Shown here piece by piece: positions 1 through 64,000 of a DNA stretch of 64,000 bases (the first letter of the stretch is position 1; each line of letters begins with the position of its first letter). The stretch lies in IMG/VR virus record IMGVR_UViG_3300020434_000055. The stretch is one strand, 5' to 3'. The notes under the pieces are model-generated. The model ran no database searches. It worked only from the letters and a program-made list of their open reading frames with translations, and was not told the DNA's origin. Origin of the DNA: a virus (lineage: Duplodnaviria; Caudoviricetes). The translations under genes were made by a program, and so were the position numbers.

Positions 1-2
1 TT

Positions 3-128
3 ATTAACCTTATAAAAACCAAAAATGAAACTGCAGGCGTTGGAATTATTACTAAACAAAACACTACTAAAGACGTAAAACCAGGCGAAACATGGAGGCA
101 AGCGAAGAAACTTAAATTAGTCAAATAA
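3..128 (+). CDS. 3' end of a phage hypothetical protein (starts before the window)
   Basis: Frame 3 is open from the window edge to TAA at 126-128 (INLIKTKNETAGVGIITKQNTTKDVKPGETWRQAKKLKLVK). Confidence 0.6.
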   Translation: MNLIKTKNETAGVGIITKQNTTKDVKPGETWRQAKKLKLVK

Positions 129-137
129 ATACAATGT

Positions 138-509
138 ATGAGGAAGATAGCATCTATAATAGTAGTTTCATTTATATTAGTAAGTTGTACACTTATTCCT
201 AGTAAATGGGACTCAAATCAGTCTTATGCAATTACTGATCTTAGACAAATAGTAAGATCTATAGACTGCGACGGTGATGTAGTAAGAAAACTTAATCACC
301 TTAATTATAGGCTAGAATGGCTAATGTTGTACAATGAAAGTAAAGGTACTAAAGACGTAGGAAATTTGGTTACTTTATTCAATGAAACTGTACAAACATT
401 TAGACAAAAATCTACCTCATTTAGTAAAGGATATTGTACAAGTAAAAAAGAAATAATGATCGAACAATCTGATATGATTGCTCGAGCAATCCAGAGGAGG
501 ATAAAGTAA
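138..509 (+). CDS. Putative lipoprotein
   Basis: Basic N-terminus, hydrophobic stretch and lipobox LVS|C (MRKIASIIVVSFILVSC); ATAAATA at 125-131 upstream. Confidence 0.65.
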   Translation: MRKIASIIVVSFILVSCTLIPSKWDSNQSYAITDLRQIVRSIDCDGDVVRKLNHLNYRLEWLMLYNESKGTKDVGNLVTLFNETVQTFRQKSTSFSKGYCTSKKEIMIEQSDMIARAIQRRIK

Positions 510-790
510 TGGCGATTACACAAGAACACGAAGACAACCTAACAGCCGTAGTTACAGCTGATGACGGATTAAAATCTGTTGCAGAAGCGGCTCAAGCCTT
601 AGTTGCATCAAGAAAAGCAAACTCTATAACAGAATTAGCATTTATTGATTCTTTGAATGCTCTAATTGATGGCGACAAAGAGACTGAGCAAGATGCTGTA
701 GCAGGTGGTCAAGGTAAGTCTGCAGAAAAACTACATTTTGCTATTAAAGGCATGATGAAAGTTAGTAATAATACTGGCCCTTGGGCATAG
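509..790 (+). CDS. Hypothetical protein
   Basis: 93 aa ORF coupled to the upstream stop (TAATG), AGGAGG upstream. Confidence 0.7.
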   Translation: MAITQEHEDNLTAVVTADDGLKSVAEAAQALVASRKANSITELAFIDSLNALIDGDKETEQDAVAGGQGKSAEKLHFAIKGMMKVSNNTGPWA

Positions 791-820
791 TTCATAATTT
801 TATTAACTAAAAGGAACATC

Positions 821-1063
821 ATGGCAGATAAAAACATCGAAGCATTAAGAGAGTTAGCTGGTGCAAACAACTGGGCTTCTAAAAAAGCTCAAATGGCTCT
901 TGACTTAACACAACAAAGAGTTGAAGGTTCTATAACTAAATCAGAATATGAAGAACTAGTTGACGATTTAATAAGAACTGACGAAGTTGCCCAGCGAGCT
1001 CAAAATGTAGAAATTGCATCTAAATTAAAATGGGCTGTTCAAGGTTTATTAAAAATCTTATAA
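821..1063 (+). CDS. Hypothetical helical protein
   Basis: 80 aa ORF with AAGGA ribosome-binding site. Confidence 0.7.
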   Translation: MADKNIEALRELAGANNWASKKAQMALDLTQQRVEGSITKSEYEELVDDLIRTDEVAQRAQNVEIASKLKWAVQGLLKIL

Positions 1064-1069
1064 TGAATA

Positions 1070-1258
1070 ATGCCAAAGAAAAAGAAACGCAAAAAAAAGC
1101 AACAAGAACCATTTGTAGACATGATTTGGATGCATCATGATTTATGGAATAATTCAGGTAGAACACGAGAAGACATTGAAGAAGAAGTGTATGGTGTAAC
1201 AAATACAGCAGGTTACAAAAGTATAAATTATCCAAAAGGACATCCTAAAAATCCATGA
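1070..1258 (+). CDS. Small basic hypothetical protein
   Basis: 62 aa ORF filling the gap between neighbours, ATGA overlap with the next gene. Confidence 0.55.
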   Translation: MPKKKKRKKKQQEPFVDMIWMHHDLWNNSGRTREDIEEEVYGVTNTAGYKSINYPKGHPKNP

Positions 1259-1473
1259 AAATTTATGAAATATTAGAAAGTCAAGCCGTCAAAGATTTTA
1301 AAACCAGATACGATCACCATTATGGTTATGATCCTGAATTACTATCCTACCAACACGAAATTGGTAAAATTTACGGTAAAAAGAATTTAAAAGTCCCCCA
1401 CGCCAAGTATAGCATAAGTAAAAGAGCCAAACAAATTTATAAAGGCAAAAATGGAAGTAAAAATAATAAATGA
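1255..1473 (+). CDS. Hypothetical protein, possible internal head protein
   Basis: N-terminus MKIYEILES resembles a capsid-targeting leader. Confidence 0.55.
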   Translation: MKIYEILESQAVKDFKTRYDHHYGYDPELLSYQHEIGKIYGKKNLKVPHAKYSISKRAKQIYKGKNGSKNNK

Positions 1474-2152
1474 ACAAGAAGTTTTTGCTATAAATCCATC
1501 ATTAACAGTCCAAACAAAAAATATCGGAAAATATAAAATTGCTATTGCAGACAATTTTTATAAAAATCCAGAAATGGTCCGTGAATTAATCCTAACAATA
1601 CCTAGTACTAACAATGAAAAACATAAAGGTGGTATGGTTGGTAGACGTGTAGAAGCATACTATGATTTAAGTCCATTAGCAGATCCCTTTCATAAAATAT
1701 TAACTAACTTATGGGATTATACAAAAAATTGGTCATATGATGCAATTTATGAAATGTTTAAACAATCATCGTTTATTGGAAATATAATGAATGAAGAAAT
1801 GTTAGAGTCTAGAACACCTCATCAAGATGGCCCTAAGACATTACCTAAACAATTTATTCCTTCACACACTGGATTTGCTTCTTCTGTTTTCTTAAACACA
1901 CCTCAAGAATGTGCTGGAGGTACAGCACTATACACATACAAAGGAGAACAATCTCCTCTTCAAATGCCTGATCAATCTGTAGATCATTTTATAACAGAAT
2001 CCGAAGGTGATTGGGAAAAAATAGGATTAATTGAAATGAAATGGAATAGAATGGTTATATATAATAATTTTATTCTACATACTCCATATGTTAAACAAGG
2101 AATGGGCTTTACTGGTAACATCTATAGAATCAATCAAATGATATTTCCTTAA
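1451..2152 (+). CDS. 2OG-Fe(II) oxygenase-like protein (DUF6445-like)
   Basis: PHQD (HxD), GGTALY, WNRMVIY and distal LHTP match a double-stranded beta-helix facial triad. Confidence 0.65.
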   Translation: MEVKIINEQEVFAINPSLTVQTKNIGKYKIAIADNFYKNPEMVRELILTIPSTNNEKHKGGMVGRRVEAYYDLSPLADPFHKILTNLWDYTKNWSYDAIYEMFKQSSFIGNIMNEEMLESRTPHQDGPKTLPKQFIPSHTGFASSVFLNTPQECAGGTALYTYKGEQSPLQMPDQSVDHFITESEGDWEKIGLIEMKWNRMVIYNNFILHTPYVKQGMGFTGNIYRINQMIFP

Positions 2153-2163
2153 TAAATAGTAGT

Positions 2164-2409
2164 ATGAGAGTATGTGAAATTGTTACAGAAGCGGCTACAC
2201 CAGGTGCTACATCATCTGGTAATATAGCAACGGTTGTATCACCACATATTGCTATTGGTCCAGATAGATACGGAAATTCATATACAGGTAGTCCAGGTAA
2301 ATCAGGTACAAAAGCACCAAGAGTGCCTAAACCTAAAAAGATAAAACCTACTGACAATGCACTAGATATGAAAGGTGTAAGCATTTTTGGATCACCTATT
2401 AAGAGATAA
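2164..2409 (+). CDS. Hypothetical late protein
   Basis: MRVCEIVTEAATPGATSSGNIATV; ATAAATA at 2152-2158. Confidence 0.65.
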   Translation: MRVCEIVTEAATPGATSSGNIATVVSPHIAIGPDRYGNSYTGSPGKSGTKAPRVPKPKKIKPTDNALDMKGVSIFGSPIKR

Positions 2410-2420
2410 ATACTACTAAT

Positions 2421-2915
2421 ATGAAATATAAACAAATTAAAGAAAAATTCGCAGACGAGGCTGGTAAAGCTGAAAAGGATCATGAAGTGCAAATGGCACG
2501 AGGTGATTTATATAAAGCCGCGAAGTATTCAATTAAACTTCATGACATGATGAAAAATATCAGTGAAACTGAAGGATTAGAAGGATGGATACAAGAAAAA
2601 ATTACTAAAGCGTCTGATTATTTAAATACAGTATTCAATCACTTTGATTATAAAAGTAAATTCAACAATTCAGTAAATTTTGTTGGTGAAACTAATCCTT
2701 TGCCCGATATGAACAAGTATGGAATATACACTACAAAAAGTAAAGATGGTGATTTCCAAGTATGGCAAAATGAAAAACATTTAGGAACGTTTAAATCAAT
2801 AGAAGATGTTGATGCGTTTTTACATGATTATTTAAACAAAGAAGAATCAACTAATGAAAAAGATTCTTACAAAGAAGACCTTTCTACAAAACTTCAAAAT
2901 AAGTTATCAAAATAA
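2421..2915 (+). CDS. Hypothetical late protein
   Basis: 164 aa ORF; ATAAATA at 2406-2412. Confidence 0.7.
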   Translation: MKYKQIKEKFADEAGKAEKDHEVQMARGDLYKAAKYSIKLHDMMKNISETEGLEGWIQEKITKASDYLNTVFNHFDYKSKFNNSVNFVGETNPLPDMNKYGIYTTKSKDGDFQVWQNEKHLGTFKSIEDVDAFLHDYLNKEESTNEKDSYKEDLSTKLQNKLSK

Positions 2916-2988
2916 AGTCAATTCCTTAAAATACAATAAATACCTTATAATTACGTTATGGAAAAATTATTAGAGGAGGTACCGAGGT

Positions 2989-3699
2989 ATGGCTTATTTA
3001 ATAGCAAACTTGCCACCAGTAGACTGTTATGTTAGAATGGAATATCTCTATGACCTGCAAAAAGATGATAACGGAAAATTATTAGGTCAAGGCAAATATA
3101 CTCCTGCTGTCTGGGTTACTGTAAAAAGTATATCAGGTAAAGCATTATATATAGAATCCTTACTTCCAGAATATGGTGCATTATACGATAAACTACCTCT
3201 GAGTGCATACGTTTGGAAAACAGATGCAGATACAAGTAAATTTTTACCTTTAGATCATTTAGAAATTTGGGATTCCTTTTCATATTACATTACAGTTTTA
3301 GAAAAAGCAACATTATCAGGACTTCGTTGTTCATTTTTAGGTAAAGACAAAAAAATGCATAGTGGTGAATATATGTTTACAATAGATAGTTGCCATAGTG
3401 ATGATAATGAACTTAATACAACTTTTTCTGAAATACCTGATGAACACAAATCATTTAATATAATGAAATTAGATAACGGACAATATGCCGCACAACCAAA
3501 TAACAGAATGAGATGGTTTGAGCAAAGTTTGGTATCTCATGAAACTAAAATGCCAGATTTTAAAGTTAGCACAAGAGAATATAGTGTTGAAGATAATCCA
3601 AAATGGTCAGCCAATTATGGCGAGGGCGATACTTGGGCATACGAAATAAAAGAAAGCAAACCAAAAATAGACAAACCCGATTTAAATAAAGACAAATAA
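2989..3699 (+). CDS. Phage hypothetical protein
   Basis: 236 aa ORF, GAGG upstream, typical codon usage. Confidence 0.75.
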   Translation: MAYLIANLPPVDCYVRMEYLYDLQKDDNGKLLGQGKYTPAVWVTVKSISGKALYIESLLPEYGALYDKLPLSAYVWKTDADTSKFLPLDHLEIWDSFSYYITVLEKATLSGLRCSFLGKDKKMHSGEYMFTIDSCHSDDNELNTTFSEIPDEHKSFNIMKLDNGQYAAQPNNRMRWFEQSLVSHETKMPDFKVSTREYSVEDNPKWSANYGEGDTWAYEIKESKPKIDKPDLNKDK

Positions 3700-3712
3700 T
3701 CAAAAACAATTC

Positions 3713-3741
3713 TTGACTTTTCTATCATTATTAAGTAAAAT
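3713..3741 (+). promoter_or_regulatory. Sigma70-like promoter
   Basis: TTGACT-N17-TAAAAT upstream of the 3767 gene. Confidence 0.7.
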
Positions 3742-3766
3742 AAGTTAAATTCATACAAGGAGAAAT

Positions 3767-4027
3767 ATGAGTGCCAGAACTTATGGTCCAGAAGAACAAG
3801 CCAAATTAAAAAGAATAGTTGACGAAGGAGTTAACGTTCTTTCAGAACTAGAAGATTTAAACGCAGGATTAAAAGACACCGTAAAAGCAGTTGCTGAAGA
3901 ATTAGAAATTAAACCTGCACTAATTAATAAAGCAATCAAAATTGCACATAAAGGTGAGTGGGGCAAGTATTCAGAAGCTTTTGATAGTTTAGAAAACTTG
4001 ATTGTAGCAGTTGGAAAAGACAAGTAA
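3767..4027 (+). CDS. Small dsDNA-binding protein (T4 DsbA/GapR-like)
   Basis: ELEDLNAGLKDTVKAVAEELEIKPALINKAIKIAHK pattern; AAGGAG RBS. Confidence 0.55.
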   Translation: MSARTYGPEEQAKLKRIVDEGVNVLSELEDLNAGLKDTVKAVAEELEIKPALINKAIKIAHKGEWGKYSEAFDSLENLIVAVGKDK

Positions 4028-4253
4028 TACTACTGCCAATTTTTTAAAATGGGTAGCCACGGCAACATTAATAATTGGAACTGCAATAAATTCTATAGGA
4101 ATATATCCTTTAGGTCCTATTATATTAACATTAGGAGGATTTGTTTGGTTAATTGTAGCTCTAATTTGGCGTGAACCTGCATTAATAGTAACTAATATTG
4201 TATTAGTTACAGTAGCTACAATTGGTTTAATTTACGCAAACTGGTTAACATAA
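4011..4253 (+). CDS. Small membrane protein
   Basis: About three hydrophobic segments (KWVATATLIIG..., ...LIVALIW..., ...LIVTNIVLV). Confidence 0.6.
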   Translation: MEKTSNTTANFLKWVATATLIIGTAINSIGIYPLGPIILTLGGFVWLIVALIWREPALIVTNIVLVTVATIGLIYANWLT

Positions 4254-4254
4254 T

Positions 4255-4551
4255 ATGATATATTACATTGACATAGACGGAACCATTTGTTATACTAAAG
4301 GTAGCGACTATGACAATAGTAAACCTGATTTAAAAAAAATAAAACAGGTTAATGAATTATATGATAAAGGTCATGAAATTCATTATTGGACTTCTAGAGG
4401 AGGAATGTCTGGAAAAGATTGGTATCTATTTACAATAGCTCAACTTAATGAATGGGGTTGTAAATTTACATCAATTAAATTAGGTAAACCTGTTTATGAT
4501 AAATGGGTTGACGATAAAGCAATAAACGAAAAGGATTTTTTTAATGGCTGA
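4255..4551 (+). CDS. Minimal HAD-superfamily phosphatase
   Basis: DIDGTIC motif I, WTSRG motif II, GKP...VDDKA motifs III/IV. Confidence 0.75.
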   Translation: MIYYIDIDGTICYTKGSDYDNSKPDLKKIKQVNELYDKGHEIHYWTSRGGMSGKDWYLFTIAQLNEWGCKFTSIKLGKPVYDKWVDDKAINEKDFFNG

Positions 4552-5038
4552 AGATTATGATAATGTAACGGAAGAATGTTTTACTTCCACTAAGAGTTTT
4601 TGGAACTTTCCTTGTGCTCATAGACAATATAGACACGAAGGCAATTGCCATTTAATTCACGGGTACAGTAGAAGTTTTCATTTTATATTTGGAATTAAAT
4701 CATTTACAAAAGAAGGCTTTGCAGTAGACTACGGTGACTTAGATGAACTAAAAGCACATTTAGATCATATGTACGACCATACATTAGTATTAGATGAAGA
4801 AGATCCATATATGGAAAATTTTAAAGTATTAGAAAAAGCAGGTGTATGTCGAATTAGAACTCATCCAATGGGACCAGGCATGGAAGGTACTGCACATTAT
4901 CTTTGTGATTGGACAGACACATGGTTACGTAAAAAATCACGAGGACGAGCTTGGGTTATTAGTGTAGAAGCTAGAGAAAATGATAAAAATAGTTCAATTT
5001 ATAAAAATCCAAATGCTGGATTTAAAGGCTGGTTATAA
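4544..5038 (+). CDS. queD: 6-carboxy-5,6,7,8-tetrahydropterin synthase
   Basis: CAHRQ...[18 protein letters not shown]-equivalent MYDH, and SVEARE are PTPS/QueD T-fold motifs. Confidence 0.8.
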
Positions 5039-5577
5039 TGAGTGACGAATTAAGCATTAGTCAATTAGATGCGAAAGGAAATAAATGTATGGTTCCTAAC
5101 GCAATGTTTAAAACAAGAGTAGCAGGTGAATGGAAAGATGTAACTACTGATGATTTATTTAAAAATAAAAAAGTAGTTGTATTTTCTTTACCAGGTGCTT
5201 TTACACCTACTTGTTCAAGTACACATTTTCCTGGATATGAATTAAAATACGATAGTATTAAAGAAACAGGTATTGATGAAGTTTATTGTATTTCAGTAAA
5301 TGATTCATTTGTAATGAATGCTTGGGCAAAAGATTTAAAAGCAGAAAAAATTAAAATGATTCCCGACGGTAATGGAAAATTTACTGAAGGAATGGGTATG
5401 TTAATCAACAAAGAACATTTAGGTTTTGGCAAACGAAGCTGGAGATACTCTGCGGTTGTAGACAACGGTGAAGTAATCAAAATGTTTATAGAACCAGGCA
5501 AGAATGATATAGGTGAAGACCAAGATCCATTTGAAACATCTGATGTTGATACCATGCTTAAATATCTTAGAACATAA
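5038..5577 (+). CDS. Peroxiredoxin (Prx5-like)
   Basis: [11 protein letters not shown] peroxidatic motif, [17 protein letters not shown]. Confidence 0.9.
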
Positions 5578-5587
5578 CGGAGAAAAA

Positions 5588-6784
5588 ATGAAAATACTTT
5601 GTATACTATACGACGATCCAAAAGACGGAATGCCTACAAGCTATCCAGTTAAGGATCTACCAAAATTAGAAAAATATCCAGACGGAATGACACTACCAAC
5701 ACCTAAAGGCAGAGATTTTACGCCAGGTGATTTATTAGGTTGTGTATCTGGAGAGTTAGGATTAAGAAAATTTTTAGAAGATGCAGGACACACATTAGTT
5801 GTTACATCTGACAAAGACGGAGAAGGTTGTCAAGCAGACAAAGAATTAGTTGATGCTGACGTTGTTATATCACAACCGTTTTGGCCATATTACTTAACAA
5901 GAGAAAAAATGGAAACGGCACCAAATTTAAAAATGGCAATTACAGCAGGTATAGGATCTGACCACGTAGACTTACAAGCGGCAATGGATCGTAAAGTTGA
6001 TGTAGTTGAAGTAACGTATTGTAATTCAAGATCAGTTGCTGAACATATTGTAATGATGATTTTATCTTTAGTAAGAGATTATCACAACCAACACAGAATA
6101 GTAAACGAAGGTGGTTGGCATATTGCAGATGCAGTAAAAAGAAGTTATGATGTTGAAGGTATGCACGTAGGTACTATTGCGGCAGGACGTATTGGTTATG
6201 ATATGTTAAGAAAGATGGCACCATTCGATGTACATCTACATTATTTTGACAAACATAGATTATCTGAAGATAAGGAAAAAGAATTAAATTTAACTTATCA
6301 TGATTCAGTTGAATCTTTAATAGCAGTTTGTGATGTGATTAATATAAGTTGTCCATTACACCCTGAAACAGAACATATGTTTAATGATGATTTAATTAGT
6401 AAATGTAAACCTGGTGCGTATATTATTAATACTGCTAGAGGAAAAATATGTGATAAAGATGCTATTGCGAGAGCATTAGAATCAGGACAATTAAGTGGCT
6501 ATGCTGGAGACGTTTGGTTTCCACAACCAGCACCTAATGACCATGTTTGGAGAAGTATGCCAAACCATGGTATGACACCTCATACATCAGGAACATCACT
6601 ATCAGCACAAACAAGATATGCTGACGGTGTTAGAGAAATATTAGAATGTTTCTTTGATGGTACACCAATAAGAGATCCGTACTTAATTGTACAAAATGGA
6701 GAACTTGCTGGTATGGGTGCTCACTCTTATACAAAAGGAACAGCAACTGGTGGATCAGAAGAAGCGGCTAAATTTAAAAAATAA
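5588..6784 (+). CDS. fdh: NAD-dependent formate dehydrogenase (metal-independent, D-2-hydroxyacid dehydrogenase family)
   Basis: GCVSGELGLRKFLE, SQPFWP, AGIGSDHVD, YCNSRSVAEH, AAGRIG, YFDKH, NTARG, GDVWFPQP, MTPHTSG. Start reset to ATG 5588 after GGAG; the track start at 5513 overlaps the previous gene. Confidence 0.93.
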   Translation: MKILCILYDDPKDGMPTSYPVKDLPKLEKYPDGMTLPTPKGRDFTPGDLLGCVSGELGLRKFLEDAGHTLVVTSDKDGEGCQADKELVDADVVISQPFWPYYLTREKMETAPNLKMAITAGIGSDHVDLQAAMDRKVDVVEVTYCNSRSVAEHIVMMILSLVRDYHNQHRIVNEGGWHIADAVKRSYDVEGMHVGTIAAGRIGYDMLRKMAPFDVHLHYFDKHRLSEDKEKELNLTYHDSVESLIAVCDVINISCPLHPETEHMFNDDLISKCKPGAYIINTARGKICDKDAIARALESGQLSGYAGDVWFPQPAPNDHVWRSMPNHGMTPHTSGTSLSAQTRYADGVREILECFFDGTPIRDPYLIVQNGELAGMGAHSYTKGTATGGSEEAAKFKK

Positions 6785-6786
6785 AA

Positions 6787-7644
6787 ATGCGATTTGCCGG
6801 TGCACAAATTCCAGTAACAAATAATCTTGAAAATAATACTAAAACTATTATTAATAGTATTAATTGGGCTGAAGAAAATAAATGTGATTATCTTGTAACA
6901 CCTGAATGTTCTTTATCAGGTTACGATGTAAATGGCGTCAATATAGATACTTCTATTAAAGCACTTTCTAAAGCATTAGACACTATAAGAAAATATGCTA
7001 GTGATAGACATATAGGTCTTATATTAGGAACATTATGGGTTGATGAAGATCCTACAACTCCTGCAGAGTCTTGGTGGAGCGTAGGAGATGTAAGAAATCA
7101 ACAACGTTATTATGATCCAGAAGGAAATTTCTTAGGAGTAGTTAATAAACGTTACATAGTTTCATATGACTATGGAGTTAAAAAAGGTGAAAATCCGGGA
7201 GTAATTAATCTGCCAATGAAAAATAATCCTACAAATCATATAAAAGTTACTGGTATGATATGTAACGACCTATGGGGTGGTTATTGGAAAGGTAGACCTA
7301 ATCTTGGACAAGTAGCACAAGAACAAAAAACAGATTTAATAATTCATTCTTCAAATGGTGCAAAAGATAAAGGCGAACCTATACGAAAGATTCTCGACAA
7401 ATTTCATACAGGATGTTTAGCATTTTTGTCATATAGATCTAATATACCAATCTTAACTGTAGATAATTCCATTCATCTAGATGGACAAGATTATGACGGA
7501 GAAACAGCAAGTCCTTCTGGAGTATTTCATCCTTTAGAACAAATAGTAGAAGCTCCTAGAAAAGGAACACAACATTTTTATTATGATTTCCATCCTAATA
7601 CTGACTACAACGTTTCTGTCGTGCCGGAGGAGTTAGCATCATGA
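6787..7644 (+). CDS. Carbon-nitrogen hydrolase (nitrilase superfamily)
   Basis: Glu-Lys-Cys triad: VTPECSLSG, VNKRY, MICNDLW. Confidence 0.85.
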   Translation: MRFAGAQIPVTNNLENNTKTIINSINWAEENKCDYLVTPECSLSGYDVNGVNIDTSIKALSKALDTIRKYASDRHIGLILGTLWVDEDPTTPAESWWSVGDVRNQQRYYDPEGNFLGVVNKRYIVSYDYGVKKGENPGVINLPMKNNPTNHIKVTGMICNDLWGGYWKGRPNLGQVAQEQKTDLIIHSSNGAKDKGEPIRKILDKFHTGCLAFLSYRSNIPILTVDNSIHLDGQDYDGETASPSGVFHPLEQIVEAPRKGTQHFYYDFHPNTDYNVSVVPEELAS

Positions 7645-8693
7645 GACTAGATCAAACTATACATTTAGATTACGCAGATGTTTTGTTAAAACCAAAACGT
7701 TCTACGTTATCATCAAGAAAAGACGTAGATATGACTAGAACATTTACATTTAAAAATTCTAAAGAATCATATACTTGTTGTCCTATTGTAGCATCTAATA
7801 TGGATGGTGTTGGTACATTTAGTATGGCTAAAGTATTACAAGAACATAAAATGATGACTGTAATTACAAAAACTACTACACTAGAACAATGGAAAGAAGC
7901 AGTTGGACAAGGTATAAAATTAAAATACATATCTGTATGTACAGGAACAGGTAAACTTTGGGATAAAGACGCAGAAGATTATGCTACATTACAAAAAGTA
8001 TTAAAAAGTTTTCCAGACGTTAAGTTTATTACAATTGATGTTGCAAATGGCTATCATGAAAATTATGTTGACTTTCTTAAACAAGTTAGAGATGAATATC
8101 CAGATAAAACTATAATTGCAGGTAACGTGGTAACTGCAGAAATGACAGAACAATTAATCTTAAGTGGTGCTGATGTAGTAAAAATAGGAATTGGGCCTGG
8201 GTCAGTATGTACAACAAGAACAATGGCTGGTGTAGGTGTTCCACAATTTTCAGCAGTAGTAGAATGTGCAGATGCGGCAAATGGTGTTGGTGGACATATA
8301 ATGGCAGATGGTGGATGTAATGAACCTGGTGATGTAGCAAAGTCATTAGGAGGTGGAGCACATTTTGTTATGCTAGGAGGAATGTTAGCAGGACATAATG
8401 AATCAGAAGTTGAAGCAAAAGATGGAAAAAGAGAATTTTATGGCATGAGTTCAGATAGAGCAAGAGAAGTACACGGTAAAAGAAAAGATGGATATAGAGG
8501 TAATGAAGGTAAAAGAATATTTTTACCAGACAGAGGACCTGTTAAAGAAACAATAGAAGATATGTTAGGTGGTGTAAGATCATCTTGTACATATATTGGT
8601 GCAAGAAGATTAAAAGATATACCCAAATGTGCAAGTTTTGTTTGCGTAAATCACCAACTCAACAAAGTATATCAAAGTTATGAGAATCATTAA
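7641..8693 (+). CDS. guaC: GMP reductase
   Basis: IDVANGY, KIGIGPGSVCTTR, MADGGC, MLGGMLAGH, FYGMSS; about 350 aa with no CBS domains. Confidence 0.88.
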   Translation: MRLDQTIHLDYADVLLKPKRSTLSSRKDVDMTRTFTFKNSKESYTCCPIVASNMDGVGTFSMAKVLQEHKMMTVITKTTTLEQWKEAVGQGIKLKYISVCTGTGKLWDKDAEDYATLQKVLKSFPDVKFITIDVANGYHENYVDFLKQVRDEYPDKTIIAGNVVTAEMTEQLILSGADVVKIGIGPGSVCTTRTMAGVGVPQFSAVVECADAANGVGGHIMADGGCNEPGDVAKSLGGGAHFVMLGGMLAGHNESEVEAKDGKREFYGMSSDRAREVHGKRKDGYRGNEGKRIFLPDRGPVKETIEDMLGGVRSSCTYIGARRLKDIPKCASFVCVNHQLNKVYQSYENH

Positions 8694-8701
8694 ATAATAA
8701 T

Positions 8702-9073
8702 ATGGCAGAAATAGATACATTAGTAGAACAATTAGGAAAATTAACAGTAATTGAAGCAGGAGAACTTTCTAAAAAATTAGAAAAGGCTTGGGGGCTAAAC
8801 TTGGATAGCTTAATGAATCAACCGGCTCAAGCACAAGCCCAAGTTGTTGAAGAAAAAGCAACAGCCTCAGTTATATTAACAGGATACCCAGCAGATAAAA
8901 AAATTAGTGTACTTAAAAAAGTACGTGAATATATTGAAGGTATGGGTTTATTAGAAGCCAAAAATTTTGTTGAGGATCTACCAAAAACTGTTAAAGAAGA
9001 TATTGAAAAAGAAGAAGCAGACAAAGTTAAAAAAGGTCTTGAAGAAGCTGGAGGAACAGTTCAATTAAAATGA
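8702..9073 (+). CDS. rplL: Ribosomal protein bL12 (L7/L12), full length
   Basis: N-domain LGKLTVIEAGELSKKLE, hinge, C-domain KISVLKKVR...GLLEAKNFVE...LEEAGGTVQLK. Confidence 0.9.
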   Translation: MAEIDTLVEQLGKLTVIEAGELSKKLEKAWGLNLDSLMNQPAQAQAQVVEEKATASVILTGYPADKKISVLKKVREYIEGMGLLEAKNFVEDLPKTVKEDIEKEEADKVKKGLEEAGGTVQLK

Positions 9074-9261
9074 TTTGTTTCAACTCTCCCGATGGTAAAT
9101 GGAGATTACAGATTAGAAATAGTGATGGAATGCCAGAAAAATGGTTTCAACCAAGATGGGAAGACTTAAAAAAGTTTCCACCTGCACCTTCCCACAAATA
9201 CACTACGAAAGAAATTATTGATGCAATGTCATCCTTTCATAAGGTTGACAAAACTCAATAA
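9070..9261 (+). CDS. Small hypothetical protein
   Basis: 63 aa ORF overlapping the rplL stop. Confidence 0.45.
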   Translation: MICFNSPDGKWRLQIRNSDGMPEKWFQPRWEDLKKFPPAPSHKYTTKEIIDAMSSFHKVDKTQ

Positions 9262-9273
9262 AATTGTTATAGT
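9245..9273 (+). promoter_or_regulatory. Sigma70-like promoter for the DNA polymerase
   Basis: TTGACA-N17-TATAGT. Confidence 0.75.
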
Positions 9274-9287
9274 AAAGAAAGGTTTAT

Positions 9288-9341
9288 AGTTGGCCAAAAG
9301 CAACTTGTTTGGTACGTGTCAGCCGAAAATGACATAAGGAG
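9288..9341 (+). promoter_or_regulatory. Twin stem-loop leader, putative translational operator of the polymerase mRNA
   Basis: AGTTG-gccaaaag-CAACT (9288-9305) and GTGTCA-gccgaaaa-TGACAT (9316-9335), directly followed by SD AAGGAG (9336-9341). Confidence 0.55.
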
Positions 9342-9346
9342 AATAA

Positions 9347-12016
9347 ATGAGTTATATAAATGGCTTCTTCGATAGAAGTCAAGACGTTATAAGAGTAGTA
9401 GAACGCGATAACGGAAAAAGAATTTTCAGAGAATATCCAGTCAAATATACATTTTATTACGAAGATACTCGTGGCAAATTTAAAAGCACTGACGGTAAGT
9501 ATCTAAGTAGAATTGTATGTAAAAATTCAAAAGATTTTCATAAAGAACTTGCAATTAATAGAAATAAAAATTTATACGAATCCGATATTAATCCTATTTT
9601 CCAATGTTTAAGTGAAAATTATCTCAATCAAAATGCTCCAGATTTAAAAATTGCTTTCTTTGATATAGAAGCAGACTTTGATCCTGAAAAAGGTTTTGCT
9701 TTACCAAGTGATCCTTTTATGCCAGTAACTGCTATTTCAATTTACTTACAATGGCTAGACAGCCTTGTAACTTTTGCTTTACATCCTAAAAATATGACAA
9801 TAGCACGAGCAAAAGAATCTGTAAAAAAATTTAAGAATGTACATTTATATGATGACGAAACAAAAATGATGACAGATTTTTTAGACATCCTAGAAGATGT
9901 TGATGTATTAAGTGGTTGGAATAGTGAAGGGTATGATCTTCCATATTTAATTAATAGAATATCTAAGATAATGAGCAAAGATGATACTAGACGTTTTTGT
10001 TTATGGAAACAATTACCTAAGAAACGAGAATTTGATAGATTTGGAAGAACGCAAGAAACATATGATTTAATCGGTCGTGTACATTTAGATAGTTTAGAAC
10101 TTTATAGAAAATACACATATGAAGAACGACATTCTTATAGATTAGATGCAATTGGTGACCACGAACTAGGAGAAACAAAAACTGTATATGAAGGATCTTT
10201 AGATCAATTATATAACGATGACTTTGCAAAATTTATTGAGTACAATAGACAAGACGTTGTATTATTAGATAAACTAGATAAAAAATTCAAATTTATATCT
10301 TTAACTAATGAACTTGCACATCAAAATACTGTATTACTACAAACCACATTAGGAGCAGTTGCAGTAACAGAACAAGCTATTATTAACGAAGCTCATAAAA
10401 GAGGTGTACAAGTACCTAATAGAATTAAACGTGAATCTCACTCAACAGAATCGGCGGCAGGTGCTTATGTGGCATATCCTAAAAAAGGATTACACAATTG
10501 GATTGGTGCAATGGATATAAAATCTCTATATCCTTCAGTAATTAGAGCATTGAATATGGCTCCTGAATGTATTGTTGGACAATTAAAACCTGTAGACACA
10601 GATGCGTATATAGAAGAACAAATGACATTACAAAAAAAATCATTTGCGGCGGCTTGGGAAAATCATTTTGGAACATTAGAATATGAAGCAGTAATGAAAG
10701 AAAGAAAAGATGTTTTAATTACTGTAAACTGGGAAGATGGTAAAACAGAAACAATGAGTGGAGCCCAAATTTACAAAATGATATTTGATACTAATGCTCC
10801 TTTAATGTTAAGTGCTAATGGTACAATATTTACAAGTGACTTTGAAGGTGTAATACCTGGATTATTAAGAAAATGGTACGACGAAAGATCTCATCTTCAA
10901 GAAATGAGACAAAAGGCTGTAAATGCTAAAAACTTTGCAGAAATAGAATTTTGGGATAAAAGACAACTTGTTAAAAAAATTAATCTTAATTCATTATACG
11001 GTGCCATATTAAATCCTGGCTGTAGATTTTTTGATAAAAGAATAGGGCAATCAACGACATTATCTGGTAGACAAATTACTAAACATATGGCGGCTAAAAT
11101 TAATGAAGTAACAACTGGAACGTATGATTATTTAGGAAAAGCAGTAATATACGGAGATACAGATTCAGCATATTTTTCAGCATATCCTATATTAAAAAAA
11201 GAAATAGAAACAGGTGAAATACCTTGGACTAAAGAAAGTGTTATCAAATTATATGATAAAGTTGCTGAAGAAGTTAATACTAGTTTTAAAAAATTTATGT
11301 TAAAAGCATTCCATTGTCCTAAAAATAGAGCAGATGTTATTACAGCAAGTAGAGAATCAGTTGCAGAAACAGGACTTTTTATTACTAAAAAAAGATATGC
11401 AGTATTAAATTATGAAGTAGAAGGAAATAGACACGATATAGAAGATAAATCTGGTAAAGTAAAAGCAATGGGTTTAGATTTAAAAAGATCTGATACTCCT
11501 GCGTTTGTACAAGATTTTTTAAGTGAATTATTATTAATGGTATTAACTAAAAAAACAGAAAAAGAAGTTTTAGAAAAAATTACTAAATTTAGAATTGATT
11601 TTAAACAAAGACCTGGTTGGGAAAAAGGATCTCCAAAAAGAGTAAACAATCTTGTAGAATATGTAAGAAAAGAGCAAAGACAAGGCAAAGCTAATATGCC
11701 AGGACACGTTAGAGCAAGTATGAACTGGAATAATCTTAAAAGAATGAACGGTGACAAACATTCTATGGAAATAGTAGACGGTATGAAAGTAATTGTATGT
11801 AAACTTAAAAAGAATCCATTAGAATATACATCTGTTTCATATCCAACGGATCAACTACGTATTCCAAAATGGTTTAAAGAATTACCTTTTGATGGTGACG
11901 CAATGGAATCTACTTTAATTGATAATAAATTAGGAAACTTACTAGGAGAACTAAACTGGGATATTCAATCAACTGAACAACATAATACTTTCAGTTCAAT
12001 GTTTGAATTTGAATAA
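9347..12016 (+). CDS. Family B DNA polymerase
   Basis: ExoI FDIEAD, ExoII GWNSEGYD, ExoIII YNRQD, DIKSLYPS, KINLNSLYG, YGDTDS. Confidence 0.95.
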   Translation: MSYINGFFDRSQDVIRVVERDNGKRIFREYPVKYTFYYEDTRGKFKSTDGKYLSRIVCKNSKDFHKELAINRNKNLYESDINPIFQCLSENYLNQNAPDLKIAFFDIEADFDPEKGFALPSDPFMPVTAISIYLQWLDSLVTFALHPKNMTIARAKESVKKFKNVHLYDDETKMMTDFLDILEDVDVLSGWNSEGYDLPYLINRISKIMSKDDTRRFCLWKQLPKKREFDRFGRTQETYDLIGRVHLDSLELYRKYTYEERHSYRLDAIGDHELGETKTVYEGSLDQLYNDDFAKFIEYNRQDVVLLDKLDKKFKFISLTNELAHQNTVLLQTTLGAVAVTEQAIINEAHKRGVQVPNRIKRESHSTESAAGAYVAYPKKGLHNWIGAMDIKSLYPSVIRALNMAPECIVGQLKPVDTDAYIEEQMTLQKKSFAAAWENHFGTLEYEAVMKERKDVLITVNWEDGKTETMSGAQIYKMIFDTNAPLMLSANGTIFTSDFEGVIPGLLRKWYDERSHLQEMRQKAVNAKNFAEIEFWDKRQLVKKINLNSLYGAILNPGCRFFDKRIGQSTTLSGRQITKHMAAKINEVTTGTYDYLGKAVIYGDTDSAYFSAYPILKKEIETGEIPWTKESVIKLYDKVAEEVNTSFKKFMLKAFHCPKNRADVITASRESVAETGLFITKKRYAVLNYEVEGNRHDIEDKSGKVKAMGLDLKRSDTPAFVQDFLSELLLMVLTKKTEKEVLEKITKFRIDFKQRPGWEKGSPKRVNNLVEYVRKEQRQGKANMPGHVRASMNWNNLKRMNGDKHSMEIVDGMKVIVCKLKKNPLEYTSVSYPTDQLRIPKWFKELPFDGDAMESTLIDNKLGNLLGELNWDIQSTEQHNTFSSMFEFE

Positions 12017-12017
12017 T

Positions 12018-12554
12018 ATGGCTACACACGGAATGATAGACTTGGAAACTTTAGATACTACACCTAATGCTACGATTCTTACATTAGGAGCAGTTAAATT
12101 TAATCCTTATAATAGTCAAACACCTCATACTGATTTATATCTAAAAGTAGATGTAGATGTACAAACAAAAATGGGAAGAATTGTAAATGATTCTACAATA
12201 GAGTGGTGGGGACAACAAAATAAAGAAGTTAGAGAAGATGCATTTGCAGAACAAGGAAGAATTAGTTTAGAAGAGTTAACAAAAACTCTTAACAAATGGT
12301 GCGTAGGATTAGATGAACTTTGGTGCCAAGGTCCATTATTTGACTACGCAATATTACAAAATTTATATGCACAATTAGAAAAACCTGTGCCTTGGGCTTA
12401 TTGGCAAATTAGAGACTCTAGAACAGTACTCAATATGTTGCCAAAAGATATGAGAAAAGGTCCTAGAACAGATGTTCACAATGCTTTGGCTGATTGCAAA
12501 TATCAAGCTAGAGCTATTCAAAAGGCATATAGATATTTTGGAGTTCAAAAATAA
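12018..12554 (+). CDS. DEDDh 3'-5' exonuclease
   Basis: MIDLET, WCQGPLFD, HNALAD. Start reset to ATG 12018. Confidence 0.8.
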   Translation: MATHGMIDLETLDTTPNATILTLGAVKFNPYNSQTPHTDLYLKVDVDVQTKMGRIVNDSTIEWWGQQNKEVREDAFAEQGRISLEELTKTLNKWCVGLDELWCQGPLFDYAILQNLYAQLEKPVPWAYWQIRDSRTVLNMLPKDMRKGPRTDVHNALADCKYQARAIQKAYRYFGVQK

Positions 12555-12568
12555 TGAAACATTTAAAC

Positions 12569-12597
12569 TTGACTTCGGATAAAAACCTAAATATAAT
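12569..12597 (+). promoter_or_regulatory. Sigma70-like promoter
   Basis: TTGACT-N17-TATAAT upstream of the clamp/DpdA-like operon. Confidence 0.8.
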
Positions 12598-12615
12598 AAC
12601 GAAACGGAGAAATAT

Positions 12616-13344
12616 ATGAAAAGTATCTTACAAGATATTGTTGCTCATACACATTCCTTAGGATTTTTAAGTTTAGTAAAAATCTCGAATGATGAGAAAA
12701 CAAAAATAGAAAGTATGGCTGAAGATCGTTCAGTTATATTAAGTGCAAATACCAATGACAAAGTAGACGAGTTTGATGGTATTTTTGGAATGCCTAATTT
12801 AGACAAATTAGCACTTCACTTAAAATGTCCAGAGTATGACAAAAATGCAAAATTAAATGTTGTGTCTTCTGTTAGAAATGGAAAAAAGGTCCCAACTAAT
12901 ATTCACTTTGAAAACGAAAAAGGTGATTTTCAAAATGATTATAGATTTATGAGTACTGAAATTATTAACGAGAAATTAAAATCTGTTAAATTTAAAGGTA
13001 CTGCTTGGGACATAGAGTTTGAACCTAGCATAGCGGCAATTCAAAGATTAAAATTGCAGGCGGCGGCTCACGTAGAAGAAACTGTATTCACAGTAAAAAC
13101 AGAAAATAAAAGTTTAATGTTTTATTTTGGTGATGCAAATTCTCACGCAGGAAACTTTGTGTTTCATAATGATGTAGGAATGGATCTTAAAAAGAACTGG
13201 AGTTGGCCTATTCAACAAGTTATTAGTATATTAAGTCTTGATGGAAGAATGAAAATGAAAATTTCTGATCAAGGAGCAATGCAAATAACTGTAGATAGTG
13301 GTGTTGGGGAATACAATTACATTTTACCAGCTCAAACAAAATAA
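12616..13344 (+). CDS. Probable DNA polymerase sliding clamp
   Basis: 242 aa alpha/beta repeating pattern, position beside the polymerase and exonuclease; assigned from size and context. Confidence 0.5.
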   Translation: MKSILQDIVAHTHSLGFLSLVKISNDEKTKIESMAEDRSVILSANTNDKVDEFDGIFGMPNLDKLALHLKCPEYDKNAKLNVVSSVRNGKKVPTNIHFENEKGDFQNDYRFMSTEIINEKLKSVKFKGTAWDIEFEPSIAAIQRLKLQAAAHVEETVFTVKTENKSLMFYFGDANSHAGNFVFHNDVGMDLKKNWSWPIQQVISILSLDGRMKMKISDQGAMQITVDSGVGEYNYILPAQTK

Positions 13345-13354
13345 GGAGCAATAC

Positions 13355-14818
13355 TTGAACACAGACTTAACAAAAGTTCAGAAAGATTGGGCGGTATTCT
13401 TGCCAGCGATGAGTAGTTTCTTCGCGAGAGATATAGGAAAAGCAAAACACGAAGATGATTATGTACTTCCTGAAAGAGTTCCTAAAAAGTTTGAACACGG
13501 AATCCAAGGTTTAAATTATATAGAACCAAAGGATACGTATTTTAACTATAAATGGAATTTATATTCCGCAGGTCACGCCGATTTGAATATGACAAAGTTT
13601 AGTGTTAGAGATGACATTATTAGAAATAGAAATAGAGCTAATAATTGGTTACTTGGAGACTCAGGTGGTTTCCAAATAGGTAAAGGTGTATGGGAAGGAG
13701 ATTGGAAAGATCCTGCTTGTCCTAAAGCAAGAAAGAAACGAGAACAAGTATTAACATGGTTAGATGCTAATATGGACTATGGAATGATATTAGATATTCC
13801 AGCTTGGGTTTCGAGATCACCCGAAGGTGCTAAAGCTAGTAATATTAATAGCTATCAAGAAGCTGTTAATGGTACAAAAATAAACAATGATTATTTTATG
13901 AAAAATAGAAAAGGTGATTGTAAGTTTTTAAATGTATTACAAGGTGAAAATTTCCAACAAGCAGACGATTGGTATGCACAAATGAAAGACTATTGTGATC
14001 CTAAAAAATATCCTAGTACACATTTTAATGGTTGGTCAATGGGTGGACAAAATATGTGTGATATACATCTTGCATTAAAGAGACTTGTAGCACTACGTTT
14101 TGATGGATTACTTGAAAAAGGTGTTCATGATGTTGTACACTTTTTAGGAACATCTAAACTTGAATGGGCAGTACTTTTAACAGATATACAAAGAGCTATA
14201 AGAAAATATCACAATCCAAATCTTATGATTACATTTGATTGTGCTTCTCCGTTTTTAGCTTGTGCCAATGGTCAAATTTATATTGATATCGAAATAAAAG
14301 ATAGAAAAAAATGGGTATACAGAATGCAGGCAAGTGCAGATAATAAAAAATATAAACCTGATCCCAGAACGTTTAAAGATGCTGTACTTGAAGAAAAAAT
14401 ATTTAAAAGTTTTAGAGATAGTCCAATTAGTAAAAGATTAATGCTTGATGATGTATGTTGTTATTCTCCTGGAGAATTAAACAAAATGAAAAATGATCCA
14501 AAAACTAGTTGGGATTCATTTAGTTACACTTTACAAATGGCTCACAATGTTTGGATGCATATTACAGCAGTACAAGAAGCCAATGAAGCATATGACAAAG
14601 GAATATATCCAAGTATGTTATTACAAGAACAATTTGATAGAGTTGCTTTTAAAGATATTGTAGAGGCAATATTTGCAACTAGTAATAGAGACGAAGCAAA
14701 TGCAGTAATTGAAGAATTTTCAAGATACTGGATGTCAATTATAGGAACAAGGGGGGCGACAGGCAAGAAAACAGTGAACGCAAGTACACAATTTGCTAAT
14801 TTATTTGAGGAGGAATAA
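13355..14818 (+). CDS. dpdA: TGT-fold guanine transglycosylase, DpdA-like (7-deazaguanine insertion into DNA)
   Basis: GDSGGFQ, ILDIP, NVLQG, HFLG and TFDCASP (nucleophile Asp position). No CxCxxC zinc site as found in bacterial tRNA TGT. TTG start at 13355 after AAGGAG. Confidence 0.7.
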   Translation: MNTDLTKVQKDWAVFLPAMSSFFARDIGKAKHEDDYVLPERVPKKFEHGIQGLNYIEPKDTYFNYKWNLYSAGHADLNMTKFSVRDDIIRNRNRANNWLLGDSGGFQIGKGVWEGDWKDPACPKARKKREQVLTWLDANMDYGMILDIPAWVSRSPEGAKASNINSYQEAVNGTKINNDYFMKNRKGDCKFLNVLQGENFQQADDWYAQMKDYCDPKKYPSTHFNGWSMGGQNMCDIHLALKRLVALRFDGLLEKGVHDVVHFLGTSKLEWAVLLTDIQRAIRKYHNPNLMITFDCASPFLACANGQIYIDIEIKDRKKWVYRMQASADNKKYKPDPRTFKDAVLEEKIFKSFRDSPISKRLMLDDVCCYSPGELNKMKNDPKTSWDSFSYTLQMAHNVWMHITAVQEANEAYDKGIYPSMLLQEQFDRVAFKDIVEAIFATSNRDEANAVIEEFSRYWMSIIGTRGATGKKTVNASTQFANLFEEE

Positions 14819-15009
14819 TGGTGAAGATAAAGAAAAAACTTAAAAAATTAAAATATGAGTTTGATTATTATCACAGAAAAGTCGAAGATATGGAAACTGA
14901 AAGGGACGAAGATAGAAGTTGGGAAGGAAAAGCATTATTAAAAAAGTTTAAAAAAATTAAACTTGCTTTAAAAACAGAAATAGAAAACTTTAGCAAAAAA
15001 ATAGATTAA
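14818..15009 (+). CDS. Small coiled-coil protein (DUF465/YdcH-like)
   Basis: H...E...LLKKFKKIKLALKTEI pattern. Confidence 0.5.
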   Translation: MVKIKKKLKKLKYEFDYYHRKVEDMETERDEDRSWEGKALLKKFKKIKLALKTEIENFSKKID

Positions 15010-15010
15010 T

Positions 15011-16000
15011 ATGAAAAGTTTAGTTATAGGTTTAAATTTTGGTCAATTATATACACGTGTTTTGAAAAAAATGGGACACGAAGTAATCACTGTGGATATT
15101 GATTCAAAACAAAATCCTATGTTTTTAGAATTAACTACAGCTCTAAAAACTCATCCTACATATGATACTATACATATTTGTACACCCAATAATACACATT
15201 ATATTGTTGCCCAAAAAGTTGCTAAACATGGTAAAATTATTTTTATTGAAAAACCAGGAGTTGAAACGCCACAACAATGGCAATTATTACAAACATTAAA
15301 TCCAGGCACTAAATTTATAATGACAAAAAATAATATGTTTAGAAGTAAATTATTTCTTGATAAAGTAAAAGAATCAGCATTACAAAGCGATACAATTGAA
15401 ATAAATTGGATTAATCAAGATAGAATACCTAATCCAGGTTCTTGGTTTACAAATAAAAAACTTGCATTTGGGGGCGTAACTCACGATTTATTTCCTCATT
15501 TATTAAGCATTTTTATTGAATTAAATCTAACCTCTTATCAAAATTTTAATATTAAAAATTTTCATAAAGAACAAAAATGGAATTTAAAAGATATTCATAT
15601 GAGATACGATGTGCATGGAAAAGAAATTAAAGAAGAAATAGGTCAAGGAGGCACATACGGTACAATTAATAAAGATGGTGTATATGATGTAGATGACCAA
15701 GCACAAATGGAATTATCTAATGATAATAAAACATTTAAAATAAAAGCAGATTGGAAACGTGGTCGCCCTGGACAAAAAGAAATAATATCTATAGATGATA
15801 TTGGTTTACATTTTTATAAAGACGATGTTGAACATTTAAACTTTATTGAGCTTGGACTTTGTCCGGAAAGTGCATATGAAAATATGATTAGACATTGTTT
15901 AGTACACCTTGAAGACAAAATGTTTTGGAACAAACAATTAGAATATGATTTATGGATACAAAAAGCAATTATAAATGATGACAAAGTTACTATACACTGA
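15011..16000 (+). CDS. Gfo/Idh/MocA-family NAD(P) oxidoreductase
   Basis: N-terminal Rossmann strand, HICTPNNTH, IFIEKPG, GGVTHDLFPH. Confidence 0.8.
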   Translation: MKSLVIGLNFGQLYTRVLKKMGHEVITVDIDSKQNPMFLELTTALKTHPTYDTIHICTPNNTHYIVAQKVAKHGKIIFIEKPGVETPQQWQLLQTLNPGTKFIMTKNNMFRSKLFLDKVKESALQSDTIEINWINQDRIPNPGSWFTNKKLAFGGVTHDLFPHLLSIFIELNLTSYQNFNIKNFHKEQKWNLKDIHMRYDVHGKEIKEEIGQGGTYGTINKDGVYDVDDQAQMELSNDNKTFKIKADWKRGRPGQKEIISIDDIGLHFYKDDVEHLNFIELGLCPESAYENMIRHCLVHLEDKMFWNKQLEYDLWIQKAIINDDKVTIH

Positions 16001-16889
16001 AGGTAAAGGTTCATTTAATGAAGGAACTATAGATATTCCTAGCATATCTAATGAACAAATTAAAGTTAAAGCAATATACACAGGAGTATGTAGAAGCGAT
16101 ATTGATATGATGCAAGGAAACTTTGGACCATTACCTTTAACTATGCAAGGTCATGAAGGATTAGGAAAAGTAATAGAAAAAGGAAAAAATGTATATGATG
16201 TAGACATAGGAGACTTTGTAGCAACTAGAGGAGAACCTGCATATGCAGACTTTTATAATTGTGAAGCAGGAACTTATGTTAAAGTACCCGAATGCGATCC
16301 TAAATATATTATAGAACCTGTTGCTAGTGGTATAAACATAATCAATTCTTGTAAGATGCCAATTGAAAGAAGAGGTAGAAAACAAGGAGCAAGATTATTA
16401 ATTATAGGAAGTGGGTTTTTAGCACAGGTTGTATATCATTATCTTTTAAATTTTATGTTAGAAAAAAATATTCATTTTAATATTACAGTATACGGTCATA
16501 GTAATAAAGAATTATGGGGCAACAAACTTTCTGATGCAATTGACGGAAAGTTTGATGTTGTAATTGATCTTAATAATAGAAATGAAGCATTTGAAAAAGA
16601 AATATTTAATACAGAAGCATTATTAATAATGGGTGCTGAAAAACCTAATAAAGTTACAACAACATTTTCTACAATGCTATGGAATTCAATGACTTTAAAA
16701 TTTCCTAGTCCAAGAGATAGTGGATTTATAGAGTGTATGCATAAAGCAGTAGAATTAATACATTCAGGTAAAATTGATGTATCTTCTTTTTGGACAAAAG
16801 GTTACGATAGAAATACAGAATGGAAAGATGCATTTAACGAAGGTCTTAATAGACCAAAAGGTTACAGTAGAGGATATATTAAGTGGTAA
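15975..16889 (+). CDS. Zn-dependent medium-chain dehydrogenase/reductase
   Basis: GVCRSD, GHEGLG, IIEP catalytic Zn ligands; IIGSGFL nucleotide-binding loop; no structural-Zn cysteine loop. Confidence 0.8.
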   Translation: MMTKLLYTEGKGSFNEGTIDIPSISNEQIKVKAIYTGVCRSDIDMMQGNFGPLPLTMQGHEGLGKVIEKGKNVYDVDIGDFVATRGEPAYADFYNCEAGTYVKVPECDPKYIIEPVASGINIINSCKMPIERRGRKQGARLLIIGSGFLAQVVYHYLLNFMLEKNIHFNITVYGHSNKELWGNKLSDAIDGKFDVVIDLNNRNEAFEKEIFNTEALLIMGAEKPNKVTTTFSTMLWNSMTLKFPSPRDSGFIECMHKAVELIHSGKIDVSSFWTKGYDRNTEWKDAFNEGLNRPKGYSRGYIKW

Positions 16890-16893
16890 AAAA

Positions 16894-17418
16894 ATGTTAG
16901 ATACAAGTAAAAGAAAAGAAACAACATTTTTTATAGGAACTGAAATAGAACAAACACCTATGAAAGGTACAAAAACTTTATTTGTAGTAGGTATTAAACC
17001 TGCAAACGAAATAGATAAAATTGCTAGTAAAAATAATATAAAAAATATTTACTTTGGAACAAGTCAAAGTTTTAACCCTAGCAATGAAACAGATTGGAAA
17101 GACTGGTATGTAATGATGACAATATTATTAGAAAAAAACTATTGGGTTACATTAGATTTTGATATCAGTTATTCCAATGACGTAATAGAGTCAGGATTAA
17201 TGGCCTTTGAAAGATTTATTCCAATGATAAGTGCCAAAATTCCAAATATAGAAAAACTGAATAAAAATGCAGTTTTAAAAATAGATGATACTACGTGGGG
17301 TCTAACAAATAAAGGAGTATGGTCCAAAGACCTGGCAACTTTAAAAGATACAATGCAATATACGGAATGGGCCGAATATAAAGACGACACCGTTTTGGAT
17401 ATTGACAATGAAAAGTAA
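16894..17418 (+). CDS. Hypothetical protein within the modification cluster
   Basis: ATG at 16894 just after the dehydrogenase stop; the track start at 16774 overlaps that gene. Confidence 0.7.
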   Translation: MLDTSKRKETTFFIGTEIEQTPMKGTKTLFVVGIKPANEIDKIASKNNIKNIYFGTSQSFNPSNETDWKDWYVMMTILLEKNYWVTLDFDISYSNDVIESGLMAFERFIPMISAKIPNIEKLNKNAVLKIDDTTWGLTNKGVWSKDLATLKDTMQYTEWAEYKDDTVLDIDNEK

Positions 17419-17430
17419 AGCTGTTATAAT
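17402..17430 (+). promoter_or_regulatory. Consensus sigma70 promoter
   Basis: TTGACA-N17-TATAAT, perfect consensus. Confidence 0.85.
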
Positions 17431-17460
17431 GGATAACTCATAAAAAAGAAAAGGAACGCA

Positions 17461-17838
17461 ATGAAAAAAATGATTTGGGTAACATTTAGAAAAGAAGGAA
17501 TTCACAAATATCCTGCGGCTCTAACTGACCCTAAATTAGCAACTGGAGATGAATATGATGTGTCATTTTTGGGACATCCCCATAGACATACATTTCATTT
17601 TAAAGTGGCGATCGAAGTATTCCACGATGATAGAGATATCGAATTCATCCAATTTCAAAGATGGATTTTGAGTTTATATGATCAAGGCACATTACAAAAC
17701 GACTTTAAAAGTTGTGAAATGATGTCAGATGATTTATATGCACAAATAAAAGATAGATATCCTGGTAGAGATATTGAAATAGATGTTTCTGAAGATGGAG
17801 AAAATGGATCACACGCAGTATATAATAAGGAAAAATAA
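17461..17838 (+). CDS. Second QueD-like T-fold protein, candidate CDG decarboxylase (DpdL-like)
   Basis: EGIHKYP...FLGHPHRHTFHFKV...DRDIEF...SCE...VSEDGENG; carries an LxxxHRHxF His cluster and lacks the QueD catalytic Cys motif. Confidence 0.6.
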   Translation: MKKMIWVTFRKEGIHKYPAALTDPKLATGDEYDVSFLGHPHRHTFHFKVAIEVFHDDRDIEFIQFQRWILSLYDQGTLQNDFKSCEMMSDDLYAQIKDRYPGRDIEIDVSEDGENGSHAVYNKEK

Positions 17839-18882
17839 ATGACAATTTATATTGTTGATTTGGAAGCAGTAGATACTCGATATACAAAAGAGTGGAAAGA
17901 ATATCTTCCAAGACAATTAAAAAAACATACTAATAGAGAAGTAGTTAATATTAGTGGAGGCGATACACCACAAACAACTACTCCTGGTGCTTTTTTAAAC
18001 TTTGGTGGAACAAATGTTTATAAAAGTAATCAATTAGCAAAAATTGGTCAAATGTTTTGTGAAAACAAAATAAAAGATGGAGACTATTTCCTTTATACAG
18101 ATGCGTGGAATCCTACAGTCTTACAATTAAAATATATGGCAGAATTATTAAATGTTAAAATTAAAATAGGAGGTATGTGGCACGCCGGTTCTTATGATCC
18201 TGCAGATTTTTTAGGACGTATTATTGGTGATAAACCTTGGGTAAGAAAAACAGAAGAAAGTATGTATGAAACTTTTGATCATAATTTCTTTGCAACAGAT
18301 TTTCATTTAAAAATGTTTTGTGATACATTTAAATGTACTTCAAAAGTAAAAAGAGTAGGTTGGCCTATGGAATATATGGAACATAATCTTGATTCATATA
18401 AAAATATGACTAAAAGAAATTTAATTTTATATCCGCATAGACTAGCCCCAGAAAAACAACCGGGTATTTTTCAAGACCTTAAAGATTCTTTATCATCTCA
18501 ATATGAATTTGTAGTATGTCAAGAAAGACCTTTAAGTAAAATACAATATCATAATTTATTAGGAGAAGCTAAATTAATTTTTAGTGCTAATTTACAAGAG
18601 ACACTAGGTATAAGTTGGTTTGAAGGTACCTTATTAGATGTTATACCTATGATTCCAAATAGATTAAGTTACACAGAAATGGCTATTGATGAATTTGTTT
18701 ATCCAAGTGAATGGACAAGTTCTACCGAACAATATCATAAACACAAAAAAGATATAATAGCAAAAATAAATGATTATATGGAGAATTATAAAACATATAT
18801 TCCAAAAATATGGAAACAAAGAGATGCCTTAAAAGAAAAATTCTTTTCTGGTAAACAATTATATAGGGAAATAAATGGCTAA
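17839..18882 (+). CDS. GT-B glycosyltransferase (GT4-like)
   Basis: WHAGSYD, PHRLAPEKQP and E-x7-E motif ETLGISWFE. Confidence 0.75.
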   Translation: MTIYIVDLEAVDTRYTKEWKEYLPRQLKKHTNREVVNISGGDTPQTTTPGAFLNFGGTNVYKSNQLAKIGQMFCENKIKDGDYFLYTDAWNPTVLQLKYMAELLNVKIKIGGMWHAGSYDPADFLGRIIGDKPWVRKTEESMYETFDHNFFATDFHLKMFCDTFKCTSKVKRVGWPMEYMEHNLDSYKNMTKRNLILYPHRLAPEKQPGIFQDLKDSLSSQYEFVVCQERPLSKIQYHNLLGEAKLIFSANLQETLGISWFEGTLLDVIPMIPNRLSYTEMAIDEFVYPSEWTSSTEQYHKHKKDIIAKINDYMENYKTYIPKIWKQRDALKEKFFSGKQLYREING

Positions 18883-19429
18883 AAAAGAAGGTGAAATAAA
18901 AAATAATTTAGCAACAAATGGCGTTTACGTATTAATGGACGACATTAATATGGAAACTTGTAGAGAGTGTATTAAATGGATAATGAATTGTAATCTTGCA
19001 ACAACAAGATTACCTAAATTAACTTTAATTATTAATTCTCCAGGAGGTGACGTTCATGCCGCTTTTGCTTTAATCGATACAATGAAAGCTAGTACTATTC
19101 CAATAAAAACTGTAGGTTTAGGACTAATTGCATCTTGCGGATTCTTAATTTTTATTGCAGGTAAAAAAGGTCAAAGAATTTTAACACCAAATACATCTAT
19201 TTTATCTCACCAATATTCTTGGGGTAGTGATGGAAAAGAACACGAACTATATGCTCGTGTTAAAGAATTTGAACTATCAACTAGAAGAATGATTGAGCAT
19301 TATAAAAAATGTATTGGCATGACTGAAAAGAAAATTAAAGAAGTATTATTGCCTCCACAAGACGTATGGTTATCGTCTGAAGAGGCTAGAAAATTAAAAA
19401 TTTGTGACAAAATAGAACAGTTATACTAA
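18875..19429 (+). CDS. clpP: ClpP-like serine protease
   Basis: INSPGGDV, GLIASCG (Ser), LSHQ (His), DVWLSSEEA. Confidence 0.8.
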   Translation: MAKKEGEIKNNLATNGVYVLMDDINMETCRECIKWIMNCNLATTRLPKLTLIINSPGGDVHAAFALIDTMKASTIPIKTVGLGLIASCGFLIFIAGKKGQRILTPNTSILSHQYSWGSDGKEHELYARVKEFELSTRRMIEHYKKCIGMTEKKIKEVLLPPQDVWLSSEEARKLKICDKIEQLY

Positions 19430-19432
19430 TGT

Positions 19433-19882
19433 ATGATAAAGAAAAGCAAAAAAGATAAACAAAAAGAACTTTGGTCAAAAGGAGAAGGCGAATATAGTGA
19501 ATGGCCTGTCTATCCTAGTTCTTCTTGGGCTGGTTCTGAGGCAGGAGAGGCAAAATTAGATAGAGATTCAGGAGGATTTGTAGTTTCATATGGAACTGGT
19601 TCTTCTGGTGCTCCTCCTTCTAGTACAGAACAAAACGATCCTACTTTATATGGAGTAAGCAGTCCTTTACAAAGTCAATTTGAAACAGATGCAATATCAG
19701 GTCAATATACTTTTGATTATGATTTAAGTGAACCTAGACCATTTCAACGAGCTATGCCGAGTTTATCTCAAGTTGAAGAGATGTGTAAAATATATCCTTC
19801 ATTAAAAATTGCATATGAAAAATTTAAAAACATTTACAGGATAGTATATGATGACTACGCAACCAGAGATGATGACGTTTAA
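19433..19882 (+). CDS. Hypothetical protein
   Basis: 149 aa ORF, partly low complexity (Ser/Gly-rich). Confidence 0.55.
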   Translation: MIKKSKKDKQKELWSKGEGEYSEWPVYPSSSWAGSEAGEAKLDRDSGGFVVSYGTGSSGAPPSSTEQNDPTLYGVSSPLQSQFETDAISGQYTFDYDLSEPRPFQRAMPSLSQVEEMCKIYPSLKIAYEKFKNIYRIVYDDYATRDDDV

Positions 19883-20342
19883 AACAACAGAAGTTAAAAA
19901 AAACTATTTTACTATGATGCAAGTAAGACACAGTCTTAATATGATTCTTTCTGAAATGTCAGGACTAGATTGGAAACCTCATATTGTTTTAGGAATTAAT
20001 AGAGGCGGATGTGTACCTGGCATTTATCTTAGTCATGCTTTAGATATACCTCACGAGACATTAGACATTAGACTTAGAGATCATAAAAGTAAACCTAGTT
20101 TAGCAGTTTTAGAAAAAGCTCATGCTTTTCAAAAAAAAATATTAATTATAGATGATATAAATGATACAGGTGCAACACTCAATTATATTAAAGACAATTT
20201 TGGTGCTCCTGAGAATTTAAAATTTGCAAGTATTATACATAATGAACCAAGTAAATTTCAAGGTTTACATTTTAAAGGATATACAATTAATAAAGAAAAA
20301 GATCCAGCATGGATTGTATTTCCTTGGGAAGAATGGCAATGA
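19869..20342 (+). CDS. Type I phosphoribosyltransferase (xanthine/guanine PRTase-like)
   Basis: GINRGG PPi loop, LIIDDINDTGAT PRPP-binding motif, WIVFPWE. Confidence 0.85.
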   Translation: MMTFKTTEVKKNYFTMMQVRHSLNMILSEMSGLDWKPHIVLGINRGGCVPGIYLSHALDIPHETLDIRLRDHKSKPSLAVLEKAHAFQKKILIIDDINDTGATLNYIKDNFGAPENLKFASIIHNEPSKFQGLHFKGYTINKEKDPAWIVFPWEEWQ

Positions 20343-20734
20343 TAGAGAAACAAAGAGTAGATACATTAGAACTAGCTCAAAAACAAGGAAGAGCTCCTTG
20401 GTCAGATGTTGTTCATGATTTTAAAGATATGGTTTGGTACAATGATGGTTACCCAGTAACAGAAGGTCATTCTTTAATTGTACCTAAAGAAGCAACACAA
20501 GAAAGATTAGTAAGATGTTTTGATTTAGCAATAAAAATAGCCAATGATAATGTTGCTAAAGGAGTTATTGACGGTTATAATATTGGAATTAATGTAGGAG
20601 AAAGTGCCGGACAAACTGTAATGTATCCGCACGTACATTTAATACCTCGTAAAAAAGGAGATACTAAAAATCCCAAAGGCGGAGTAAGAAATGTTGTAGC
20701 TGGAAAAGGAGATTACACAAAGAAAAATGTCTAG
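20339..20734 (+). CDS. HIT-family nucleotide hydrolase
   Basis: YPVTEGHSLIVPK, GYNIGINVGESAGQTVMYPHVHLIPR; the first triad His is replaced by Tyr. Confidence 0.85.
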   Translation: MIEKQRVDTLELAQKQGRAPWSDVVHDFKDMVWYNDGYPVTEGHSLIVPKEATQERLVRCFDLAIKIANDNVAKGVIDGYNIGINVGESAGQTVMYPHVHLIPRKKGDTKNPKGGVRNVVAGKGDYTKKNV

Positions 20735-21542
20735 AGCATTATTTGTAGGAGATAGCCATTTAGCTGGTTATGTTACCATACCGGAAAAAGTAGGTCCAGG
20801 AAGTTATAAAGTTTATCAAGATAATAATTTTGCTGAACAATATGCTATTTTAAACAATAAAGAAACAGTCATTTACACAACGCCAGGAACTGTTAATCAA
20901 GTATATCCTGATTGGATTAAATGTATGTTCAATAAATTTGATGACATAGATGAAGTACACGTATTACTAGCAAGTTTTAATAGATTTGTAATTGCATTTA
21001 ATAAAACTTTAATGGAAAAAACTATAAAAATAGATCATTTTACAAAACTAACAGCTGAAAAACCATTGCTTAAAATATACTCAGATGATATTATAGTAGA
21101 AGATTCTGTGCAATTATTTAATAAACCTATAAGATCTGATTATGAAAATTTTACAGGCTTTGAATTTAATCCAGAAAAAGGTTTAATAAAGCCAGATATA
21201 AGAAAACAATCATATATGGAATGCAAATTATTTTATGATTTAAACACACATATAGAACATAGAAACTTTTATAAAGACATTTATACAATAGATAATATTT
21301 GTACAGACAATAATGCAAAATTATTTGTATACTCAATGAGAACTCGAGCTAAATTTCCTACTGACTTTGATTATTATGGAGATTTAAAAGTTACTAAAAT
21401 TGCTTCTCAGACTATAGAAGATTATATGAAATCTATTAATATAGATCCTGACAAACATTTTTTAAGCGATAACGAACATTATAATACTGAATTTCATAAA
21501 TCAATAGCAGAGAATTATATACCATGGATAAAAAAATCTTAA
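20727..21542 (+). CDS. SGNH/GDSL-like protein
   Basis: LFVGDSH block I and C-terminal DNEHYN. Confidence 0.5.
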   Translation: MSRALFVGDSHLAGYVTIPEKVGPGSYKVYQDNNFAEQYAILNNKETVIYTTPGTVNQVYPDWIKCMFNKFDDIDEVHVLLASFNRFVIAFNKTLMEKTIKIDHFTKLTAEKPLLKIYSDDIIVEDSVQLFNKPIRSDYENFTGFEFNPEKGLIKPDIRKQSYMECKLFYDLNTHIEHRNFYKDIYTIDNICTDNNAKLFVYSMRTRAKFPTDFDYYGDLKVTKIASQTIEDYMKSINIDPDKHFLSDNEHYNTEFHKSIAENYIPWIKKS

Positions 21543-22132
21543 TAATAGGTGACAGTTTTGCCTGCCCTTGGCTTAAACCCAAATATGACGGGTGGCCTAC
21601 TCTACTTGCAAAAAAATATAACCTTGATAATTTAGCAGAAGCAGGTGTAGGTGAATATAAAATATTAAAACAATTACGACAAATGTCTAATTTAGATGCT
21701 TGGTGGATACAAACATTTGGATTAGTGATTGTTTCACATACAAGTCCTAGTCGAATTCATACATCAAATCATCCTGTACATAAAAAAGGATTACATAAAA
21801 ATTGTGATTTAATTTATAATGACATTATGGAAAAAAGTCATATATTTAATTCTAGACTTAAAACTGCTAAAAATTGGTTTAAACATTTTTATGACGACGA
21901 TTATCAAAAAGATATGTATGAATTAATGAGAAATGAAATAGCAAGATCAATACCAATTCCTGCTATTCATTTAGACCATTTTAGTATTAGCAAAGATTTT
22001 GGTTCTGAAAAGCACAGAATTGATTTTTGCCAAACTTGGATAAAACATAGAGGAATAGTTAACCATTATACGGAGGAAGGAAATCGGATTGTCTATCAAA
22101 GAATTATTGACAAAATTGGACAAATCTGTTAA
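21524..22132 (+). CDS. SGNH/GDSL-like protein
   Basis: IIGDSF block I, NLAEAGVGE block II, VNHYTEEGN. Confidence 0.55.
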   Translation: MDKKILIIGDSFACPWLKPKYDGWPTLLAKKYNLDNLAEAGVGEYKILKQLRQMSNLDAWWIQTFGLVIVSHTSPSRIHTSNHPVHKKGLHKNCDLIYNDIMEKSHIFNSRLKTAKNWFKHFYDDDYQKDMYELMRNEIARSIPIPAIHLDHFSISKDFGSEKHRIDFCQTWIKHRGIVNHYTEEGNRIVYQRIIDKIGQIC

Positions 22133-22141
22133 TGTAACATT

Positions 22142-22819
22142 ATGAAAACATCTGAAAAAATTAAACAAAGATTAATAGACAAAAAAATACGTTTTTTTGC
22201 TAATGATAACATATCTAAACATATAGAAAAAGGCGAATTAAAAGATTTAGAAGTAGAAATAGAAGAAGCATTTGAAGATATATTAGATGCTTTAGTAATT
22301 GATACTGAAAACGATCATAATTCAAAAGAAACTGCTAAACGTGTAGCAAAAATGTACATCAATGAAATATTTTCAGGAAGATATGTTTCTCCTCCAAAGA
22401 TTACATCATTTCCAAATATGGGATATAAAAGTTTATATACAAGTGGTCCAATTAGTGTTAGATCAACCTGTGCTCACCATTTTCAAAACATTGTAGGAAA
22501 TTGTTGGGTAGGAGTATTACCTGAAGATGAAGTTATAGGTTTAAGTAAATTTAATAGAATTGTACACCATATTTCAGAAAGACCACAAATACAAGAAGAA
22601 CTGACTTTACAAATTTCTGAATCATTATCGAAATATGCTAAAACACCAAATGTAGCAGTAGTAGTCAAAGCAAAACATCATTGTTTAACTCAACGTGGTG
22701 TAAAAGAATCTGAAAATGATATGACCACCGCAGTTATGTTAGGAGCATTTGATACCCATGCTCCACTTAAAAAAGAATTTTATGATATATGTTTTAGTAT
22801 GAAAGGACATAGCATTTAG
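22142..22819 (+). CDS. folE: GTP cyclohydrolase I
   Basis: ETAKRVAKMY, STCAHHF, GLSKFNRIV, QIQEELT, HHCLTQRGV. Confidence 0.93.
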   Translation: MKTSEKIKQRLIDKKIRFFANDNISKHIEKGELKDLEVEIEEAFEDILDALVIDTENDHNSKETAKRVAKMYINEIFSGRYVSPPKITSFPNMGYKSLYTSGPISVRSTCAHHFQNIVGNCWVGVLPEDEVIGLSKFNRIVHHISERPQIQEELTLQISESLSKYAKTPNVAVVVKAKHHCLTQRGVKESENDMTTAVMLGAFDTHAPLKKEFYDICFSMKGHSI

Positions 22820-22826
22820 GTGAGAA

Positions 22827-23690
22827 ATGGAATCAAATGAATTTAGAGTTACTGAAGCATTTATTTCAGTACAAGGTGAAGGCAGATTTGTAGGTGTACC
22901 TAGTGTATTTTTACGATTGTTTGGTTGTAATTTTAAATGTCGTGGCTTTGGAATGCCGAAAGGTCAATTAGCAGACGATTATTTAAAAGTAGATGCAAAT
23001 GATCCTAAATATAAAACACTTAAAGATTTACCTTTAGTGCATCGAGGATGTGATAGTTATGCATCATGGGACGCAAGATTTAGAAAGTTTACAAAAGATT
23101 ATAATGTTGAACAATTAGTTGAAAAATTATTATCTTTAACACCAGAAGGTAAGTGGACTTGTACAAACGGACAAGATATACATCTTGTTATAACAGGAGG
23201 AGAACCTTTATTAGGATGGCAAAGACTTTATGTTGACTTGTTTGAACATCCTAGAATGAAAGATTTAAAAAATGTTACATTTGAAACGAATACTACACAA
23301 CCTATCAGAGAAAATTTATTGGAGTGGACAAAAACGCAGGATAGAATACATATTACGTTTTCGTGCTCTCCGAAACTTACCGTTTCCGGAGAACGTTGGG
23401 AAGATGCTATCAAACCCAGTGTTGCTAAAAATTACTATGACACTCCCAATAGTCATTTGTATTTCAAATTTGTTGTCTGTGACAATGGCGATATTGAAGA
23501 AGTTTCAAAAGCTGTTGAACTTTATTCAAAAGCAGGTATTAGTTGTCCAGTCTACTGTATGGCCGTTGGTGGCTGTTATGAAGAGTACCAAGAAAACGCA
23601 AAAAATGTTACCGAACTCGCAATGCAAAAAGGATGGAGATATAGTCCAAGATTGCACGTCGATATTTTCGGAAACGAATGGGGAACTTAA
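22827..23690 (+). CDS. queE: 7-carboxy-7-deazaguanine synthase (radical SAM)
   Basis: EAFISVQGEG, FLRLFGCNFKC...GCDS, TGGEPLL, ETN, SPKL, SPRLH. Confidence 0.88.
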   Translation: MESNEFRVTEAFISVQGEGRFVGVPSVFLRLFGCNFKCRGFGMPKGQLADDYLKVDANDPKYKTLKDLPLVHRGCDSYASWDARFRKFTKDYNVEQLVEKLLSLTPEGKWTCTNGQDIHLVITGGEPLLGWQRLYVDLFEHPRMKDLKNVTFETNTTQPIRENLLEWTKTQDRIHITFSCSPKLTVSGERWEDAIKPSVAKNYYDTPNSHLYFKFVVCDNGDIEEVSKAVELYSKAGISCPVYCMAVGGCYEEYQENAKNVTELAMQKGWRYSPRLHVDIFGNEWGT

Positions 23691-23712
23691 AAAGGAAGGA
23701 GAAAAATAACAT

Positions 23713-24108
23713 ATGGATATAATAAAAAAAATGAAAGGTATATTTAAAACAAAAGATAAAGCTGAAGATGTTGCATCAGAATATACTGAGAAAGATCCTA
23801 AAAGAAAAGCATTAATAGAAGAAAAAGCAAAAGCAACTAAACAAGGGAAACCATGGGTTGCTGTATTAGATACCCAAATTAATAAAGATAATATTAAAAA
23901 TGGCTTTTTTGAATTAGATTGGAATAATGAATTTATTGAACAATTAATAGATTCAGGCTACAAAGGAGAAAAGCCTGAACAAATTGTTGATGCATGGTTT
24001 AAAGATATTGCAAGAAATATTTTAAAAGAACAAGGACAAAATCCAGATACTGGAATGGGCTACATTAATATCAACAGAATGGATGATGATAAATCAGAAG
24101 TTAGTTAA
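23713..24108 (+). CDS. Phage hypothetical protein
   Basis: 131 aa ORF with RBS. Confidence 0.7.
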   Translation: MDIIKKMKGIFKTKDKAEDVASEYTEKDPKRKALIEEKAKATKQGKPWVAVLDTQINKDNIKNGFFELDWNNEFIEQLIDSGYKGEKPEQIVDAWFKDIARNILKEQGQNPDTGMGYININRMDDDKSEVS

Positions 24109-24111
24109 TGC

Positions 24112-25104
24112 ATGAATTACATTTTAGTAGATACTGCAAATACTTTTTTTAGAGCTAGACACGTTATTAGAGGTGCTTTAAATGAAAAAGTAGGAATGGC
24201 TCTTCATATTACATTTAATAGTATAAGAAAAGTTTGGCAAGAATTTAAAGGAGACCATGTTGTATTTTGTTTAGAAGGAAAATCTTGGCGAAGAGATGTT
24301 TATCCTAGATATAAAATGAATAGAAAAACTGCTCGAGAGGCGTTAACTGTTTCTGAAAAAGAAGAGGAAGAAGTTTTTTGGGAAACATTTACTCACTTTA
24401 AAAATTTTATAGATACAAAAACAAATTGTACAATAATACAACATGAACAGCTAGAAGCAGATGACTTAATTGCAGGTTGGGTAAAAGCACACCCAGATGA
24501 TAATCATATTATAATATCAACTGACGGAGACTTTGCACAATTGATAAAACCTAATGTAAAACAATACAATGGAATACAAGAAGTTACTATTACACACGAA
24601 GGATACTTTGACAATAAAAAGAAACCTGTAATAGATAAAAAAACAGGAGTTCCTAAAAAAGCACCTAACCCTAAATTAATGCTATTTGAAAAATGTGTAA
24701 GAGGAGATCCTACTGATAACGTATTTTCAGCATACCCGGGTGTTAGAGCTAAAGGAACTAAAAAGAAAGTAGGGTTAATTGATGCATTTGAAGACCGAGA
24801 AACCAAAGGATTCAATTGGAATAATTTAATGCTACAAAGATGGAGAGATCAAGACGGGGAAGAACACAGAGTTGTAGATGATTACAATAGAAACGTAATA
24901 CTATGTGATTTAGATGCACAACCACCCAAAATTAAAGCTGTAATAAAAAAAACAGTAGAATCAGTTAAAGCAAAAGCAATAGAACAAGTAGGGTTAAAAC
25001 TTATTAAATTCTGTGCTAAATGGGATATGCAAAGAATAGCCGAGTATCCACAGAGCTACGCAGAGCCCTTAAACGCAAAATATAAGCAGAAAGAGGTAGC
25101 ATGA
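24112..25104 (+). CDS. 5'-3' exonuclease / RNase H (T4 rnh/FEN-like)
   Basis: LVDTAN, YKMNR, EADDLI, STDGDFAQL, GDPTDNV. Confidence 0.85.
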   Translation: MNYILVDTANTFFRARHVIRGALNEKVGMALHITFNSIRKVWQEFKGDHVVFCLEGKSWRRDVYPRYKMNRKTAREALTVSEKEEEEVFWETFTHFKNFIDTKTNCTIIQHEQLEADDLIAGWVKAHPDDNHIIISTDGDFAQLIKPNVKQYNGIQEVTITHEGYFDNKKKPVIDKKTGVPKKAPNPKLMLFEKCVRGDPTDNVFSAYPGVRAKGTKKKVGLIDAFEDRETKGFNWNNLMLQRWRDQDGEEHRVVDDYNRNVILCDLDAQPPKIKAVIKKTVESVKAKAIEQVGLKLIKFCAKWDMQRIAEYPQSYAEPLNAKYKQKEVA

Positions 25105-25589
25105 CAACAGAAAAATTCTTTGCAAAACCTATACTAGAAAGCAGATTTTGGATAGTTGAAAAACAAGGACATAAGGTAGGTACATTATGTAGACAAGAGG
25201 ATAGAAAATACTTGTATACCTGCGAAGACGGTACTAAAATATTTGATAATGAACAGCAATTAAAAAACAATTTTGATGGTGAATGGATGTGGGGTAGCAG
25301 TACTATTTCAAGCCCACATATTGAGCCCACAGAGCACCTAGTGTACAGTTTTCCTTGCAAGTTTAAACCTTGTAACATGGTATATGATGTTAAAAAGAAA
25401 TTACCATTGTTTACAAAAAGTAAAAAATCCAAATCCTTATATAGTGCTGGATACTATATTATTAGATTTGAAAAGGGGTGGGTAAGAAGTTTTTGCCCTA
25501 AATTAATAACTTTAGAAAGATATCCTAACAAAGGACCTTTCAAAACAACAGTAGAAATGAAACAGGAGTTAGCAAATGCCAACAGATGA
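25101..25589 (+). CDS. Hypothetical protein
   Basis: 162 aa ORF, ATGA overlap, GAGG RBS. Confidence 0.7.
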   Translation: MTTEKFFAKPILESRFWIVEKQGHKVGTLCRQEDRKYLYTCEDGTKIFDNEQQLKNNFDGEWMWGSSTISSPHIEPTEHLVYSFPCKFKPCNMVYDVKKKLPLFTKSKKSKSLYSAGYYIIRFEKGWVRSFCPKLITLERYPNKGPFKTTVEMKQELANANR

Positions 25590-25812
25590 GCCCGTTAATA
25601 CAGCACCTATCCAACAATTTATTCAAAGAGTAAAAGCCGCGGACACCGGACATCAAAAAGAAGTAAAAATAGATATTGCAACTGCAAAAAATTTAACATA
25701 TTCTCTAGCAACTATACTAGCCAGACTTGCCGGAGACTACGAATCTATCATAACTAAACAATCGAAAGCCGAAGATACTATCAGTGTAAAAGCTGACGGT
25801 GGAAGCCTTTAG
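25576..25812 (+). CDS. Hypothetical protein
   Basis: 78 aa ORF, AGGAG RBS. Confidence 0.65.
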   Translation: MPTDEPVNTAPIQQFIQRVKAADTGHQKEVKIDIATAKNLTYSLATILARLAGDYESIITKQSKAEDTISVKADGGSL

Positions 25813-25930
25813 TATAGACATCTATAACGGCGTTTCGAAATCATTAACTTAATACTTTTATTACACAAAAGAAGATTTATTACGATAAATATAGTATAAA
25901 GGTGTAAAAGAAAAGGGCATAGTAAAAGTT

Positions 25931-26221
25931 ATGAGTAGACCAAAGCCTACAATTATATTGGAACACGTAGATAAGAAAAGCTATAAATCTGAGCAAATTC
26001 TTAATGCGGAAGCCATCTGGGCAGTTTTTCATAAAAATAAACCTTTTAATCTTAAATCAGCAAATATGCTTAACAACTACCCTGGACCTAAATATAAAAA
26101 AGTTAGTTTTAGTAATCCTGGACACGCCTTTAATCTTGCCAAAAAATTGAATACTCTTTTCAACGTTGAAGAATTCACTGTAGTTAAACTTACTGCTGGT
26201 GAAACTGTCAACGAAAAATGA
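25931..26221 (+). CDS. Hypothetical protein
   Basis: 96 aa ORF; ATAAATA at 25885-25891. Confidence 0.7.
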   Translation: MSRPKPTIILEHVDKKSYKSEQILNAEAIWAVFHKNKPFNLKSANMLNNYPGPKYKKVSFSNPGHAFNLAKKLNTLFNVEEFTVVKLTAGETVNEK

Positions 26222-26610
26222 ACTGGAAAGAAACCTACACAAAAATTTTCCTAAAACAAGCAGATATTAGTGTTAACCCTAATACCTTAAAAGAATACTT
26301 GCCACTATGGTGGAAAAATAATAGATCTAAAAATGTAGGCGGATTAAGATTAACAAATGATGGTTTAACTTTCCTACAAAAGAAACTTCAACTTAAAACA
26401 TACGAAGTACCATTCCCTATTGACTTTAGAGTTACTACCCAAGCCATAATTTTTTTAGATAGATTTATAAATTGTCCTTATTATCTAGCTGATGATGGAT
26501 TAATTTTAACTCAAGAAAAGAAAGCTATGGAATTAATGTTATTTTCTGGTGATATAAGAAAATATGGTATTAGTAAAGCTATGACTAGACTAGCCAATAA
26601 CGAAGATTAA
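26218..26610 (+). CDS. Hypothetical protein
   Basis: 130 aa ORF, ATGA overlap. Confidence 0.7.
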   Translation: MNWKETYTKIFLKQADISVNPNTLKEYLPLWWKNNRSKNVGGLRLTNDGLTFLQKKLQLKTYEVPFPIDFRVTTQAIIFLDRFINCPYYLADDGLILTQEKKAMELMLFSGDIRKYGISKAMTRLANNED

Positions 26611-26636
26611 TCCAAAAATTCTCGGTAAATTAATAT

Positions 26637-27230
26637 ATGCAAATACGTAGAATAGCAATAACCGGCAATATGTCTGGAATAGGTAAATGCTTATACGAAA
26701 AATTTTATCCTTATTATGAATGTATTGGATTAGATAAAGAAAACGATAACGATATTCACGATACCAGAAAAGTTGTAGATAAATGTCTTAGTGCTGACGT
26801 ATTAATTAATAATGCATATGCATTTAATAAACAACACGAACTCTTATACCAATGGTGTAGTTTCAGCAAAGATAAACCTAAACTTGCAATTTCAATAGGT
26901 AGTGTTGTAACCGAGTTAGGTTTGTTTGATCATCGATTACCTAGTGAAAAATATTACATTGAAAAAATGAGATTAAAGAAAATAACTTATGAAGTTAATG
27001 GAAATGGAGGAAAATGTAAAGCTAGTATAATTTCTCCTGGTTTTGTTGACACAAATATAGATATGACATTCGAACAACCTACTGTTGTAGAGAAAACTGC
27101 AAGAATGTGGGAAATTTGTAAAGAAGCAAAAACTATATTATCCCCCAACGCAGTCTTTGATGCAGTGAAATTTGTCATAGATTCCTACGAAAAAGGCAAT
27201 TTAGTTACTCACGTCGTAATTAACAATTGA
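26637..27230 (+). CDS. Short-chain dehydrogenase/reductase
   Basis: ITGNMSGIG, LINNA, SIGS, YxxxK (YYIEK), ISPGFVDT. Confidence 0.8.
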   Translation: MQIRRIAITGNMSGIGKCLYEKFYPYYECIGLDKENDNDIHDTRKVVDKCLSADVLINNAYAFNKQHELLYQWCSFSKDKPKLAISIGSVVTELGLFDHRLPSEKYYIEKMRLKKITYEVNGNGGKCKASIISPGFVDTNIDMTFEQPTVVEKTARMWEICKEAKTILSPNAVFDAVKFVIDSYEKGNLVTHVVINN

Positions 27231-27260
27231 TCTATGCGGGTCATTTAAGCTTCTTTTCAT

Positions 27261-27289
27261 TTGACTTAATTACCAAAAGGTGCTATTAT
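27261..27289 (+). promoter_or_regulatory. Sigma70-like promoter
   Basis: TTGACT-N17-TATTAT upstream of the MoxR ATPase. Confidence 0.7.
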
Positions 27290-27324
27290 TAATAATAAAC
27301 CAATTGTATTAAAAGGAGTACATA

Positions 27325-28443
27325 ATGGCACGAAGCAAACACACACAATCACAAGATTCTAGTTTAGCAACTAGACAATTAAGTCCAAATAAAGCAAAGG
27401 CAAGTATTTTACACGCCTTAAAAATCAAAAGACCAATCTTTTTATGGGGTGGTCCAGGTATTGGTAAATCTGACGTTGTTCGTCAAATTGCAGGAACTAT
27501 CAATGCTCATGTAATAGATATTAGATTAAGTTTATGGGAACCAACAGATATTAAAGGTATTCCATATTTTAATAGCAAATCAGAATCAATGGAATGGGCA
27601 TCTCCTTCAGAATTACCAAATGAAAAGATGTCTAAAAAGCACAAAAACATAATTCTATTTTTAGACGAAATGAATTCCGCGGCTCCAAGTGTTCAAGCGG
27701 CGGCTTACCAATTAATATTGAATAGAAAAGTAGGTACTTACGAACTACCAGAAAATGTTATGATAGTGGCGGCGGGTAATAGAGAAGCAGATAAAGGTAT
27801 TACTTACAGAATGCCGGCTCCATTAGCAAATAGATTCATCCATTTAGAAATGAAACCAGTATTTGACGATTGGTTTGAATGGGCAGTAGAAAATAACATT
27901 AACAAAGACGTTATAGGTTATCTGACTTTTAGCAAAAAAGATCTATATGATTTTGAACCAAAATCTTCTAATAGATCATTTGCTACTCCGAGATCTTGGT
28001 CATTTGTAAGTGAACTCTTATCAGATGATTTAGATGAAAACACTGTGACTGATTTAGTCAGCGGTGCTGTCGGCGAAGGACTTGCAGTTAAGTTCATGGC
28101 CCACAGAAAAGTGGCATCACAACTTCCTAACCCTTCTGATATTTTAGATGGTAAAGTAGAGAAGTTAAAAAGTAAAGAAATAAGTGCAATGTACTCCCTA
28201 ACTGTTTCTTTATGTTATGAACTAAAAGAGGCAAGTGATAAAAAAGATAAGAAGTTTAACGACAAAGTTGGAAAATTTCTTAGATTTATGATGGACAATT
28301 TTGACACTGAATTAGTTGTAATGGGTATTAAATTAGCTCTTACACAATATCAGTTACCTTTTGATCCTGATGCAATCAAATGCTTCGATGAGTTTCATGA
28401 AAAATACGGCAAGTATATTACAGCCGCTCAAAGCGCCGATTAA
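27325..28443 (+). CDS. MoxR-family AAA+ ATPase
   Basis: Walker A GGPGIGKS, Walker B FLDEMN, AAGNR, PLANRF, TPRSW. Confidence 0.9.
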   Translation: MARSKHTQSQDSSLATRQLSPNKAKASILHALKIKRPIFLWGGPGIGKSDVVRQIAGTINAHVIDIRLSLWEPTDIKGIPYFNSKSESMEWASPSELPNEKMSKKHKNIILFLDEMNSAAPSVQAAAYQLILNRKVGTYELPENVMIVAAGNREADKGITYRMPAPLANRFIHLEMKPVFDDWFEWAVENNINKDVIGYLTFSKKDLYDFEPKSSNRSFATPRSWSFVSELLSDDLDENTVTDLVSGAVGEGLAVKFMAHRKVASQLPNPSDILDGKVEKLKSKEISAMYSLTVSLCYELKEASDKKDKKFNDKVGKFLRFMMDNFDTELVVMGIKLALTQYQLPFDPDAIKCFDEFHEKYGKYITAAQSAD

Positions 28444-28450
28444 GTGTTTC

Positions 28451-28480
28451 GTTATAGGGTGCTCTCGGGTGCCCTATAAC
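28451..28480 (+). other. Intergenic stem-loop between MoxR and VWA genes
   Basis: GTTATAGGGTGC-tctcgg-GTGCCCTATAAC, 12 bp stem with two G-U pairs, no U-tract. Confidence 0.6.
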
Positions 28481-28491
28481 ATAAAGGATTT

Positions 28492-29775
28492 ATGCCAGTA
28501 GCAACAAAAACAAAAACTAAAAAAATTAAAAAAATTAAAGAACCACCAGTTTTAAAACTCTCTGATGAAGAATATAGACAAATGAGAGCAGAAGTATTAG
28601 ATAAAATAATTGTAGCAAGAGTTGGACTATTATTAAGACATCCTTTCTTTGGTAATATGGCTACTAGATTACAAATAAAAGAATGTGATGATTGGTGTCC
28701 TACGGCGGCTACTGATGGTAGACACTTATATTATAATACAGAATTTTTTCACAAATTAAGCACTAAAGAAATTGAATTCGTAATAGGTCACGAAATATTA
28801 CATTGTGTTTTTAATCATTTACAAAGAAACGAAAATAGAAATAGAATGCTCTATAATATTGCGGCAGACTATCTAGTTAATAATACTTTATGTAGAGACA
28901 ATATAGGTGAAAAACCTAAAGGTATTCAAATATTTCAAGATTACAAATATGATGGATGGAGTTCTGAAGAAGTATATGATGACTTATTTAAAAATGCTAA
29001 AAAAATTGATATAAGCAAATTAGGAAAACTATTAGATGAACATATTGATTGGGAAAAAGGTCCTAATGGTAGTTCAGGTGGTAAGGATAAAAATGGTAAA
29101 AATAAACAACCTATAATAAGCAAAAAAGAAATGGAAAAAATTCAAAACGAAATTAAAGAGGGTATAATGCAATCAGCCCAAGCGGCAGGCCCAGATCATT
29201 TACCTGAAGAAATTGAAAGAATGATTAAAGATTTTGCTAATCCTAAAATGGATTGGAGAGAAATATTACAACAACAAATACAAAGTGTTATAAGAAACGA
29301 CTATACTTTTGCTAGACCTTCTAGAAAGGCTTGGCATTCAGGTATAATTTTACCAGCAACAGATTACGAAAAAACAATAGATATTTGTGTAGCAATAGAC
29401 ACATCAGGTTCTATTGAAGAACGACAATTAAAAACTTTTTTAAGTGAAATTCAAAGTATTATGGATCAATATAAAGATTATAATATTAAAATATGGTCTT
29501 TTGATACTAAAGTTTATAATGAACAAGACTTTACTGCTAGTGATGGTAATTTAGAAGACTATGACGCTAAAGGCGGCGGTGGAACAGATTTCATGGCAAA
29601 TTGGAGATATATGAAAGATAATGATATAGTTCCAAAAAAACTAATAGTATTCACAGATGGTTATCCTTGGGACGATTGGGGAGATCCTGATTATTGCGAT
29701 ACTATTTGGGTTCTTCATGAACATCAAAACAAAAACTTTGAAGCACCTTTTGGTATAACAACGCACTATGAATAA
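28492..29775 (+). CDS. Metallopeptidase-like plus VWA-domain protein (DUF2201-like), MoxR partner
   Basis: TAATDG, GHEILH (HExxH), DTSGS (MIDAS), GGGTDF, VFTDG. Confidence 0.85.
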   Translation: MPVATKTKTKKIKKIKEPPVLKLSDEEYRQMRAEVLDKIIVARVGLLLRHPFFGNMATRLQIKECDDWCPTAATDGRHLYYNTEFFHKLSTKEIEFVIGHEILHCVFNHLQRNENRNRMLYNIAADYLVNNTLCRDNIGEKPKGIQIFQDYKYDGWSSEEVYDDLFKNAKKIDISKLGKLLDEHIDWEKGPNGSSGGKDKNGKNKQPIISKKEMEKIQNEIKEGIMQSAQAAGPDHLPEEIERMIKDFANPKMDWREILQQQIQSVIRNDYTFARPSRKAWHSGIILPATDYEKTIDICVAIDTSGSIEERQLKTFLSEIQSIMDQYKDYNIKIWSFDTKVYNEQDFTASDGNLEDYDAKGGGGTDFMANWRYMKDNDIVPKKLIVFTDGYPWDDWGDPDYCDTIWVLHEHQNKNFEAPFGITTHYE

Positions 29776-30062
29776 TGTTTCCAAAAACTAATATACCAAA
29801 TCCACTAAACTTTCTTAATTGTAGAAAATTTAATAAAAAACCAAAAGGAATGGAATTTATAGAAATTCTTAATTCTAGTCCTGACTCTGACAAACTAATA
29901 GAACAGTGGGTTATACAAAATTTAAAAAGTAGATACTATATTGGTAAACATATCAAAGTAAGCAAAACAGACAATCTCATACATTCTTTTTTGGTAGGAT
30001 TCGAAGATCCAAAAGAGATGAGTATATTCAATTTAAGTTGCCCTCACATTAAACTTCATTAA
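29775..30062 (+). CDS. Hypothetical protein
   Basis: 95 aa ORF coupled to the upstream stop. Confidence 0.6.
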   Translation: MFPKTNIPNPLNFLNCRKFNKKPKGMEFIEILNSSPDSDKLIEQWVIQNLKSRYYIGKHIKVSKTDNLIHSFLVGFEDPKEMSIFNLSCPHIKLH

Positions 30063-30107
30063 ATATCTTCGTATACAATTAATAACAAATACGGAGAACA
30101 TATTAAT

Positions 30108-30440
30108 ATGACTGAGCAAACCAAAACAGATGCGGCAAAACAAACAACCGCACCAGCCGGTCCCGTTGGTCCAGATGGATCGAAAGGACAAATTGCTGGA
30201 GATTTGACTGTCCAAGATTTAGGAATAATCAAATCTATAATTGATGCGGCTTGCCAAAGAGGAGCATTTAAGGCAAATGAAATGCAGGCTGTTGGCGCCA
30301 CATATAATAAATTAGAATCTTTCTTAAACGTTGTACAAGCACAACAAAAAGATTTAACAAAAGATTCTAAAGGAACACCGGCTACTGCAACTGCAAAAGC
30401 CGATGCAAATGTTAATACACAGGTAGGAGGAAAAAAATAA
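30108..30440 (+). CDS. Hypothetical protein
   Basis: 110 aa ORF, GGAG RBS. Confidence 0.7.
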   Translation: MTEQTKTDAAKQTTAPAGPVGPDGSKGQIAGDLTVQDLGIIKSIIDAACQRGAFKANEMQAVGATYNKLESFLNVVQAQQKDLTKDSKGTPATATAKADANVNTQVGGKK

Positions 30441-30982
30441 TGGCTGATCTTAAACACGTTGGACGACTTAAAGGCGGAGAACAAAAAGTTGTTGTAGTTT
30501 ATAGAACAATACCAGGCGATTCTAAATCTGCACTTGTAATAGAAACGGCAAAAATAGGTGCTAGTCCACACGACGCATTAATGAAAGTTGTCGAATCTAA
30601 TGAAGGTCAAACTTCTTTTGAACTTTACGAAGTTTTACAAAGAAGTAGATTACCAAGTGGTGATTTAATGTTGAATTCATTTCACACAAATGGCTTCATG
30701 AATAAAGTAGCTACAACTGAAATAGAAATGACACCAAATGCGAATACAGTTGTTCAATTAGATGAATTGAATAAAATTATCGCAACACAAAAAGGTGTAT
30801 CTATAGAAGAACTTGCTGTAAAAGGTACTACAGTTGAAGCAACTGTGCCTGCAGGTACTAAAGCTAATTTAACAGATAATCAAATCGCTGGAAAAATGAG
30901 AAGCGATGCTGATAGATTCTATAAAGAAGCCGCAAAATTAAGAAAAGACGCAGAAGCATTATCACCAACTAAAAAGAAGTAA
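30440..30982 (+). CDS. Hypothetical protein
   Basis: 180 aa ORF, AGGAGG RBS. Confidence 0.75.
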   Translation: MADLKHVGRLKGGEQKVVVVYRTIPGDSKSALVIETAKIGASPHDALMKVVESNEGQTSFELYEVLQRSRLPSGDLMLNSFHTNGFMNKVATTEIEMTPNANTVVQLDELNKIIATQKGVSIEELAVKGTTVEATVPAGTKANLTDNQIAGKMRSDADRFYKEAAKLRKDAEALSPTKKK

Positions 30983-30988
30983 GATAAC

Positions 30989-31318
30989 GTGTCTGTCGTG
31001 GTGAAGTTTAATAAAAAGAAACTGCCCAAGGATGTGGTAGCTAGTTGGCCCGAAGTTTTTTCTGATTTAAATGTAGAAACAATTCCTGTCCAATATCTGT
31101 TATCAATAAAAGTATCCTTTAAAGATGGCAAAAATTGGGATATTAGGGTTAAACCTAATAGAAAAAACTTCACCAATGCTGACTTAGAACATACCTTAAC
31201 CGACCTATTTGCCACCCACGCAGGTACTATAAAAAACGTAGATTTTCGTCTAGACACTCAAAAAATTAAAAGAGACATCCAAAAACGCACTCATAGGTTC
31301 ATAAAGAAGAACAAATAG
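30989..31318 (+). CDS. Hypothetical protein
   Basis: 109 aa ORF, GTG start. Confidence 0.6.
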   Translation: MSVVVKFNKKKLPKDVVASWPEVFSDLNVETIPVQYLLSIKVSFKDGKNWDIRVKPNRKNFTNADLEHTLTDLFATHAGTIKNVDFRLDTQKIKRDIQKRTHRFIKKNK

Positions 31319-31343
31319 CAAAGCCTGTATTATGGTACCTGTG

Positions 31344-31359
31344 ATAAATATCATAAATA
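31344..31359 (+). promoter_or_regulatory. Tandem T4-late-like promoter motifs
   Basis: ATAAATA at 31344-31350 and 31353-31359, in the gap before the fibre gene. Confidence 0.55.
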
Positions 31360-31396
31360 CATAGTAAGATAGGTATATTAAGGAGTAGCATTAAAA

Positions 31397-32482
31397 ATGG
31401 CATTTCAAGTAAGAAGAGGAAACACTACTGAAAGAGGAACAATCACACCTGCTGAAGGTGAGATAATCTACGATACACTATTAAAAAAGTTATTTGTAGG
31501 AGATGCTTCAACAGTAGGTGGTAATGCAGTAGATACTACAGTCTCAGCAGTATTCGCCAATATTGATGCGGATATGACTCCCGACTTACATAATACTCAC
31601 GACATAGGAACATCCGCTAAAAAATGGAAAGAATTCCATGGAGTAACATTTAACGATGGTACTGCTACAATAACAGGTGGAGTTGGTACAGGTTTTTCTT
31701 CTATTTCTTCAACTAACTTTGTAGGTAATACTGCAGGTGTTCACACTGGTGATACAGGTGGAGGTACACATACTGGTGCTGTAACTGGTGATGTTTTAGG
31801 AAACGTAACTGGTAACGTTTTAGGTGATATAACTGGTGATGTTTTTGATAATTCTGGTACTTTTAAAAGAGTAGATAAAGCTAATCCAATTATTTCTAAT
31901 AGTAAGATTTCTTTAAACGACAATATAATTGAATTACTAGGAGCCGGCAATTACGAACTAGTCCTTGGCAGAGATAATTCTGCTGATGGTATTGGAATTA
32001 CTCACTATGCTAATAACCTTGGTAACACTATAGCATATGAAGTTTTTACTGCAGAAAGTACTTCTTCAGCCTGTAATGCTTTTGAATATAATGCTTCTAG
32101 AGGATCTGTAGCAACTCCTCTTATACTACAAGCTAATGACTTGGTATTTTCTCATACAGCAAAAGGTCGCGATGGTACACAATTTATTGATGTAGGTTAT
32201 ATAGGATTTGGAATAGATTCATCTGGTACAATTGGTACTGGTAATTTACCAGGAAAAATCTTCTTAACTACAACAACAGATGGTGGAACTTCAACTCATG
32301 ATGCAACACTTGATTCAAAAGGTACTTTTGCAATAACTGGTGCAATGCAATTAGCTGTTTATGCCGATGACGCCGCAAGAGATGCCGCAATAGCTTCTCC
32401 GGCCGCTGGTATGACAGTATTCAATACTACTGGTACAAAATTCCAAGGATATACAGGCGCCGCCTGGGTCGACTTAAACTAA
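31397..32482 (+). CDS. Tail fibre/spike-like protein
   Basis: QVRRG...EGEIIYDT...KLFVGD attachment-type N-terminus, Gly/Thr-rich repeats, FQGYTGAAWVDL end. Confidence 0.7.
   Translation: MAFQVRRGNTTERGTITPAEGEIIYDTLLKKLFVGDASTVGGNAVDTTVSAVFANIDADMTPDLHNTHDIGTSAKKWKEFHGVTFNDGTATITGGVGTGFSSISSTNFVGNTAGVHTGDTGGGTHTGAVTGDVLGNVTGNVLGDITGDVFDNSGTFKRVDKANPIISNSKISLNDNIIELLGAGNYELVLGRDNSADGIGITHYANNLGNTIAYEVFTAESTSSACNAFEYNASRGSVATPLILQANDLVFSHTAKGRDGTQFIDVGYIGFGIDSSGTIGTGNLPGKIFLTTTTDGGTSTHDATLDSKGTFAITGAMQLAVYADDAARDAAIASPAAGMTVFNTTGTKFQGYTGAAWVDLN
31784..31845 (+). repeat. 24-bp-period coding tandem repeat (about 2.5 units)
   Basis: actggtgatgttttaggaaacgta / actggtaacgttttaggtgatata / actggtgatgtttt, encoding TGDVLGNV TGNVLGDI TGDV. 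Confidence 0.7.
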
Positions 32483-32487
32483 TTTAA

Positions 32488-33633
32488 TTAAATTGTTGAT
32501 AATTGTTTTTCTTTAAAGTCTTTCTGACTTTTATATGTCCATTTAGTAAGTTCGTATTCTTTTACATCATTAGGTTTAAACATATATTTTTCTGGGACTG
32601 TATCGTGCAATAATTTACCTTCATTAACAACTGCATCACGTAACATTATTTGATGTAAAAAATTTGTTACTGGTTTTCCTGGAACAAAATCGCACCAAGG
32701 ACCACATTGTAATTGTTCTAGGTCTATAGTTTTAGGATCACTCCATTGAATAATCCTGTGAGGTATTCCATTAATGTTTACCATATAATGATATAAATTA
32801 TCATCAGCAGTTTTCTTTTCCCAAGTCCAACCTTTGCGTTCGCATATTTCTTTAATCTTTGCTACGTGTCTACTTAAAAAGAATTTAGGTTCGTCTGGAG
32901 ATCTACCAATATCAGACCCTGCTCTAATTCTATATTGCCAAGATTTATTTCCTAAACTTTGTATTTCTTCTAAAACTTCTTCCATATGATCCAAATGCTC
33001 TAAAGTGTATCCTACATAGTAAACAAAAATTCCTTCTTTTATACAATTGTCAATTCCAATTAATTGTTTTTCATGAATTTTTTTACCTTGATAACTACAA
33101 TGATTCATTCCAATCATAACTGCTGTTATACCTGCTTCTGCAATTTGACGTGTCCAATTTCTATCTGAAAATTTTACACCATTTGTTAATATAGCAATAT
33201 CTTCTTTTCGATTACATTTACGCAAAGTATTTCTAATTTGTGTAATTAATTCGGGCAAATCTTTTCTTACTGTAGGTTCTGCACCAGCTAAAATAACTAC
33301 GCCAGCGTCTGAATGTAATCTATTTTCAACTTGCGAACAAATTATGTTTATAGGTTTGTCTAGTGTTCTATTATCTGGTCTATGATAACAATGAGGACAA
33401 TTTAAATTACATTTGTCTGTAACTTCTATTAATACTCCATCCGGTATAGTATATCCTGCTTTATCATAAATCAAACTGTTGTAAAATTCAACATCAGTTT
33501 CTACAAGATACTCCATATGTCCGTGTTCAGGGCACGTTTTATTAAGATAAACTGCATTATTTTTAGTAATACGTTCTGCTGGAATATGTCTATAACAAGT
33601 ATGACACAAACTTATTGTTTTAGTATCGTTCAT
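32488..33633 (-). CDS. Radical SAM protein with N-terminal Cys/His metal ribbon (MJ0619/Tes-like architecture)
   Basis: SLCHTC...KTCPEHG, then EVTDKCNLNCPHCY, AGAEPT, TNG. Confidence 0.75.
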   Translation of the reverse strand: MNDTKTISLCHTCYRHIPAERITKNNAVYLNKTCPEHGHMEYLVETDVEFYNSLIYDKAGYTIPDGVLIEVTDKCNLNCPHCYHRPDNRTLDKPINIICSQVENRLHSDAGVVILAGAEPTVRKDLPELITQIRNTLRKCNRKEDIAILTNGVKFSDRNWTRQIAEAGITAVMIGMNHCSYQGKKIHEKQLIGIDNCIKEGIFVYYVGYTLEHLDHMEEVLEEIQSLGNKSWQYRIRAGSDIGRSPDEPKFFLSRHVAKIKEICERKGWTWEKKTADDNLYHYMVNINGIPHRIIQWSDPKTIDLEQLQCGPWCDFVPGKPVTNFLHQIMLRDAVVNEGKLLHDTVPEKYMFKPNDVKEYELTKWTYKSQKDFKEKQLSTI

Positions 33634-33637
33634 ACAA

Positions 33638-34324
33638 TTATTTATAGATACTTATTGCTTGGTCAATGAAGTCATCTGGGTAGCTATTACGAAAACTTTC
33701 AAAGCATAGTAATTGAGCTTTATCAAAGGATACAGGAGCATTAACGTCTATATTCATAGCTTTCATTTGTTCATACATTATTACTTTTCTATCATTTGAT
33801 ATATGACTTAAATGATCTTTAACAGTGATTTTAGGTTCGTGAACCATATAACTAAAAAAATAATTAATAGATTTAAGTCTACCTTCTACTACAAAATAAC
33901 TGCTAGGATGAAGACTATACTTGTACATACCTATATCTTTATGTGCTTGAATTATTTCTAACATCTGTTCTTTCCAATTAGGCAATACATCTTCATATGT
34001 TTTATTATGACTTTGCTCCCAGAAGTCTACACCTTCTATACCTAAATGAATTTTTTTCTCTGTATAATTTATATCAAGTATGGATGGTATGTGTTGAGGA
34101 TACTTACTATGCATTTTTAATAACATATTAGTTTCTCTCAACCATTTTTGATTCATTAATTCTGCATCTATTATTTGATTATGTCCTTTATGATATAATG
34201 TATCATTAAAAAACCACTGTACAAATTCAGTTTTATCTTTGTTTACTAAACTAGTATAAACTAAATTATTCCTACATAGCCCTTTATCAGGAACATTATT
34301 ATAATAATATTCGTAATTAATCAT
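33638..34324 (-). CDS. Hypothetical protein, possibly a degenerate kinase-like fold
   Basis: RE..ML, IPSILD, KYSLHPSSYF and KSINYF align loosely with kinase subdomains; catalytic Asp residues are absent. Confidence 0.35.
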   Translation of the reverse strand: MINYEYYYNNVPDKGLCRNNLVYTSLVNKDKTEFVQWFFNDTLYHKGHNQIIDAELMNQKWLRETNMLLKMHSKYPQHIPSILDINYTEKKIHLGIEGVDFWEQSHNKTYEDVLPNWKEQMLEIIQAHKDIGMYKYSLHPSSYFVVEGRLKSINYFFSYMVHEPKITVKDHLSHISNDRKVIMYEQMKAMNIDVNAPVSFDKAQLLCFESFRNSYPDDFIDQAISIYK

Positions 34325-34916
34325 TATATCTCCATAATCTTTGTTTATATAATTGAGATAAAAATATTTGAGGATTTAAACGCCAAATACTTTGTGGAGT
34401 ATTTCTATAATTTAAATCTTTAATATATTCTAAACAACCAGATTTTGCTAACATAGGTGCCCATATTTTATGCACTAATTTTTGAGATCCTGCTTCATTT
34501 TTGTTTGTTGTTATATAAAGTTTTTTGTTTTCTAATGAATACCCCCCATAAGGTTTACCTAAAAGTCCTACCCATTCAATACAAGCAGGCATAAAAAATT
34601 GAGGTGTAACACTTTGATGTTCTACAATTTGTTTTTTAGTTCTTACATTATTAATTGGCAATTCATCTGTGAACACGCAAGTTCTTGCCAATATTCTATA
34701 ACTATTTTCTCCCATTTCATCAAAAGAATGTGCGGCAGTAGACCCAACAATTTTATTTTTATATTGTAAAAACCAAACTTGCCATTCTCGTTCTTTACTA
34801 ATAGAATCTATTAATATTTTTTTTGAACTATTATTTTCGAATCCTTTTTGTTTAGCATTTTGGTAAAAATTAACTAAATCTAAACTTTCTTCGTAAGGTA
34901 TTATTTTGTAATCCAT
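34317..34916 (-). CDS. Hypothetical protein, possible GNAT-like fold
   Basis: WFLQYKNKIVGSTAAH...YRILARTCV strand pattern. Confidence 0.35.
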   Translation of the reverse strand: MDYKIIPYEESLDLVNFYQNAKQKGFENNSSKKILIDSISKEREWQVWFLQYKNKIVGSTAAHSFDEMGENSYRILARTCVFTDELPINNVRTKKQIVEHQSVTPQFFMPACIEWVGLLGKPYGGYSLENKKLYITTNKNEAGSQKLVHKIWAPMLAKSGCLEYIKDLNYRNTPQSIWRLNPQIFLSQLYKQRLWRYND

Positions 34917-34956
34917 GAATTTTTTCCGGCATCAATATTTAACACTAAATATTGGC

Positions 34957-35736
34957 ATGATTAAAGGAATTGGTGGTCAACCATATATAAATTTAGATCC
35001 TTACATTGATATAGACACATACAAAAAACTTCATTATAAATTGTGTGAAGGTTTGGTAAAATCAGAATATAAAAAAGAAGGTAATATGGTAAAACCTGGA
35101 GGTTGCGAAGGTGCTTATGATTTATGGTTTAAACCAATCTATCAAGTGTTAGAAGAATATCATGAATTGCCTGACGACCACGAAATAAAACAAATTGGTA
35201 AAAAAATTGGTGAGTACGATAATAGAGATCAATTTATACTATTTTTAAAATTGTCTATGGGAGCATATGATCCTTATCAATTTATTTTTATAAAATCTGA
35301 AGAAGGTGGTTGGGAAAGTAGATTTGAAGAAAAACAATGGACATCTGATTCTAAATATTTTCCAGAACTAAGACAGTGGTTAGAAAAACTTGTGTCTGAT
35401 AAAGTTTTTGAACATTTAGGAAGAGTAATATTTTTCAAAGCCGAACACGATGTATTCATGCCATTGCATAGAGATTTAATACTACCTAATGAAAATGATT
35501 ACACAGATCATCGACATGAATTTATTCATATACGTACTAACTTAGACAAACCTGTTTATATATGGGACGGAAAAGACAAAAAAATACTTATTGAAAGCCA
35601 TGCTACGTTCTTTAATGATCAAGACTGGCACGCAGGTGGAAAAACTCCTAAACAAACTTTTAGTTTAAGAATTGATGGAAAATTTACTGAATCTTTTAGA
35701 AAAAAGATAGGAATAGGCCATTTAGAAAATTACTAA
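34957..35736 (+). CDS. 2OG-Fe(II)/cupin-like oxygenase
   Basis: PLHRD...FNDQDWHAG...SLRIDG. Start reset to ATG 34957 (TAAATA at 34946-34951). Confidence 0.6.
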   Translation: MIKGIGGQPYINLDPYIDIDTYKKLHYKLCEGLVKSEYKKEGNMVKPGGCEGAYDLWFKPIYQVLEEYHELPDDHEIKQIGKKIGEYDNRDQFILFLKLSMGAYDPYQFIFIKSEEGGWESRFEEKQWTSDSKYFPELRQWLEKLVSDKVFEHLGRVIFFKAEHDVFMPLHRDLILPNENDYTDHRHEFIHIRTNLDKPVYIWDGKDKKILIESHATFFNDQDWHAGGKTPKQTFSLRIDGKFTESFRKKIGIGHLENY

Positions 35737-36293
35737 TGAAAATATTAATCACAGGACATACATCACCAATGGGTAAAGATGTTTATGAACACTATTCAAA
35801 AGATCATGAGTGTTTAGGAGTAAGTAGAACATCTGGTTACGACTTAAACAAATCAGAGGATCAGAATAGAGTAGTTACTGAAGCATTAGCACATGATATA
35901 TTTTTAAACATAGCACACGTTGACGCAGTACAATCAATATTATTAAACAAATTAAACGAACGTTGGACTGCTGAAGCACCACTTAAAAAAGTAATTACAA
36001 TAGGATCATTAATTACAAAATTAGATAAAAAGTTATTAGATAAAGTTAACATAGACAAAAAATATCTTGCAGACAAACATCATCTAGATAGTGTAAGTGA
36101 TTCTTTAAGCAATGAAAAGCCATTTGGCTCACAACTACAATTCAGTTTGATTAGAGTCTTAAATTATGGACCTAAAACAGGAGAACGTGAAGGCGAACCA
36201 ACTTGCAATGTAAACGACATTGTACGTTCTATTGATTATGTAATTAATGAACCTATGTATATAGGTATGATGAATATAAGGAGAAGAGTTTAA
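35736..36293 (+). CDS. Atypical SDR/Rossmann-fold protein
   Basis: MKILITGHTSPMG, FLNIAH, ITIGS, YxxxK (YLADK). Confidence 0.65.
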   Translation: MKILITGHTSPMGKDVYEHYSKDHECLGVSRTSGYDLNKSEDQNRVVTEALAHDIFLNIAHVDAVQSILLNKLNERWTAEAPLKKVITIGSLITKLDKKLLDKVNIDKKYLADKHHLDSVSDSLSNEKPFGSQLQFSLIRVLNYGPKTGEREGEPTCNVNDIVRSIDYVINEPMYIGMMNIRRRV

Positions 36294-36294
36294 G

Positions 36295-36900
36295 ATGAAT
36301 CATGCAAAACTTTATGATAATTTTAAAGACAAATTTGATTGTGAAAAACTAATATCGCAATTAAAAAAACATAAGGGTGTTAGACGTTCATCTGATATTC
36401 CAACTGAAGATACAGAATATGGTGACAAAGCAGTATGGAGAAAAACTGTTGGAGACCTTTGGAAAAGTGTTGGCTACACAGAATTAGATTCTGTAGAATG
36501 GTGGAATTTATATTCTGGTGAACATTTTGATTCAGACTTTGTAACACAATTTGAAAATCTTGTAAATGCTGATAAATTTATGTGCTGGGTAAGTTCTATT
36601 AACCCAGGCAAGTGTGTTCCTAATCATTATGACATTGTACCAGAGTATAGCAAATTAAAAGATGATCCTAAAATGGTCAGATTTGCTTTTTTCATAGACA
36701 AACCTGAAACAGGTAAAGTATTCATCATTAAAGACCAAGCCTTTCATATGTGCAACCAAGGAGATTGTTACGTATGGAATAAATGGGACGAATGGCATAT
36801 GGGTATGAACACTTCTAGTTCAATAAAGTACATTTGGAATTTTATCGGATTAAAAAGAAAAGAAGGCGGAGATGTTTTGAAATTTAGACATTTCTTTTAA
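36295..36900 (+). CDS. Asp/Asn beta-hydroxylase-like 2OG-Fe(II) oxygenase
   Basis: INPGKCVPNHYD...WHMGMN. Confidence 0.65.
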   Translation: MNHAKLYDNFKDKFDCEKLISQLKKHKGVRRSSDIPTEDTEYGDKAVWRKTVGDLWKSVGYTELDSVEWWNLYSGEHFDSDFVTQFENLVNADKFMCWVSSINPGKCVPNHYDIVPEYSKLKDDPKMVRFAFFIDKPETGKVFIIKDQAFHMCNQGDCYVWNKWDEWHMGMNTSSSIKYIWNFIGLKRKEGGDVLKFRHFF

Positions 36901-36903
36901 AAA

Positions 36904-37560
36904 ATGATAGATACATCAATTAAAGTTTTTAATAAATTCAAAGATGGTTCTTTACCGTGGTTAGAATTAGATTTGGATTTTAGTTCATATATAAAAGAAT
37001 CAGAATTTACTGCCGTTGAACCTTATTATGTAACACACAGAGAAGGCGAAACACATAAAGATTGGGAAAGTTGTTGCATTCATGGATTAGGTATTGACAA
37101 AACAAGAGTAGCAACAGATTATGAATATGACAATGAGTTAACTGCGCCATACGATTGGACTCCGTTAGCAAATTTGGCTCCAACAGTTAGAAAATTTTGG
37201 GAAGAGTTCCCAGCAGAAAAATACACTAGAATACGTTTTATGAAATTAAAGCCAGGCGGTAAAATAGATTGGCATAACGACCGTCCACAAAAATTACCTG
37301 ATGATATATGCGAATCAGTAATACCAATAAATGTTGCTGTAACAAATCCAGCATTATGTTATATGGAAATAGAAGATCACGGTATTGTACCTTGGAGAAA
37401 CGGCAAAGTATTTTTAATTAATATTTTAAAAAATCATACAGTAGTCAATAATTCAAATGCTGATAGAATTCATATGATTGGTACTGTATATGTAGGAAAC
37501 AAAAGAAAAGAATTTAATAGTTTACTTGAAAAAAGTTTAAGAAGAAAATTGATTAAGTAA
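36904..37560 (+). CDS. Asp/Asn beta-hydroxylase-like 2OG-Fe(II) oxygenase
   Basis: LKPGGKIDWHND...WRNGKVFLINILKNHTVVN...DRIHMI. Confidence 0.75.
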   Translation: MIDTSIKVFNKFKDGSLPWLELDLDFSSYIKESEFTAVEPYYVTHREGETHKDWESCCIHGLGIDKTRVATDYEYDNELTAPYDWTPLANLAPTVRKFWEEFPAEKYTRIRFMKLKPGGKIDWHNDRPQKLPDDICESVIPINVAVTNPALCYMEIEDHGIVPWRNGKVFLINILKNHTVVNNSNADRIHMIGTVYVGNKRKEFNSLLEKSLRRKLIK

Positions 37561-38163
37561 AATTTCATGAGCCATAACAATTCTCCATTCAGGTATAGGA
37601 GTACCTACTCCATCATAATTTTCTGATACGTCTATATCTTTATACCAAGAATAATGAGGATATGTAGGATTAAATGCCATCTTACCTTGTCTAACAAAAG
37701 CTCTCTTTTTTTCTCCAACACAAATACCACATTTCATTATATCTTCAGTAGGTATAGCTAAACTGTATAAAATTGTATAGCATTTTCCTAAATGCTGATC
37801 CTTTTCAGAATCTCCATTAACTTCACTTTGTGGAGGTACGCCATTAAGAGAGACTTTATGTAATCCTTTTAAATTTTCTCTAGCAAACTCTGTACTCTTT
37901 TTAAAATATTTGTATGCTTCTTTTTCTTGACCATTTAAATAAACTTGCTTACTATACCGAGAATTAATATTGTCAAGATATTCTGATATGTTAAGTTCTG
38001 ATTTCCAATTTGGTCTATCTCTAGGAATTTCTAAATTCCAACTTATTTTTTGTAAATGGTCATTACCATCAACAAAATACCAATTATAATCAGCAGTTAA
38101 TAATTTATGATATTCTTGTAATTTATCGTAACTATTATATGTTTTTAAATCTATGAATTCCAT
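37537..38163 (-). CDS. Cupin/2OG-oxygenase-like protein, first His apparently lost
   Basis: VSLNGVPPQSEV...FNPTYPHYSW...RIVM; the HxD position reads GDSE. Confidence 0.45.
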   Translation of the reverse strand: MEFIDLKTYNSYDKLQEYHKLLTADYNWYFVDGNDHLQKISWNLEIPRDRPNWKSELNISEYLDNINSRYSKQVYLNGQEKEAYKYFKKSTEFARENLKGLHKVSLNGVPPQSEVNGDSEKDQHLGKCYTILYSLAIPTEDIMKCGICVGEKKRAFVRQGKMAFNPTYPHYSWYKDIDVSENYDGVGTPIPEWRIVMAHEILLNQFSS

Positions 38164-38210
38164 TGTATCTTTATTTACTTTCTTTCATTTGGTCTGAATT
38201 AAAAGAAGAA

Positions 38211-38882
38211 TTAGTCATAGTCTATAAGCACCTCAAAGCCACAATCTCGTTTTAAATTTAACACTTCTTGCAAAGCAAATTGTTCAACTTGAAATGTTAT
38301 ACAAAAATCAGAAATTTTTTTAAAATCACTAATTAAACCATCTTTATTAAGCCTGTTTAATAAACAAGAAAAACTACGATCAAAAAGATATCTTAAATTA
38401 TATGGAGGATTTTCTACTTTACAAGTTACTACTGTAGGTTCTTGTAAATCAATTTTATTTAAAAGTTTTCTAATTACTAATTCATATCTATCTTTATATC
38501 CATAATTACTTGCAGTATGCAACCGACCTGCATCCATTTCATATAAAATATCATTAGCAACACAAGGATATGTTACCAATCTTTCTATATCAGTTAGGTA
38601 ACTCTGTTCAGATTCTAATGTTAAATGATAACGATCATCTATATCAGCATGAGCAGTATAACACTCTCCTGGTTTCATTACATTTATTCTTGCTTCTCCT
38701 ACGGGTCCTATATTATAAAATAATTCTCCAAGACTAGTACCATTATACACAGGAAGTAACTCCCATTCATCATAAAAGAAATCACCTTTTGGTTTAGTCA
38801 AAACGTTTTTACCAGGACCAAAATGTTTAACTAAATCAAATATTTCTTTAGAGGAATGTGTTATACCAGTCTTTTTAAGCAT
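38211..38882 (-). CDS. Asp/Asn beta-hydroxylase-like 2OG-Fe(II) oxygenase with C-terminal extension
   Basis: MKPGECYTAHADIDDRYHL...GRLHTASN...RYELVI. Confidence 0.7.
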   Translation of the reverse strand: MLKKTGITHSSKEIFDLVKHFGPGKNVLTKPKGDFFYDEWELLPVYNGTSLGELFYNIGPVGEARINVMKPGECYTAHADIDDRYHLTLESEQSYLTDIERLVTYPCVANDILYEMDAGRLHTASNYGYKDRYELVIRKLLNKIDLQEPTVVTCKVENPPYNLRYLFDRSFSCLLNRLNKDGLISDFKKISDFCITFQVEQFALQEVLNLKRDCGFEVLIDYD

Positions 38883-38938
38883 ACCAATATTTACCGTGAA
38901 AAATAATATGCATATTTAATTACGATAAGTATTAATTG

Positions 38939-39757
38939 ATGCCTATGAATAAACGAGTAAAAAAACTTTACGAAAACAGTACCTACAAAAACATAATTCA
39001 CAATGTTGCTGATGTATATTTTCCTTTGGATCCAAAATGGAAAAACATAGGAATAAGCCTTAGTGGTGGATGTGATAGTGCTTTATTGGCATATGTTATA
39101 TGCGACATAATTAAACAGAAAAAACTTTATACCAAAATACATATAATCTATAACGTTAGATTATGGAAAACACGTCCTTGGCAACAATATATTTTTAAAC
39201 AAGTGCTTTCTTGGTTTAAAGAAATGTTTAAAGATTTATGGTTTGTTGAACATACTAATTTTATTGCACCAGATTTAGAATGGGGCTCTAAAGGTCCAAA
39301 TATCATAGACGAATATGGCAAATTAAAAAGTGGTAATCAAATTGAATTAAGATCACACGCAGAATATATAGGTCACAAATATGAATTAGATGCTTGGTAT
39401 TGCGGACTTACTAAAAATCCTGAAACAGAATTTGATGAGCGACTCTTAGATAGAGATAGTACATTAACAAATGATACTATTGAAAATCTACATCGATTGA
39501 TAAAGCCACACATGAATGGCGTGGCTTGTCATCCTTTCACCTTCGTACAAAAAGACTGGATAGTATCTCAATATAAGAGATTAGGCATCATGAATCTATT
39601 CAATCTTACTAGAAGTTGCGAAGGTGATAAGGAAACTTATCCCGAAATATTTAAAGACTTGGATTATAAAACATATGTTCCAGGTAAAGATGTTCCTGTA
39701 TGTGGTAAATGTTTTTGGTGTAAAGAAAGACAATGGGGTATAGACAATAGTGACTGA
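38939..39757 (+). CDS. QueC-like PP-loop ATP pyrophosphatase
   Basis: SLSGGCDSALL PP-loop; TRSCEG...CGKCFWCKER zinc motif. Confidence 0.7.
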   Translation: MPMNKRVKKLYENSTYKNIIHNVADVYFPLDPKWKNIGISLSGGCDSALLAYVICDIIKQKKLYTKIHIIYNVRLWKTRPWQQYIFKQVLSWFKEMFKDLWFVEHTNFIAPDLEWGSKGPNIIDEYGKLKSGNQIELRSHAEYIGHKYELDAWYCGLTKNPETEFDERLLDRDSTLTNDTIENLHRLIKPHMNGVACHPFTFVQKDWIVSQYKRLGIMNLFNLTRSCEGDKETYPEIFKDLDYKTYVPGKDVPVCGKCFWCKERQWGIDNSD

Positions 39758-41168
39758 AAGTAATGAATATTGGTTAAATCCTAAAGATTCTAAATTAGGT
39801 AAGTGGCAAAGAGAAATAGAATCCGTTAGTGGTTCTTGTACTTTTTGTGTATTACCTTGGATCCATTTTGCTACTCGCCCTAATGGAGATATGCGTTTAT
39901 GTTGTAGTGCTAATGCCAGTGGAGCAGGTAAGGATCATAAAGTAGGTCTTGTTAAAAAAGAAGATGGCACACCAGCAAACTTTGGAAAAGATACACCAAT
40001 GAGTGCTTGGAATAATGAATATATGAAATCAGTTCGTAAAACTATGTTAGCAGGAAAAATTCCTGCTAGTTGTACTAAATGTTTTAACGAAGAAAAAATA
40101 GGAGTAGTTAGTAAACGTGTCTGGGAAACGGGTACGTGGCACAAAGACGGTATAGACATTCCAGAATTAATAAAGCAAACAACAGAAGACGGCATAGTAC
40201 CTGAAACTTTAAGATATTTAGATTTACGATTAGGTCATACTTGCAATATTAAATGTGTTATGTGTTCACCACATGATAGTTCAAGATGGGTAGCAGATTG
40301 GCAACAACTTATGCCACAACTAACAATACCTACTGTTAAAAAACAAATGTCTTGGGGTAAACAAGAATTTAACAACAAGTGGCACGAAAAAGATACATTT
40401 TGGGCAGAAATGAATAAGCAAATTCCTAATTTAAAACAAGTATACTTTGCTGGGGGCGAACCTTTAATGATTAAAGAGCATAAAACATTTATTGAAGAAA
40501 TTGTACGACAAGGATATCAAGATAAAATCTTATTACGATATAATTCAAATGGAATACTAGTAGACAAAGACTTAATTGAATTATGGAAAAAATTTAAAAA
40601 AGTTAAATTTGCAATTAGCATGGACGCTTGTCATGAACGAGATGAATATATACGTTTTCCAACTAACTGGGATACCGTAGAAAAGAATCTTCGTATGTTA
40701 GACGACACTCCCGACAATATACAAACAAGTTTAGCAACTGCTATACAAATTTTTAATGTAAAACACTTGCCAGACTTTATGAAATGGAAAGTAGAATCTA
40801 AATTTAAAAAACTTAATTTAGGAACTGTACCCGGTGGTACACAAATGGGAGGTGGATTAGTTAATATGCACTTGCTTTACATACCTACATTTTTAAGTAT
40901 TCAAATATTACCTAAAGAGGATAAACAAGAAGTTCGTGAACGTTATACAGAATTTAAAGAATGGTTATGGAAAAACTACAGACAAGATGATGAATATTGG
41001 AAACACAATCCTTATGGCTGGAAACGTTGGGAGGCTGTAATGGATCATATGGATGAAAAAGATAATAGTCATCTACTTCCAGGATTTAAAGAATACGTTA
41101 CTAAACTAGATCGTATAAGAAAATTATCTGCTAAATCCACTTTTCCTGAGTTATCACATCTTTTATAA
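39750..41168 (+). CDS. Radical SAM protein with N-terminal twitch/SPASM-like Cys motif
   Basis: CVLPW...NGDMRLCC...CTKC; GHTCNIKCVMC; GGEP; GTG start. Confidence 0.85.
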   Translation: MTESNEYWLNPKDSKLGKWQREIESVSGSCTFCVLPWIHFATRPNGDMRLCCSANASGAGKDHKVGLVKKEDGTPANFGKDTPMSAWNNEYMKSVRKTMLAGKIPASCTKCFNEEKIGVVSKRVWETGTWHKDGIDIPELIKQTTEDGIVPETLRYLDLRLGHTCNIKCVMCSPHDSSRWVADWQQLMPQLTIPTVKKQMSWGKQEFNNKWHEKDTFWAEMNKQIPNLKQVYFAGGEPLMIKEHKTFIEEIVRQGYQDKILLRYNSNGILVDKDLIELWKKFKKVKFAISMDACHERDEYIRFPTNWDTVEKNLRMLDDTPDNIQTSLATAIQIFNVKHLPDFMKWKVESKFKKLNLGTVPGGTQMGGGLVNMHLLYIPTFLSIQILPKEDKQEVRERYTEFKEWLWKNYRQDDEYWKHNPYGWKRWEAVMDHMDEKDNSHLLPGFKEYVTKLDRIRKLSAKSTFPELSHLL

Positions 41169-41832
41169 GATTAAAAACTTGTTTATCTCCTTCAGGCCCT
41201 AAATGATTAACTCTGAAGCCAACTAAATTTTGTAAAAATGGTAAATTTTCTTCACACCAGGCTCTTTTTGGATCTGTTCTACAACTAATATAATACAAAG
41301 GTTTTCTTATTTCTGTTCCGTGTTTCCAAGTGTACAAATAATTAATATCTTTTAATTCTGCTTTGTTCCAAGGTTCAACTTTAGTATCTCCAAAACTCCA
41401 TAAGTGTAAAATTTTTCCTTTCATTTTAGACAAGTATTCATGGTCTAACCAATAAGCAACAGCCTGAAAATTTAATCTTTCTTTATTCCATTCTACTAAT
41501 TCTTCATAAAACATTTGAGCGGCTTTATGTTTTTTACTAGAACCGTCATAGGCACTAACTGGATTTAAATCTCCTTTTGAATGATATGTTCTAAAAGGAT
41601 CGGTCCAAGCAAATATACAATAATCTAAATCTTTAAATTTGTGAAAGTTTTTTGTAAAATGTATAATAGCAGTCCAATAACTTGAACCACCTATACCTGT
41701 ATTCACAATTTCTGCATCTAATAAATCTGCTATTCGACCCATCCAATTGTCTTTAAGAGGATGAGCAATAAAACTGTCTCCGAAGAAACCTATCTTGTTT
41801 TTGGCACTTGAATGTCCGCTATACATACACAC
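41131..41832 (-). CDS. SGNH/GDSL-like protein
   Basis: FFGDSF, NTGIGGSS, VNHLGPEG; start uncertain. Confidence 0.55.
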   Translation of the reverse strand: MCMYSGHSSAKNKIGFFGDSFIAHPLKDNWMGRIADLLDAEIVNTGIGGSSYWTAIIHFTKNFHKFKDLDYCIFAWTDPFRTYHSKGDLNPVSAYDGSSKKHKAAQMFYEELVEWNKERLNFQAVAYWLDHEYLSKMKGKILHLWSFGDTKVEPWNKAELKDINYLYTWKHGTEIRKPLYYISCRTDPKRAWCEENLPFLQNLVGFRVNHLGPEGDKQVFNLIKDVITQEKWI

Positions 41833-42770
41833 CTTTCTTGATTACAAATAACTTCATTTGTTGGAAATTTAAATTCTTCATCATATTTTTTACCTGTAAA
41901 TCCTTCAGATAATACTCTACAACCTGCTCCTAAATACATTCGCTTATCAAAATTAATATAAATTCTGTTTATTCCTGCTTTACATTTATAGCCACGCCAG
42001 TCTACAATATCATTTGCTACTGCCCAATAAGGATCAAATTCTTCTAAAATATCTGACTTAATCATAACCATACTTCTATCAAATTTAGTATCTACTTTTT
42101 CATTAACTCTTTGTTGAGATCTAATCGTATGTTTAAATATTTGTTTTTGTTCATCTGTATACGGATATAAATCTCTTTCAGTTGCGTTGTCAGTTTGCCA
42201 AGCATGATGTAAAGGTTTAGCTTGTATTCCCCACTCAGTTCTTTTACTATTTTTTAATATGTCTATTATTTCCATACATTTAGACCAGTCATCTGGTTTT
42301 ATCATTACATGACAAATACTGTCTATGTTATTGTCTGTCAAAAAGTCACACACATCTCTGATGTGTTCCGCCTTACAAAATTCTGGATGAACACTAAAAT
42401 GTACTGCAAAAAAATTTTTATAATTGTCTTGCCACCATTCCATTTTTCTACTACCATTTGTAATAGGTATAATTAAATTATTATCATTTTTATTAATATA
42501 TTCACATAGTTGTGAAAAGTCTTTATAAAGAGTTGGTTCACCTCCTCCAAATTTCCAAATAAAATGTGTAATACCTAATTTAGTATAATGTTCATGTAAC
42601 TTATCTATAAATTTTTTACTAGCTTCTAAGTTAATCCAAGGAAACGAATTATCATGTAATACAGGCAAACAATAAGAACAATTATAATTGCACGTATTAC
42701 CTAGAGTCCATTCAATTTGTAAAACATTGTTTAATTCAGGAAATTTATAAGTTATTTTGTGTATTTTCAT
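41790..42770 (-). CDS. Radical SAM protein with C-terminal SPASM/twitch-like motif
   Basis: GNTCNYNCSYC, GGGEPT, TNG, CKAG...GAGC...CNQERCVC. Confidence 0.85.
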   Translation of the reverse strand: MKIHKITYKFPELNNVLQIEWTLGNTCNYNCSYCLPVLHDNSFPWINLEASKKFIDKLHEHYTKLGITHFIWKFGGGEPTLYKDFSQLCEYINKNDNNLIIPITNGSRKMEWWQDNYKNFFAVHFSVHPEFCKAEHIRDVCDFLTDNNIDSICHVMIKPDDWSKCMEIIDILKNSKRTEWGIQAKPLHHAWQTDNATERDLYPYTDEQKQIFKHTIRSQQRVNEKVDTKFDRSMVMIKSDILEEFDPYWAVANDIVDWRGYKCKAGINRIYINFDKRMYLGAGCRVLSEGFTGKKYDEEFKFPTNEVICNQERCVCIADIQVPKTR

Positions 42771-43662
42771 TTTTTATTTTTGTTAAATTTATATCCGCGG
42801 CGCAAGTACACCACTCTCTTGTACATACAATAGGATCTATAGGAAATTGAAACGTACCATTATAAATGTTACCTAAACTACCTCCTACTCTACAAGTTGC
42901 TCTATGCACATCACCGTCCCAATTAATCATTAAACTTTCTAAACCTGCATTACAAAGCCATCCTTTAAATTTATTAGTTTTTAAAATTAACATATCATTT
43001 ACATTACAAGTTTTGGTTTTATCTATTAAAGTATTGTGCGGTGGATTATGGTTTTGGATTTTCAAAAACTTTTTTTCTTCTTCATTATATCGATTCATAT
43101 CTTCAAAATCATCATGCTTTTTGGTCCAACGTATTGGACGTAAACTATACTTTATATTACCATTTAAAAGGCGTCTACAAGCGTCATGCACGTCGTTTAG
43201 TAAGCCGGGAAGCATCATTACGTGTACAAGAGCGTTCTTATTAACTGAGCTGTTAACTGCCCTTATAATAGTTTCCAAAACCTTTTTCCAGTCGTATTCA
43301 AAGTGCAAACTGAATACAATATGGTTAAGATAATTGTCCAAAATACTTTGATAATATTCGGCTGTTCTGGTCCCGTTGGTCGTTACATTTATCCATGTTA
43401 CTTTTGGTTTTGCGTATTCTAAAAGCTCTGTAAATTTTGGATGTACACAAGGCTCACCTCCTGTAAAACTTATTCTAGGTTTGTTCATTTTAGAAATAAT
43501 ATCTACAGTTTTTTTAAGGATTTCTATATCTGTATGTTCACTAAAATTATCATGTATCTCTGCAGGACAATAACTGCAATCATAGTTACATCTTTTACCT
43601 ATGTTCCATTCTATTTTGGTACTTTGCCGTACTTCTTCATATAAATGTTCTACTTTATACAT
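42745..43662 (-). CDS. Radical SAM protein with C-terminal SPASM/twitch-like motif
   Basis: KRCNYDCSYC, TGGEP, TTNG, CNAG...ATC...CTREWCTC. Start reset to MYKVEH at 43662. Confidence 0.85.
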   Translation of the reverse strand: MYKVEHLYEEVRQSTKIEWNIGKRCNYDCSYCPAEIHDNFSEHTDIEILKKTVDIISKMNKPRISFTGGEPCVHPKFTELLEYAKPKVTWINVTTNGTRTAEYYQSILDNYLNHIVFSLHFEYDWKKVLETIIRAVNSSVNKNALVHVMMLPGLLNDVHDACRRLLNGNIKYSLRPIRWTKKHDDFEDMNRYNEEEKKFLKIQNHNPPHNTLIDKTKTCNVNDMLILKTNKFKGWLCNAGLESLMINWDGDVHRATCRVGGSLGNIYNGTFQFPIDPIVCTREWCTCAADINLTKIKNENTQNNL

Positions 43663-44923
43663 ATGGAGCAAACTCCGGAATAATTTTTTCAAGCGGACCT
43701 TGATTTCTTGTTTTATCTAGTCTATGATTAAAATCTACACAATCTTTCCAATACTTGTTTAGATCTCTTGCTTTAAGAAAATTAATATTATCCTGAATTT
43801 GTTGTAATGTAATTTTTTCTAATATTGGATGTTCTTGAACTAATCTATATTGCTTAACTTTGTCCTTCATTAATTCTAATTTAGATATAACTTGATCTTT
43901 TAATTCTTTAGGTAATACTTGGGCACTTAAGGCTCTTGGATATTGTACTCTATGACTATAAAATACTATTTCTAACTTGTTTAAAAAGTAATCTATTACT
44001 TTGTCTATTTGCATTATATTATTAGACTGTACTGTAAATGCTCCTACTATTCTACTTACAGTAGGAATAGTTTTCATTATTCTAATATTATCTACAACAT
44101 CTTGAAATTTTCCATTGCTTCTAACATATTCATATACATCGTCTAAGCCATCTATACTAACATTAACAGCCACAGATTTAAATTTAGGCCAATAGTCTTT
44201 AATCCATCTTCCTTTTATTCCTAATACTGTACCATTTGTTGCATATTTTATTTCTATATTTTTTCCATTTTCACTAAGAAGATCTAAAATTTTATAATGC
44301 ATAGGATCCATTAATGGTTCTCCGCCAGCAAATTCTACTCTTTTAAAATGAGGTAATAGCTTTCTTAAACTATCCCAAAATTCTTTTTTATCATCAAATA
44401 ATCCTACATATGGAGCTTCTGTTAAACCTAAATCTTCTACTGCTTTAACAAGGTAATTGTCTTCCTTTTTATAATGTTCTACAATACTATTCCAATCTTT
44501 CCATTGCGTACTATCTAACGGATTGCACATACGACATTTTAAATTACATAAGTTATTAATTTTAATTTCAATAGTAGGTAATTCAAAAGGCATTGTCATA
44601 TCTGTAGTAAGACTTTTAAGTGCGTCAGGGTAAAGATTAACTCTTGATTCTGGCATATTATCTGCAATATGTCTTTGTCTTAAACTTTGTACTCCTTGGT
44701 CTTCTAGGTCAAAACACGGTTTACATACGTCAGGACGTTCATCGCTTAATACTTGACGTCTAACTTCACGCATATTTTCACCATTCCACGCTTCTTCTAA
44801 AGTTTCGTTTTTAATATTACCAATAGGAAGGCTTCTGCAACATACTTTAATTGCGCCATCTTCTCTAGTAGCAAGACCTGTAAAAGGGTGCATACAAAAC
44901 GTGCAACTTTTATTCTTTTTCAT
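43655..44923 (-). CDS. Radical SAM protein with N-terminal twitch/SPASM-like Cys motif
   Basis: FCMHPF...DGAIKVCC...CKPC; NLCNLKCRMC; AGGEPL. Confidence 0.85.
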   Translation of the reverse strand: MKKNKSCTFCMHPFTGLATREDGAIKVCCRSLPIGNIKNETLEEAWNGENMREVRRQVLSDERPDVCKPCFDLEDQGVQSLRQRHIADNMPESRVNLYPDALKSLTTDMTMPFELPTIEIKINNLCNLKCRMCNPLDSTQWKDWNSIVEHYKKEDNYLVKAVEDLGLTEAPYVGLFDDKKEFWDSLRKLLPHFKRVEFAGGEPLMDPMHYKILDLLSENGKNIEIKYATNGTVLGIKGRWIKDYWPKFKSVAVNVSIDGLDDVYEYVRSNGKFQDVVDNIRIMKTIPTVSRIVGAFTVQSNNIMQIDKVIDYFLNKLEIVFYSHRVQYPRALSAQVLPKELKDQVISKLELMKDKVKQYRLVQEHPILEKITLQQIQDNINFLKARDLNKYWKDCVDFNHRLDKTRNQGPLEKIIPEFAPYV

Positions 44924-44945
44924 AATATTAGTATTTAATGGGATT

Positions 44946-46325
44946 TTAAGTGTCTAAATCTTTCCAGTCATCTCCAAATCTCCACATAGGGGCTTTTAAT
45001 GAATCAAGGTCTACTTCATCAAATTTTTCTACAGGACCTGAGTACTGTTTATAATCTACAAAGCCTGACCAAGCATGAACTGAAACAATTAATTGTATTT
45101 TGGAATATTTTTCTTTTAATATACGTAAAAGTTTATTTTCTTTTTCTAATCTTTGTGTAACAGTCATAAAAGCTACTGTGGGCTCATAAGCAAAAATATT
45201 ACTAACATTAAAAATTGTATTTTCATCATTATTAACTTTTATATTAAACTCATTTAATAAATCACATTGAACAAAATCTATTTTTACTTCATCTTTTATA
45301 TTCCATAACTTGGAAATTTTACTAAATCTAGTAACAATTTCTTGTTTACTTTGAAACCAATCTGGTGCTTTTTTAATTAATTCTTCATCTTTGATTAATT
45401 CTTTTAAGAACTTATGATAGTCATGTCCTTTAAATTCATTAATTGTTTCTTTCATATACCACAATGCATTAGGATTATAATCATAAAATATAACTTCTGT
45501 ATTTTCATCATATCCATATTTGTCTAAATATAATAACCAATTAAATCCACTTGCAGGAACAATTAATTGTGTAATAGGTCCTTTTATTTTAACTTTTTGA
45601 AGTTTTTCTGTGTTAGTAGGATAATAAAGTCTATTCGCGGCAAAATTATATTTTTGATATATTTTTTCACTATTTTCTTGAAAGTCTGAATCGTATTCAG
45701 CATAATAACATTTTTTACCATCTCTAAATTTTTGATCAAATATAACTATATCCTCATCATTATCTAAAGCAATACTAATTATATTCCAACCATGACATTT
45801 ATCTTCATACTCTGTCATTTCATTACCAGGTTTAATCCAAATAGGTGTATGGTTATCATGATAATTTTCTTCACTTCTAATAGGTATTGCTTTTAAATGT
45901 TTTTCTTTTTCTTTTTCAGCACCTATTTCTGGATATTCATATTCGGCCCATTTTTTTAAATTAATAATATAACATTGATCATGAAGTTCGTAATAACTTC
46001 TTTTTCTATCTAATATATGTCCTGCTATAAAAAAATCTGTTTTAATTAATTCTTCGAGTTGTTCAAAAAATTGACTTCCTTCAAATTCTGTATCTGCTGT
46101 ATAAACTACTGCATGAGTATAATCTTTTTCACTTTGTTTTAAACCATTTTCTTCTGTTATTGCTGTTAACAAGTCATACCCATTACTATTAATATTCTGT
46201 ATTTGATAATCAGCAATATTTTTAATTAATTCTTTAGTCCACGCTCTTTGTATTTTGTACATATTGTCTATACAAATAAACACAACATCGGACGTTCTAT
46301 TCATAGCGTCAAATTTATATGCCAT
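44946..46325 (-). CDS. Hypothetical protein, possibly a two-domain enzyme
   Basis: 459 aa; C-terminal half has a weak methyltransferase-like pattern (PASG..., IFYDYN, VQCDLL). Confidence 0.5.
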   Translation of the reverse strand: MAYKFDAMNRTSDVVFICIDNMYKIQRAWTKELIKNIADYQIQNINSNGYDLLTAITEENGLKQSEKDYTHAVVYTADTEFEGSQFFEQLEELIKTDFFIAGHILDRKRSYYELHDQCYIINLKKWAEYEYPEIGAEKEKEKHLKAIPIRSEENYHDNHTPIWIKPGNEMTEYEDKCHGWNIISIALDNDEDIVIFDQKFRDGKKCYYAEYDSDFQENSEKIYQKYNFAANRLYYPTNTEKLQKVKIKGPITQLIVPASGFNWLLYLDKYGYDENTEVIFYDYNPNALWYMKETINEFKGHDYHKFLKELIKDEELIKKAPDWFQSKQEIVTRFSKISKLWNIKDEVKIDFVQCDLLNEFNIKVNNDENTIFNVSNIFAYEPTVAFMTVTQRLEKENKLLRILKEKYSKIQLIVSVHAWSGFVDYKQYSGPVEKFDEVDLDSLKAPMWRFGDDWKDLDT

Positions 46326-47032
46326 TAAAGAAAACCACCTTTCTTCGGTAGAGCTTTTGGATCTGTATTTCTAATATTACCATCGTCTATAGTCGTCTTG
46401 ACCATTTGACTATTAGGAGAATTACATCCTATAATCATATATCTTGTATATTTTTGTGTCTTCAATTCTACAGGTGGAAGAATTTCTTCTAAGTCTGTGG
46501 ATTCTGCAAATTCTGTCAAACTATTTTTACAATTTATATGACCTTTCCCTTCAGAAAAGTTATTACTTTGACATATTATTGTTTTGTTTTTAGGTAATAA
46601 TGTTATCCATTTATTAAAATCTTCTTGCGTCATATGTTCACACACTGTATTAATGATTATATCATAATCATTATAATTTTTAAAATTTAACATATCACAA
46701 GTTTCTGCTTTAAATCTTCCTTTTATTTCATATTCTTTATTCATTTCATAAGCTATTTTTTTACAATCTTCGTCTATATCAATGCTTAAAATCTTACTCA
46801 CAGATATTTCACTATTAAACAATAGTGTTGCCATTACACCATTCCAACCACCACATATAAGAACTTTAGCATCTATGATTCTTTGCATTTTATGAACTTC
46901 TTTAAGTCTTTCACATAACCAAACCTTACTTAATACTTGTCCCTTCCAAAAACTTTCTAATGTTTTATCTCTATCTTCGGATCCTCTTATAGTATCCATC
47001 CAGTATAATATGTCTTTAATATTGAGTTTCAA
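46325..47032 (-). CDS. Class I SAM-dependent methyltransferase
   Basis: VLICGGWNG motif I, SIDID, CDML, INTVCEHM. Confidence 0.75.
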   Translation of the reverse strand: MKLNIKDILYWMDTIRGSEDRDKTLESFWKGQVLSKVWLCERLKEVHKMQRIIDAKVLICGGWNGVMATLLFNSEISVSKILSIDIDEDCKKIAYEMNKEYEIKGRFKAETCDMLNFKNYNDYDIIINTVCEHMTQEDFNKWITLLPKNKTIICQSNNFSEGKGHINCKNSLTEFAESTDLEEILPPVELKTQKYTRYMIIGCNSPNSQMVKTTIDDGNIRNTDPKALPKKGGFL

Positions 47033-48005
47033 ATTGTTCTCCTAATCTATCAAATTTTCCACATTGTTTTGAACATTCCATTAAAGGTTTATCTGTCCAA
47101 GTATCTTCTATTTTTCTAAAAAATTGCGAATCAAATATTTCTTTTAAAGATTTGTTATGCAAATTAGTAAATTCTCCTATTTGATCCATATAATCTACCC
47201 TTGAGTCTTGTGTAGGCAATGTCCATTGCAAATCTAACCAACAACAAGGACTAACAGTACCATCTGCTGAAATATATATTTGACTATATTTTTTAGCTTT
47301 ACAATCTATGACGCAAGAAGTTATTTTTGCTTCTTGCATTTTAGCTATCATTTCAAAACTTTTTTTACTTGGCTCCAATATATGCGTTGTCTTTCCTGTT
47401 TCATCTATAGCGTGAAATTTATCACTTTTAAATCTTGATGTATGTTTATAACTAAAAGATTTAAAGCCCAATTCCTTACTCATTGTATGGCATTGTTCTA
47501 CTTGATGTTCATTATGTTTAAAAACTAACATATGCCATTTTGCATAACCCCCTGCTTTAATAAATGCTTTTGCATTTGTAATTATTTTTTTCCAGTCAGT
47601 AGAAACACGATATAGATGATGAGTGTCTGCCAAACCATCTATACCAAAAGTTGTTTTTACATTTTCTTTAGCCAATCCTTCCCACCAATTTATATCTCTA
47701 GCACTACCATTTGTATGCATAGCTAATCTAATTTTTGGATTAATACTTTTAATATATTGATAAATTTCTAATGTATCTTGAGCAATTATAGGATCTCCTA
47801 AATTACCACACATGAATAAACTTTCTAATTGAATCAAAAATTCTGTTGGAAACCATTTTTTAAATGTATCTAAATTAATTTCCACAAGATGTATTAATGG
47901 ATTTAGAGGACCTCCACCTATTCTTCTAGGACACATAGGACATCTAGCTTGACATTTGCTAGTAATTTCTAAATGCACATCTTTTATTTCTGAATAATTA
48001 TACAT
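47016..48005 (-). CDS. Radical SAM/SPASM protein
   Basis: SKCQARCPMC, GNLGDP, HTNG, C...ISADGTVSPCC...CSKQC. Confidence 0.85.
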   Translation of the reverse strand: MYNYSEIKDVHLEITSKCQARCPMCPRRIGGGPLNPLIHLVEINLDTFKKWFPTEFLIQLESLFMCGNLGDPIIAQDTLEIYQYIKSINPKIRLAMHTNGSARDINWWEGLAKENVKTTFGIDGLADTHHLYRVSTDWKKIITNAKAFIKAGGYAKWHMLVFKHNEHQVEQCHTMSKELGFKSFSYKHTSRFKSDKFHAIDETGKTTHILEPSKKSFEMIAKMQEAKITSCVIDCKAKKYSQIYISADGTVSPCCWLDLQWTLPTQDSRVDYMDQIGEFTNLHNKSLKEIFDSQFFRKIEDTWTDKPLMECSKQCGKFDRLGEQFETQY

Positions 48006-48978
48006 TTTTTTCCTTTGGTATTTTAGAATCTGCTGAACTTACACACGTTGGTGTTATACAATTTCTCGGTCTCTTAAACAATTTAAATCCACCTTCTATA
48101 GTTCCTAATGGTTCATCATGACAACTATACCCTCTTTTAATTTCTCCTCCCGGTTCTCTTATTATACAACTTTGATATCCTGCACTACAACTCCATCCTT
48201 TAAATTTATTAAATCCAAATGCATTAAGTCTTTCAGCTTGATCTAATTCATATTCTTTTCCTACTGCATCATACAATAATAATTGTTTTACTTCCTGGGT
48301 CATTTCATTTTGTAGTATATTAGCTTGTTCTTCTGTATATCCTTGTACAATAAAACTTGCTGTAGGATCACTTTGAGGTTTAAGAGTTACATTTAATCCT
48401 TTGTCTCTAAATCTTTTACATCTATTATAATACTCATCCCAACGTTCTGGAACCATAACTTGATTTATTGTTATAAGTATTCCATGTTCTTGTAAAAATT
48501 TAAGTTTATCACCAAATTCTTCCTCATTAGAAAATTCTGCATGGTAACTTGCTGTAATACTTCTACGATCCAATGGATAAGTTGTTTCTAACCATCGATC
48601 CCACCATTTTAAACCTGGACTACAATTACTAGTCATATGCACACTAAGATATTCACTTATAGGATCAGCATAATAATCTAATAATTCTATTAAACCTTTA
48701 TATGTTGTAGGTTCTCCTCCACTAAAACTAAAATGAAATTTACTAAATCCATATTCTCCTGCTTGTTTTTTAATTTCTTTTATAGTATTTTGATATTGTT
48801 CTAGTGGTCTATGATCTAAAACTTTACTTTTAGCATATGGCCAACAATAGCTACAATCATAATTACAAAATCTTCCAAGAATCCAGCTAACAGAGAACAC
48901 ATTTTGTTCCAACATTGTTCTTTGTCCCAATTTAACAATATTGTTAAACGGTATATTATTTTGATAATCCACAAACAC
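47998..48978 (-). CDS. Radical SAM protein with C-terminal SPASM/twitch-like motif
   Basis: RFCNYDCSYC, SGGEPT, CSAG...YSC...CITPTCVS; GTG start. Confidence 0.85.
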   Translation of the reverse strand: MFVDYQNNIPFNNIVKLGQRTMLEQNVFSVSWILGRFCNYDCSYCWPYAKSKVLDHRPLEQYQNTIKEIKKQAGEYGFSKFHFSFSGGEPTTYKGLIELLDYYADPISEYLSVHMTSNCSPGLKWWDRWLETTYPLDRRSITASYHAEFSNEEEFGDKLKFLQEHGILITINQVMVPERWDEYYNRCKRFRDKGLNVTLKPQSDPTASFIVQGYTEEQANILQNEMTQEVKQLLLYDAVGKEYELDQAERLNAFGFNKFKGWSCSAGYQSCIIREPGGEIKRGYSCHDEPLGTIEGGFKLFKRPRNCITPTCVSSADSKIPKEKNV

Positions 48979-49663
48979 TATCCTTCATTTTATATTTGTA
49001 ATATTCTTTTAACCACGTAAAATTATTAATTAATTTTAATTTACTTGGTAAATCTTTACTTTCAGACCCGTATTCTTTTCCTGCTAACGCTCCTTTAATT
49101 GCATATGACCCAAACAGTTTATCTTTTCCTACGGTACACCAAACATCTAATCTACTATCTGTTTCTTTATCATCTCCTCTATCAATAACTTTACTACTTA
49201 ATTTTACACACTCTCTAAATGCCGATTTAAAAGTATTGAACGCATCTGTATTAAAAACACTAACATTGGATACTTGTTCCATAGGTCTGAATCTATCACT
49301 AATACTTGTTGTCATATCAACTGTATCTTCATTTATTTCTAAAGTTTTTCTACGAGGTAATAGTTTTACGCCCCCGTAACCATACTCTAAATTATTAATT
49401 GGATTCCTACTTCGCCAAACGTGTACTACATTTTCATTTCTTTTTTCAGGTACAAAGTCAAAATTAAAACTATCTAATATATCTGCATCTGCATCTACCA
49501 CCCAAAACATTTTTGTTAAACATTTACTTGCGGCTACTTTATGTGCTTTATGAATTCCTTTTATTCCATTAACTCTTTGAGCTATTGGAAATCGTTTATG
49601 CAAATTATTAAAATGCTTATCAGCAGTAGCTTCATTATAGCTTATAAAAACAATATCATACAT
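48956..49663 (-). CDS. GT-A glycosyltransferase-like protein
   Basis: DIVFISYNE, AHKVAA, WVVDADA (DxD). Confidence 0.7.
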   Translation of the reverse strand: MYDIVFISYNEATADKHFNNLHKRFPIAQRVNGIKGIHKAHKVAASKCLTKMFWVVDADADILDSFNFDFVPEKRNENVVHVWRSRNPINNLEYGYGGVKLLPRRKTLEINEDTVDMTTSISDRFRPMEQVSNVSVFNTDAFNTFKSAFRECVKLSSKVIDRGDDKETDSRLDVWCTVGKDKLFGSYAIKGALAGKEYGSESKDLPSKLKLINNFTWLKEYYKYKMKDSVCGLSK

Positions 49664-50631
49664 TACAATGTTCTCTTTTTAAAAATTCTTGGACTATTCA
49701 TATACACCGATTTAAAAAATTTACTCTGTTCAGGGGTCAATGGTAATACAGGTATATCTATTTCTTCTCTATTTTTTATATCTTGACCCATTTGTGTTAT
49801 TCGAGTTATTAATTCTTCCTCAGTTAATTTAGAATGACCTCTTCCTAAAGTATTTTCCTCATTAAGAATTGCATTTCGATGAAATATTGGACCAGATGGA
49901 TTAGATTGCCATTCTTCTAAAAGATATTGAAAATCTCTTGTATACATTAAATCCCAATCTGTGCAAGTAATATTATAACAACCTAACCTTGCTCCATATA
50001 TTGCCCATAAACCATTTTCAACATCTGCTCCAACAGACATCCATACTAATAATCTATGATAATTTTGCCACCAAATGTCTTTAAGCCTTGGAACTCTAAC
50101 GTATCTGTCAATACTCATTTTTACTCCTTCTCTAAATCCTGATCTCCAGGCCTGATAAGGACTAGCATTAACATAACTTGTAGAATAATTTTCATTAAAT
50201 TGATAGTAATTTGGAAAATGACAAAATTCTATTGCATTTTTATCTTTACCATCATGAATTTCATGAGTTTTCATATTTTTAACAAAGTCTTTAGTCCACA
50301 TTTTTAAACTACCATTACCATACATTAATCCATTCATAGCAATTTTACCACACCAACTAAATTGATATGTATTATCTAGTCCTAAAGCATCTAAATCTAT
50401 TTCTACATCTAAAAAATTCTTGTCTACTATTGTGTCAGCATCTATTGTAATAAATCTTTCTGTTTCAGATATATTTGCACACGCCTTATGAGCCGCATCT
50501 AATCCTTTTACCGCGTGTACTCTTTTAGCCCATGGAAATTTCTTTTTAAGATCAGCATAATTCCTATCAGCATTAGGTTCATCATAACTTAAAAACACAA
50601 AATCTGCATCTTGAACTTTTATTCTATTCAT
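49663..50631 (-). CDS. GT-A glycosyltransferase-like protein, paralog of 48956..49663
   Basis: DFVFLSYDE, AAHKACA, ITIDADT, AWRSGFREGVK. Confidence 0.7.
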   Translation of the reverse strand: MNRIKVQDADFVFLSYDEPNADRNYADLKKKFPWAKRVHAVKGLDAAHKACANISETERFITIDADTIVDKNFLDVEIDLDALGLDNTYQFSWCGKIAMNGLMYGNGSLKMWTKDFVKNMKTHEIHDGKDKNAIEFCHFPNYYQFNENYSTSYVNASPYQAWRSGFREGVKMSIDRYVRVPRLKDIWWQNYHRLLVWMSVGADVENGLWAIYGARLGCYNITCTDWDLMYTRDFQYLLEEWQSNPSGPIFHRNAILNEENTLGRGHSKLTEEELITRITQMGQDIKNREEIDIPVLPLTPEQSKFFKSVYMNSPRIFKKRTL

Positions 50632-51223
50632 TTACAACCTCATAACTATAATCATGCATTTTCCTACAATATAAAGAAGGAGTGTTATTACTTTTGTGCT
50701 TCATTATAAGTCTTTTTTGTTCAATCAATTCATTTAAATTTAAAGGTAATACATAGTCCAATATATTAGCATCATCTAATTTAGTAACATAAAAGTCTAA
50801 TATTGTTTTTTGCGACAAATCTAAAGTATTTTCTAACTCTTTACTTAATTTGTCATCTATTTGAACTTCCCATTCCTTCTTCTTCATATCTAATTTAAAT
50901 GAAATTTTATTATCTGGAGTATTAGGATTAATTTTATATACATGACTATTTTCTATTTTTTTATTTGCTTGAATTTTATGTTCTACCGAATCCATTGACT
51001 CTTTAGATTTCACTACATACTTCCCTTGCTGTAAAATTACTTCATATTGCGATAAATTTTTTATTCCTACTGCAATATCTGTACCTAAAGACTCTGTTAT
51101 TTCTATACAATTTCCTTTTTTAACTACACCACAATAAATTACTTGCCCAGATTCTTTATTAAAGCCAAAATACCATTGTTGTTTTTTTATAACAGGTTTA
51201 AATGTTAAATCTGGTCTATACAT
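50624..51223 (-). CDS. Hypothetical protein
   Basis: 199 aa ORF within the operon. Confidence 0.65.
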   Translation of the reverse strand: MYRPDLTFKPVIKKQQWYFGFNKESGQVIYCGVVKKGNCIEITESLGTDIAVGIKNLSQYEVILQQGKYVVKSKESMDSVEHKIQANKKIENSHVYKINPNTPDNKISFKLDMKKKEWEVQIDDKLSKELENTLDLSQKTILDFYVTKLDDANILDYVLPLNLNELIEQKRLIMKHKSNNTPSLYCRKMHDYSYEVVNE

Positions 51224-52049
51224 TTGCCTCCAATTTATTTAATATGTCATCTGAAAGAAATTCAGGATCAACATAATGAAATATACCGTTTTGTTTATAA
51301 TTTCCTATTTTTAAATTACACTTTTCATCAAAATAAGGGTTCACATAAGACATCCACTTATTAGTTTTATGTTTCCAATTTTGTGCATAAGATTTCATGT
51401 GTGTAAAAGTTAAAAAGTCTACTTTAGATGTTATTTTGTTCATATTATTAACCAAGTTACTTGCTAAAGACACAGATACGTCCATACTACACCAATTTTG
51501 AGTATGCAAAGGGATAAATCTTTTATAATACACTTCATAATTCTTTATTATATGTTCTACTAAATTAAAAAAATTAAAATTACTTTTAGTTTTTTTAAAA
51601 TAGTGCATACCACAATATAAATTGGGTAAATTATTTTTTGTAAATGCTTTTCTATAAAAATCTGATGTAACAATTTCATTTCTATATGTTTTTACTTGTG
51701 ATGTAAAAAATAATTCAAAATTGTTTAAAAATTTCCACCAATGATCAAGATTTTCTAACACTAACATATCTGCATCAAGCACCATCGTTTCATCATAGGG
51801 TGAAGCATTGTATATTTTACATCTATTTTCTATTTTCCAAGTACTAAACTCTGCATAGTCTTCCCCTGGTATATCTATGATACTGTTAAAGTACTTCTTT
51901 TGTTCATTAGGGATCGAAACATTGGTCATTAAACTAATTTTTGCTTGTTTATTATGTAATCTTATACTCATAGCTAAAGCAATTGCTTGTTTAAAGTAAT
52001 CTACACTATCATTTTGTTGTGCAAAAATAAGATAACCTTGATTTATCAT
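51216..52049 (-). CDS. GT8-like glycosyltransferase
   Basis: SPYDETMVLDADML (DxD), GMHYF. Confidence 0.65.
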   Translation of the reverse strand: MINQGYLIFAQQNDSVDYFKQAIALAMSIRLHNKQAKISLMTNVSIPNEQKKYFNSIIDIPGEDYAEFSTWKIENRCKIYNASPYDETMVLDADMLVLENLDHWWKFLNNFELFFTSQVKTYRNEIVTSDFYRKAFTKNNLPNLYCGMHYFKKTKSNFNFFNLVEHIIKNYEVYYKRFIPLHTQNWCSMDVSVSLASNLVNNMNKITSKVDFLTFTHMKSYAQNWKHKTNKWMSYVNPYFDEKCNLKIGNYKQNGIFHYVDPEFLSDDILNKLEANV

Positions 52050-52894
52050 ACTTGTTCCTCTTTTATCCAGCGATCATACATTATTGCACGATTTAATGCT
52101 AATTTGTTCATTATATGTAAATCCATACCATTTACTCTACATGGATAATATTTTTTAGTATCAATGGAAAGCATTAATTTCCAAGATCCATCAAAATGTA
52201 TAACATCATCTCTATCTGTTATGTAATATAACTTGCCTGGCAAGTTCATTGGCCAATTAGTTTCTTTAAAATCGTTTAACATATGAATAGCAATACTAAA
52301 AGAATGATCATTTCTATAATTTTGTCCTATAATTTGATACGTGAATCTATAAAATGACCAATTATTTTTAATATGCTTAATTAATTCAAAGAAAGTTTTC
52401 ATTTTTTTAGTTTTTCTAAAAAAGAAAACAGTAGCCCAATACATAGGAATGCTAGAATCACTTACATTTTTATCGATTAAATCTTCTCTATGTTGATAAT
52501 TGATATATTCTGCATCTTTGTTTATAAGAAAATCAGCATTTGATTGAAAGCATTTTAAAAGATGATTATTTCCTACAATGTAATCTGTATCCATAACAAT
52601 AGTTTCATCATATGGTGTTAAATCATAACAGTTAGGTCTTGAAAAATTATGCCACAAAGCAGTATGCTTGGTCATTGAACCATCTGAAAAAGATTTTATT
52701 TGTGTTGTATTAGTATTTTCTACGGATATAATTTTGTCAAATAGGAATTTCTTGTCATCTGGTACTTTATTTGACGTTACTAAACTTACAGATAAGTTTA
52801 AATGTTTTTTAATTTGTTCACTACAAAAGATAGCCTGCGATACATAATCTATCAGGCCATTATTATGAGCAAATAGTAATACACCTTTAGTCAT
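52046..52894 (-). CDS. GT8-like glycosyltransferase, paralog of 51216..52049
   Basis: TPYDETIVMDTDY (DxD), WATVFFF, RND. Confidence 0.65.
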   Translation of the reverse strand: MTKGVLLFAHNNGLIDYVSQAIFCSEQIKKHLNLSVSLVTSNKVPDDKKFLFDKIISVENTNTTQIKSFSDGSMTKHTALWHNFSRPNCYDLTPYDETIVMDTDYIVGNNHLLKCFQSNADFLINKDAEYINYQHREDLIDKNVSDSSIPMYWATVFFFRKTKKMKTFFELIKHIKNNWSFYRFTYQIIGQNYRNDHSFSIAIHMLNDFKETNWPMNLPGKLYYITDRDDVIHFDGSWKLMLSIDTKKYYPCRVNGMDLHIMNKLALNRAIMYDRWIKEEQV

Positions 52895-53234
52895 CCTTCA
52901 ATATTTCACCTTTTGACTTTTCTAACTTACGATATTCTAGCCAATAAGCATTAAGATTCTTTTGATATAAGTCAGAAATGTTGTCAAAAAAGTCCTGAAC
53001 GTTATCTACTTTAACAGGAACTTTGTAATCATCTAATATAATAACGTCTTTATTCTTGTTTAAATCTAATAGTCCTTTACAATAGTTGATTAATGCTACA
53101 TTAATCGTAAATTGATGACCTTCGTGGAAATGAATATTAGAATCCACAAACTTTTCTTTCAGAATTCTAGTTTGGTTATTGTGGACTTTTAATCTGTCCG
53201 CAAGTCGCAAGGCTTTTTGTTGTATTTCTTCCAT
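52887..53234 (-). CDS. Hypothetical protein
   Basis: 115 aa ORF, first gene after the promoter at 53250-53278. Confidence 0.65.
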   Translation of the reverse strand: MEEIQQKALRLADRLKVHNNQTRILKEKFVDSNIHFHEGHQFTINVALINYCKGLLDLNKNKDVIILDDYKVPVKVDNVQDFFDNISDLYQKNLNAYWLEYRKLEKSKGEILKDD

Positions 53235-53249
53235 ACGTTTTGTATTGCG

Positions 53250-53278
53250 ATTATAACAGGATTTGTGAATTTAATCAA
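53250..53278 (-). promoter_or_regulatory. Sigma70-like promoter
   Basis: Minus strand TTGATT-N17-TATAAT, upstream of the glycosyltransferase operon. Confidence 0.7.
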
Positions 53279-53292
53279 GTTGGATTTTGGTA

Positions 53293-54180
53293 TTAAAGAG
53301 TGCTGGTTCCATCTATGGCAAAAGCTGGTGTTGTACCAATTACATCTATATAAGCAGTACCAGAATCTATAGTAGCTGTAGCATTACTAACTGTTTCATC
53401 AATATTACCTGCCGCTTCGTCACGATATTCCATAGTAAACATTAATTGAGTATTTGATACAGTTCTTGCCTCAATAGTAAAATCATTCGCCGCATAGGCG
53501 CCTCCGCCTCCATCAATACGTTGATATATGTATTGATCAGTCCCAGTTAATTGGTAATTTCCTATAGCAGATCCTACTGTTCCTTGTGGATCTCCTGATG
53601 CTTGTGTTGTACTATTTGCTCCAAATGAAATAGTACCTGCCTGAGCTAACATCGTATTCCAAGATGAGTCTTTAGCACTTCCGCCTGTAACACTTGCCGC
53701 TATTCTAATTGTTCCTCCTGAATTGAAAAAATATCTTCTTTCATCTTCATCAGTAAAAGTAACCGTGAAAAGATGTGTAATTGTACCATTCCATGAACTA
53801 CTTCTAGTCTTAGATGCACTTGTACCTTGTACTTGAATTTGATTAATGTGAGCTGTTAGTCTATTTGTTGCAATAGCTAGAGCTAATGCTTCGTATTGAT
53901 CCCAACCTTTATAAGTTGTTGTATCATCATCTACAATTAAGTCTGCCGCTACTACTTCTTGAAGTTGTCCTGATGTTGGATTACCACCATTTTGGTGTTT
54001 ATAGCATTTTCTAATATCTTCATAAAGGTTATTAATGTTAGTTGCTTCTACAAGTTGGGCTACTGATACCGTACTACTAGTTGCAGTTTGTCCATAACCT
54101 GAATCTCCGGTTCCTGTACCAAGTACGTTATACACATCTTGTCTTAGATTGTTATATCTAGTTGCAGTAACTAATGCCAT
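53293..54180 (-). CDS. Virion structural protein (tail region)
   Basis: Thr/Gly/Ala-rich, GTGTGDSGYGQ, RYFFNSGG; TAAATA at 54199-54204 upstream. Confidence 0.65.
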   Translation of the reverse strand: MALVTATRYNNLRQDVYNVLGTGTGDSGYGQTATSSTVSVAQLVEATNINNLYEDIRKCYKHQNGGNPTSGQLQEVVAADLIVDDDTTTYKGWDQYEALALAIATNRLTAHINQIQVQGTSASKTRSSSWNGTITHLFTVTFTDEDERRYFFNSGGTIRIAASVTGGSAKDSSWNTMLAQAGTISFGANSTTQASGDPQGTVGSAIGNYQLTGTDQYIYQRIDGGGGAYAANDFTIEARTVSNTQLMFTMEYRDEAAGNIDETVSNATATIDSGTAYIDVIGTTPAFAIDGTSTL

Positions 54181-54201
54181 TTGAATATTCCTTTAGAGTA
54201 T

Positions 54202-55674
54202 TTACACTTTTAATACGCACTGAACTAATTTTTCTGAAGCTTTATTGTTTTCTTCTAATGATATGCCTACAAGTCGTCCGATATCATGAGCCATTGGTCT
54301 ACCAATTCCTACACCACCTGGTCCTGCATATACGTGTCCACCTTTTTCTATTGATCCTACAACTCTTATAGGAACTTTACCTACAAAAGCAATAGCCTGT
54401 CCTGGACCATCTGAATTCATTAAGTATGCTGGACTTTCTGATATAACTCCTATTGGATTTGTACCATCATCTGCTGTAGCTTCTTTGGCTCCGCCAATTT
54501 TTACTATAGTACCTGTAGGATAAGTTTCATCTGTATCATATTTTTCCGCCAAATCTGCGTATTGTGCCTGCGTGGCAGTACCAATAAAAAGATTTGCAGT
54601 AATATTAGAACTAACATCTCTTAAAGCAGTTGAATTTGCTACGGCAGTCGTCGCTCCTGCATAGTCAACACTAGCAAATTTAATTGCTGTAGCCGAATCG
54701 GCATTTCCTTTGAAACTAGTTGCATGAACTTCATACCACTTATCAGCCGAGTCTCCTATATTTCTATTTCCAGTTCCTGGAAGTATTCCTGCTGTAGTAA
54801 TTTTAGCAATATCAGTTACAGTTCCAGTATCATTTACTTTAAATTCAATTTTTGATCCTACTTCATTTGATACCGAAGCTTCGTTACCATTTATAATAGA
54901 TACTCTAAGGTCATTACTATCTCCTACAGTATATCCTACATCAGAAAAAGAAGCAATAGTTGTAAAAGTTGTTGTACCTTGACCAGTTGTTAAATATTCG
55001 CTGGCAAGTTTACCGCCTAATTTTAATGAGTTAGAAGCAGTACCCCAAGTATAAGTGTCTGTAGATGTAACTCCACCTGTAGCGGCTTTTGTATCTTTAA
55101 GTGTAATACCTGTTTTAATTCCATCAAAACCTGTAATAAGATTACTTGGATCTGATGTGCCTATTGTAAATTCTGATCCACTAATTGTAAGAATTGTTTC
55201 ATCATTTACAACAGCTTCAATAATTAAATGGCTAGCACCAACATCATCTTTAATTGTTCTACTTTTTAACTGGGTAACAACTGTTCCTACCCCTTGTGGA
55301 CCTACTAAAACAAAACTAGATCCGTTCCAAGCATATAATTGATCATTACCAGTATCCCACCAAAAATCTCCAGTGGTTAATCCTGATGGAGCGGCAGTAT
55401 CTACTTCTGCGCCACCTGTTGTTCTCCATTTAGTACCATCATAAAACTTTAATTTACTAGTTGCATTATCGAACCAAACTTGTCCACTAACAGCTTTTGA
55501 TGGAGAAGTTGCTCCTGAAAAGTTTTCTAATAAGTGTAAAAAGTTTTCATTTTGAATTTCACCATATCCTGCATAATTTCGTCCTATAAATCTTATATCT
55601 GTAGTTTGATCTATAGTACCGTCTTCTACAGTTGTAATTAATGTTCCGTCGTATTTGTTTACAATATATGCCAT
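54202..55674 (-). CDS. Tail fibre/baseplate-attached protein with C-terminal ADLAE domain
   Basis: Shared N-domain GRNYAGYGEIQNENFLHLLENF...GQVWFD; C-terminal YADLAEKY...IGVIS...GKVP chaperone/autocleavage-like pattern. Confidence 0.7.
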   Translation of the reverse strand: MAYIVNKYDGTLITTVEDGTIDQTTDIRFIGRNYAGYGEIQNENFLHLLENFSGATSPSKAVSGQVWFDNATSKLKFYDGTKWRTTGGAEVDTAAPSGLTTGDFWWDTGNDQLYAWNGSSFVLVGPQGVGTVVTQLKSRTIKDDVGASHLIIEAVVNDETILTISGSEFTIGTSDPSNLITGFDGIKTGITLKDTKAATGGVTSTDTYTWGTASNSLKLGGKLASEYLTTGQGTTTFTTIASFSDVGYTVGDSNDLRVSIINGNEASVSNEVGSKIEFKVNDTGTVTDIAKITTAGILPGTGNRNIGDSADKWYEVHATSFKGNADSATAIKFASVDYAGATTAVANSTALRDVSSNITANLFIGTATQAQYADLAEKYDTDETYPTGTIVKIGGAKEATADDGTNPIGVISESPAYLMNSDGPGQAIAFVGKVPIRVVGSIEKGGHVYAGPGGVGIGRPMAHDIGRLVGISLEENNKASEKLVQCVLKV

Positions 55675-55701
55675 ATGTGTCCTATTTTAAATATTTATCT
55701 A

Positions 55702-57978
55702 TTAGTACAGTTCTCTATCAAACTCCCACGAGCCACTACCTGTGCCAGTAGGGTCATTAACAACAAACTGTAATAAACCTCTTATTGGTGTAAATCCTAT
55801 AGCACCTGCGGCTTGAGTTGGAAAACTAATATCCTCTACAACTTGTTTATTTGAACTACCAACTACAGGTGTTCTTTCTATTGTACCTGTATTTGCATTA
55901 TAATTTGTACCTGAAAATTGCCCAAGTGGTCCACCTGATTGAGAATTAAGATCAATAGTTAATGATATGTAATTCGGAGCCTCAGCGGCAAATTCTGATG
56001 CTATTACAGTATAATTTCCATCAATAGTTGCTCCACTTGGCGGTGTTGTACTAAATGTTGTACCTGTAATTACAACTGATTGTCCTGCTTCATAATAATG
56101 AGCAACAGAACAAGTAATTTTTGTTGTTACACCTAAACTTGCATCAGTATTATGAGTTACTATAGAATTAATAGTTCTTTGACTAGCTGTTATTGTTTGA
56201 TCAACAGGTGTATAATCTATTAATTTTACTGCATCTACATCAATTCCTGATACTGCACCAGTTGTTCCAAAATCAACTGTACGAACTCTTGCTAATAAAC
56301 CATGCGATTTTTTTCCAATTGCAATTATAGGATTAACAGATGTCAATGGTGCTCGAGTATTACCATTATAAGTCCAATTAGGACTGCTATATCCTGCTAC
56401 AGGATAAAGATCATTTAAAGCAGTGATTATCCAATTATGAACAGCAGTGTCTTGATATCCTGTACCTATTCCTGATATATCAAGTTCAATTGCCGCACTA
56501 ACTCCACCATCTGCATATTGTTTAGTTACTGCATCAGTTGGATTTACTGGTTCACCTAGTCCTGTAATTCTTTGACTACCTTGTTGACTCGAACTATCTA
56601 AAATTGTAATAGGCGTGTCACTCTTAAGGTGTAATGTTTCTGCATTTATGGACTCAATGGTGTTTGCATTTAATCTTATGTCATCAATAACAAGTTCGAC
56701 CATTGTTCCTAAAGTTGTTAAAGAAGAAAATTCTACTTGTGATCCTAATGTATCTCCTGATAATACCATGTTTCCATCAACTTTATAGTTTTTGCCTACT
56801 GCTAAATCTATATTTTCTGTTGACGTCCAACTATCTGTAGCATTTTTCCATGTAAAATATTTGTCACTGTCTGATGATTTAAGAATTATTCCTCCATCAT
56901 CTACTGCTATATCATTTCCTACAACTTGACTTTCATCTATACCTAATTCAATATTTTTATCTTCTACTTGTAAATTAACAACTCCAATATTAGTTTGAGT
57001 ACCACTTACTGTAAGATTTCCTGAAATGTTTACATCTCCTCCTACGTCAAGTGTTTTTGCAGGTGTTCCTTGAAATATTCCTACACGACTATTTGCGGCA
57101 TCAACTTTAATTGCTGATGTTGGTGTAGGATTACGTACTTTTAAATTAAAATCTTGATCAGTTAATACATTTTCAATTGTAAATGCATTTGAATCAAATT
57201 TTAATTGAGTATTTTGATTTAATCCTACTATTAATCCTGCATTATTTTGTACAGTTATTGAACCTGTAGTTGTATCATTGGCATCTGCATACAAATATTG
57301 ATCACCTGTTCTTGCAACGCCGGCCGCATTAGTTAAATTTTCTGCTTCTGTAACTCTTCCTCTATATTTGAAATCTGTAGAAACAACATTAAATCCTCTA
57401 TATATTATGCCATTAGGATTAGTATTTGGATCAACTAGTTCTGTTATTTTGTCTGCAGGTACTGGTGTAAATTCTGCGTTAGCATAAGCACCTATAACAA
57501 CTCCTTTAATAAAAAATTTAATAACAGTTTGCGTTACGTTCTGTGTATCTAAAACTGATACTACATCAAAACCTGATTGTCCTTGTGTAAGAGAATATTG
57601 TGGACCTACTAATTTAAGAACTGTACCATCAAAAAAGTATAATTGTTGTTTAGAGCTGTCTATCCATAGATCACCTGACACCATATTTGGTTGTGTAGCT
57701 GAAACTGTTACACCGCCACCTGCTACAAATTCTGATCCATTATAAACTTTTAATTTATTTTCAGATGTATCATACCAAAGTTGTCCTGTAATAGGATGTG
57801 CTGGAGCAGTTGTATTAGAAAAACTTTCTAGTACTTTAATAAAATTTTCATTAAGAACTTCACCAAATCCTGTATAATTTCTACCAATTAAAGAAAGATC
57901 AGTAGATGTAGTATCTAATTGACCATCAACTAAATCAGTTAATAAACTTCCATCTGTTTTGTTTAATTTATAACTCAT
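55702..57978 (-). CDS. Tail fibre/baseplate-attached protein
   Basis: Shared N-domain GRNYTGFGEVLNENFIKVLESF...GQLWYD; beta-rich body. Confidence 0.7.
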   Translation of the reverse strand: MSYKLNKTDGSLLTDLVDGQLDTTSTDLSLIGRNYTGFGEVLNENFIKVLESFSNTTAPAHPITGQLWYDTSENKLKVYNGSEFVAGGGVTVSATQPNMVSGDLWIDSSKQQLYFFDGTVLKLVGPQYSLTQGQSGFDVVSVLDTQNVTQTVIKFFIKGVVIGAYANAEFTPVPADKITELVDPNTNPNGIIYRGFNVVSTDFKYRGRVTEAENLTNAAGVARTGDQYLYADANDTTTGSITVQNNAGLIVGLNQNTQLKFDSNAFTIENVLTDQDFNLKVRNPTPTSAIKVDAANSRVGIFQGTPAKTLDVGGDVNISGNLTVSGTQTNIGVVNLQVEDKNIELGIDESQVVGNDIAVDDGGIILKSSDSDKYFTWKNATDSWTSTENIDLAVGKNYKVDGNMVLSGDTLGSQVEFSSLTTLGTMVELVIDDIRLNANTIESINAETLHLKSDTPITILDSSSQQGSQRITGLGEPVNPTDAVTKQYADGGVSAAIELDISGIGTGYQDTAVHNWIITALNDLYPVAGYSSPNWTYNGNTRAPLTSVNPIIAIGKKSHGLLARVRTVDFGTTGAVSGIDVDAVKLIDYTPVDQTITASQRTINSIVTHNTDASLGVTTKITCSVAHYYEAGQSVVITGTTFSTTPPSGATIDGNYTVIASEFAAEAPNYISLTIDLNSQSGGPLGQFSGTNYNANTGTIERTPVVGSSNKQVVEDISFPTQAAGAIGFTPIRGLLQFVVNDPTGTGSGSWEFDRELY

Positions 57979-57979
57979 C

Positions 57980-59992
57980 TTACGAAGTGCCTCCTGTATA
58001 AATTATGAAGTTAATAGCCAAGAAAGGATTCATAACGTTTAATGCTTGTCCTATAGTACCATCTATTCCACCACTAGTAGGAATTGCTTGAGCAGTATTA
58101 GAACCTGTAGGTCCATCATATACAATAACTTCTGGATCTGTAGGTACTGCTGTAATGGCTCTTGTAGCAAAAAATTGATCATTATTATCTGCTTTTAAAT
58201 TGTGTTCGTGATCAGGTAAATTTTCTTTTACAAGAGTTTTAGTTTCAGTTCCACTATAACCTGCTAAATTATCAGCTTCTTGTAATTTAACACGATCAGC
58301 AGATGTTCCACCCATATTATCCAAACCAAGAGGAAATCTTCCTCTTAAATCTGGAAGTTTAAAAAGAGCAGTATTTGAAGGTGTTCCAAATTGAGTTCCT
58401 ATAATTGCATATAACTTAGAATATGTTGATCTAGATTTTTCACTACCATCACACATTAACCAATCTGAAGGAGAAGTTGCTCCTGCATATGGCATCATAG
58501 AACCTATAGGTGGTGTTGCTACAGCAGATAAAAATTGTTCTGCTGGAATTTTGTAAACACCTGTGTTTCCTGTTGTTCTATTAAGTATAATTTCATCTGT
58601 GCTTTGTGTTGAAGTTGTTAATGTTTTGTCTGCTATAAAAGTATTGCTTATAACAGTATTAAAAGTTTTTATTGTTCCACCTGTTTGACCATCAAAACTA
58701 AATGACGGTGCTGAAACATCTCCAGCCATTTGAAAAGTAGTTGCTGAAGATAATTTATTGGCGGAGCCAGCCGTTCCGCTTACTGTACCACTGACATTAC
58801 CCGTTAAGGTTCCTACAAAATTATTAGCATAAACATTTAAATATTGATTATTACTAGCACCTAAACTATCAGTATTATTAGCCGTTGGTACAATTGATCC
58901 TGCTGTTATTCCACCTACAATATTAACATTAGCACCTGCATATAAATCTTTAGCAATACCTATTCCTCCTTTAACAATTAAAGAACCTGTACCTATTGAC
59001 GTTGAATCAGTTGTGCCATTAGCAAGTATATTTCCACTTGTTTTAATATTACCTATTACATCTAAAGCTTCGGTTGGTGCAAGATTATTAATTCCTACTT
59101 GTGAAGTAGCGTCTAATCTCATAACTGTTTCAGTTACACCTTCATTATTAACTTGAAAGTCTATATGAGAACCAGATGTTTTATGAGTTATTATTCCTGC
59201 TTGTCCTTCAATTCCCATTGTAAATGTACCACTTGATCCAACTTCAAGTCCAGTATCATTTTTAATTTTAAGTGGAAAATTAGCAATATTAGTTGTATCT
59301 GCTCTTAAAAAATTTCCTGAAGCTACTATGCTACTACCAACTAAAAGATTTTCTGCCTTTTCGGCAACGCCGTAAAATTTACCTACACCATCTCCTGCTA
59401 TATCTAATGAACTTAAATTTACTCCAGGATTAATTGATGAAAAACCGCCAATAGTAGATTTAGGTGTAAATGATTCAGTTGCAACAATGGCAACTGGTTT
59501 AGCACCAACTTCTATTTGTACTATAGTATGAGATAAGTCGTCTGTACCAACAACTGTTGCCGGAGATGCCCCTGTTGACAATCCTGCACTATATTGTGGA
59601 CCTATTAAAATCCAACCTGTTCCTGTAAAAAGATATAATTGTTGATTATCTGTATCAACCCAAAGGTCACCTGCAATACTTTCACTGGCGGCTGGTTGGT
59701 TAAGTGCTTTTTTTAAACCTCCACTAGCTACCCAATTAGTACCATCATAAATTTTTAATTGGTTAACTCCAACAGTACTATCAAACCACAATTGTCCTTC
59801 TATAGGTCTTAATGGTGCAGAATTTTTTGCAAAATTTTCTAATAAATGCAAAAAGTTTTCTGCTATTACAGTACCATATGATGTCGTAGATTTTCCTGGT
59901 AACGATAAACTAGTTTCCTGATTGACAGTATTGTCTTCTACAGTAACACCAGTTTTACTTACGCTGTCAGAAAAATTGACTGTGTATGCCAT
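57980..59992 (-). CDS. Tail fibre protein with tail-collar domain
   Basis: Shared N-domain (AENFLHLLENF...GQLWFD); collar PPIGSMMPYAG...WLMCDG...FKLPDLRGRFPLG; tip NVMNPFLAINFII. Confidence 0.8.
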   Translation of the reverse strand: MAYTVNFSDSVSKTGVTVEDNTVNQETSLSLPGKSTTSYGTVIAENFLHLLENFAKNSAPLRPIEGQLWFDSTVGVNQLKIYDGTNWVASGGLKKALNQPAASESIAGDLWVDTDNQQLYLFTGTGWILIGPQYSAGLSTGASPATVVGTDDLSHTIVQIEVGAKPVAIVATESFTPKSTIGGFSSINPGVNLSSLDIAGDGVGKFYGVAEKAENLLVGSSIVASGNFLRADTTNIANFPLKIKNDTGLEVGSSGTFTMGIEGQAGIITHKTSGSHIDFQVNNEGVTETVMRLDATSQVGINNLAPTEALDVIGNIKTSGNILANGTTDSTSIGTGSLIVKGGIGIAKDLYAGANVNIVGGITAGSIVPTANNTDSLGASNNQYLNVYANNFVGTLTGNVSGTVSGTAGSANKLSSATTFQMAGDVSAPSFSFDGQTGGTIKTFNTVISNTFIADKTLTTSTQSTDEIILNRTTGNTGVYKIPAEQFLSAVATPPIGSMMPYAGATSPSDWLMCDGSEKSRSTYSKLYAIIGTQFGTPSNTALFKLPDLRGRFPLGLDNMGGTSADRVKLQEADNLAGYSGTETKTLVKENLPDHEHNLKADNNDQFFATRAITAVPTDPEVIVYDGPTGSNTAQAIPTSGGIDGTIGQALNVMNPFLAINFIIYTGGTS

Positions 59993-59995
59993 CTA

Positions 59996-60607
59996 TTATT
60001 CCTCGTTAAAACCTGTCAGACTTTGCACTCTTACAGTATAATCTATTTGAATTAATCTGTTTAAACTTTTTTGAACAGGGTGAAATATTACGTGAGTAAG
60101 TAAATTTCCAGTACCACTAGGAGAATAACTCATCAAACCTAATTCGTCGAATACGTATAATCCTTCTGAATTACTGGCATTATCTACTGCGTCTTGTCCG
60201 CTTGGTTCACCATAATCTAATAAACAAGTAACTAAAACATCTGTATAATTTGTTCCGTTTACGTGTCTTGTCTCAATTTTATTTCTTATTGGATCAAGAT
60301 TTGAAACTGATCTATCATCTACAACTTTACTAAAAGTTTGATTGTATAGACTAGCATTAGTACCTGTTGAATTAGGTGTCAAATATGTTATAATTCCTGT
60401 AGGATCAATTGACGTTCCACCATTACCAAACACCATAGAATTTACGAATCCTTGACCCGCATTAGCAAGACTTTCTGCAAGTGCTAAACTCATATTTTCG
60501 TAATGTATGGCGTTTCTTTTATTCACAAATACATGGCCAGAATCCGGATCATGTATCTTTATATGTCCTTGAAGTAATACACCGTTATTTTCTTTTATGT
60601 TATTCAT
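59996..60607 (-). CDS. Virion structural protein (baseplate region)
   Basis: GHIKIHD...NAIHYEN...FDELGL...THVIFHPVQKSLNRLIQIDYTVR; ATAAATA at 60629-60635 upstream. Confidence 0.65.
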   Translation of the reverse strand: MNNIKENNGVLLQGHIKIHDPDSGHVFVNKRNAIHYENMSLALAESLANAGQGFVNSMVFGNGGTSIDPTGIITYLTPNSTGTNASLYNQTFSKVVDDRSVSNLDPIRNKIETRHVNGTNYTDVLVTCLLDYGEPSGQDAVDNASNSEGLYVFDELGLMSYSPSGTGNLLTHVIFHPVQKSLNRLIQIDYTVRVQSLTGFNEE

Positions 60608-60631
60608 TTACGCTCCAGTTCTTAGCTGTAT

Positions 60632-63600
60632 TTATTGCGGCAATGCCACTTCTTTTTGTCGCAAGAATCTAGCAATATCATTTTTCGTTTGACTTAATGG
60701 ATCTGTGCCAGTTTGCCATTTTTTACCTATTTTCCTAACAATTAGGATTTTTGTATCTACTACAGGGGTTTGTGTAAGTGTTATTCTAGCACTTGTTCCA
60801 TCTACACTAAATTCTGCAGGTATTATTGTATCAGCTTCTGGACTATCTTGACCATTAGCTGGGTCATATGCAGAAATAGGAGTTTTTTTCATCCTTTTAC
60901 CACCCACAAATAATTCAAATTCATTAACATTATTTGGTGTAAAACCAATAGTAATTATATTAGTACTACCATCTGCTGTATAAACTTCTGTTAAAAACTC
61001 ATCTTTATAAGGCACAGTTTGAAATTGTCCTTGATCAAACACTTCAGTACCTATAATATGTGTATTAGGTACTCCTGTTCCAAATGTTCCTCGTCTAAGT
61101 TGAGAAACTGTATTTCCTGATTTCATATAATATTCTATTCTTTCACCATCAATAAACAATACTCCAGGATTTCTACTTCCTATACTAGGTTGTGTTAATT
61201 CTGTTGCATCTATAAATTCTATTGACTGATCTGACCATAAAAGATTAGATGCTAAGAAAAATTTGTTATTATTTCCTAAACGTTTATAATGAGTTTTATT
61301 CATCATATCTTTAAATTGTCTATAACCAAATTTACCTATAAATCTTGGTGCTGTAAAGTGTACAATATCTATAACATCATCTTTAGCTAATCGTCTGTTT
61401 ATTTTTAGATACATTTGATCATTAGTTACTTTATAATCTACACTAGGTGCTAACATATCTCCATTAACTGAAACCCAAACATATTGAGCATCTTCAGCCA
61501 ATTGTCTTAATTTTATAAGTCCATTTGTTAATTGTTGATATAGATAATAATCATCTGTACCTACAGTAATAGATAATCTTGCAACTACGTCATAATTAAT
61601 TCTTTCTATTTTAGCTATATCATGATTACTAAATTGATATACTGTAATAGTTTCACTTTGAGCAGGAGCATTATTAATAGTAATTACACCTGTAGTTTCA
61701 TTTAAAGTATAATCACCATTTGACATTCCAAAAACTTTAAGTGTATCACCTATTTCTCCTACTCCTGTAATAAGTGTTATACTAGAAGTTCCAGCATTCC
61801 ATATATATTGAGATCCTTGAGATATTTCTACACCATTAAGAAATGCTCTTACGTCTGCAGGAAGTATTGTACCAGGTAATTGTTGCCAAGTTTCAAATTC
61901 ATATTCTCTATTATTATCTATTGTGAATACTTTATTAAATCCTGCATTAAGAATTTTATCTCCTACTTTAACAACAACATTATATGATAAAGGTTTTTTA
62001 TTAAAAGGTGTTTGACTTAATTGGAATGTATTAGTACTACCATCTCCAACAAAATTATCTTGAGTAACTTCACTAAAAGTTTGACTAGTACTTGCATATA
62101 CAACTATACTAACAACATCATTTTGTACTGGAGCAGTTGCAAATCTTACAACTACTCTGTTTTGAAGTGCATAAGAACTATCTGATTCGAAAATTGTATA
62201 TGAAACAACTTGACCATTCACTCTAACAAACGTATTAATACTATTAGGAATCCATACTGCTCTTGTTACAAAATCTGTAGTACTACCATCTGCGGTAAAT
62301 GTATCAAAGTCAAGTATTTTTTCTCCATTATTACTCATTGTAATAAAATTAACTTTAGAATTTAATCCTGGCGCGGTTACAAAGTCTATTTTTTTATTTT
62401 GATAATTTACAGTATATAAATTAGATTCTTGCAAAATATTATCTACTGTAACAAATATAGCATTAGCACTTTGAGGATATTCATCAAAGAAAAATGCTTC
62501 ATTTACTCCATCACCTATGTAATTGTAACTATTAATTTTACTTCCAGTTTCTCCTCCTTTATCATAAACTTGAATATCTACAGTATCAAGAACTTGTCCT
62601 GGTATAAATTCTTCTGGACCTTTAGATGTAGTAGGTGATACAAAATCATCACCTTCTACTATAATGTCTTCTGCTTTTAATCCTGTTGCAGTTGAATATG
62701 CTAAATCTCCTCCTTCTAATAAAGTATCATAGTCACCTGGATCTGGTAAGAAACTACCATCACTAGTAGATTTTCTTACTACAATTATATCACCATCAAC
62801 TGTAGGTACAGTATCAAAAGCAATACTTTGAGTAGAATCATCTCCTGTAATACTTTGAATCATTGCATTTGTATTAGTCACTGGAGTTGATGTTCCATAA
62901 TTAGGATCATCTATTCTAATTCCATTTTTATAAACATTATAAACTACTCCTGATTCTAAAGGTTTGCTTAACGTAATAACATTAGTACTACCATCCATTC
63001 TTAAAACTTCATCTTCATAAGCTGTATCATAAGTATCCCATGATCCGCTCATATAAGGATCACTATCCCAACCTGTAGAAGTGTCAAATCCTAAAGCTCT
63101 AACTTCCACACCTCCATAATCTATTCCATCTAAAATTTGTGCTAATTGATTACCAGGCATTCCTTCAGTTGGTTTATAGAAAAGAGTAATTCTGTCTTGA
63201 GCTTGTAACACAAATGCATCTATTGTATATTCTACTTTAATAGCATGAAGATTAGCAGGAGGCAAAGTAAATTGAATATGTCCTATGTATCTATTGTATT
63301 CTTTAGTTTTATCTAATATATTAGTAAAAGTATATTCACTTGTTAAACTTTCTACATTATTGACAGTTACTTTAATTGTATTAGATTTTAAATCCATTGG
63401 CCATTTTAAATAATAATCCAGTTTAGAATTATTTCCTGTAAATGTTTCTGTTCTTGCTAATGAAGTTATTAAAAATGTTCCTGTAGTTCTATCGAACTTA
63501 ACAGTAAGATGAGTAGATTTAACTAATGAACTTCCTAATACAGCACTTGCTCTAGCTGTTGTTCCAAGAGTTCCTCCTTGTAAAGTAACTGTAGGAGCTG

Positions 63601-64000
63601 AAAGATATCCTTCACCTTCTTTAGTAATTTCTATAGAAGTAACTTTTCCATTATTAATATATGATACAGCAGTAGCACCTGATCCACCACCTCCTGTTAT
63701 ATTAACTACCGGTGCATTAGTATAACCGTCACCTGCACTTCCTACATTAATTGATGTAATTTTAAATCCAACATTGTTTAACCAATGTTTAGCAGGATAA
63801 CTTATAATTTTTTGAGTACCTACTAAAGCACTATCTATAACTTTTGCAGTATTAGGTTCTATTTGTTTAAGATCATTATAAGCAGGTGCTAAATCAAAGT
63901 CAGTAACAACTGAACTAGATGGTTGCATTTCTTCATAAGAACTTACATATTCTCTAACGTTAGTTTTATAAGGTTTAGCTTCTTTAATATAATCTTCAAA
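60632..64000 (-). CDS. Very large baseplate-wedge-like structural protein, 5' part outside the window
   Basis: Frame is open to the window edge (FEDYIKEAKPYKTNVREY...); repeated F.GDG...F beta modules; ERIEY...LRRGTFGT. Confidence 0.7.
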   Translation of the reverse strand, partial: FEDYIKEAKPYKTNVREYVSSYEEMQPSSSVVTDFDLAPAYNDLKQIEPNTAKVIDSALVGTQKIISYPAKHWLNNVGFKITSINVGSAGDGYTNAPVVNITGGGGSGATAVSYINNGKVTSIEITKEGEGYLSAPTVTLQGGTLGTTARASAVLGSSLVKSTHLTVKFDRTTGTFLITSLARTETFTGNNSKLDYYLKWPMDLKSNTIKVTVNNVESLTSEYTFTNILDKTKEYNRYIGHIQFTLPPANLHAIKVEYTIDAFVLQAQDRITLFYKPTEGMPGNQLAQILDGIDYGGVEVRALGFDTSTGWDSDPYMSGSWDTYDTAYEDEVLRMDGSTNVITLSKPLESGVVYNVYKNGIRIDDPNYGTSTPVTNTNAMIQSITGDDSTQSIAFDTVPTVDGDIIVVRKSTSDGSFLPDPGDYDTLLEGGDLAYSTATGLKAEDIIVEGDDFVSPTTSKGPEEFIPGQVLDTVDIQVYDKGGETGSKINSYNYIGDGVNEAFFFDEYPQSANAIFVTVDNILQESNLYTVNYQNKKIDFVTAPGLNSKVNFITMSNNGEKILDFDTFTADGSTTDFVTRAVWIPNSINTFVRVNGQVVSYTIFESDSSYALQNRVVVRFATAPVQNDVVSIVVYASTSQTFSEVTQDNFVGDGSTNTFQLSQTPFNKKPLSYNVVVKVGDKILNAGFNKVFTIDNNREYEFETWQQLPGTILPADVRAFLNGVEISQGSQYIWNAGTSSITLITGVGEIGDTLKVFGMSNGDYTLNETTGVITINNAPAQSETITVYQFSNHDIAKIERINYDVVARLSITVGTDDYYLYQQLTNGLIKLRQLAEDAQYVWVSVNGDMLAPSVDYKVTNDQMYLKINRRLAKDDVIDIVHFTAPRFIGKFGYRQFKDMMNKTHYKRLGNNNKFFLASNLLWSDQSIEFIDATELTQPSIGSRNPGVLFIDGERIEYYMKSGNTVSQLRRGTFGTGVPNTHIIGTEVFDQGQFQTVPYKDEFLTEVYTADGSTNIITIGFTPNNVNEFELFVGGKRMKKTPISAYDPANGQDSPEADTIIPAEFSVDGTSARITLTQTPVVDTKILIVRKIGKKWQTGTDPLSQTKNDIARFLRQKEVALPQ

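Follow-up and report, generated by a model that had tools for sequence, protein, structure and literature searches.

What could remove one five-base word from a whole stretch of phage DNA, and keep it out? The question is raised by 64,000 bases from an uncultured marine giant phage (this entire stretch is called the window here), in which GCWGC, that is GCAGC or GCTGC, does not occur once on either strand. An earlier note, made from the letters of the window, had claimed this complete absence and had put the number expected by chance at about 20. The absence is borne out and is stronger than claimed, since that figure was too low: dinucleotide-preserving shuffles give 34.6 sites (sd 5.7), a maximal-order Markov model gives 43, and 1000 replicates in which synonymous codons were shuffled within 81 ORFs give 42.2 (sd 3.2, minimum 31). 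The count is thus nowhere near expectation, nor is GCSGC equally depleted; it is enriched, with 53 sites against 13.2 in the codon shuffle. GATC (174), GANTC (130), GAATTC (14), CCWGG (60) and GGCC (27) are all found in the window, as the note had it.

GCWGC is the sole word wholly absent, and others are depleted too. The selection against one site that the note proposed is real and still acting (see below), but "one" is too narrow, because CATG (105 observed, 222 expected), GCGC (9 against 24), GGATCC (4 against 14) and GGTACC (3 against 13) are also depleted in the window. The same holds for the non-palindromic words TAAATA (55 against 144) and CTTA (436 against 724, both strands). The features discussed in this study are collected in Table 1.

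Table 1. Positions in the window of the features discussed in the text
Feature	Position	Strand	Basis or remark
GCWGC-free stretch	1..64000	.	0 sites vs 35-43 expected, three nulls
Recoded Ala-Ala example, GCG GCT	587..592	+	one among 51 pairs
Cyanophage "PurM-like" gene, rejected candidate	2989..3699	+	distribution across loci
QueD / 6-pyruvoyl-tetrahydropterin synthase	4544..5038	+	Pfam PTPS, E = 5e-18
NAD-dependent formate dehydrogenase (FDH), probable cellular origin, GCWGC-purged	5588..6784	+	similarity to cellular FDH
Family B DNA polymerase (PolB), phylogenetic marker	9347..12016	+	Pfam DNA_pol_B + exonuclease domain
Ala-Ala-Ala as GCG GCG GCT, inside PolB gene	10646..10654	+	word recurs at 13060, 27697
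DEDDh 3'-5' exonuclease, Rv2179c-like	12003..12554	+	Pfam PF16473, E = 4e-37
TGT/DpdA-like guanine transglycosylase candidate	13355..14818	+	GDSGGFQ motif, predicted fold
FolE, GTP cyclohydrolase I	22142..22819	+	Pfam GTP_cyclohydroI, E = 5.5e-45
Possible QueE-like radical SAM enzyme, weak	22827..23690	+	Pfam Radical_SAM, E = 0.002, below family cut-off
Possible QueC-like PP-loop enzyme, weak	38936..39757	+	Pfam QueC E = 0.0097, ATP_bind_3 E = 0.019, both below cut-off

Recoding of alanine pairs and continuing selection

The removal of GCWGC is synonymous and frame-specific, and leaves the proteins unchanged. In-frame Ala-Ala pairs account for 51 of the 53 GCSGC sites, and in all 51 the alanine codon before GCN is GCG (30) or GCC (21), never GCA or GCT, which agrees with what had been read by eye from more than 40 pairs; the positions quoted there (587, 10646, 13060, 27697 and 32372) are each exact. 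Before any other codon, alanine is written GCA 563 times, GCT 393 times, GCG 37 times and GCC 85 times, and GCG and GCC together make up 11% of the alanine codons outside Ala-Ala pairs against 51 of 51 first codons within them. The other two frames are avoided as well: neither xGC-AGC/TGC nor G-CAG-C or G-CTG-C occurs. Nearly all potential GCWGC sites in this AT-rich genome are Ala-Ala pairs (GCW GCN), which is why the purge shows itself in the first alanine codon, where GCG or GCC is compulsory.

Purifying selection against the word is ongoing. Five related contigs, all of them fragments and totalling 558 kb, contain no GCWGC where about 530 sites are expected (observed/expected 0/85 in G001, 0/150 in G007, 0/195 in G008, 0/64 in G009 and 0/39 in G006). 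G001 diverges from the window by 13.9% across 55.7 kb, and neutral use of the observed substitution spectrum creates 29.0 +/- 5.5 new GCWGC sites (minimum 15 in 500 runs), whereas none is observed; wherever the third base of GCS-GC has changed to A or T between the two sequences, a second change has occurred elsewhere in the word each time. The FDH gene of the window, judged by its similarity to cellular homologues, is a gene captured from cells and then purged of GCWGC. It shares 88-90% amino-acid and 80% nucleotide identity with cellular FDH (Pelagibacterales, Pelagibacteraceae, Gammaproteobacteria), the cellular copies hold 3-4 GCWGC sites against none in the phage copy, and conserved Ala-Ala pairs of the cellular enzyme are written GCG GCA in the phage. 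No FDH gene was found at the matching position in G001 and G002.

The window PolB is 47% identical to that of Sinorhizobium phage Phosso and 43% identical to that of RaK2. A PolB tree of 81 sequences contains two fully purged clades of 22 and 15 rows, each with 100% support, as well as additional purged single rows, with at least four changes of GCWGC state. The counts in related loci are nearly all-or-none, either zero or near expectation (G003 is half-depleted), and the state follows the clades; the purge is common to the members of a clade and has changed repeatedly among relatives. Sister lineages with normal GCWGC counts do without other, Type II-like palindromes, namely CATG, GTGCAC, AGCGCT and AGCT. 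Observed/expected counts of CATG are 0/54, 1/57 and 3/41 in the relatives L080, L079 and L073; in G004, which is unpurged of GCWGC, GTGCAC stands at 2/55 and AGCGCT at 0/26, and GTAC stands at 90/290 in the likewise unpurged G010. The GCWGC-purged G007 shows 5/387 for AGCT and 0/21 for ACATGT.

Predicted guanine modification

The note had it that the phage appears to modify its guanines. The genes that would do so are present, a TGT/DpdA-fold gene together with FolE and QueD, and the modification itself is a prediction from these genes; of the preQ0 pathway, FolE and QueD are clear and the QueE-like and QueC-like genes fall below Pfam cut-offs. At the level of predicted fold, the window encodes a transglycosylase of the TGT superfamily. 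The protein has about 490 amino acids, its GDSGGFQ motif is invariant, and no sequence-level match was found in Pfam, PHROGs or PDB. Its AlphaFold2 model has a pLDDT of 81, and in a Foldseek search the best 50 of 184 significant matches are tRNA-guanine transglycosylases, the 50th being murine QTRT1 (E from 2e-6, probability 1.0 and TM 0.38-0.54 among these 50).

Purged and unpurged relatives both have orthologues of this protein, which means that guanine modification would not take the place of avoidance. Characterised phage DpdAs modify guanine only in GA, or in GA and GGC, contexts, and cutting persists for enzymes whose guanines are followed by C or T (PMC7544227, PMC10484667). Across nine genomes of this group, a purge in at least one genome was seen for 17 of the 46 palindromes with G but without GA, and for 1 of the 18 with GA (Fisher p = 0.013). 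Since GCWGC contains neither GA nor GGC, we infer that the site may be simply unmodified in the phage DNA, and a nuclease need not be "insensitive" to the modification, as the note had supposed. The predicted 7-deazaguanine system leaves avoidance needed, most likely because the transglycosylase is context-limited and both guanines of GCWGC precede C.

Explanations for the avoidance

Five marks of restriction-site avoidance are found here, namely under-representation, synonymous recoding, a known Type II word, sustained selection and lineage specificity, and what the phage avoids is probably a Type II enzyme of its hosts that targets GCWGC. The phage lineage would infect hosts with Type II restriction activity against GCWGC, where a genome bearing the site would be cut and each new GCWGC would be removed by selection as it arises. 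The enzyme could be either a TseI/ApeKI-type palindromic cutter or a cutter of the BbvI type, whose IIS enzymes recognise GCAGC(8/12); the two sets of targets are identical on double-stranded DNA. The literature agrees with the note on GCWGC as a target of Type II enzymes: two Type IIP enzymes, TseI from Thermus and ApeKI from Aeropyrum, cut G^CWGC (PMC3643589, PMC8557920). We favour a host enzyme because the related genomes differ from one another in the further palindromes that they have purged, a pattern commonly left by hosts with multiple restriction-modification systems, and because of the two features of the DpdA-like gene described above, its presence irrespective of the purge and the contexts, lacking in GCWGC, to which its characterised counterparts are limited.

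Several observations count against a host enzyme. The sole hint of the host is the FDH gene, whose 88% identity to Pelagibacterales-named homologues points to SAR11-like cells, but two cellular FDH loci have normal GCWGC counts (observed/expected 32/27 and 32/42). GCWGC has not been lost from the Pelagibacter myophage HTVC008M, a cultured phage (41/37), and its counts are normal in all seven cultured relatives tested, from Pelagibacter, Prochlorococcus, Synechococcus and Flavobacterium. A marine methylome survey, by a method that detects m5C poorly, reported GCWGC methylation in one Chloroflexi genome only (PMC8919816), which counts weakly against a host enzyme. Moreover, one word has been purged often across aquatic phage lineages, which could reflect a factor carried by the phages.

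Such a factor would be a lone GCWGC endonuclease without partner methylase, encoded by the phage as a weapon against the DNA of hosts or competitors and harmless to its own site-free genome; the note, too, had raised a phage nuclease that destroys host DNA. In its favour, the purge is complete and passes down phage clades, and the purged genomes are all fragments, with an estimated completeness of 9-56%, which leaves room for a gene of this kind in the parts not sampled. We nonetheless consider it unlikely. No restriction endonuclease family was matched (PADLOC, Pfam) by any of the 126 ORFs in the window and in those parts of G001 and G002 that extend beyond it, nor by the 79-80 purged-only ORFs of G006-G009; no C5-methylase was found in G001-G005, and none of the 26 families confined to purged genomes is nuclease-like. 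In all, the purged DNA, about 620 kb, yielded no recognisable restriction endonuclease or cytosine methylase, a result to be read with the incompleteness of these genomes and the quick divergence of restriction endonucleases in mind. A lone nuclease would also leave the genome-by-genome purge of other palindromes unexplained. Three candidates were rejected, as all have homologues in unpurged DNA and hence do not share the distribution of the purge. The DEDDh (DexA-like) exonuclease adjoins PolB only in purged clades, but the unpurged G004 and G010 and the half-depleted G003 have orthologues of 50% identity at other positions. The PurM-like gene, whose counterparts in cultured cyanophages and pelagiphages carry the annotation PurM or ferredoxin and whose low-confidence model is all-beta, occurs at 26 purged but also 52 unpurged loci. 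A PD-(D/E)XK, Hjc-like nuclease gene of the lineage (G001 14207-14749) has nine of its ten detected homologues in purged DNA, and the most distant one (54% identity) in DNA with 33/34 GCWGC sites. Support for a phage-borne nuclease was thus not obtained. It is quite unlikely that aquatic T4-like and jumbo phages share, by its spread from one to another, an unrecognised, methylase-less nuclease of this kind and delete the site for self-protection; if they did, the binary, clade-wise purge in abundant ocean phages would mark an offensive weapon against host DNA or co-infecting phages.

The methylated word may instead be the target, and the note had allowed for methylation of GCWGC. A common host methylase would mark the phage DNA, and a BisI-like nuclease of the next host, specific for G(m5C)NGC, would cut it, so that a phage would be safest if its DNA offered no GCWGC. 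BisI-family enzymes do cut GCNGC with several methylated cytosines (PMC4926085, PMC11347163), and orphan GCWGC methylases are known from aquatic bacteria (PMC6329791, PMC8919816). We regard this as very improbable, because enzymes of the BisI type take GCNGC as their target, whereas GCSGC is enriched here (53 against 13), and selectivity would rest wholly on the methylase; furthermore, no deamination signature was found in the window, GTWGC and GCWAC being at expectation. We know of no host pair in which a GCWGC methylase is followed by a BisI-like nuclease. The depletion of the non-palindromic TAAATA and CTTA indicates that restriction is not the only force acting on the word content of this genome, and GCWGC might be excluded as a packaging, replication or transcription signal or through mutational bias. 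This is highly unlikely: GCWGC is at normal frequency in close relatives whose core replication and structural genes are the same, the two forms of the avoided word are exact reverse complements of each other and are known as a restriction target, and the recoding uses rare codons at synonymous positions, against the codon bias of the genome itself. Neutral drift, for its part, would recreate some 29 sites, and mutational bias is contradicted by deamination products that are not in excess. Modified motifs are known to give systematic errors in nanopore data (PMC10687267), and the chance that such miscalling, or another sequencing or assembly artefact, accounts for the purge is close to nil, as the replacements are synonymous and 51 of 53 GCSGC sites lie in one frame, whereas miscalls would strike all frames and create Arg, Pro or Gly codons. 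Dozens of assemblies made independently, and from different samples, also share the GCWGC-free state.

Comparison with known systems

Escape from a Type II enzyme of the host, which we consider the best explanation, would make the window and many of its relatives a very clean example of a known phage strategy against DNA-cutting enzymes. The recognition sequence of the TseI, ApeKI and BbvI types is the exact word missing from the window, but those enzymes come from thermophiles or Bacillus, whereas the setting here is marine plankton. Roughly one viral genome in ten is documented to have eliminated orthodox Type II sites completely (PMC6286503), and palindrome avoidance in non-temperate double-stranded DNA phages (Rusinov et al. 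2018, PMC6286503) resembles the present case in that a short Type II target is wholly lost by synonymous change, in a lineage-specific manner, from a large lytic-type double-stranded DNA phage whose relatives purge other sites. The present case differs in that the host enzyme is inferred, that whole clades of uncultured marine jumbo phages are purged, and that avoidance is found beside a predicted guanine-modification system. The likeness to the DpdA 7-deazaguanine phages (Hutinet et al. 2019, PMC6884629; CAjan, PMC7544227; iggy, PMC10484667) lies in a TGT-fold transglycosylase that has FolE and QueD beside it in the replication module of a phage. Unlike in those phages, the window protein of about 490 amino acids lacks a sequence match in Pfam, PHROGs or PDB, QueE and QueC are only weakly recognisable, and the modification is predicted from genes; in the lineage of the window, moreover, predicted guanine modification and site avoidance coexist.

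A missing five-base word and its replacement codons

Neither strand of the 64-kb window contains a single GCWGC (GCAGC or GCTGC); because these two words are mutually reverse-complementary, one count serves both strands. The number expected is 34.6 (sd 5.7) under dinucleotide shuffles, 43 under a maximal-order Markov model, and 42.2 (sd 3.2; minimum 31 in 1000) when synonymous codons are shuffled inside each of 81 ORFs, which make up 97.6% of the window. The absence is statistically overwhelming, and what an earlier note had seen in the sequence is confirmed under three nulls (0 against about 35-43); its expectation of some 20 sites was too low by half, the positions it quoted are all exact, and every site it had named for comparison is indeed present in the window.

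The codons show how the word is replaced. When Ala is followed by Ala, the first codon is GCG (30) or GCC (21) in all 51 pairs, whereas Ala preceding other residues is encoded by GCA 563 times, GCT 393, GCG 37 and GCC 85. The codon shuffle yields 13.2 copies of the alternative word GCSGC (GCGGC or GCCGC); the window has 53, of which 51 are in-frame Ala-Ala pairs. The remaining two frames also hold no sites, with few expected at the genome's 31% GC: AGC and TGC are never preceded in the window by a codon that ends in GC, Gln codons in G_C context are CAA in five cases out of five, and CTG is not used for Leu in that context. GCWGC is the sole word wholly missing from the window; others are depleted, namely CATG (105 vs 222), GCGC (9 vs 24), GGATCC (4 vs 14) and GGTACC (3 vs 13).

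A base-calling artefact is excluded, as the replacements are synonymous and lie in a single reading frame. Miscalling of a modified motif would affect all three frames and yield Arg, Pro or Gly codons, which is not compatible with 51 of 53 GCSGC being synonymous in one frame; in addition, the zero-GCWGC state is repeated in dozens of independent assemblies. Mutational bias through m5C deamination is likewise excluded, the products GTWGC and GCWAC being at expectation.

A separate set of words is strongly under-represented across the window and also in its two nearest relatives, G001 and G002: TAAATA/TATTTA (55 vs 144, both strands), TAATTA (92 vs 165) and CTTA/TAAG (436 vs 724). The T4 late-promoter word TATAAATA contains TAAATA, and the scarcity might be a way of avoiding spurious late promoters.

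Distribution among relatives and ongoing selection

The window is a portion of an uncultured marine jumbo phage. Its PolB is 47% identical to those of Sinorhizobium phage Phosso and Atu_ph07 and 43% identical to that of RaK2; a megablast search gave no DNA-level match to cultured phages, and one exact 60-mer looked for in IMG/VR does not occur there. The database does list relatives by the hundred, recovered from ocean samples. The nearest are G001 (104.7 kb) and G002, estimated to be ~30% and ~24% complete, from which a genome size of about 350 kb follows. Window genes include QueD, FolE, PolB, a DEDDh exonuclease, a flap endonuclease, ClpP, a MoxR/VWA pair, several radical-SAM enzymes and tail-fibre genes. 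One run of mostly minus-strand genes looks like a large biosynthetic cluster, and PADLOC viperin models match six ORFs of the scanned set.

Features of the window and of related contigs
Feature	Contig	Coordinates	Remarks
Gene with D...ExK-like motif	window	2989-3699	
Redoxin gene and NAD-dependent formate dehydrogenase (FDH) gene	window	5038-6784	inserted relative to G001 and G002
FDH gene	window	5588-6784	missing at that position in G001 and G002
DexA-like DEDDh (Rv2179c-like) exonuclease	window	12003-12554	
TGT/DpdA-like candidate	window	13355-14818	487 aa; after clamp gene; invariant GDSGGFQ motif
MoxR-type AAA ATPase, then DUF2201 metallopeptidase/VWA protein	window	27325-29775	pair kept in G003 and G004
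Run of ~20 genes	window	32488-53234	mostly minus strand; most members without family match
At least four radical-SAM enzymes of that run	window	32488-33633, 39750-41168, 43655-44923, 47016-48005	
Weak QueC-like gene of that run	window	38936-39757	
Hjc-like PD-(D/E)XK nuclease	G001 (L081)	14207-14749	small; GFERE ... ECK motifs; ~26 kb past window's end in G001
N6_N4 methylase	G007	44678-45565	

Six related contigs also have a GCWGC count of zero (hereafter purged), and each of several genomes lacks further palindromes of its own.

GCWGC and other palindromes in related IMG/VR contigs and loci (observed/expected)
Contig	Length	GCWGC	Other palindromes
G001	105 kb	0/85	
G002 (almost identical sequence to G001)	90 kb	0/68	
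G006	31 kb	0/39	AATT 71/214
G007 (IMGVR_UViG_3300030376_006203; loci L190-L197)	148 kb	0/150	AGCT 5/387, TGCA 227/835, GGCC 61/226, ACATGT 0/21
G008	200 kb	0/195	ACATGT 0/13, GCTAGC 1/20
G009	74 kb	0/64	
G003 (IMGVR_UViG_3300020442_000007; loci L092-L100)	165 kb	101/220	
G004 (IMGVR_UViG_3300044701_000569; loci L101-L118; complete genome)	357.6 kb	770/868 (normal)	AGCGCT 0/26, GTGCAC 2/55; AAGCTT and CTGCAG low too
G010	106 kb	217/242	GTAC 90/290
L073, L079, L080		retained	CATG 3/41, 1/57, 0/54

A PolB tree of 81 sequences contains two purged clades, one of 22 rows that includes the window and one of 15, each with 100% support, as well as isolated purged rows within otherwise normal clades (L067, 0/22; L055, 0/6), so that at least four changes of GCWGC state are required. 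Among 78 loci retrieved via an unrelated gene, 26 have no GCWGC and most others are near expectation, with about half depletion in just three (L290-L292). Hence, the trait is near-binary across marine T4-like phages. In the half-depleted G003, the surviving sites are patchy along the contig (0-17 per 10 kb) and a preference in their flanking context was not found; this contig could be a mosaic in which purged and unpurged DNA are combined, or its lineage may have relaxed avoidance. A sister lineage (L073, L079 and L080) shows a single-site purge of another word, CATG, which is almost gone. An opposite bias is seen in the cultured Prochlorococcus myophages P-HM1, P-TIM40 and P-RSM1 (L299-L301), where GCWGC is slightly over-represented (84/59, 65/46 and 81/58) and GCSGC almost missing (0-3).

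Selection against GCWGC is ongoing. G001 differs from the window by 13.9% over 55.7 kb, and by 22.8% at third codon positions. A neutral simulation, in which substitutions were introduced into the window at the rates observed for each base and codon position, created 29.0 +/- 5.5 new GCWGC (minimum 15 in 500 runs), against 0 observed in G001. At GCS-GC pairs S is mostly retained or exchanged for the other S, and wherever the third base has become A or T there is in every case a second change within the word. The FDH gene points the same way. Cellular genes named Pelagibacterales, Pelagibacteraceae or Gammaproteobacteria match it with 88-90% amino-acid and 80% nucleotide identity; the cellular copies contain 3 and 4 GCWGC and the phage copy contains none, with GCG GCA at positions where cells have GCA GCA or GCT GCA. 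This similarity suggests that the insertion is a recent capture and might also hint at the host.

Putative guanine modification and candidate phage genes

The candidate for DpdA, the phage 7-deazaguanine transglycosylase of TGT fold, was recognised by none of the sequence methods, and its assignment has support at the level of the predicted fold: the structure model has a pLDDT of 81, and the best 50 of 184 significant Foldseek matches are tRNA-guanine transglycosylases (probability 1.0, TM 0.38-0.54). Orthologues exist in both purged and unpurged relatives, so the function of this protein, whatever its nature, is independent of the purge. Characterised phage DpdAs modify a fraction of guanines (PMC7544227, PMC10484667). 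The CAjan enzyme modifies GA and GGC contexts, and enzymes with guanines in GT, GC or GGT contexts still cut (PMC7544227); that of iggy has a strict GA context (PMC10484667). In GCWGC a C follows both guanines, on both strands, and given the known contexts the simplest reading is that the site is never modified; the guanine modification of the phage would then probably not extend to it. Across nine genomes of this group, purging in at least one genome affects 17 of 46 palindromes with G but no GA and 1 of 18 with GA (GGATCC; Fisher p = 0.013), a contrast that agrees with an unmodified GCWGC and is suggestive only, since the genomes are related and the two classes differ in composition. Purged and spared palindromes, those with GA being largely spared, also yield a testable prediction of the guanine contexts of the DpdA-like enzyme.

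Three phage genes were tempting as determinants of the purge. The DexA-like exonuclease is present in L055 and in all those purged loci of both purged clades whose sequence extends far enough past PolB, and in none of 39 loci classed as unpurged or low; 67 further loci with close homologues hold 1 GCWGC against 716 expected. The unpurged G004 and G010 and the half-depleted G003, however, carry 50%-identical orthologues at other positions, which led to its rejection. The exonuclease is directly 3' of PolB solely in purged clades; where relatives are unpurged, the place after PolB is taken by a HAD-type phosphomannomutase-like gene and cupin genes, and the exonuclease orthologue is elsewhere. 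The association is one of synteny and lineage, not cause. The gene with the D...ExK-like motif is confined to purged genomes among the nine compared, G006 as an independent lineage included. It was discarded on three counts: it proved to be the 'PurM-like' gene that is widespread in cyanophages, it occurs in 52 unpurged loci, and its structure model is all-beta and of low confidence. The Hjc-like nuclease of G001 is restricted to this lineage, with nine of ten detected homologues in purged DNA. It was also rejected, as its most distant homologue lies in normal DNA, but with ten loci found this counts only weakly against it. As for methylases, that of G007 is a singleton not linked to the purge, G003 and G010 have methylase-like ORFs of sporadic occurrence that are equally unlinked, and no C5-methylase (PF00145) was found in G001-G005.

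Host restriction as the probable selective agent

The earlier note had proposed a nuclease of either the host or the phage. We consider the best explanation, and a fairly probable one, to be classical restriction-site avoidance against a putative GCWGC or GCAGC cutter of the host. That a lone phage nuclease drives the purge seems to us rather improbable: it has no support in the DNA examined, where PADLOC and Pfam recognised no restriction endonuclease in 126 ORFs (the window plus extra parts of G001 and G002) or in 79-80 purged-only ORFs of G006-G009. In its favour, all purged genomes are fragments, and restriction enzymes diverge rapidly. The extra palindromes, a set of its own in each genome, count for a host enzyme; a single phage-borne nuclease would not explain such a mosaic, which is expected if the phages encounter hosts carrying more than one Type II system (PMC6286503).

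For the host in this restriction-avoidance explanation, the sole hint is the FDH similarity, which may loosely point to SAR11-like cells. GCWGC is at normal counts in two SAR11-like cellular loci. Seven cultured relatives were tested, namely the Pelagibacter myophage HTVC008M and six phages infecting Prochlorococcus, Synechococcus or Flavobacterium; all seven are unpurged and so give no clue to the host. A host search by contig scan returned a single stray contig. A marine methylome survey reported GCWGC methylation in one Chloroflexi genome only (PMC8919816), and freshwater CL500-11 Chloroflexi have an m4C GCWGC methylase (PMC6329791).

Selection on one 5-base word overrides codon bias over ~620 kb in six contigs of five purged lineages of uncultured ocean phages, which would imply that the hosts of an abundant marine jumbo phage group commonly possess an activity that cuts specifically at GCWGC. 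The all-or-none state of the site is an easy sequence marker and could help to group uncultured phages according to the defences of their hosts. This kind of phenomenon is already known; what is added here are codon-aware statistics, evidence of ongoing selection, the phylogenetic pattern and a purged captured gene, together with fold-level support for a DpdA-like enzyme and the rejection of three tempting candidate genes.

Follow-up and report, generated by a model that had tools for sequence, protein, structure and literature searches.

What does an island of about 20 enzyme genes, lying between fibre genes, make for the phage that carries it? The window analysed here, a 64,000-nucleotide stretch of DNA, belongs to a widespread marine jumbo phage. 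The island genes (named by "o" plus the leftmost coordinate, e.g. o36904 = 36904..37560) abut or overlap, with the largest gaps at about 50 nt (Table 1). All island proteins are soluble, with transmembrane segments in none of them. The first-pass annotation had described a radical SAM (rSAM) and oxygenase island and proposed that it is a factory for post-translational modification of the virion. The enzyme island as a whole is confirmed, and that interpretation is partly supported. We tentatively favor a late, cytoplasmic, multi-step pathway that may tailor a heavily modified sugar-type product, i.e., a glycan or glycoconjugate.

Table 1. Features of the enzyme island and its borders. Presence is given for 32 full loci.
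Gene	Predicted feature	Coordinates	Strand	Presence	Evidence
o31397	Fibre-like protein, Mtd_N-like N-terminus, borders island	31397..32482	+		Pfam Mtd_N E 1.2e-5, 25.6 bits, just below cut-off
o32488	rSAM type D: Zn ribbon (HMPTM type), then radical SAM core	32488..33633	-	accessory; 10/32	
o33638	Small protein-kinase-like (Kdo/WaaP/RIO/APH clan)	33638..34324	-	core; 29/32	
o34317	GNAT-fold acyltransferase	34317..34916	-		AF2 model pLDDT 84
o34915	Cupin/2OG-type oxygenase	34915..35736	+	26/32	H185-x-D187...H239 conserved
	Back-to-back TAAATA pair, divergent promoter-like site	34936..34951	.		between o34317 and o34915
o35736	Short SDR, NDP-sugar epimerase/dehydratase-like	35736..36293	+	accessory	Pfam RmlD_sub_bind E 0.027
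o36295	Cupin/2OG-type oxygenase	36295..36900	+		H111-x-D113...H168 conserved
o36904	Asp/Arg beta-hydroxylase-family oxygenase	36904..37560	+		PF05118 (Asp_Arg_Hydrox) 34.3 bits, cut-off 22.6
o37537	Cupin-like ORF, uncertain	37537..38163	-		Pfam PF05118 E 0.14 only
o38211	Cupin beta-hydroxylase, Cpz10-like	38211..38882	-	core; 31/32	
o38936	QueC-like PP-loop ATPase, C-terminal Cys motif	38936..39757	+	core; 28/32	
o39750	rSAM type A' (N-terminal twitch)	39750..41168	+	core; 32/32	CNIKCVMC motif
o41131	Possible SGNH/GDSL-type esterase or acyltransferase, candidate	41131..41832	-	accessory	N-terminal FFGDSF motif only
o41790	rSAM type B (CNYNCSYC, C-terminal Cys cluster)	41790..42770	-		Pfam Radical_SAM 35.3 bits
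o42745	rSAM type B	42745..43692	-	core; 32/32	Pfam 58.8 bits
o43655	rSAM type A (N-terminal twitch)	43655..44923	-	core; 32/32	NF033640 333.3 bits (cut-off 170)
o44946	GT-A-like glycosyltransferase candidate	44946..46325	-	accessory	Atlas structure search
o46325	Class I SAM methyltransferase-like	46325..47032	-	core; 27/32	Pfam Methyltransf_25 E 0.012
o47016	rSAM type C (C-terminal SPASM)	47016..48005	-	core; 30/32	Pfam SPASM 36.7, Radical_SAM 32 bits
o47998	rSAM type B, family most conserved across distant loci	47998..48978	-		Pfam 49.4 bits
o48956 + o49663	Two paralogous GT-A-fold glycosyltransferases	48956..50631	-		AF2 model pLDDT 89 (o48956)

All seven rSAM genes pass Pfam PF04055 and bear the CxxxCxxC motif, confirming from sequence the earlier count of real rSAM genes. 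Their architectures are distinct, as claimed, and number four (A to D) rather than three. The N-terminal-twitch protein o39750 scores 399.7 bits on NCBIfam NF033640 (cut-off 170). In o43655, Pfam SPASM (40.3 bits) matches residues 10-70, four N-terminal cysteines are invariant, and the N-terminal twitch aligns with the twitch domain of BtrN, an aminocyclitol dehydrogenase with a small-molecule, sugar-like substrate. The three type B paralogs (o41790, o42745, and o47998) share CNYxCSYC and conserved C-terminal cysteines; C247, C267, C290, and C295 are invariant in o42745. The top PDB matches of o42745 are the uncharacterised rSAM entries 9DFU and 9DFN, the viperin-like enzyme 7N7H, and SkfB. 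Its NCBIfam viperin score (59 bits) is below the cut-off of 180, and the TrsS and Tes NCBIfam scores of o32488 fall far under theirs; in Pfam, o32488 matches Zn_ribbon_HMPTM at 56.5 and Radical_SAM at 49.4 bits. Homologs of o47998 reach 444-465 bits with the family HMM at loci in MAGs of several phyla, and o47016 has several paralogs within Bdellovibrionota clusters. None of the island rSAM families has a characterised member, which counts against the sugar-type reading; "sugar" therefore rests on neighbours and distant analogies.

Several SPASM/twitch rSAMs together, with weak NCBIfam matches to RiPP maturases, would suit a RiPP cluster maturing a small ribosomal peptide. We disfavor this explanation as very improbable. 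Every RiPP-maturase score is far below its cut-off, and the tight gene packing leaves no room for a precursor-peptide gene, in agreement with the first-pass annotation, which saw none. The gaps of ten bacterial clusters contain no conserved small ORF, and an RRE domain was found neither in the island nor in the bacterial homolog clusters.

Five cupin/2OG-like genes had been listed. The HxD...H iron triad is kept in four (o34915, o36295, o36904, and o38211) but not in o37537 (4 sequences). The most conserved of them, o38211, has invariant H78-x-D80...H122 and R132, and its nearest solved relative is Cpz10 (family profile against PDB 7V4F, E 6.5e-15), which hydroxylates a nucleoside-antibiotic intermediate, a small molecule. 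By hhalign, o34915 matches the o36904 family (probability 75%) and o36295 the o38211 family (72%). Homologs of o34915 begin at Met15, and its true start is probably the in-frame Met at 34957. The triad of o36904 is H124-x-D126...H178. This gene is accessory within the phage clade, and its homologs recur in Bdellovibrionota clusters, where some are joined to a domain resembling o44946; in one locus (L084), o44946 homologs are fused to Asp_Arg_Hydrox.

The earlier GNAT, kinase, and QueC-like calls are borne out to different degrees. Foldseek of the predicted o34317 model against the PDB gave 115 matches at E<=0.001, of which the best 50 of 115 are all GNAT/acyl-CoA N-acyltransferase-fold proteins (TM up to 0.68), confirming a GNAT fold at the level of the model. 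The putative kinase-like protein o33638 has moderate support: its family profile matches the TTK kinase domain (E 2e-4), and its ten best Pfam-annotated Atlas feature matches all belong to the kinase clan. The PP-loop enzyme o38936 has invariant SGGCDS and C228...C256-x2-C259-x2-C262 (CxxCxxC); its Pfam QueC score (15.9 bits) is under the cut-off of 22, whereas Bdellovibrionales homologs pass (37.7 and 27.6 bits). In most relatives, the QueC-like gene is directly upstream of an N-twitch rSAM gene. The SDR and methyltransferase calls are weakly suggested by their Pfam matches. A homolog of o35736 in relative G003 passes PF01370 Epimerase once its pieces are summed, and Bdellovibrionia cluster L105 also has an SDR. 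In o46325, the GGWNG and SxDID motifs are invariant, and a PDB search returned no match. Family searches with o41131 gave no match; GDS-motif ORFs like it are present in bacterial clusters L105 and L081.

The QueC-like enzyme and the type B rSAMs resemble nucleotide/deazapurine enzymes as much as sugar enzymes, which speaks against the sugar-type reading. The island might make a nucleoside-type small molecule, or further modify 7-deazaguanine DNA or a tRNA base, with these enzymes using deazapurines, pterins, or nucleotides as substrates. Among named matches, the type B rSAMs score best against viperin-like enzymes, MoaA, and QueE, each of which uses nucleotides; the Zn ribbon on the type D rSAM is the one seen in pterin methylases, and a QueD-like gene is located at 4544-5038. 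The Cpz10 pathway, for a nucleoside antibiotic, also uses kinases, methyltransferases, and glycosyltransferases. However, all these family scores are under curated cut-offs, the neighbours examined at the Bdellovibrionota core loci include no deazaguanine genes, and the GT-A, SDR, GNAT, and SGNH-like enzymes suit sugars at least as well. We consider nucleoside chemistry doubtful.

The island was said to sit between a tail fibre gene and a glycosyltransferase/tail block, and this placement holds: the Mtd_N-like gene o31397, whose homologs flank the island in relatives L028, L032, and L070, borders it on one side, and the GT-A genes begin at 48956, followed by tail-fibre genes from 53293. Foldseek matches of o48956 are nearly all GT-A-fold glycosyltransferases, with a few same-fold nucleotidyltransferases (probability ~1.0, TM ~0.4), and D57-x-D59 is invariant. 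The o48956 and o49663 families also adjoin rSAM genes in distant loci (L089, L108, and L118). The candidate o44946 matches Branch, Fringe, GT2, and GT8 structures at TM 0.3-0.4, from a low-confidence model (pLDDT 0.58).

Expression timing was considered from the TAAATA motif, reported earlier before sub-operon starts. The motif lies 11-14 nt before all five ATGs named then (33633, 34957, 38163, 38882, and 44923), including 14, 11, and 14 nt for o37537, o38211, and o43655, respectively. The window contains 55 copies versus 183 expected, a three-fold depletion. One third of the copies sit just upstream of gene starts, where the motif is five- to ten-fold enriched in the sense orientation, and each of the nine TAAATA-N5-8-ATG sites coincides with a gene start, a distribution far from chance. 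In its extended form, nATAAATA, the motif is similar to the T4 late promoter TATAAATA, an exact copy of which lies 11 nt before the ATG of o32488. In the divergent pair, the minus-strand copy (34936-34941) is 25 nt before the o34317 ATG and the plus-strand copy (34946-34951) is 11 nt before the ATG at 34957. Two ATAAATA copies occur 43 and 52 nt upstream of the fibre-like gene o31397, the tail-fibre genes are also preceded by TAAATA, and in relatives, too, operon starts carry the motif. A late sigma factor of the gp55 type is encoded by relatives, and it is therefore plausible that TAAATA marks late-type promoters. The pathway is probably expressed late. Island sequences also occur in marine RNA libraries, a contig-based observation that DNA carry-over could explain.

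Late-type promoters common to the island and fibre genes, and the position between fibre genes, would suit direct modification of virion proteins, in which rSAM, SPASM/twitch, and Asp/Asn-type hydroxylases cross-link, epimerise, or hydroxylate fibre or baseplate polypeptides, with glycosylation on top. Peptides or proteins are the substrates of many characterised SPASM/twitch enzymes and PF05118 members, and polypeptide GalNAc transferases, SunS, and the PBCV-1 capsid glycosyltransferase are among the Foldseek matches of o48956. Nevertheless, the core cupin and the twitch domain have small-molecule enzymes as nearest solved relatives, and neither an RRE nor a PqqD-like domain was found in the island. 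The same enzyme core (two N-terminal-twitch rSAMs, CNYxCSYC rSAMs, a SPASM rSAM, and QueC-like, cupin, and GT-A-like proteins) is carried by chromosomes of Bdellovibrionota, predatory Bdellovibrio-type bacteria, without virions, and therefore the pathway is not tied to virions. Vibrio phage K566 carries a homologous rSAM cluster beside PagP and NAMPT, and the genes around it have no structural annotation. Direct protein modification appears decidedly unlikely, and these points argue against the protein substrates once deduced from the enzyme families. The late-type motifs and fibre flanks of the virion proposal stand, and its alternative, that virion glycans are modified, suits the data better.

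A role in remodelling the host envelope was also weighed, in which LPS core, O-chain, or another surface glycan would be modified from the cytoplasmic side, blocking superinfection or keeping progeny from being trapped on debris. Such a role has been proposed for glycosyltransferases of pelagimyophage host-recognition clusters, an analogous region with GT8 genes, LPS genes, and rSAM cassettes (PMC7029224). In our data, o33638 falls in the Kdo/WaaP clan, membrane-anchored enzymes flank bacterial cluster L081, and relative G001 has KdsA, KdsB, a DUF481 outer-membrane protein, and GT8 and GT2 genes. Lipid A and Kdo hydroxylases also belong to PF05118. Yet the G001 Kdo and GT8 genes lie ~130 kb from its rSAM island, the island here lacks membrane proteins, flippases, and polyprenyl-phosphate transferases, and exclusion functions fit early promoters better than late-type ones. 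Moreover, we know of no rSAM chemistry in LPS synthesis. Envelope remodelling is rather unlikely.

The sugar-type reading draws on the seven rSAMs in four architectures, without transmembrane segments, precursor peptide, or RRE; on GT-A folds that travel with the rSAM core; on the GNAT, the Kdo/WaaP/APH-clan kinase, and the NDP-sugar-type SDR; and on the Cpz10 and BtrN likenesses. The late-type promoter evidence, the RNA libraries, and the core/shell pattern described below are also counted for it, as are sugar nucleotidyltransferases in other homologous rSAM clusters (NTP_transferase in L082; CTP_transf_3 with Asn_synthase in L168). Against it, no nucleotidyltransferase or recognised sugar-nucleotide synthase was found within the island itself. 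In this sugar-type pathway, the rSAM core would oxidise or epimerise a nucleotide-activated sugar or sugar acid, or make C-C or C-H changes to it. The PP-loop enzyme may adenylate a carbonyl or carboxylate for amidation, the cupins may hydroxylate, and decoration of the product may fall to the methyltransferase, kinase, GNAT, and SGNH-like enzymes. The GT-A enzymes (o44946, o48956, and o49663) would then transfer it to an acceptor produced concurrently, most plausibly the fibre proteins encoded on either side of the island; this acceptor is the least-supported step.

rSAM-rich phage islands are already known from CP220, marine T4-like genomes, and pelagimyophage host-recognition clusters, and to our knowledge they have never been explained. 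Among the 32 full loci, core genes occur in 25-32 and shell genes in 4-17. The core found in nearly all relatives comprises the two N-terminal-twitch rSAMs, the CNYxCSYC rSAMs, and the SPASM rSAM, together with the QueC-like PP-loop ATPase, Cpz10-like 2OG hydroxylase, kinase-like protein, and methyltransferase. The variable shell consists of the extra cupins, SDR, GNAT, SGNH-like ORF, and GT-A enzymes, and its content differs even between relatives that are 94-96% identical (L002 and L007). Glycan-diversity loci show this core/shell pattern, as does the pelagimyophage host-recognition cluster (PMC7029224).

The sequence is AT-rich (G+C content approximately 30%) and phage-derived. The best relatives of its family-B DNA polymerase, at 43-47% identity, are from the jumbo phages Phosso, Atu_ph07, RaK2 and K64-1, and an ATPase and VWA/metallopeptidase pair is also encoded. 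Marine metagenome contigs, the longest of approximately 355 kb, encode near-identical proteins. At least 121 related loci were retrieved from IMG/VR, one of which sits on a 357,559-bp record rated 100% complete by CheckV. When the full island was compared by megablast with 50,697 phage records, no match was obtained, and no cultured phage in this set resembles the island at the DNA level.

Some auxiliary genes were identified outside the island. The bL12 (L7/L12) ribosomal protein homolog was assigned by Pfam Ribosomal_L12 (81 bits) and an N-terminal dimerisation domain, and TAAATA lies 11 nt before its ATG. A 236-aa protein falls into PHROG family 3704, labelled 'ferredoxin', and has no Pfam match; ATAAATA lies 52 nt upstream of its gene, and a peroxiredoxin gene is located nearby. 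These two proteins may supply electrons to the island's seven Fe-S enzymes and protect them from oxidation. Three metabolic genes follow one another in a run beside a QueD-like gene.

Seven radical SAM (rSAM) genes in at least three architectures had been reported by the first-pass annotation. All seven contain the CxxxCxxC motif of the [4Fe-4S]-SAM cluster and score 32-59 bits against PF04055, above the gathering cut-off of 29.5 bits. All-against-all BLAST and profile-profile comparison separated them into four types: type A/A' with an N-terminal twitch, type B with the motif CNYxCSYC, type C with a C-terminal SPASM domain, and type D with a zinc ribbon ahead of the core. The two type A proteins, o39750 and o43655 (ORFs are named by their lower coordinate), belong to the NF033640 (N_Twi_rSAM) family, defined by a full-length match above 170 bits and a four-cysteine N-terminal twitch ahead of the core, with full-length scores of 399.7 and 333.3 bits, respectively. 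Their cysteines C10, C28, C67 and C70 precede the CxxxCxxC core and are invariant across 30 diverse members. The other five rSAM proteins score 23-45 bits or have no match and are not members. NF033640 is ranked as a 'subfamily' model to which no reaction is assigned, and its members in the island are paired as A/A' with fixed partner enzymes on their flanks. In some relatives, the pair is joined into a single protein, and many proteins of approximately 800 aa hold type A domains in tandem, in agreement with this pairing. Against the SPASM/twitch domain PF13186 (more than 21.5 bits with the conserved cysteine pattern), o43655 scores 40.3 bits in its N-terminal part, the type C protein o47016 scores 36.7 bits in its C-terminal part, and o39750, at 20.1 bits, is slightly below the cut-off. 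The type A N-terminal domain also aligns to the single auxiliary-cluster twitch of BtrN, the 2-deoxy-scyllo-inosamine dehydrogenase, an earlier example of an rSAM enzyme that oxidises a sugar-like compound. The twitch is C-terminal in BtrN, whereas it is N-terminal in type A, and the apparent likeness is limited to approximately 70 residues (E ~1e-5).

The type B proteins (o41790, o42745 and o47998) have CNYxCSYC and four invariant C-terminal cysteines in common, and this C-terminal region gave no Pfam match to PF13186. Among named families they match viperin-like enzymes, MoaA, QueE and SkfB best, with every score far under the family cut-off. Assignment to the viperin-like enzymes was rejected at 40-59 bits against the NF038283 cut-off of 180 bits, and PDB profile matches to viperin-like chains span the rSAM core alone; membership in QueE was rejected on a score far under its cut-off. 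No paper was found for PDB entries 9DFU and 9DFN, the best type B matches. The type D protein o32488 carries the N-terminal zinc ribbon of the HMPTM/Tes/TrsS group (Zn_ribbon_HMPTM, 56.5 bits). Its architecture is like that of TrsS and Tes, but its full-length scores (TrsS, 100 with a cut-off of 490; Tes, 77 with a cut-off of 450) exclude membership.

Single-sequence PHROGs and Pfam scans of the non-rSAM ORFs returned almost nothing, and the identities of these proteins came from family profiles, folds and genomic context. Among the five cupin/2OG-like genes proposed earlier, the HxD...H iron triad is kept in o34915, o36295, o36904 and o38211. The fifth, o37537, has no triad and an E value of 0.14 against PF05118, and was rejected as a cupin of this family. 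The Asp/Arg beta-hydroxylase family PF05118 (at least 22.6 bits plus the triad) includes o36904, with 34.3 bits. The best solved match of the o38211 family is Cpz10 (PDB 7V4F; E 6.5e-15) over approximately 100 residues that include the triad. Cpz10 is the 2OG/Fe beta-hydroxylase of caprazamycin biosynthesis (PMC9814697). It acts in an actinomycete liponucleoside pathway, whereas o38211 is located in a phage island, where further enzymes of caprazamycin synthesis, such as Cpz15 and Mur17, were not recognised.

The ORF o48956, which has a paralog in o49663, shows the Rossmann-like GT-A fold (model pLDDT 89) with an invariant DxD motif (D57-x-D59). Its top Foldseek matches are nearly all GT-A enzymes, with a few nucleotidyltransferases of the same fold, and the PBCV-1 glycosyltransferase A64R is among its fold matches. 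For o44946, a TM score of 0.3-0.4 with a low-confidence Atlas model is suggestive of a GT-A-like candidate. The proposed GNAT-like ORF was recovered as o34317 (model pLDDT 84), which has 115 PDB matches at E<=0.001; the best 50 of these 115 all have the GNAT/acyl-CoA N-acyltransferase fold predicted for it. The kinase-like call for o33638 is based on a fold-level signal, namely a PDB profile match (E 2e-4) and Atlas kinase-clan matches, and the protein is a candidate member of the Kdo/WaaP, RIO and APH clan. Kinases of this fold have a catalytic HxD...N and a metal-binding Asp; the conserved motif of o33638 is atypical, reading H-P-S-S instead of the usual H-x-D-x4-N. The presumed methyltransferase o46325 is weakly methyltransferase-like, and profile searches of the PDB with this family and with the PP-loop family were uninformative. 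The SDR-like protein o35736 is a short SDR with a homolog that passes an NDP-sugar epimerase model. The GDS motif is the sole clue to o41131.

QueC (PF06508) is recognised by the PP-loop SGGxDS, a C-terminal cysteine zinc motif and a score of at least 22 bits. In o38936, both motifs are present and invariant, the QueC score is 15.9 bits, and the NCBIfam QueC model gave no match; Bdellovibrionales homologs score 37.7 and 27.6 bits, in their C-terminal part only. The protein is best described as a QueC-like PP-loop ATPase, in keeping with the earlier label, and not as QueC. This enzyme, the nucleotide-type affinities of the type B rSAMs and the deazaguanine genes nearby would fit a pathway acting on nucleosides or nucleic acids, which we consider a credible but unlikely function of the island. 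As a check on whether the island is independent of DNA deazaguanine insertion, the relatives were searched with Pfam TGT; there was no match, even in the close relative G003, which should carry a dpdA-type gene, and the model probably misses phage DpdA. Taken enzyme by enzyme, the first-pass inventory is essentially right.

The distribution of the island families was counted in 32 related loci with full 10-kb flanks, and separates core families, found in most loci, from shell families, found in few.

Features of the window and occurrence of island families in 32 related loci (single numbers are lower coordinates or site positions)
Feature	Position (strand)	Loci (of 32)	Class
Type A rSAM o39750	39750-41168 (+)	32	core
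Type A rSAM o43655	43655-44923 (-)	32	core
Type B rSAM o42745	42745	32	core
Cupin o38211	38211	31	core
SPASM rSAM o47016	47016	30	core
Kinase-like o33638	33638	29	core
QueC-like o38936	38936	28	core
Methyltransferase-like o46325	46325	27	core
Cupin o34915	34915	26	core
Type B rSAM o47998	47998	25	core
Type D rSAM o32488	32488	10	shell
GT-A-like o44946	44946	10	shell
SDR o35736	35736	8	shell
Hydroxylase o36904	36904	6	shell
Cupin-like o37537	37537	4	shell
GDS-motif o41131	41131	4	shell
Fibre-like Mtd_N protein	31397
Tail-fibre and baseplate proteins	53293-64000
TAAATA-N5-8-ATG sites	126, 2153, 2407, 8691, 33644, 34946, 38177, 38893, 44937
Unlisted 81-aa ORF headed by one of these sites	2164-2409
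Ferredoxin-labelled protein	2989-3699 (+)
QueD-like gene	4544-5038
Peroxiredoxin	5038-5577 (+)
D-2-hydroxyacid dehydrogenase, carbon-nitrogen hydrolase and IMPDH/GMP-reductase family protein, consecutive	5513-8693 (+)
bL12 homolog	8702-9073 (+)

The commonest gene order is QueC-like, A, B, B, A'. In the complete relative, all 13 rSAM matches fall inside 22 kb. The shell varies even between close relatives: the rSAM genes of two loci (L002 and L007) are 94-96% identical, yet their cupin and SDR contents differ. Genes of the island abut or overlap, and fibre genes flank it on both sides; together with the GT-A genes, this bears out its described location between a tail fibre gene and a glycosyltransferase/tail block.

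The same core is found outside phages. A profile search placed most relatives of the type A proteins in Bdellovibrionota genomes, some of them on contigs of 0.9-3 Mb. Searches with island-family HMMs indicated that these loci often hold several island families side by side, from among A/A', B, C, QueC-like, Asp/Arg hydroxylase and o44946-like, along with SDR genes, GDS-motif ORFs and B12-binding rSAMs. Some low-GC matches on small MAG contigs may be mis-binned phage DNA, but the loci on megabase contigs are not. In other homologous clusters, a sugar-type nucleotidyltransferase is placed first or inside the cluster (NTP_transferase in L082; CTP_transf_3 with an Asn-synthase-type amidotransferase in L168). 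One bacterial cluster (L081:3000-18000) is a 31% GC island in a 2-Mb contig of 44% GC and looks horizontally acquired. It contains six A/A'/B rSAM genes and a cupin gene, flanked by genes for a membrane-anchored GDS-motif protein, an arylsulfotransferase-like protein and a phosphodiesterase. The cultured KVP40-like Vibrio phage K566 carries at least four clustered N-twitch-type rSAM homologs at 160-170 kb of its record. This cluster adjoins PagP-like and NAMPT genes, amid genes without structural annotation, and K566 is a possible experimental model.

TAAATA is depleted in the window, with 55 copies on both strands against 183 +/- 13 expected from dinucleotide-preserving shuffles; each of the 14 other hexamers with this composition has 136-266 copies. 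Eighteen of the 55 (33%) are sense-oriented and sit no more than 60 nt ahead of a gene start, compared with 3-12% for the compositional peers; upstream of genes, the motif is enriched over the AT-rich background. Eight of ten ATAAATA copies are likewise upstream of genes and in sense orientation, and all nine matches to TAAATA-N5-8-ATG are gene starts, including the island operon heads 33633, 38163, 38882 and 44923. No Shine-Dalgarno sequence was found between TAAATA and ATG at any of the nine sites. For o34915, the ATG at 34957 is an in-frame Met with TAAATA 11 nt upstream; because the homologs begin at this Met, it is probably the true start, the caller's start at 34915 being 14 codons too early. 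The proposal that TAAATA lies 5-15 nt before sub-operon starts was confirmed for all five heads named (33633, 34957, 38163, 38882 and 44923). TAAATA also lies 23-52 nt before the fibre genes 31397, 54180, 55674 and 60607, and in the relatives the motif recurs at each N-twitch gene that heads an operon.

The T4 late promoter TATAAATA is read by gp55, and transcription starts approximately 6 nt past the motif. A T4-type late promoter comprises this -10-like element upstream of late genes, a gp55-type sigma factor and late timing. The extended form (A/G/T)ATAAATA is near TATAAATA, an exact copy of which precedes o32488, and a gp55-type late sigma factor (phrog_234, E ~1e-23) was identified in three relatives, including the complete 357-kb genome. 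With the start spacing of T4, transcripts from the nine TAAATA-N5-8-ATG sites, those of the island operons among them, would have little or no leader. A scan for sigma-70-type promoters gave 134 sites against 112 +/- 11, little over chance in AT-rich DNA. Contigs identical to many island genes are present in RNA-seq libraries of two marine studies; as assembled contigs, they reveal neither the ends nor the strand nor the timing of transcripts, and they may stem from carried-over DNA.

A RiPP cluster would have a gene for the precursor peptide, and its maturase would carry or adjoin an RRE or leader-binding domain. The island has no intergenic room, in line with the earlier remark that no precursor peptide is visible; no conserved small ORF was found in the gaps of ten bacterial clusters, and there was no PqqD/RRE Pfam match. 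A RiPP cluster was rejected on these grounds. Membrane-bound O-antigen or polysaccharide machinery was also rejected, as no island protein contains a hydrophobic segment. With both excluded, a soluble multi-step tailoring pathway remains, which may yield a sugar-type product. We tentatively favour such a product because GT-A enzymes travel with the core and because the shell consists of classic sugar-tailoring types, counted as the NDP-sugar-type SDR, the GNAT, the SGNH-like ORF, the candidate Kdo/WaaP-clan kinase and the methyltransferase-like protein. Homologous clusters moreover include sugar nucleotidyltransferases, the nearest solved cupin and twitch relatives act on small hydroxylated substrates, and a conserved core with a fast-changing shell resembles glycan-diversity loci and matches the host-recognition cluster (PMC7029224).

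In the complete relative (G001), KdsA-like (DAHP_synth_1), DUF481 and KdsB-like (CTP_transf_3) genes are adjacent at 35500-43500, where a peptide deformylase gene is also found, and GT8 and GT2 matches lie a few kb away at 46-49 kb. This region looks like an LPS/Kdo-type auxiliary cluster. Such genes would suit an island that remodels the host envelope; however, they are approximately 130 kb from the rSAM island of that genome, and we regard envelope remodelling as a credible but improbable role. For a sugar-type product, the fibres are a plausible acceptor, since the island sits between the fibre genes and is probably co-regulated with them. To this extent the first-pass suggestion of virion modification is partly supported, while the evidence argues against a pathway specific to virion proteins; direct protein modification is credible but unlikely.

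A fuller proposal is that the core (the N-terminal-twitch rSAM pair, the CNYxCSYC rSAMs, the SPASM rSAM and the QueC-like, Cpz10-like hydroxylase, kinase-like and methyltransferase proteins) is an uncharacterised biosynthetic system common to marine jumbo and T4-like phages and Bdellovibrionota. It would make a new radical-tailored sugar or nucleoside unit, installed on fibres late from near-leaderless T4-late-type transcripts. This proposal is speculative and, taken as a whole, unlikely. If true, it would describe the first radical-SAM-dependent virion decoration pathway.

Virus-encoded glycosylation of virions has precedents. In chlorovirus PBCV-1, capsid glycans are built by virus-encoded soluble GT-A enzymes that decorate structural proteins in the cytoplasm. 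Mycobacteriophage capsids and tails are also glycosylated by virus-encoded enzymes. Such systems are not known to use rSAM enzymes, whereas the island, a candidate for virion decoration, has seven.

Large phages rich in rSAM genes have been on record since 2010 without explanation. Campylobacter phages CP220 and CPt10 carry 11-12 such genes, some of them in a module of five genes that is interchangeable (Timms et al. 2010, PMC2853527), and a marine T4-like environmental genome has 12 rSAM genes with Fe-S assembly genes (Nishimura et al. 2017, PMC5332604). No function was assigned to these rSAM genes in PMC2853527, PMC5332604 or PMC7029224, and the authors describing large-phage modules suggested a metabolic benefit at low oxygen and not product tailoring (PMC2853527/PMC5332604). 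The type C rSAM is weakly matched in CP220 (approximately 24% identity), one family only, and an N-twitch query against phages matched solely Vibrio and Ralstonia phages, with no match in CP220. In these three papers we did not find the division of such an island into named core families and a changeable shell, the assignment of two of its genes to an uncharacterised N-terminal-twitch family, the link to Bdellovibrionota, or promoter statistics with a gp55 homolog. Far from being a loose collection, the rSAM genes of the island make up a constant core that has set partner enzymes, a tailoring shell that varies and a promoter type of its own; predatory bacteria use this core too. This turns a curiosity into a testable pathway with several enzyme families without a known reaction, including the N-terminal-twitch rSAM, and homologs in Vibrio phages K566 and 6E35.1a provide a culturable handle. 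Should the product be attached to fibres or to the host surface, it would matter for how abundant marine phages recognise hosts and compete with one another.

Among the closest known counterparts is the host-recognition cluster (HRC) that pelagimyophages and cyanomyophages carry (Zaragoza-Solas et al. 2020, PMC7029224). In these marine myophages, the HRC surrounds the tail-fibre genes, is hypervariable, and holds glycosyltransferases, LPS-type genes, Asp/Asn beta-hydroxylase genes and rSAM cassettes that vary between close relatives (PMC7029224). The HRC was described there without a role being proposed for its rSAM genes (PMC7029224). By its defining features, namely a variable region joined to tail-fibre genes, with glycosyltransferases and rSAM cassettes that differ between close relatives (PMC7029224), the island is of HRC type, having fibres on both sides, GT-A genes and a shell that varies at 94-96% identity. 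It differs from the HRC in its carrier, a jumbo phage with related contigs of up to approximately 357 kb and a polymerase nearest the Atu_ph07/Phosso/RaK2 group, and in its rSAM part, which is a conserved, ordered core, whereas that of the HRC consists of loose cassettes.
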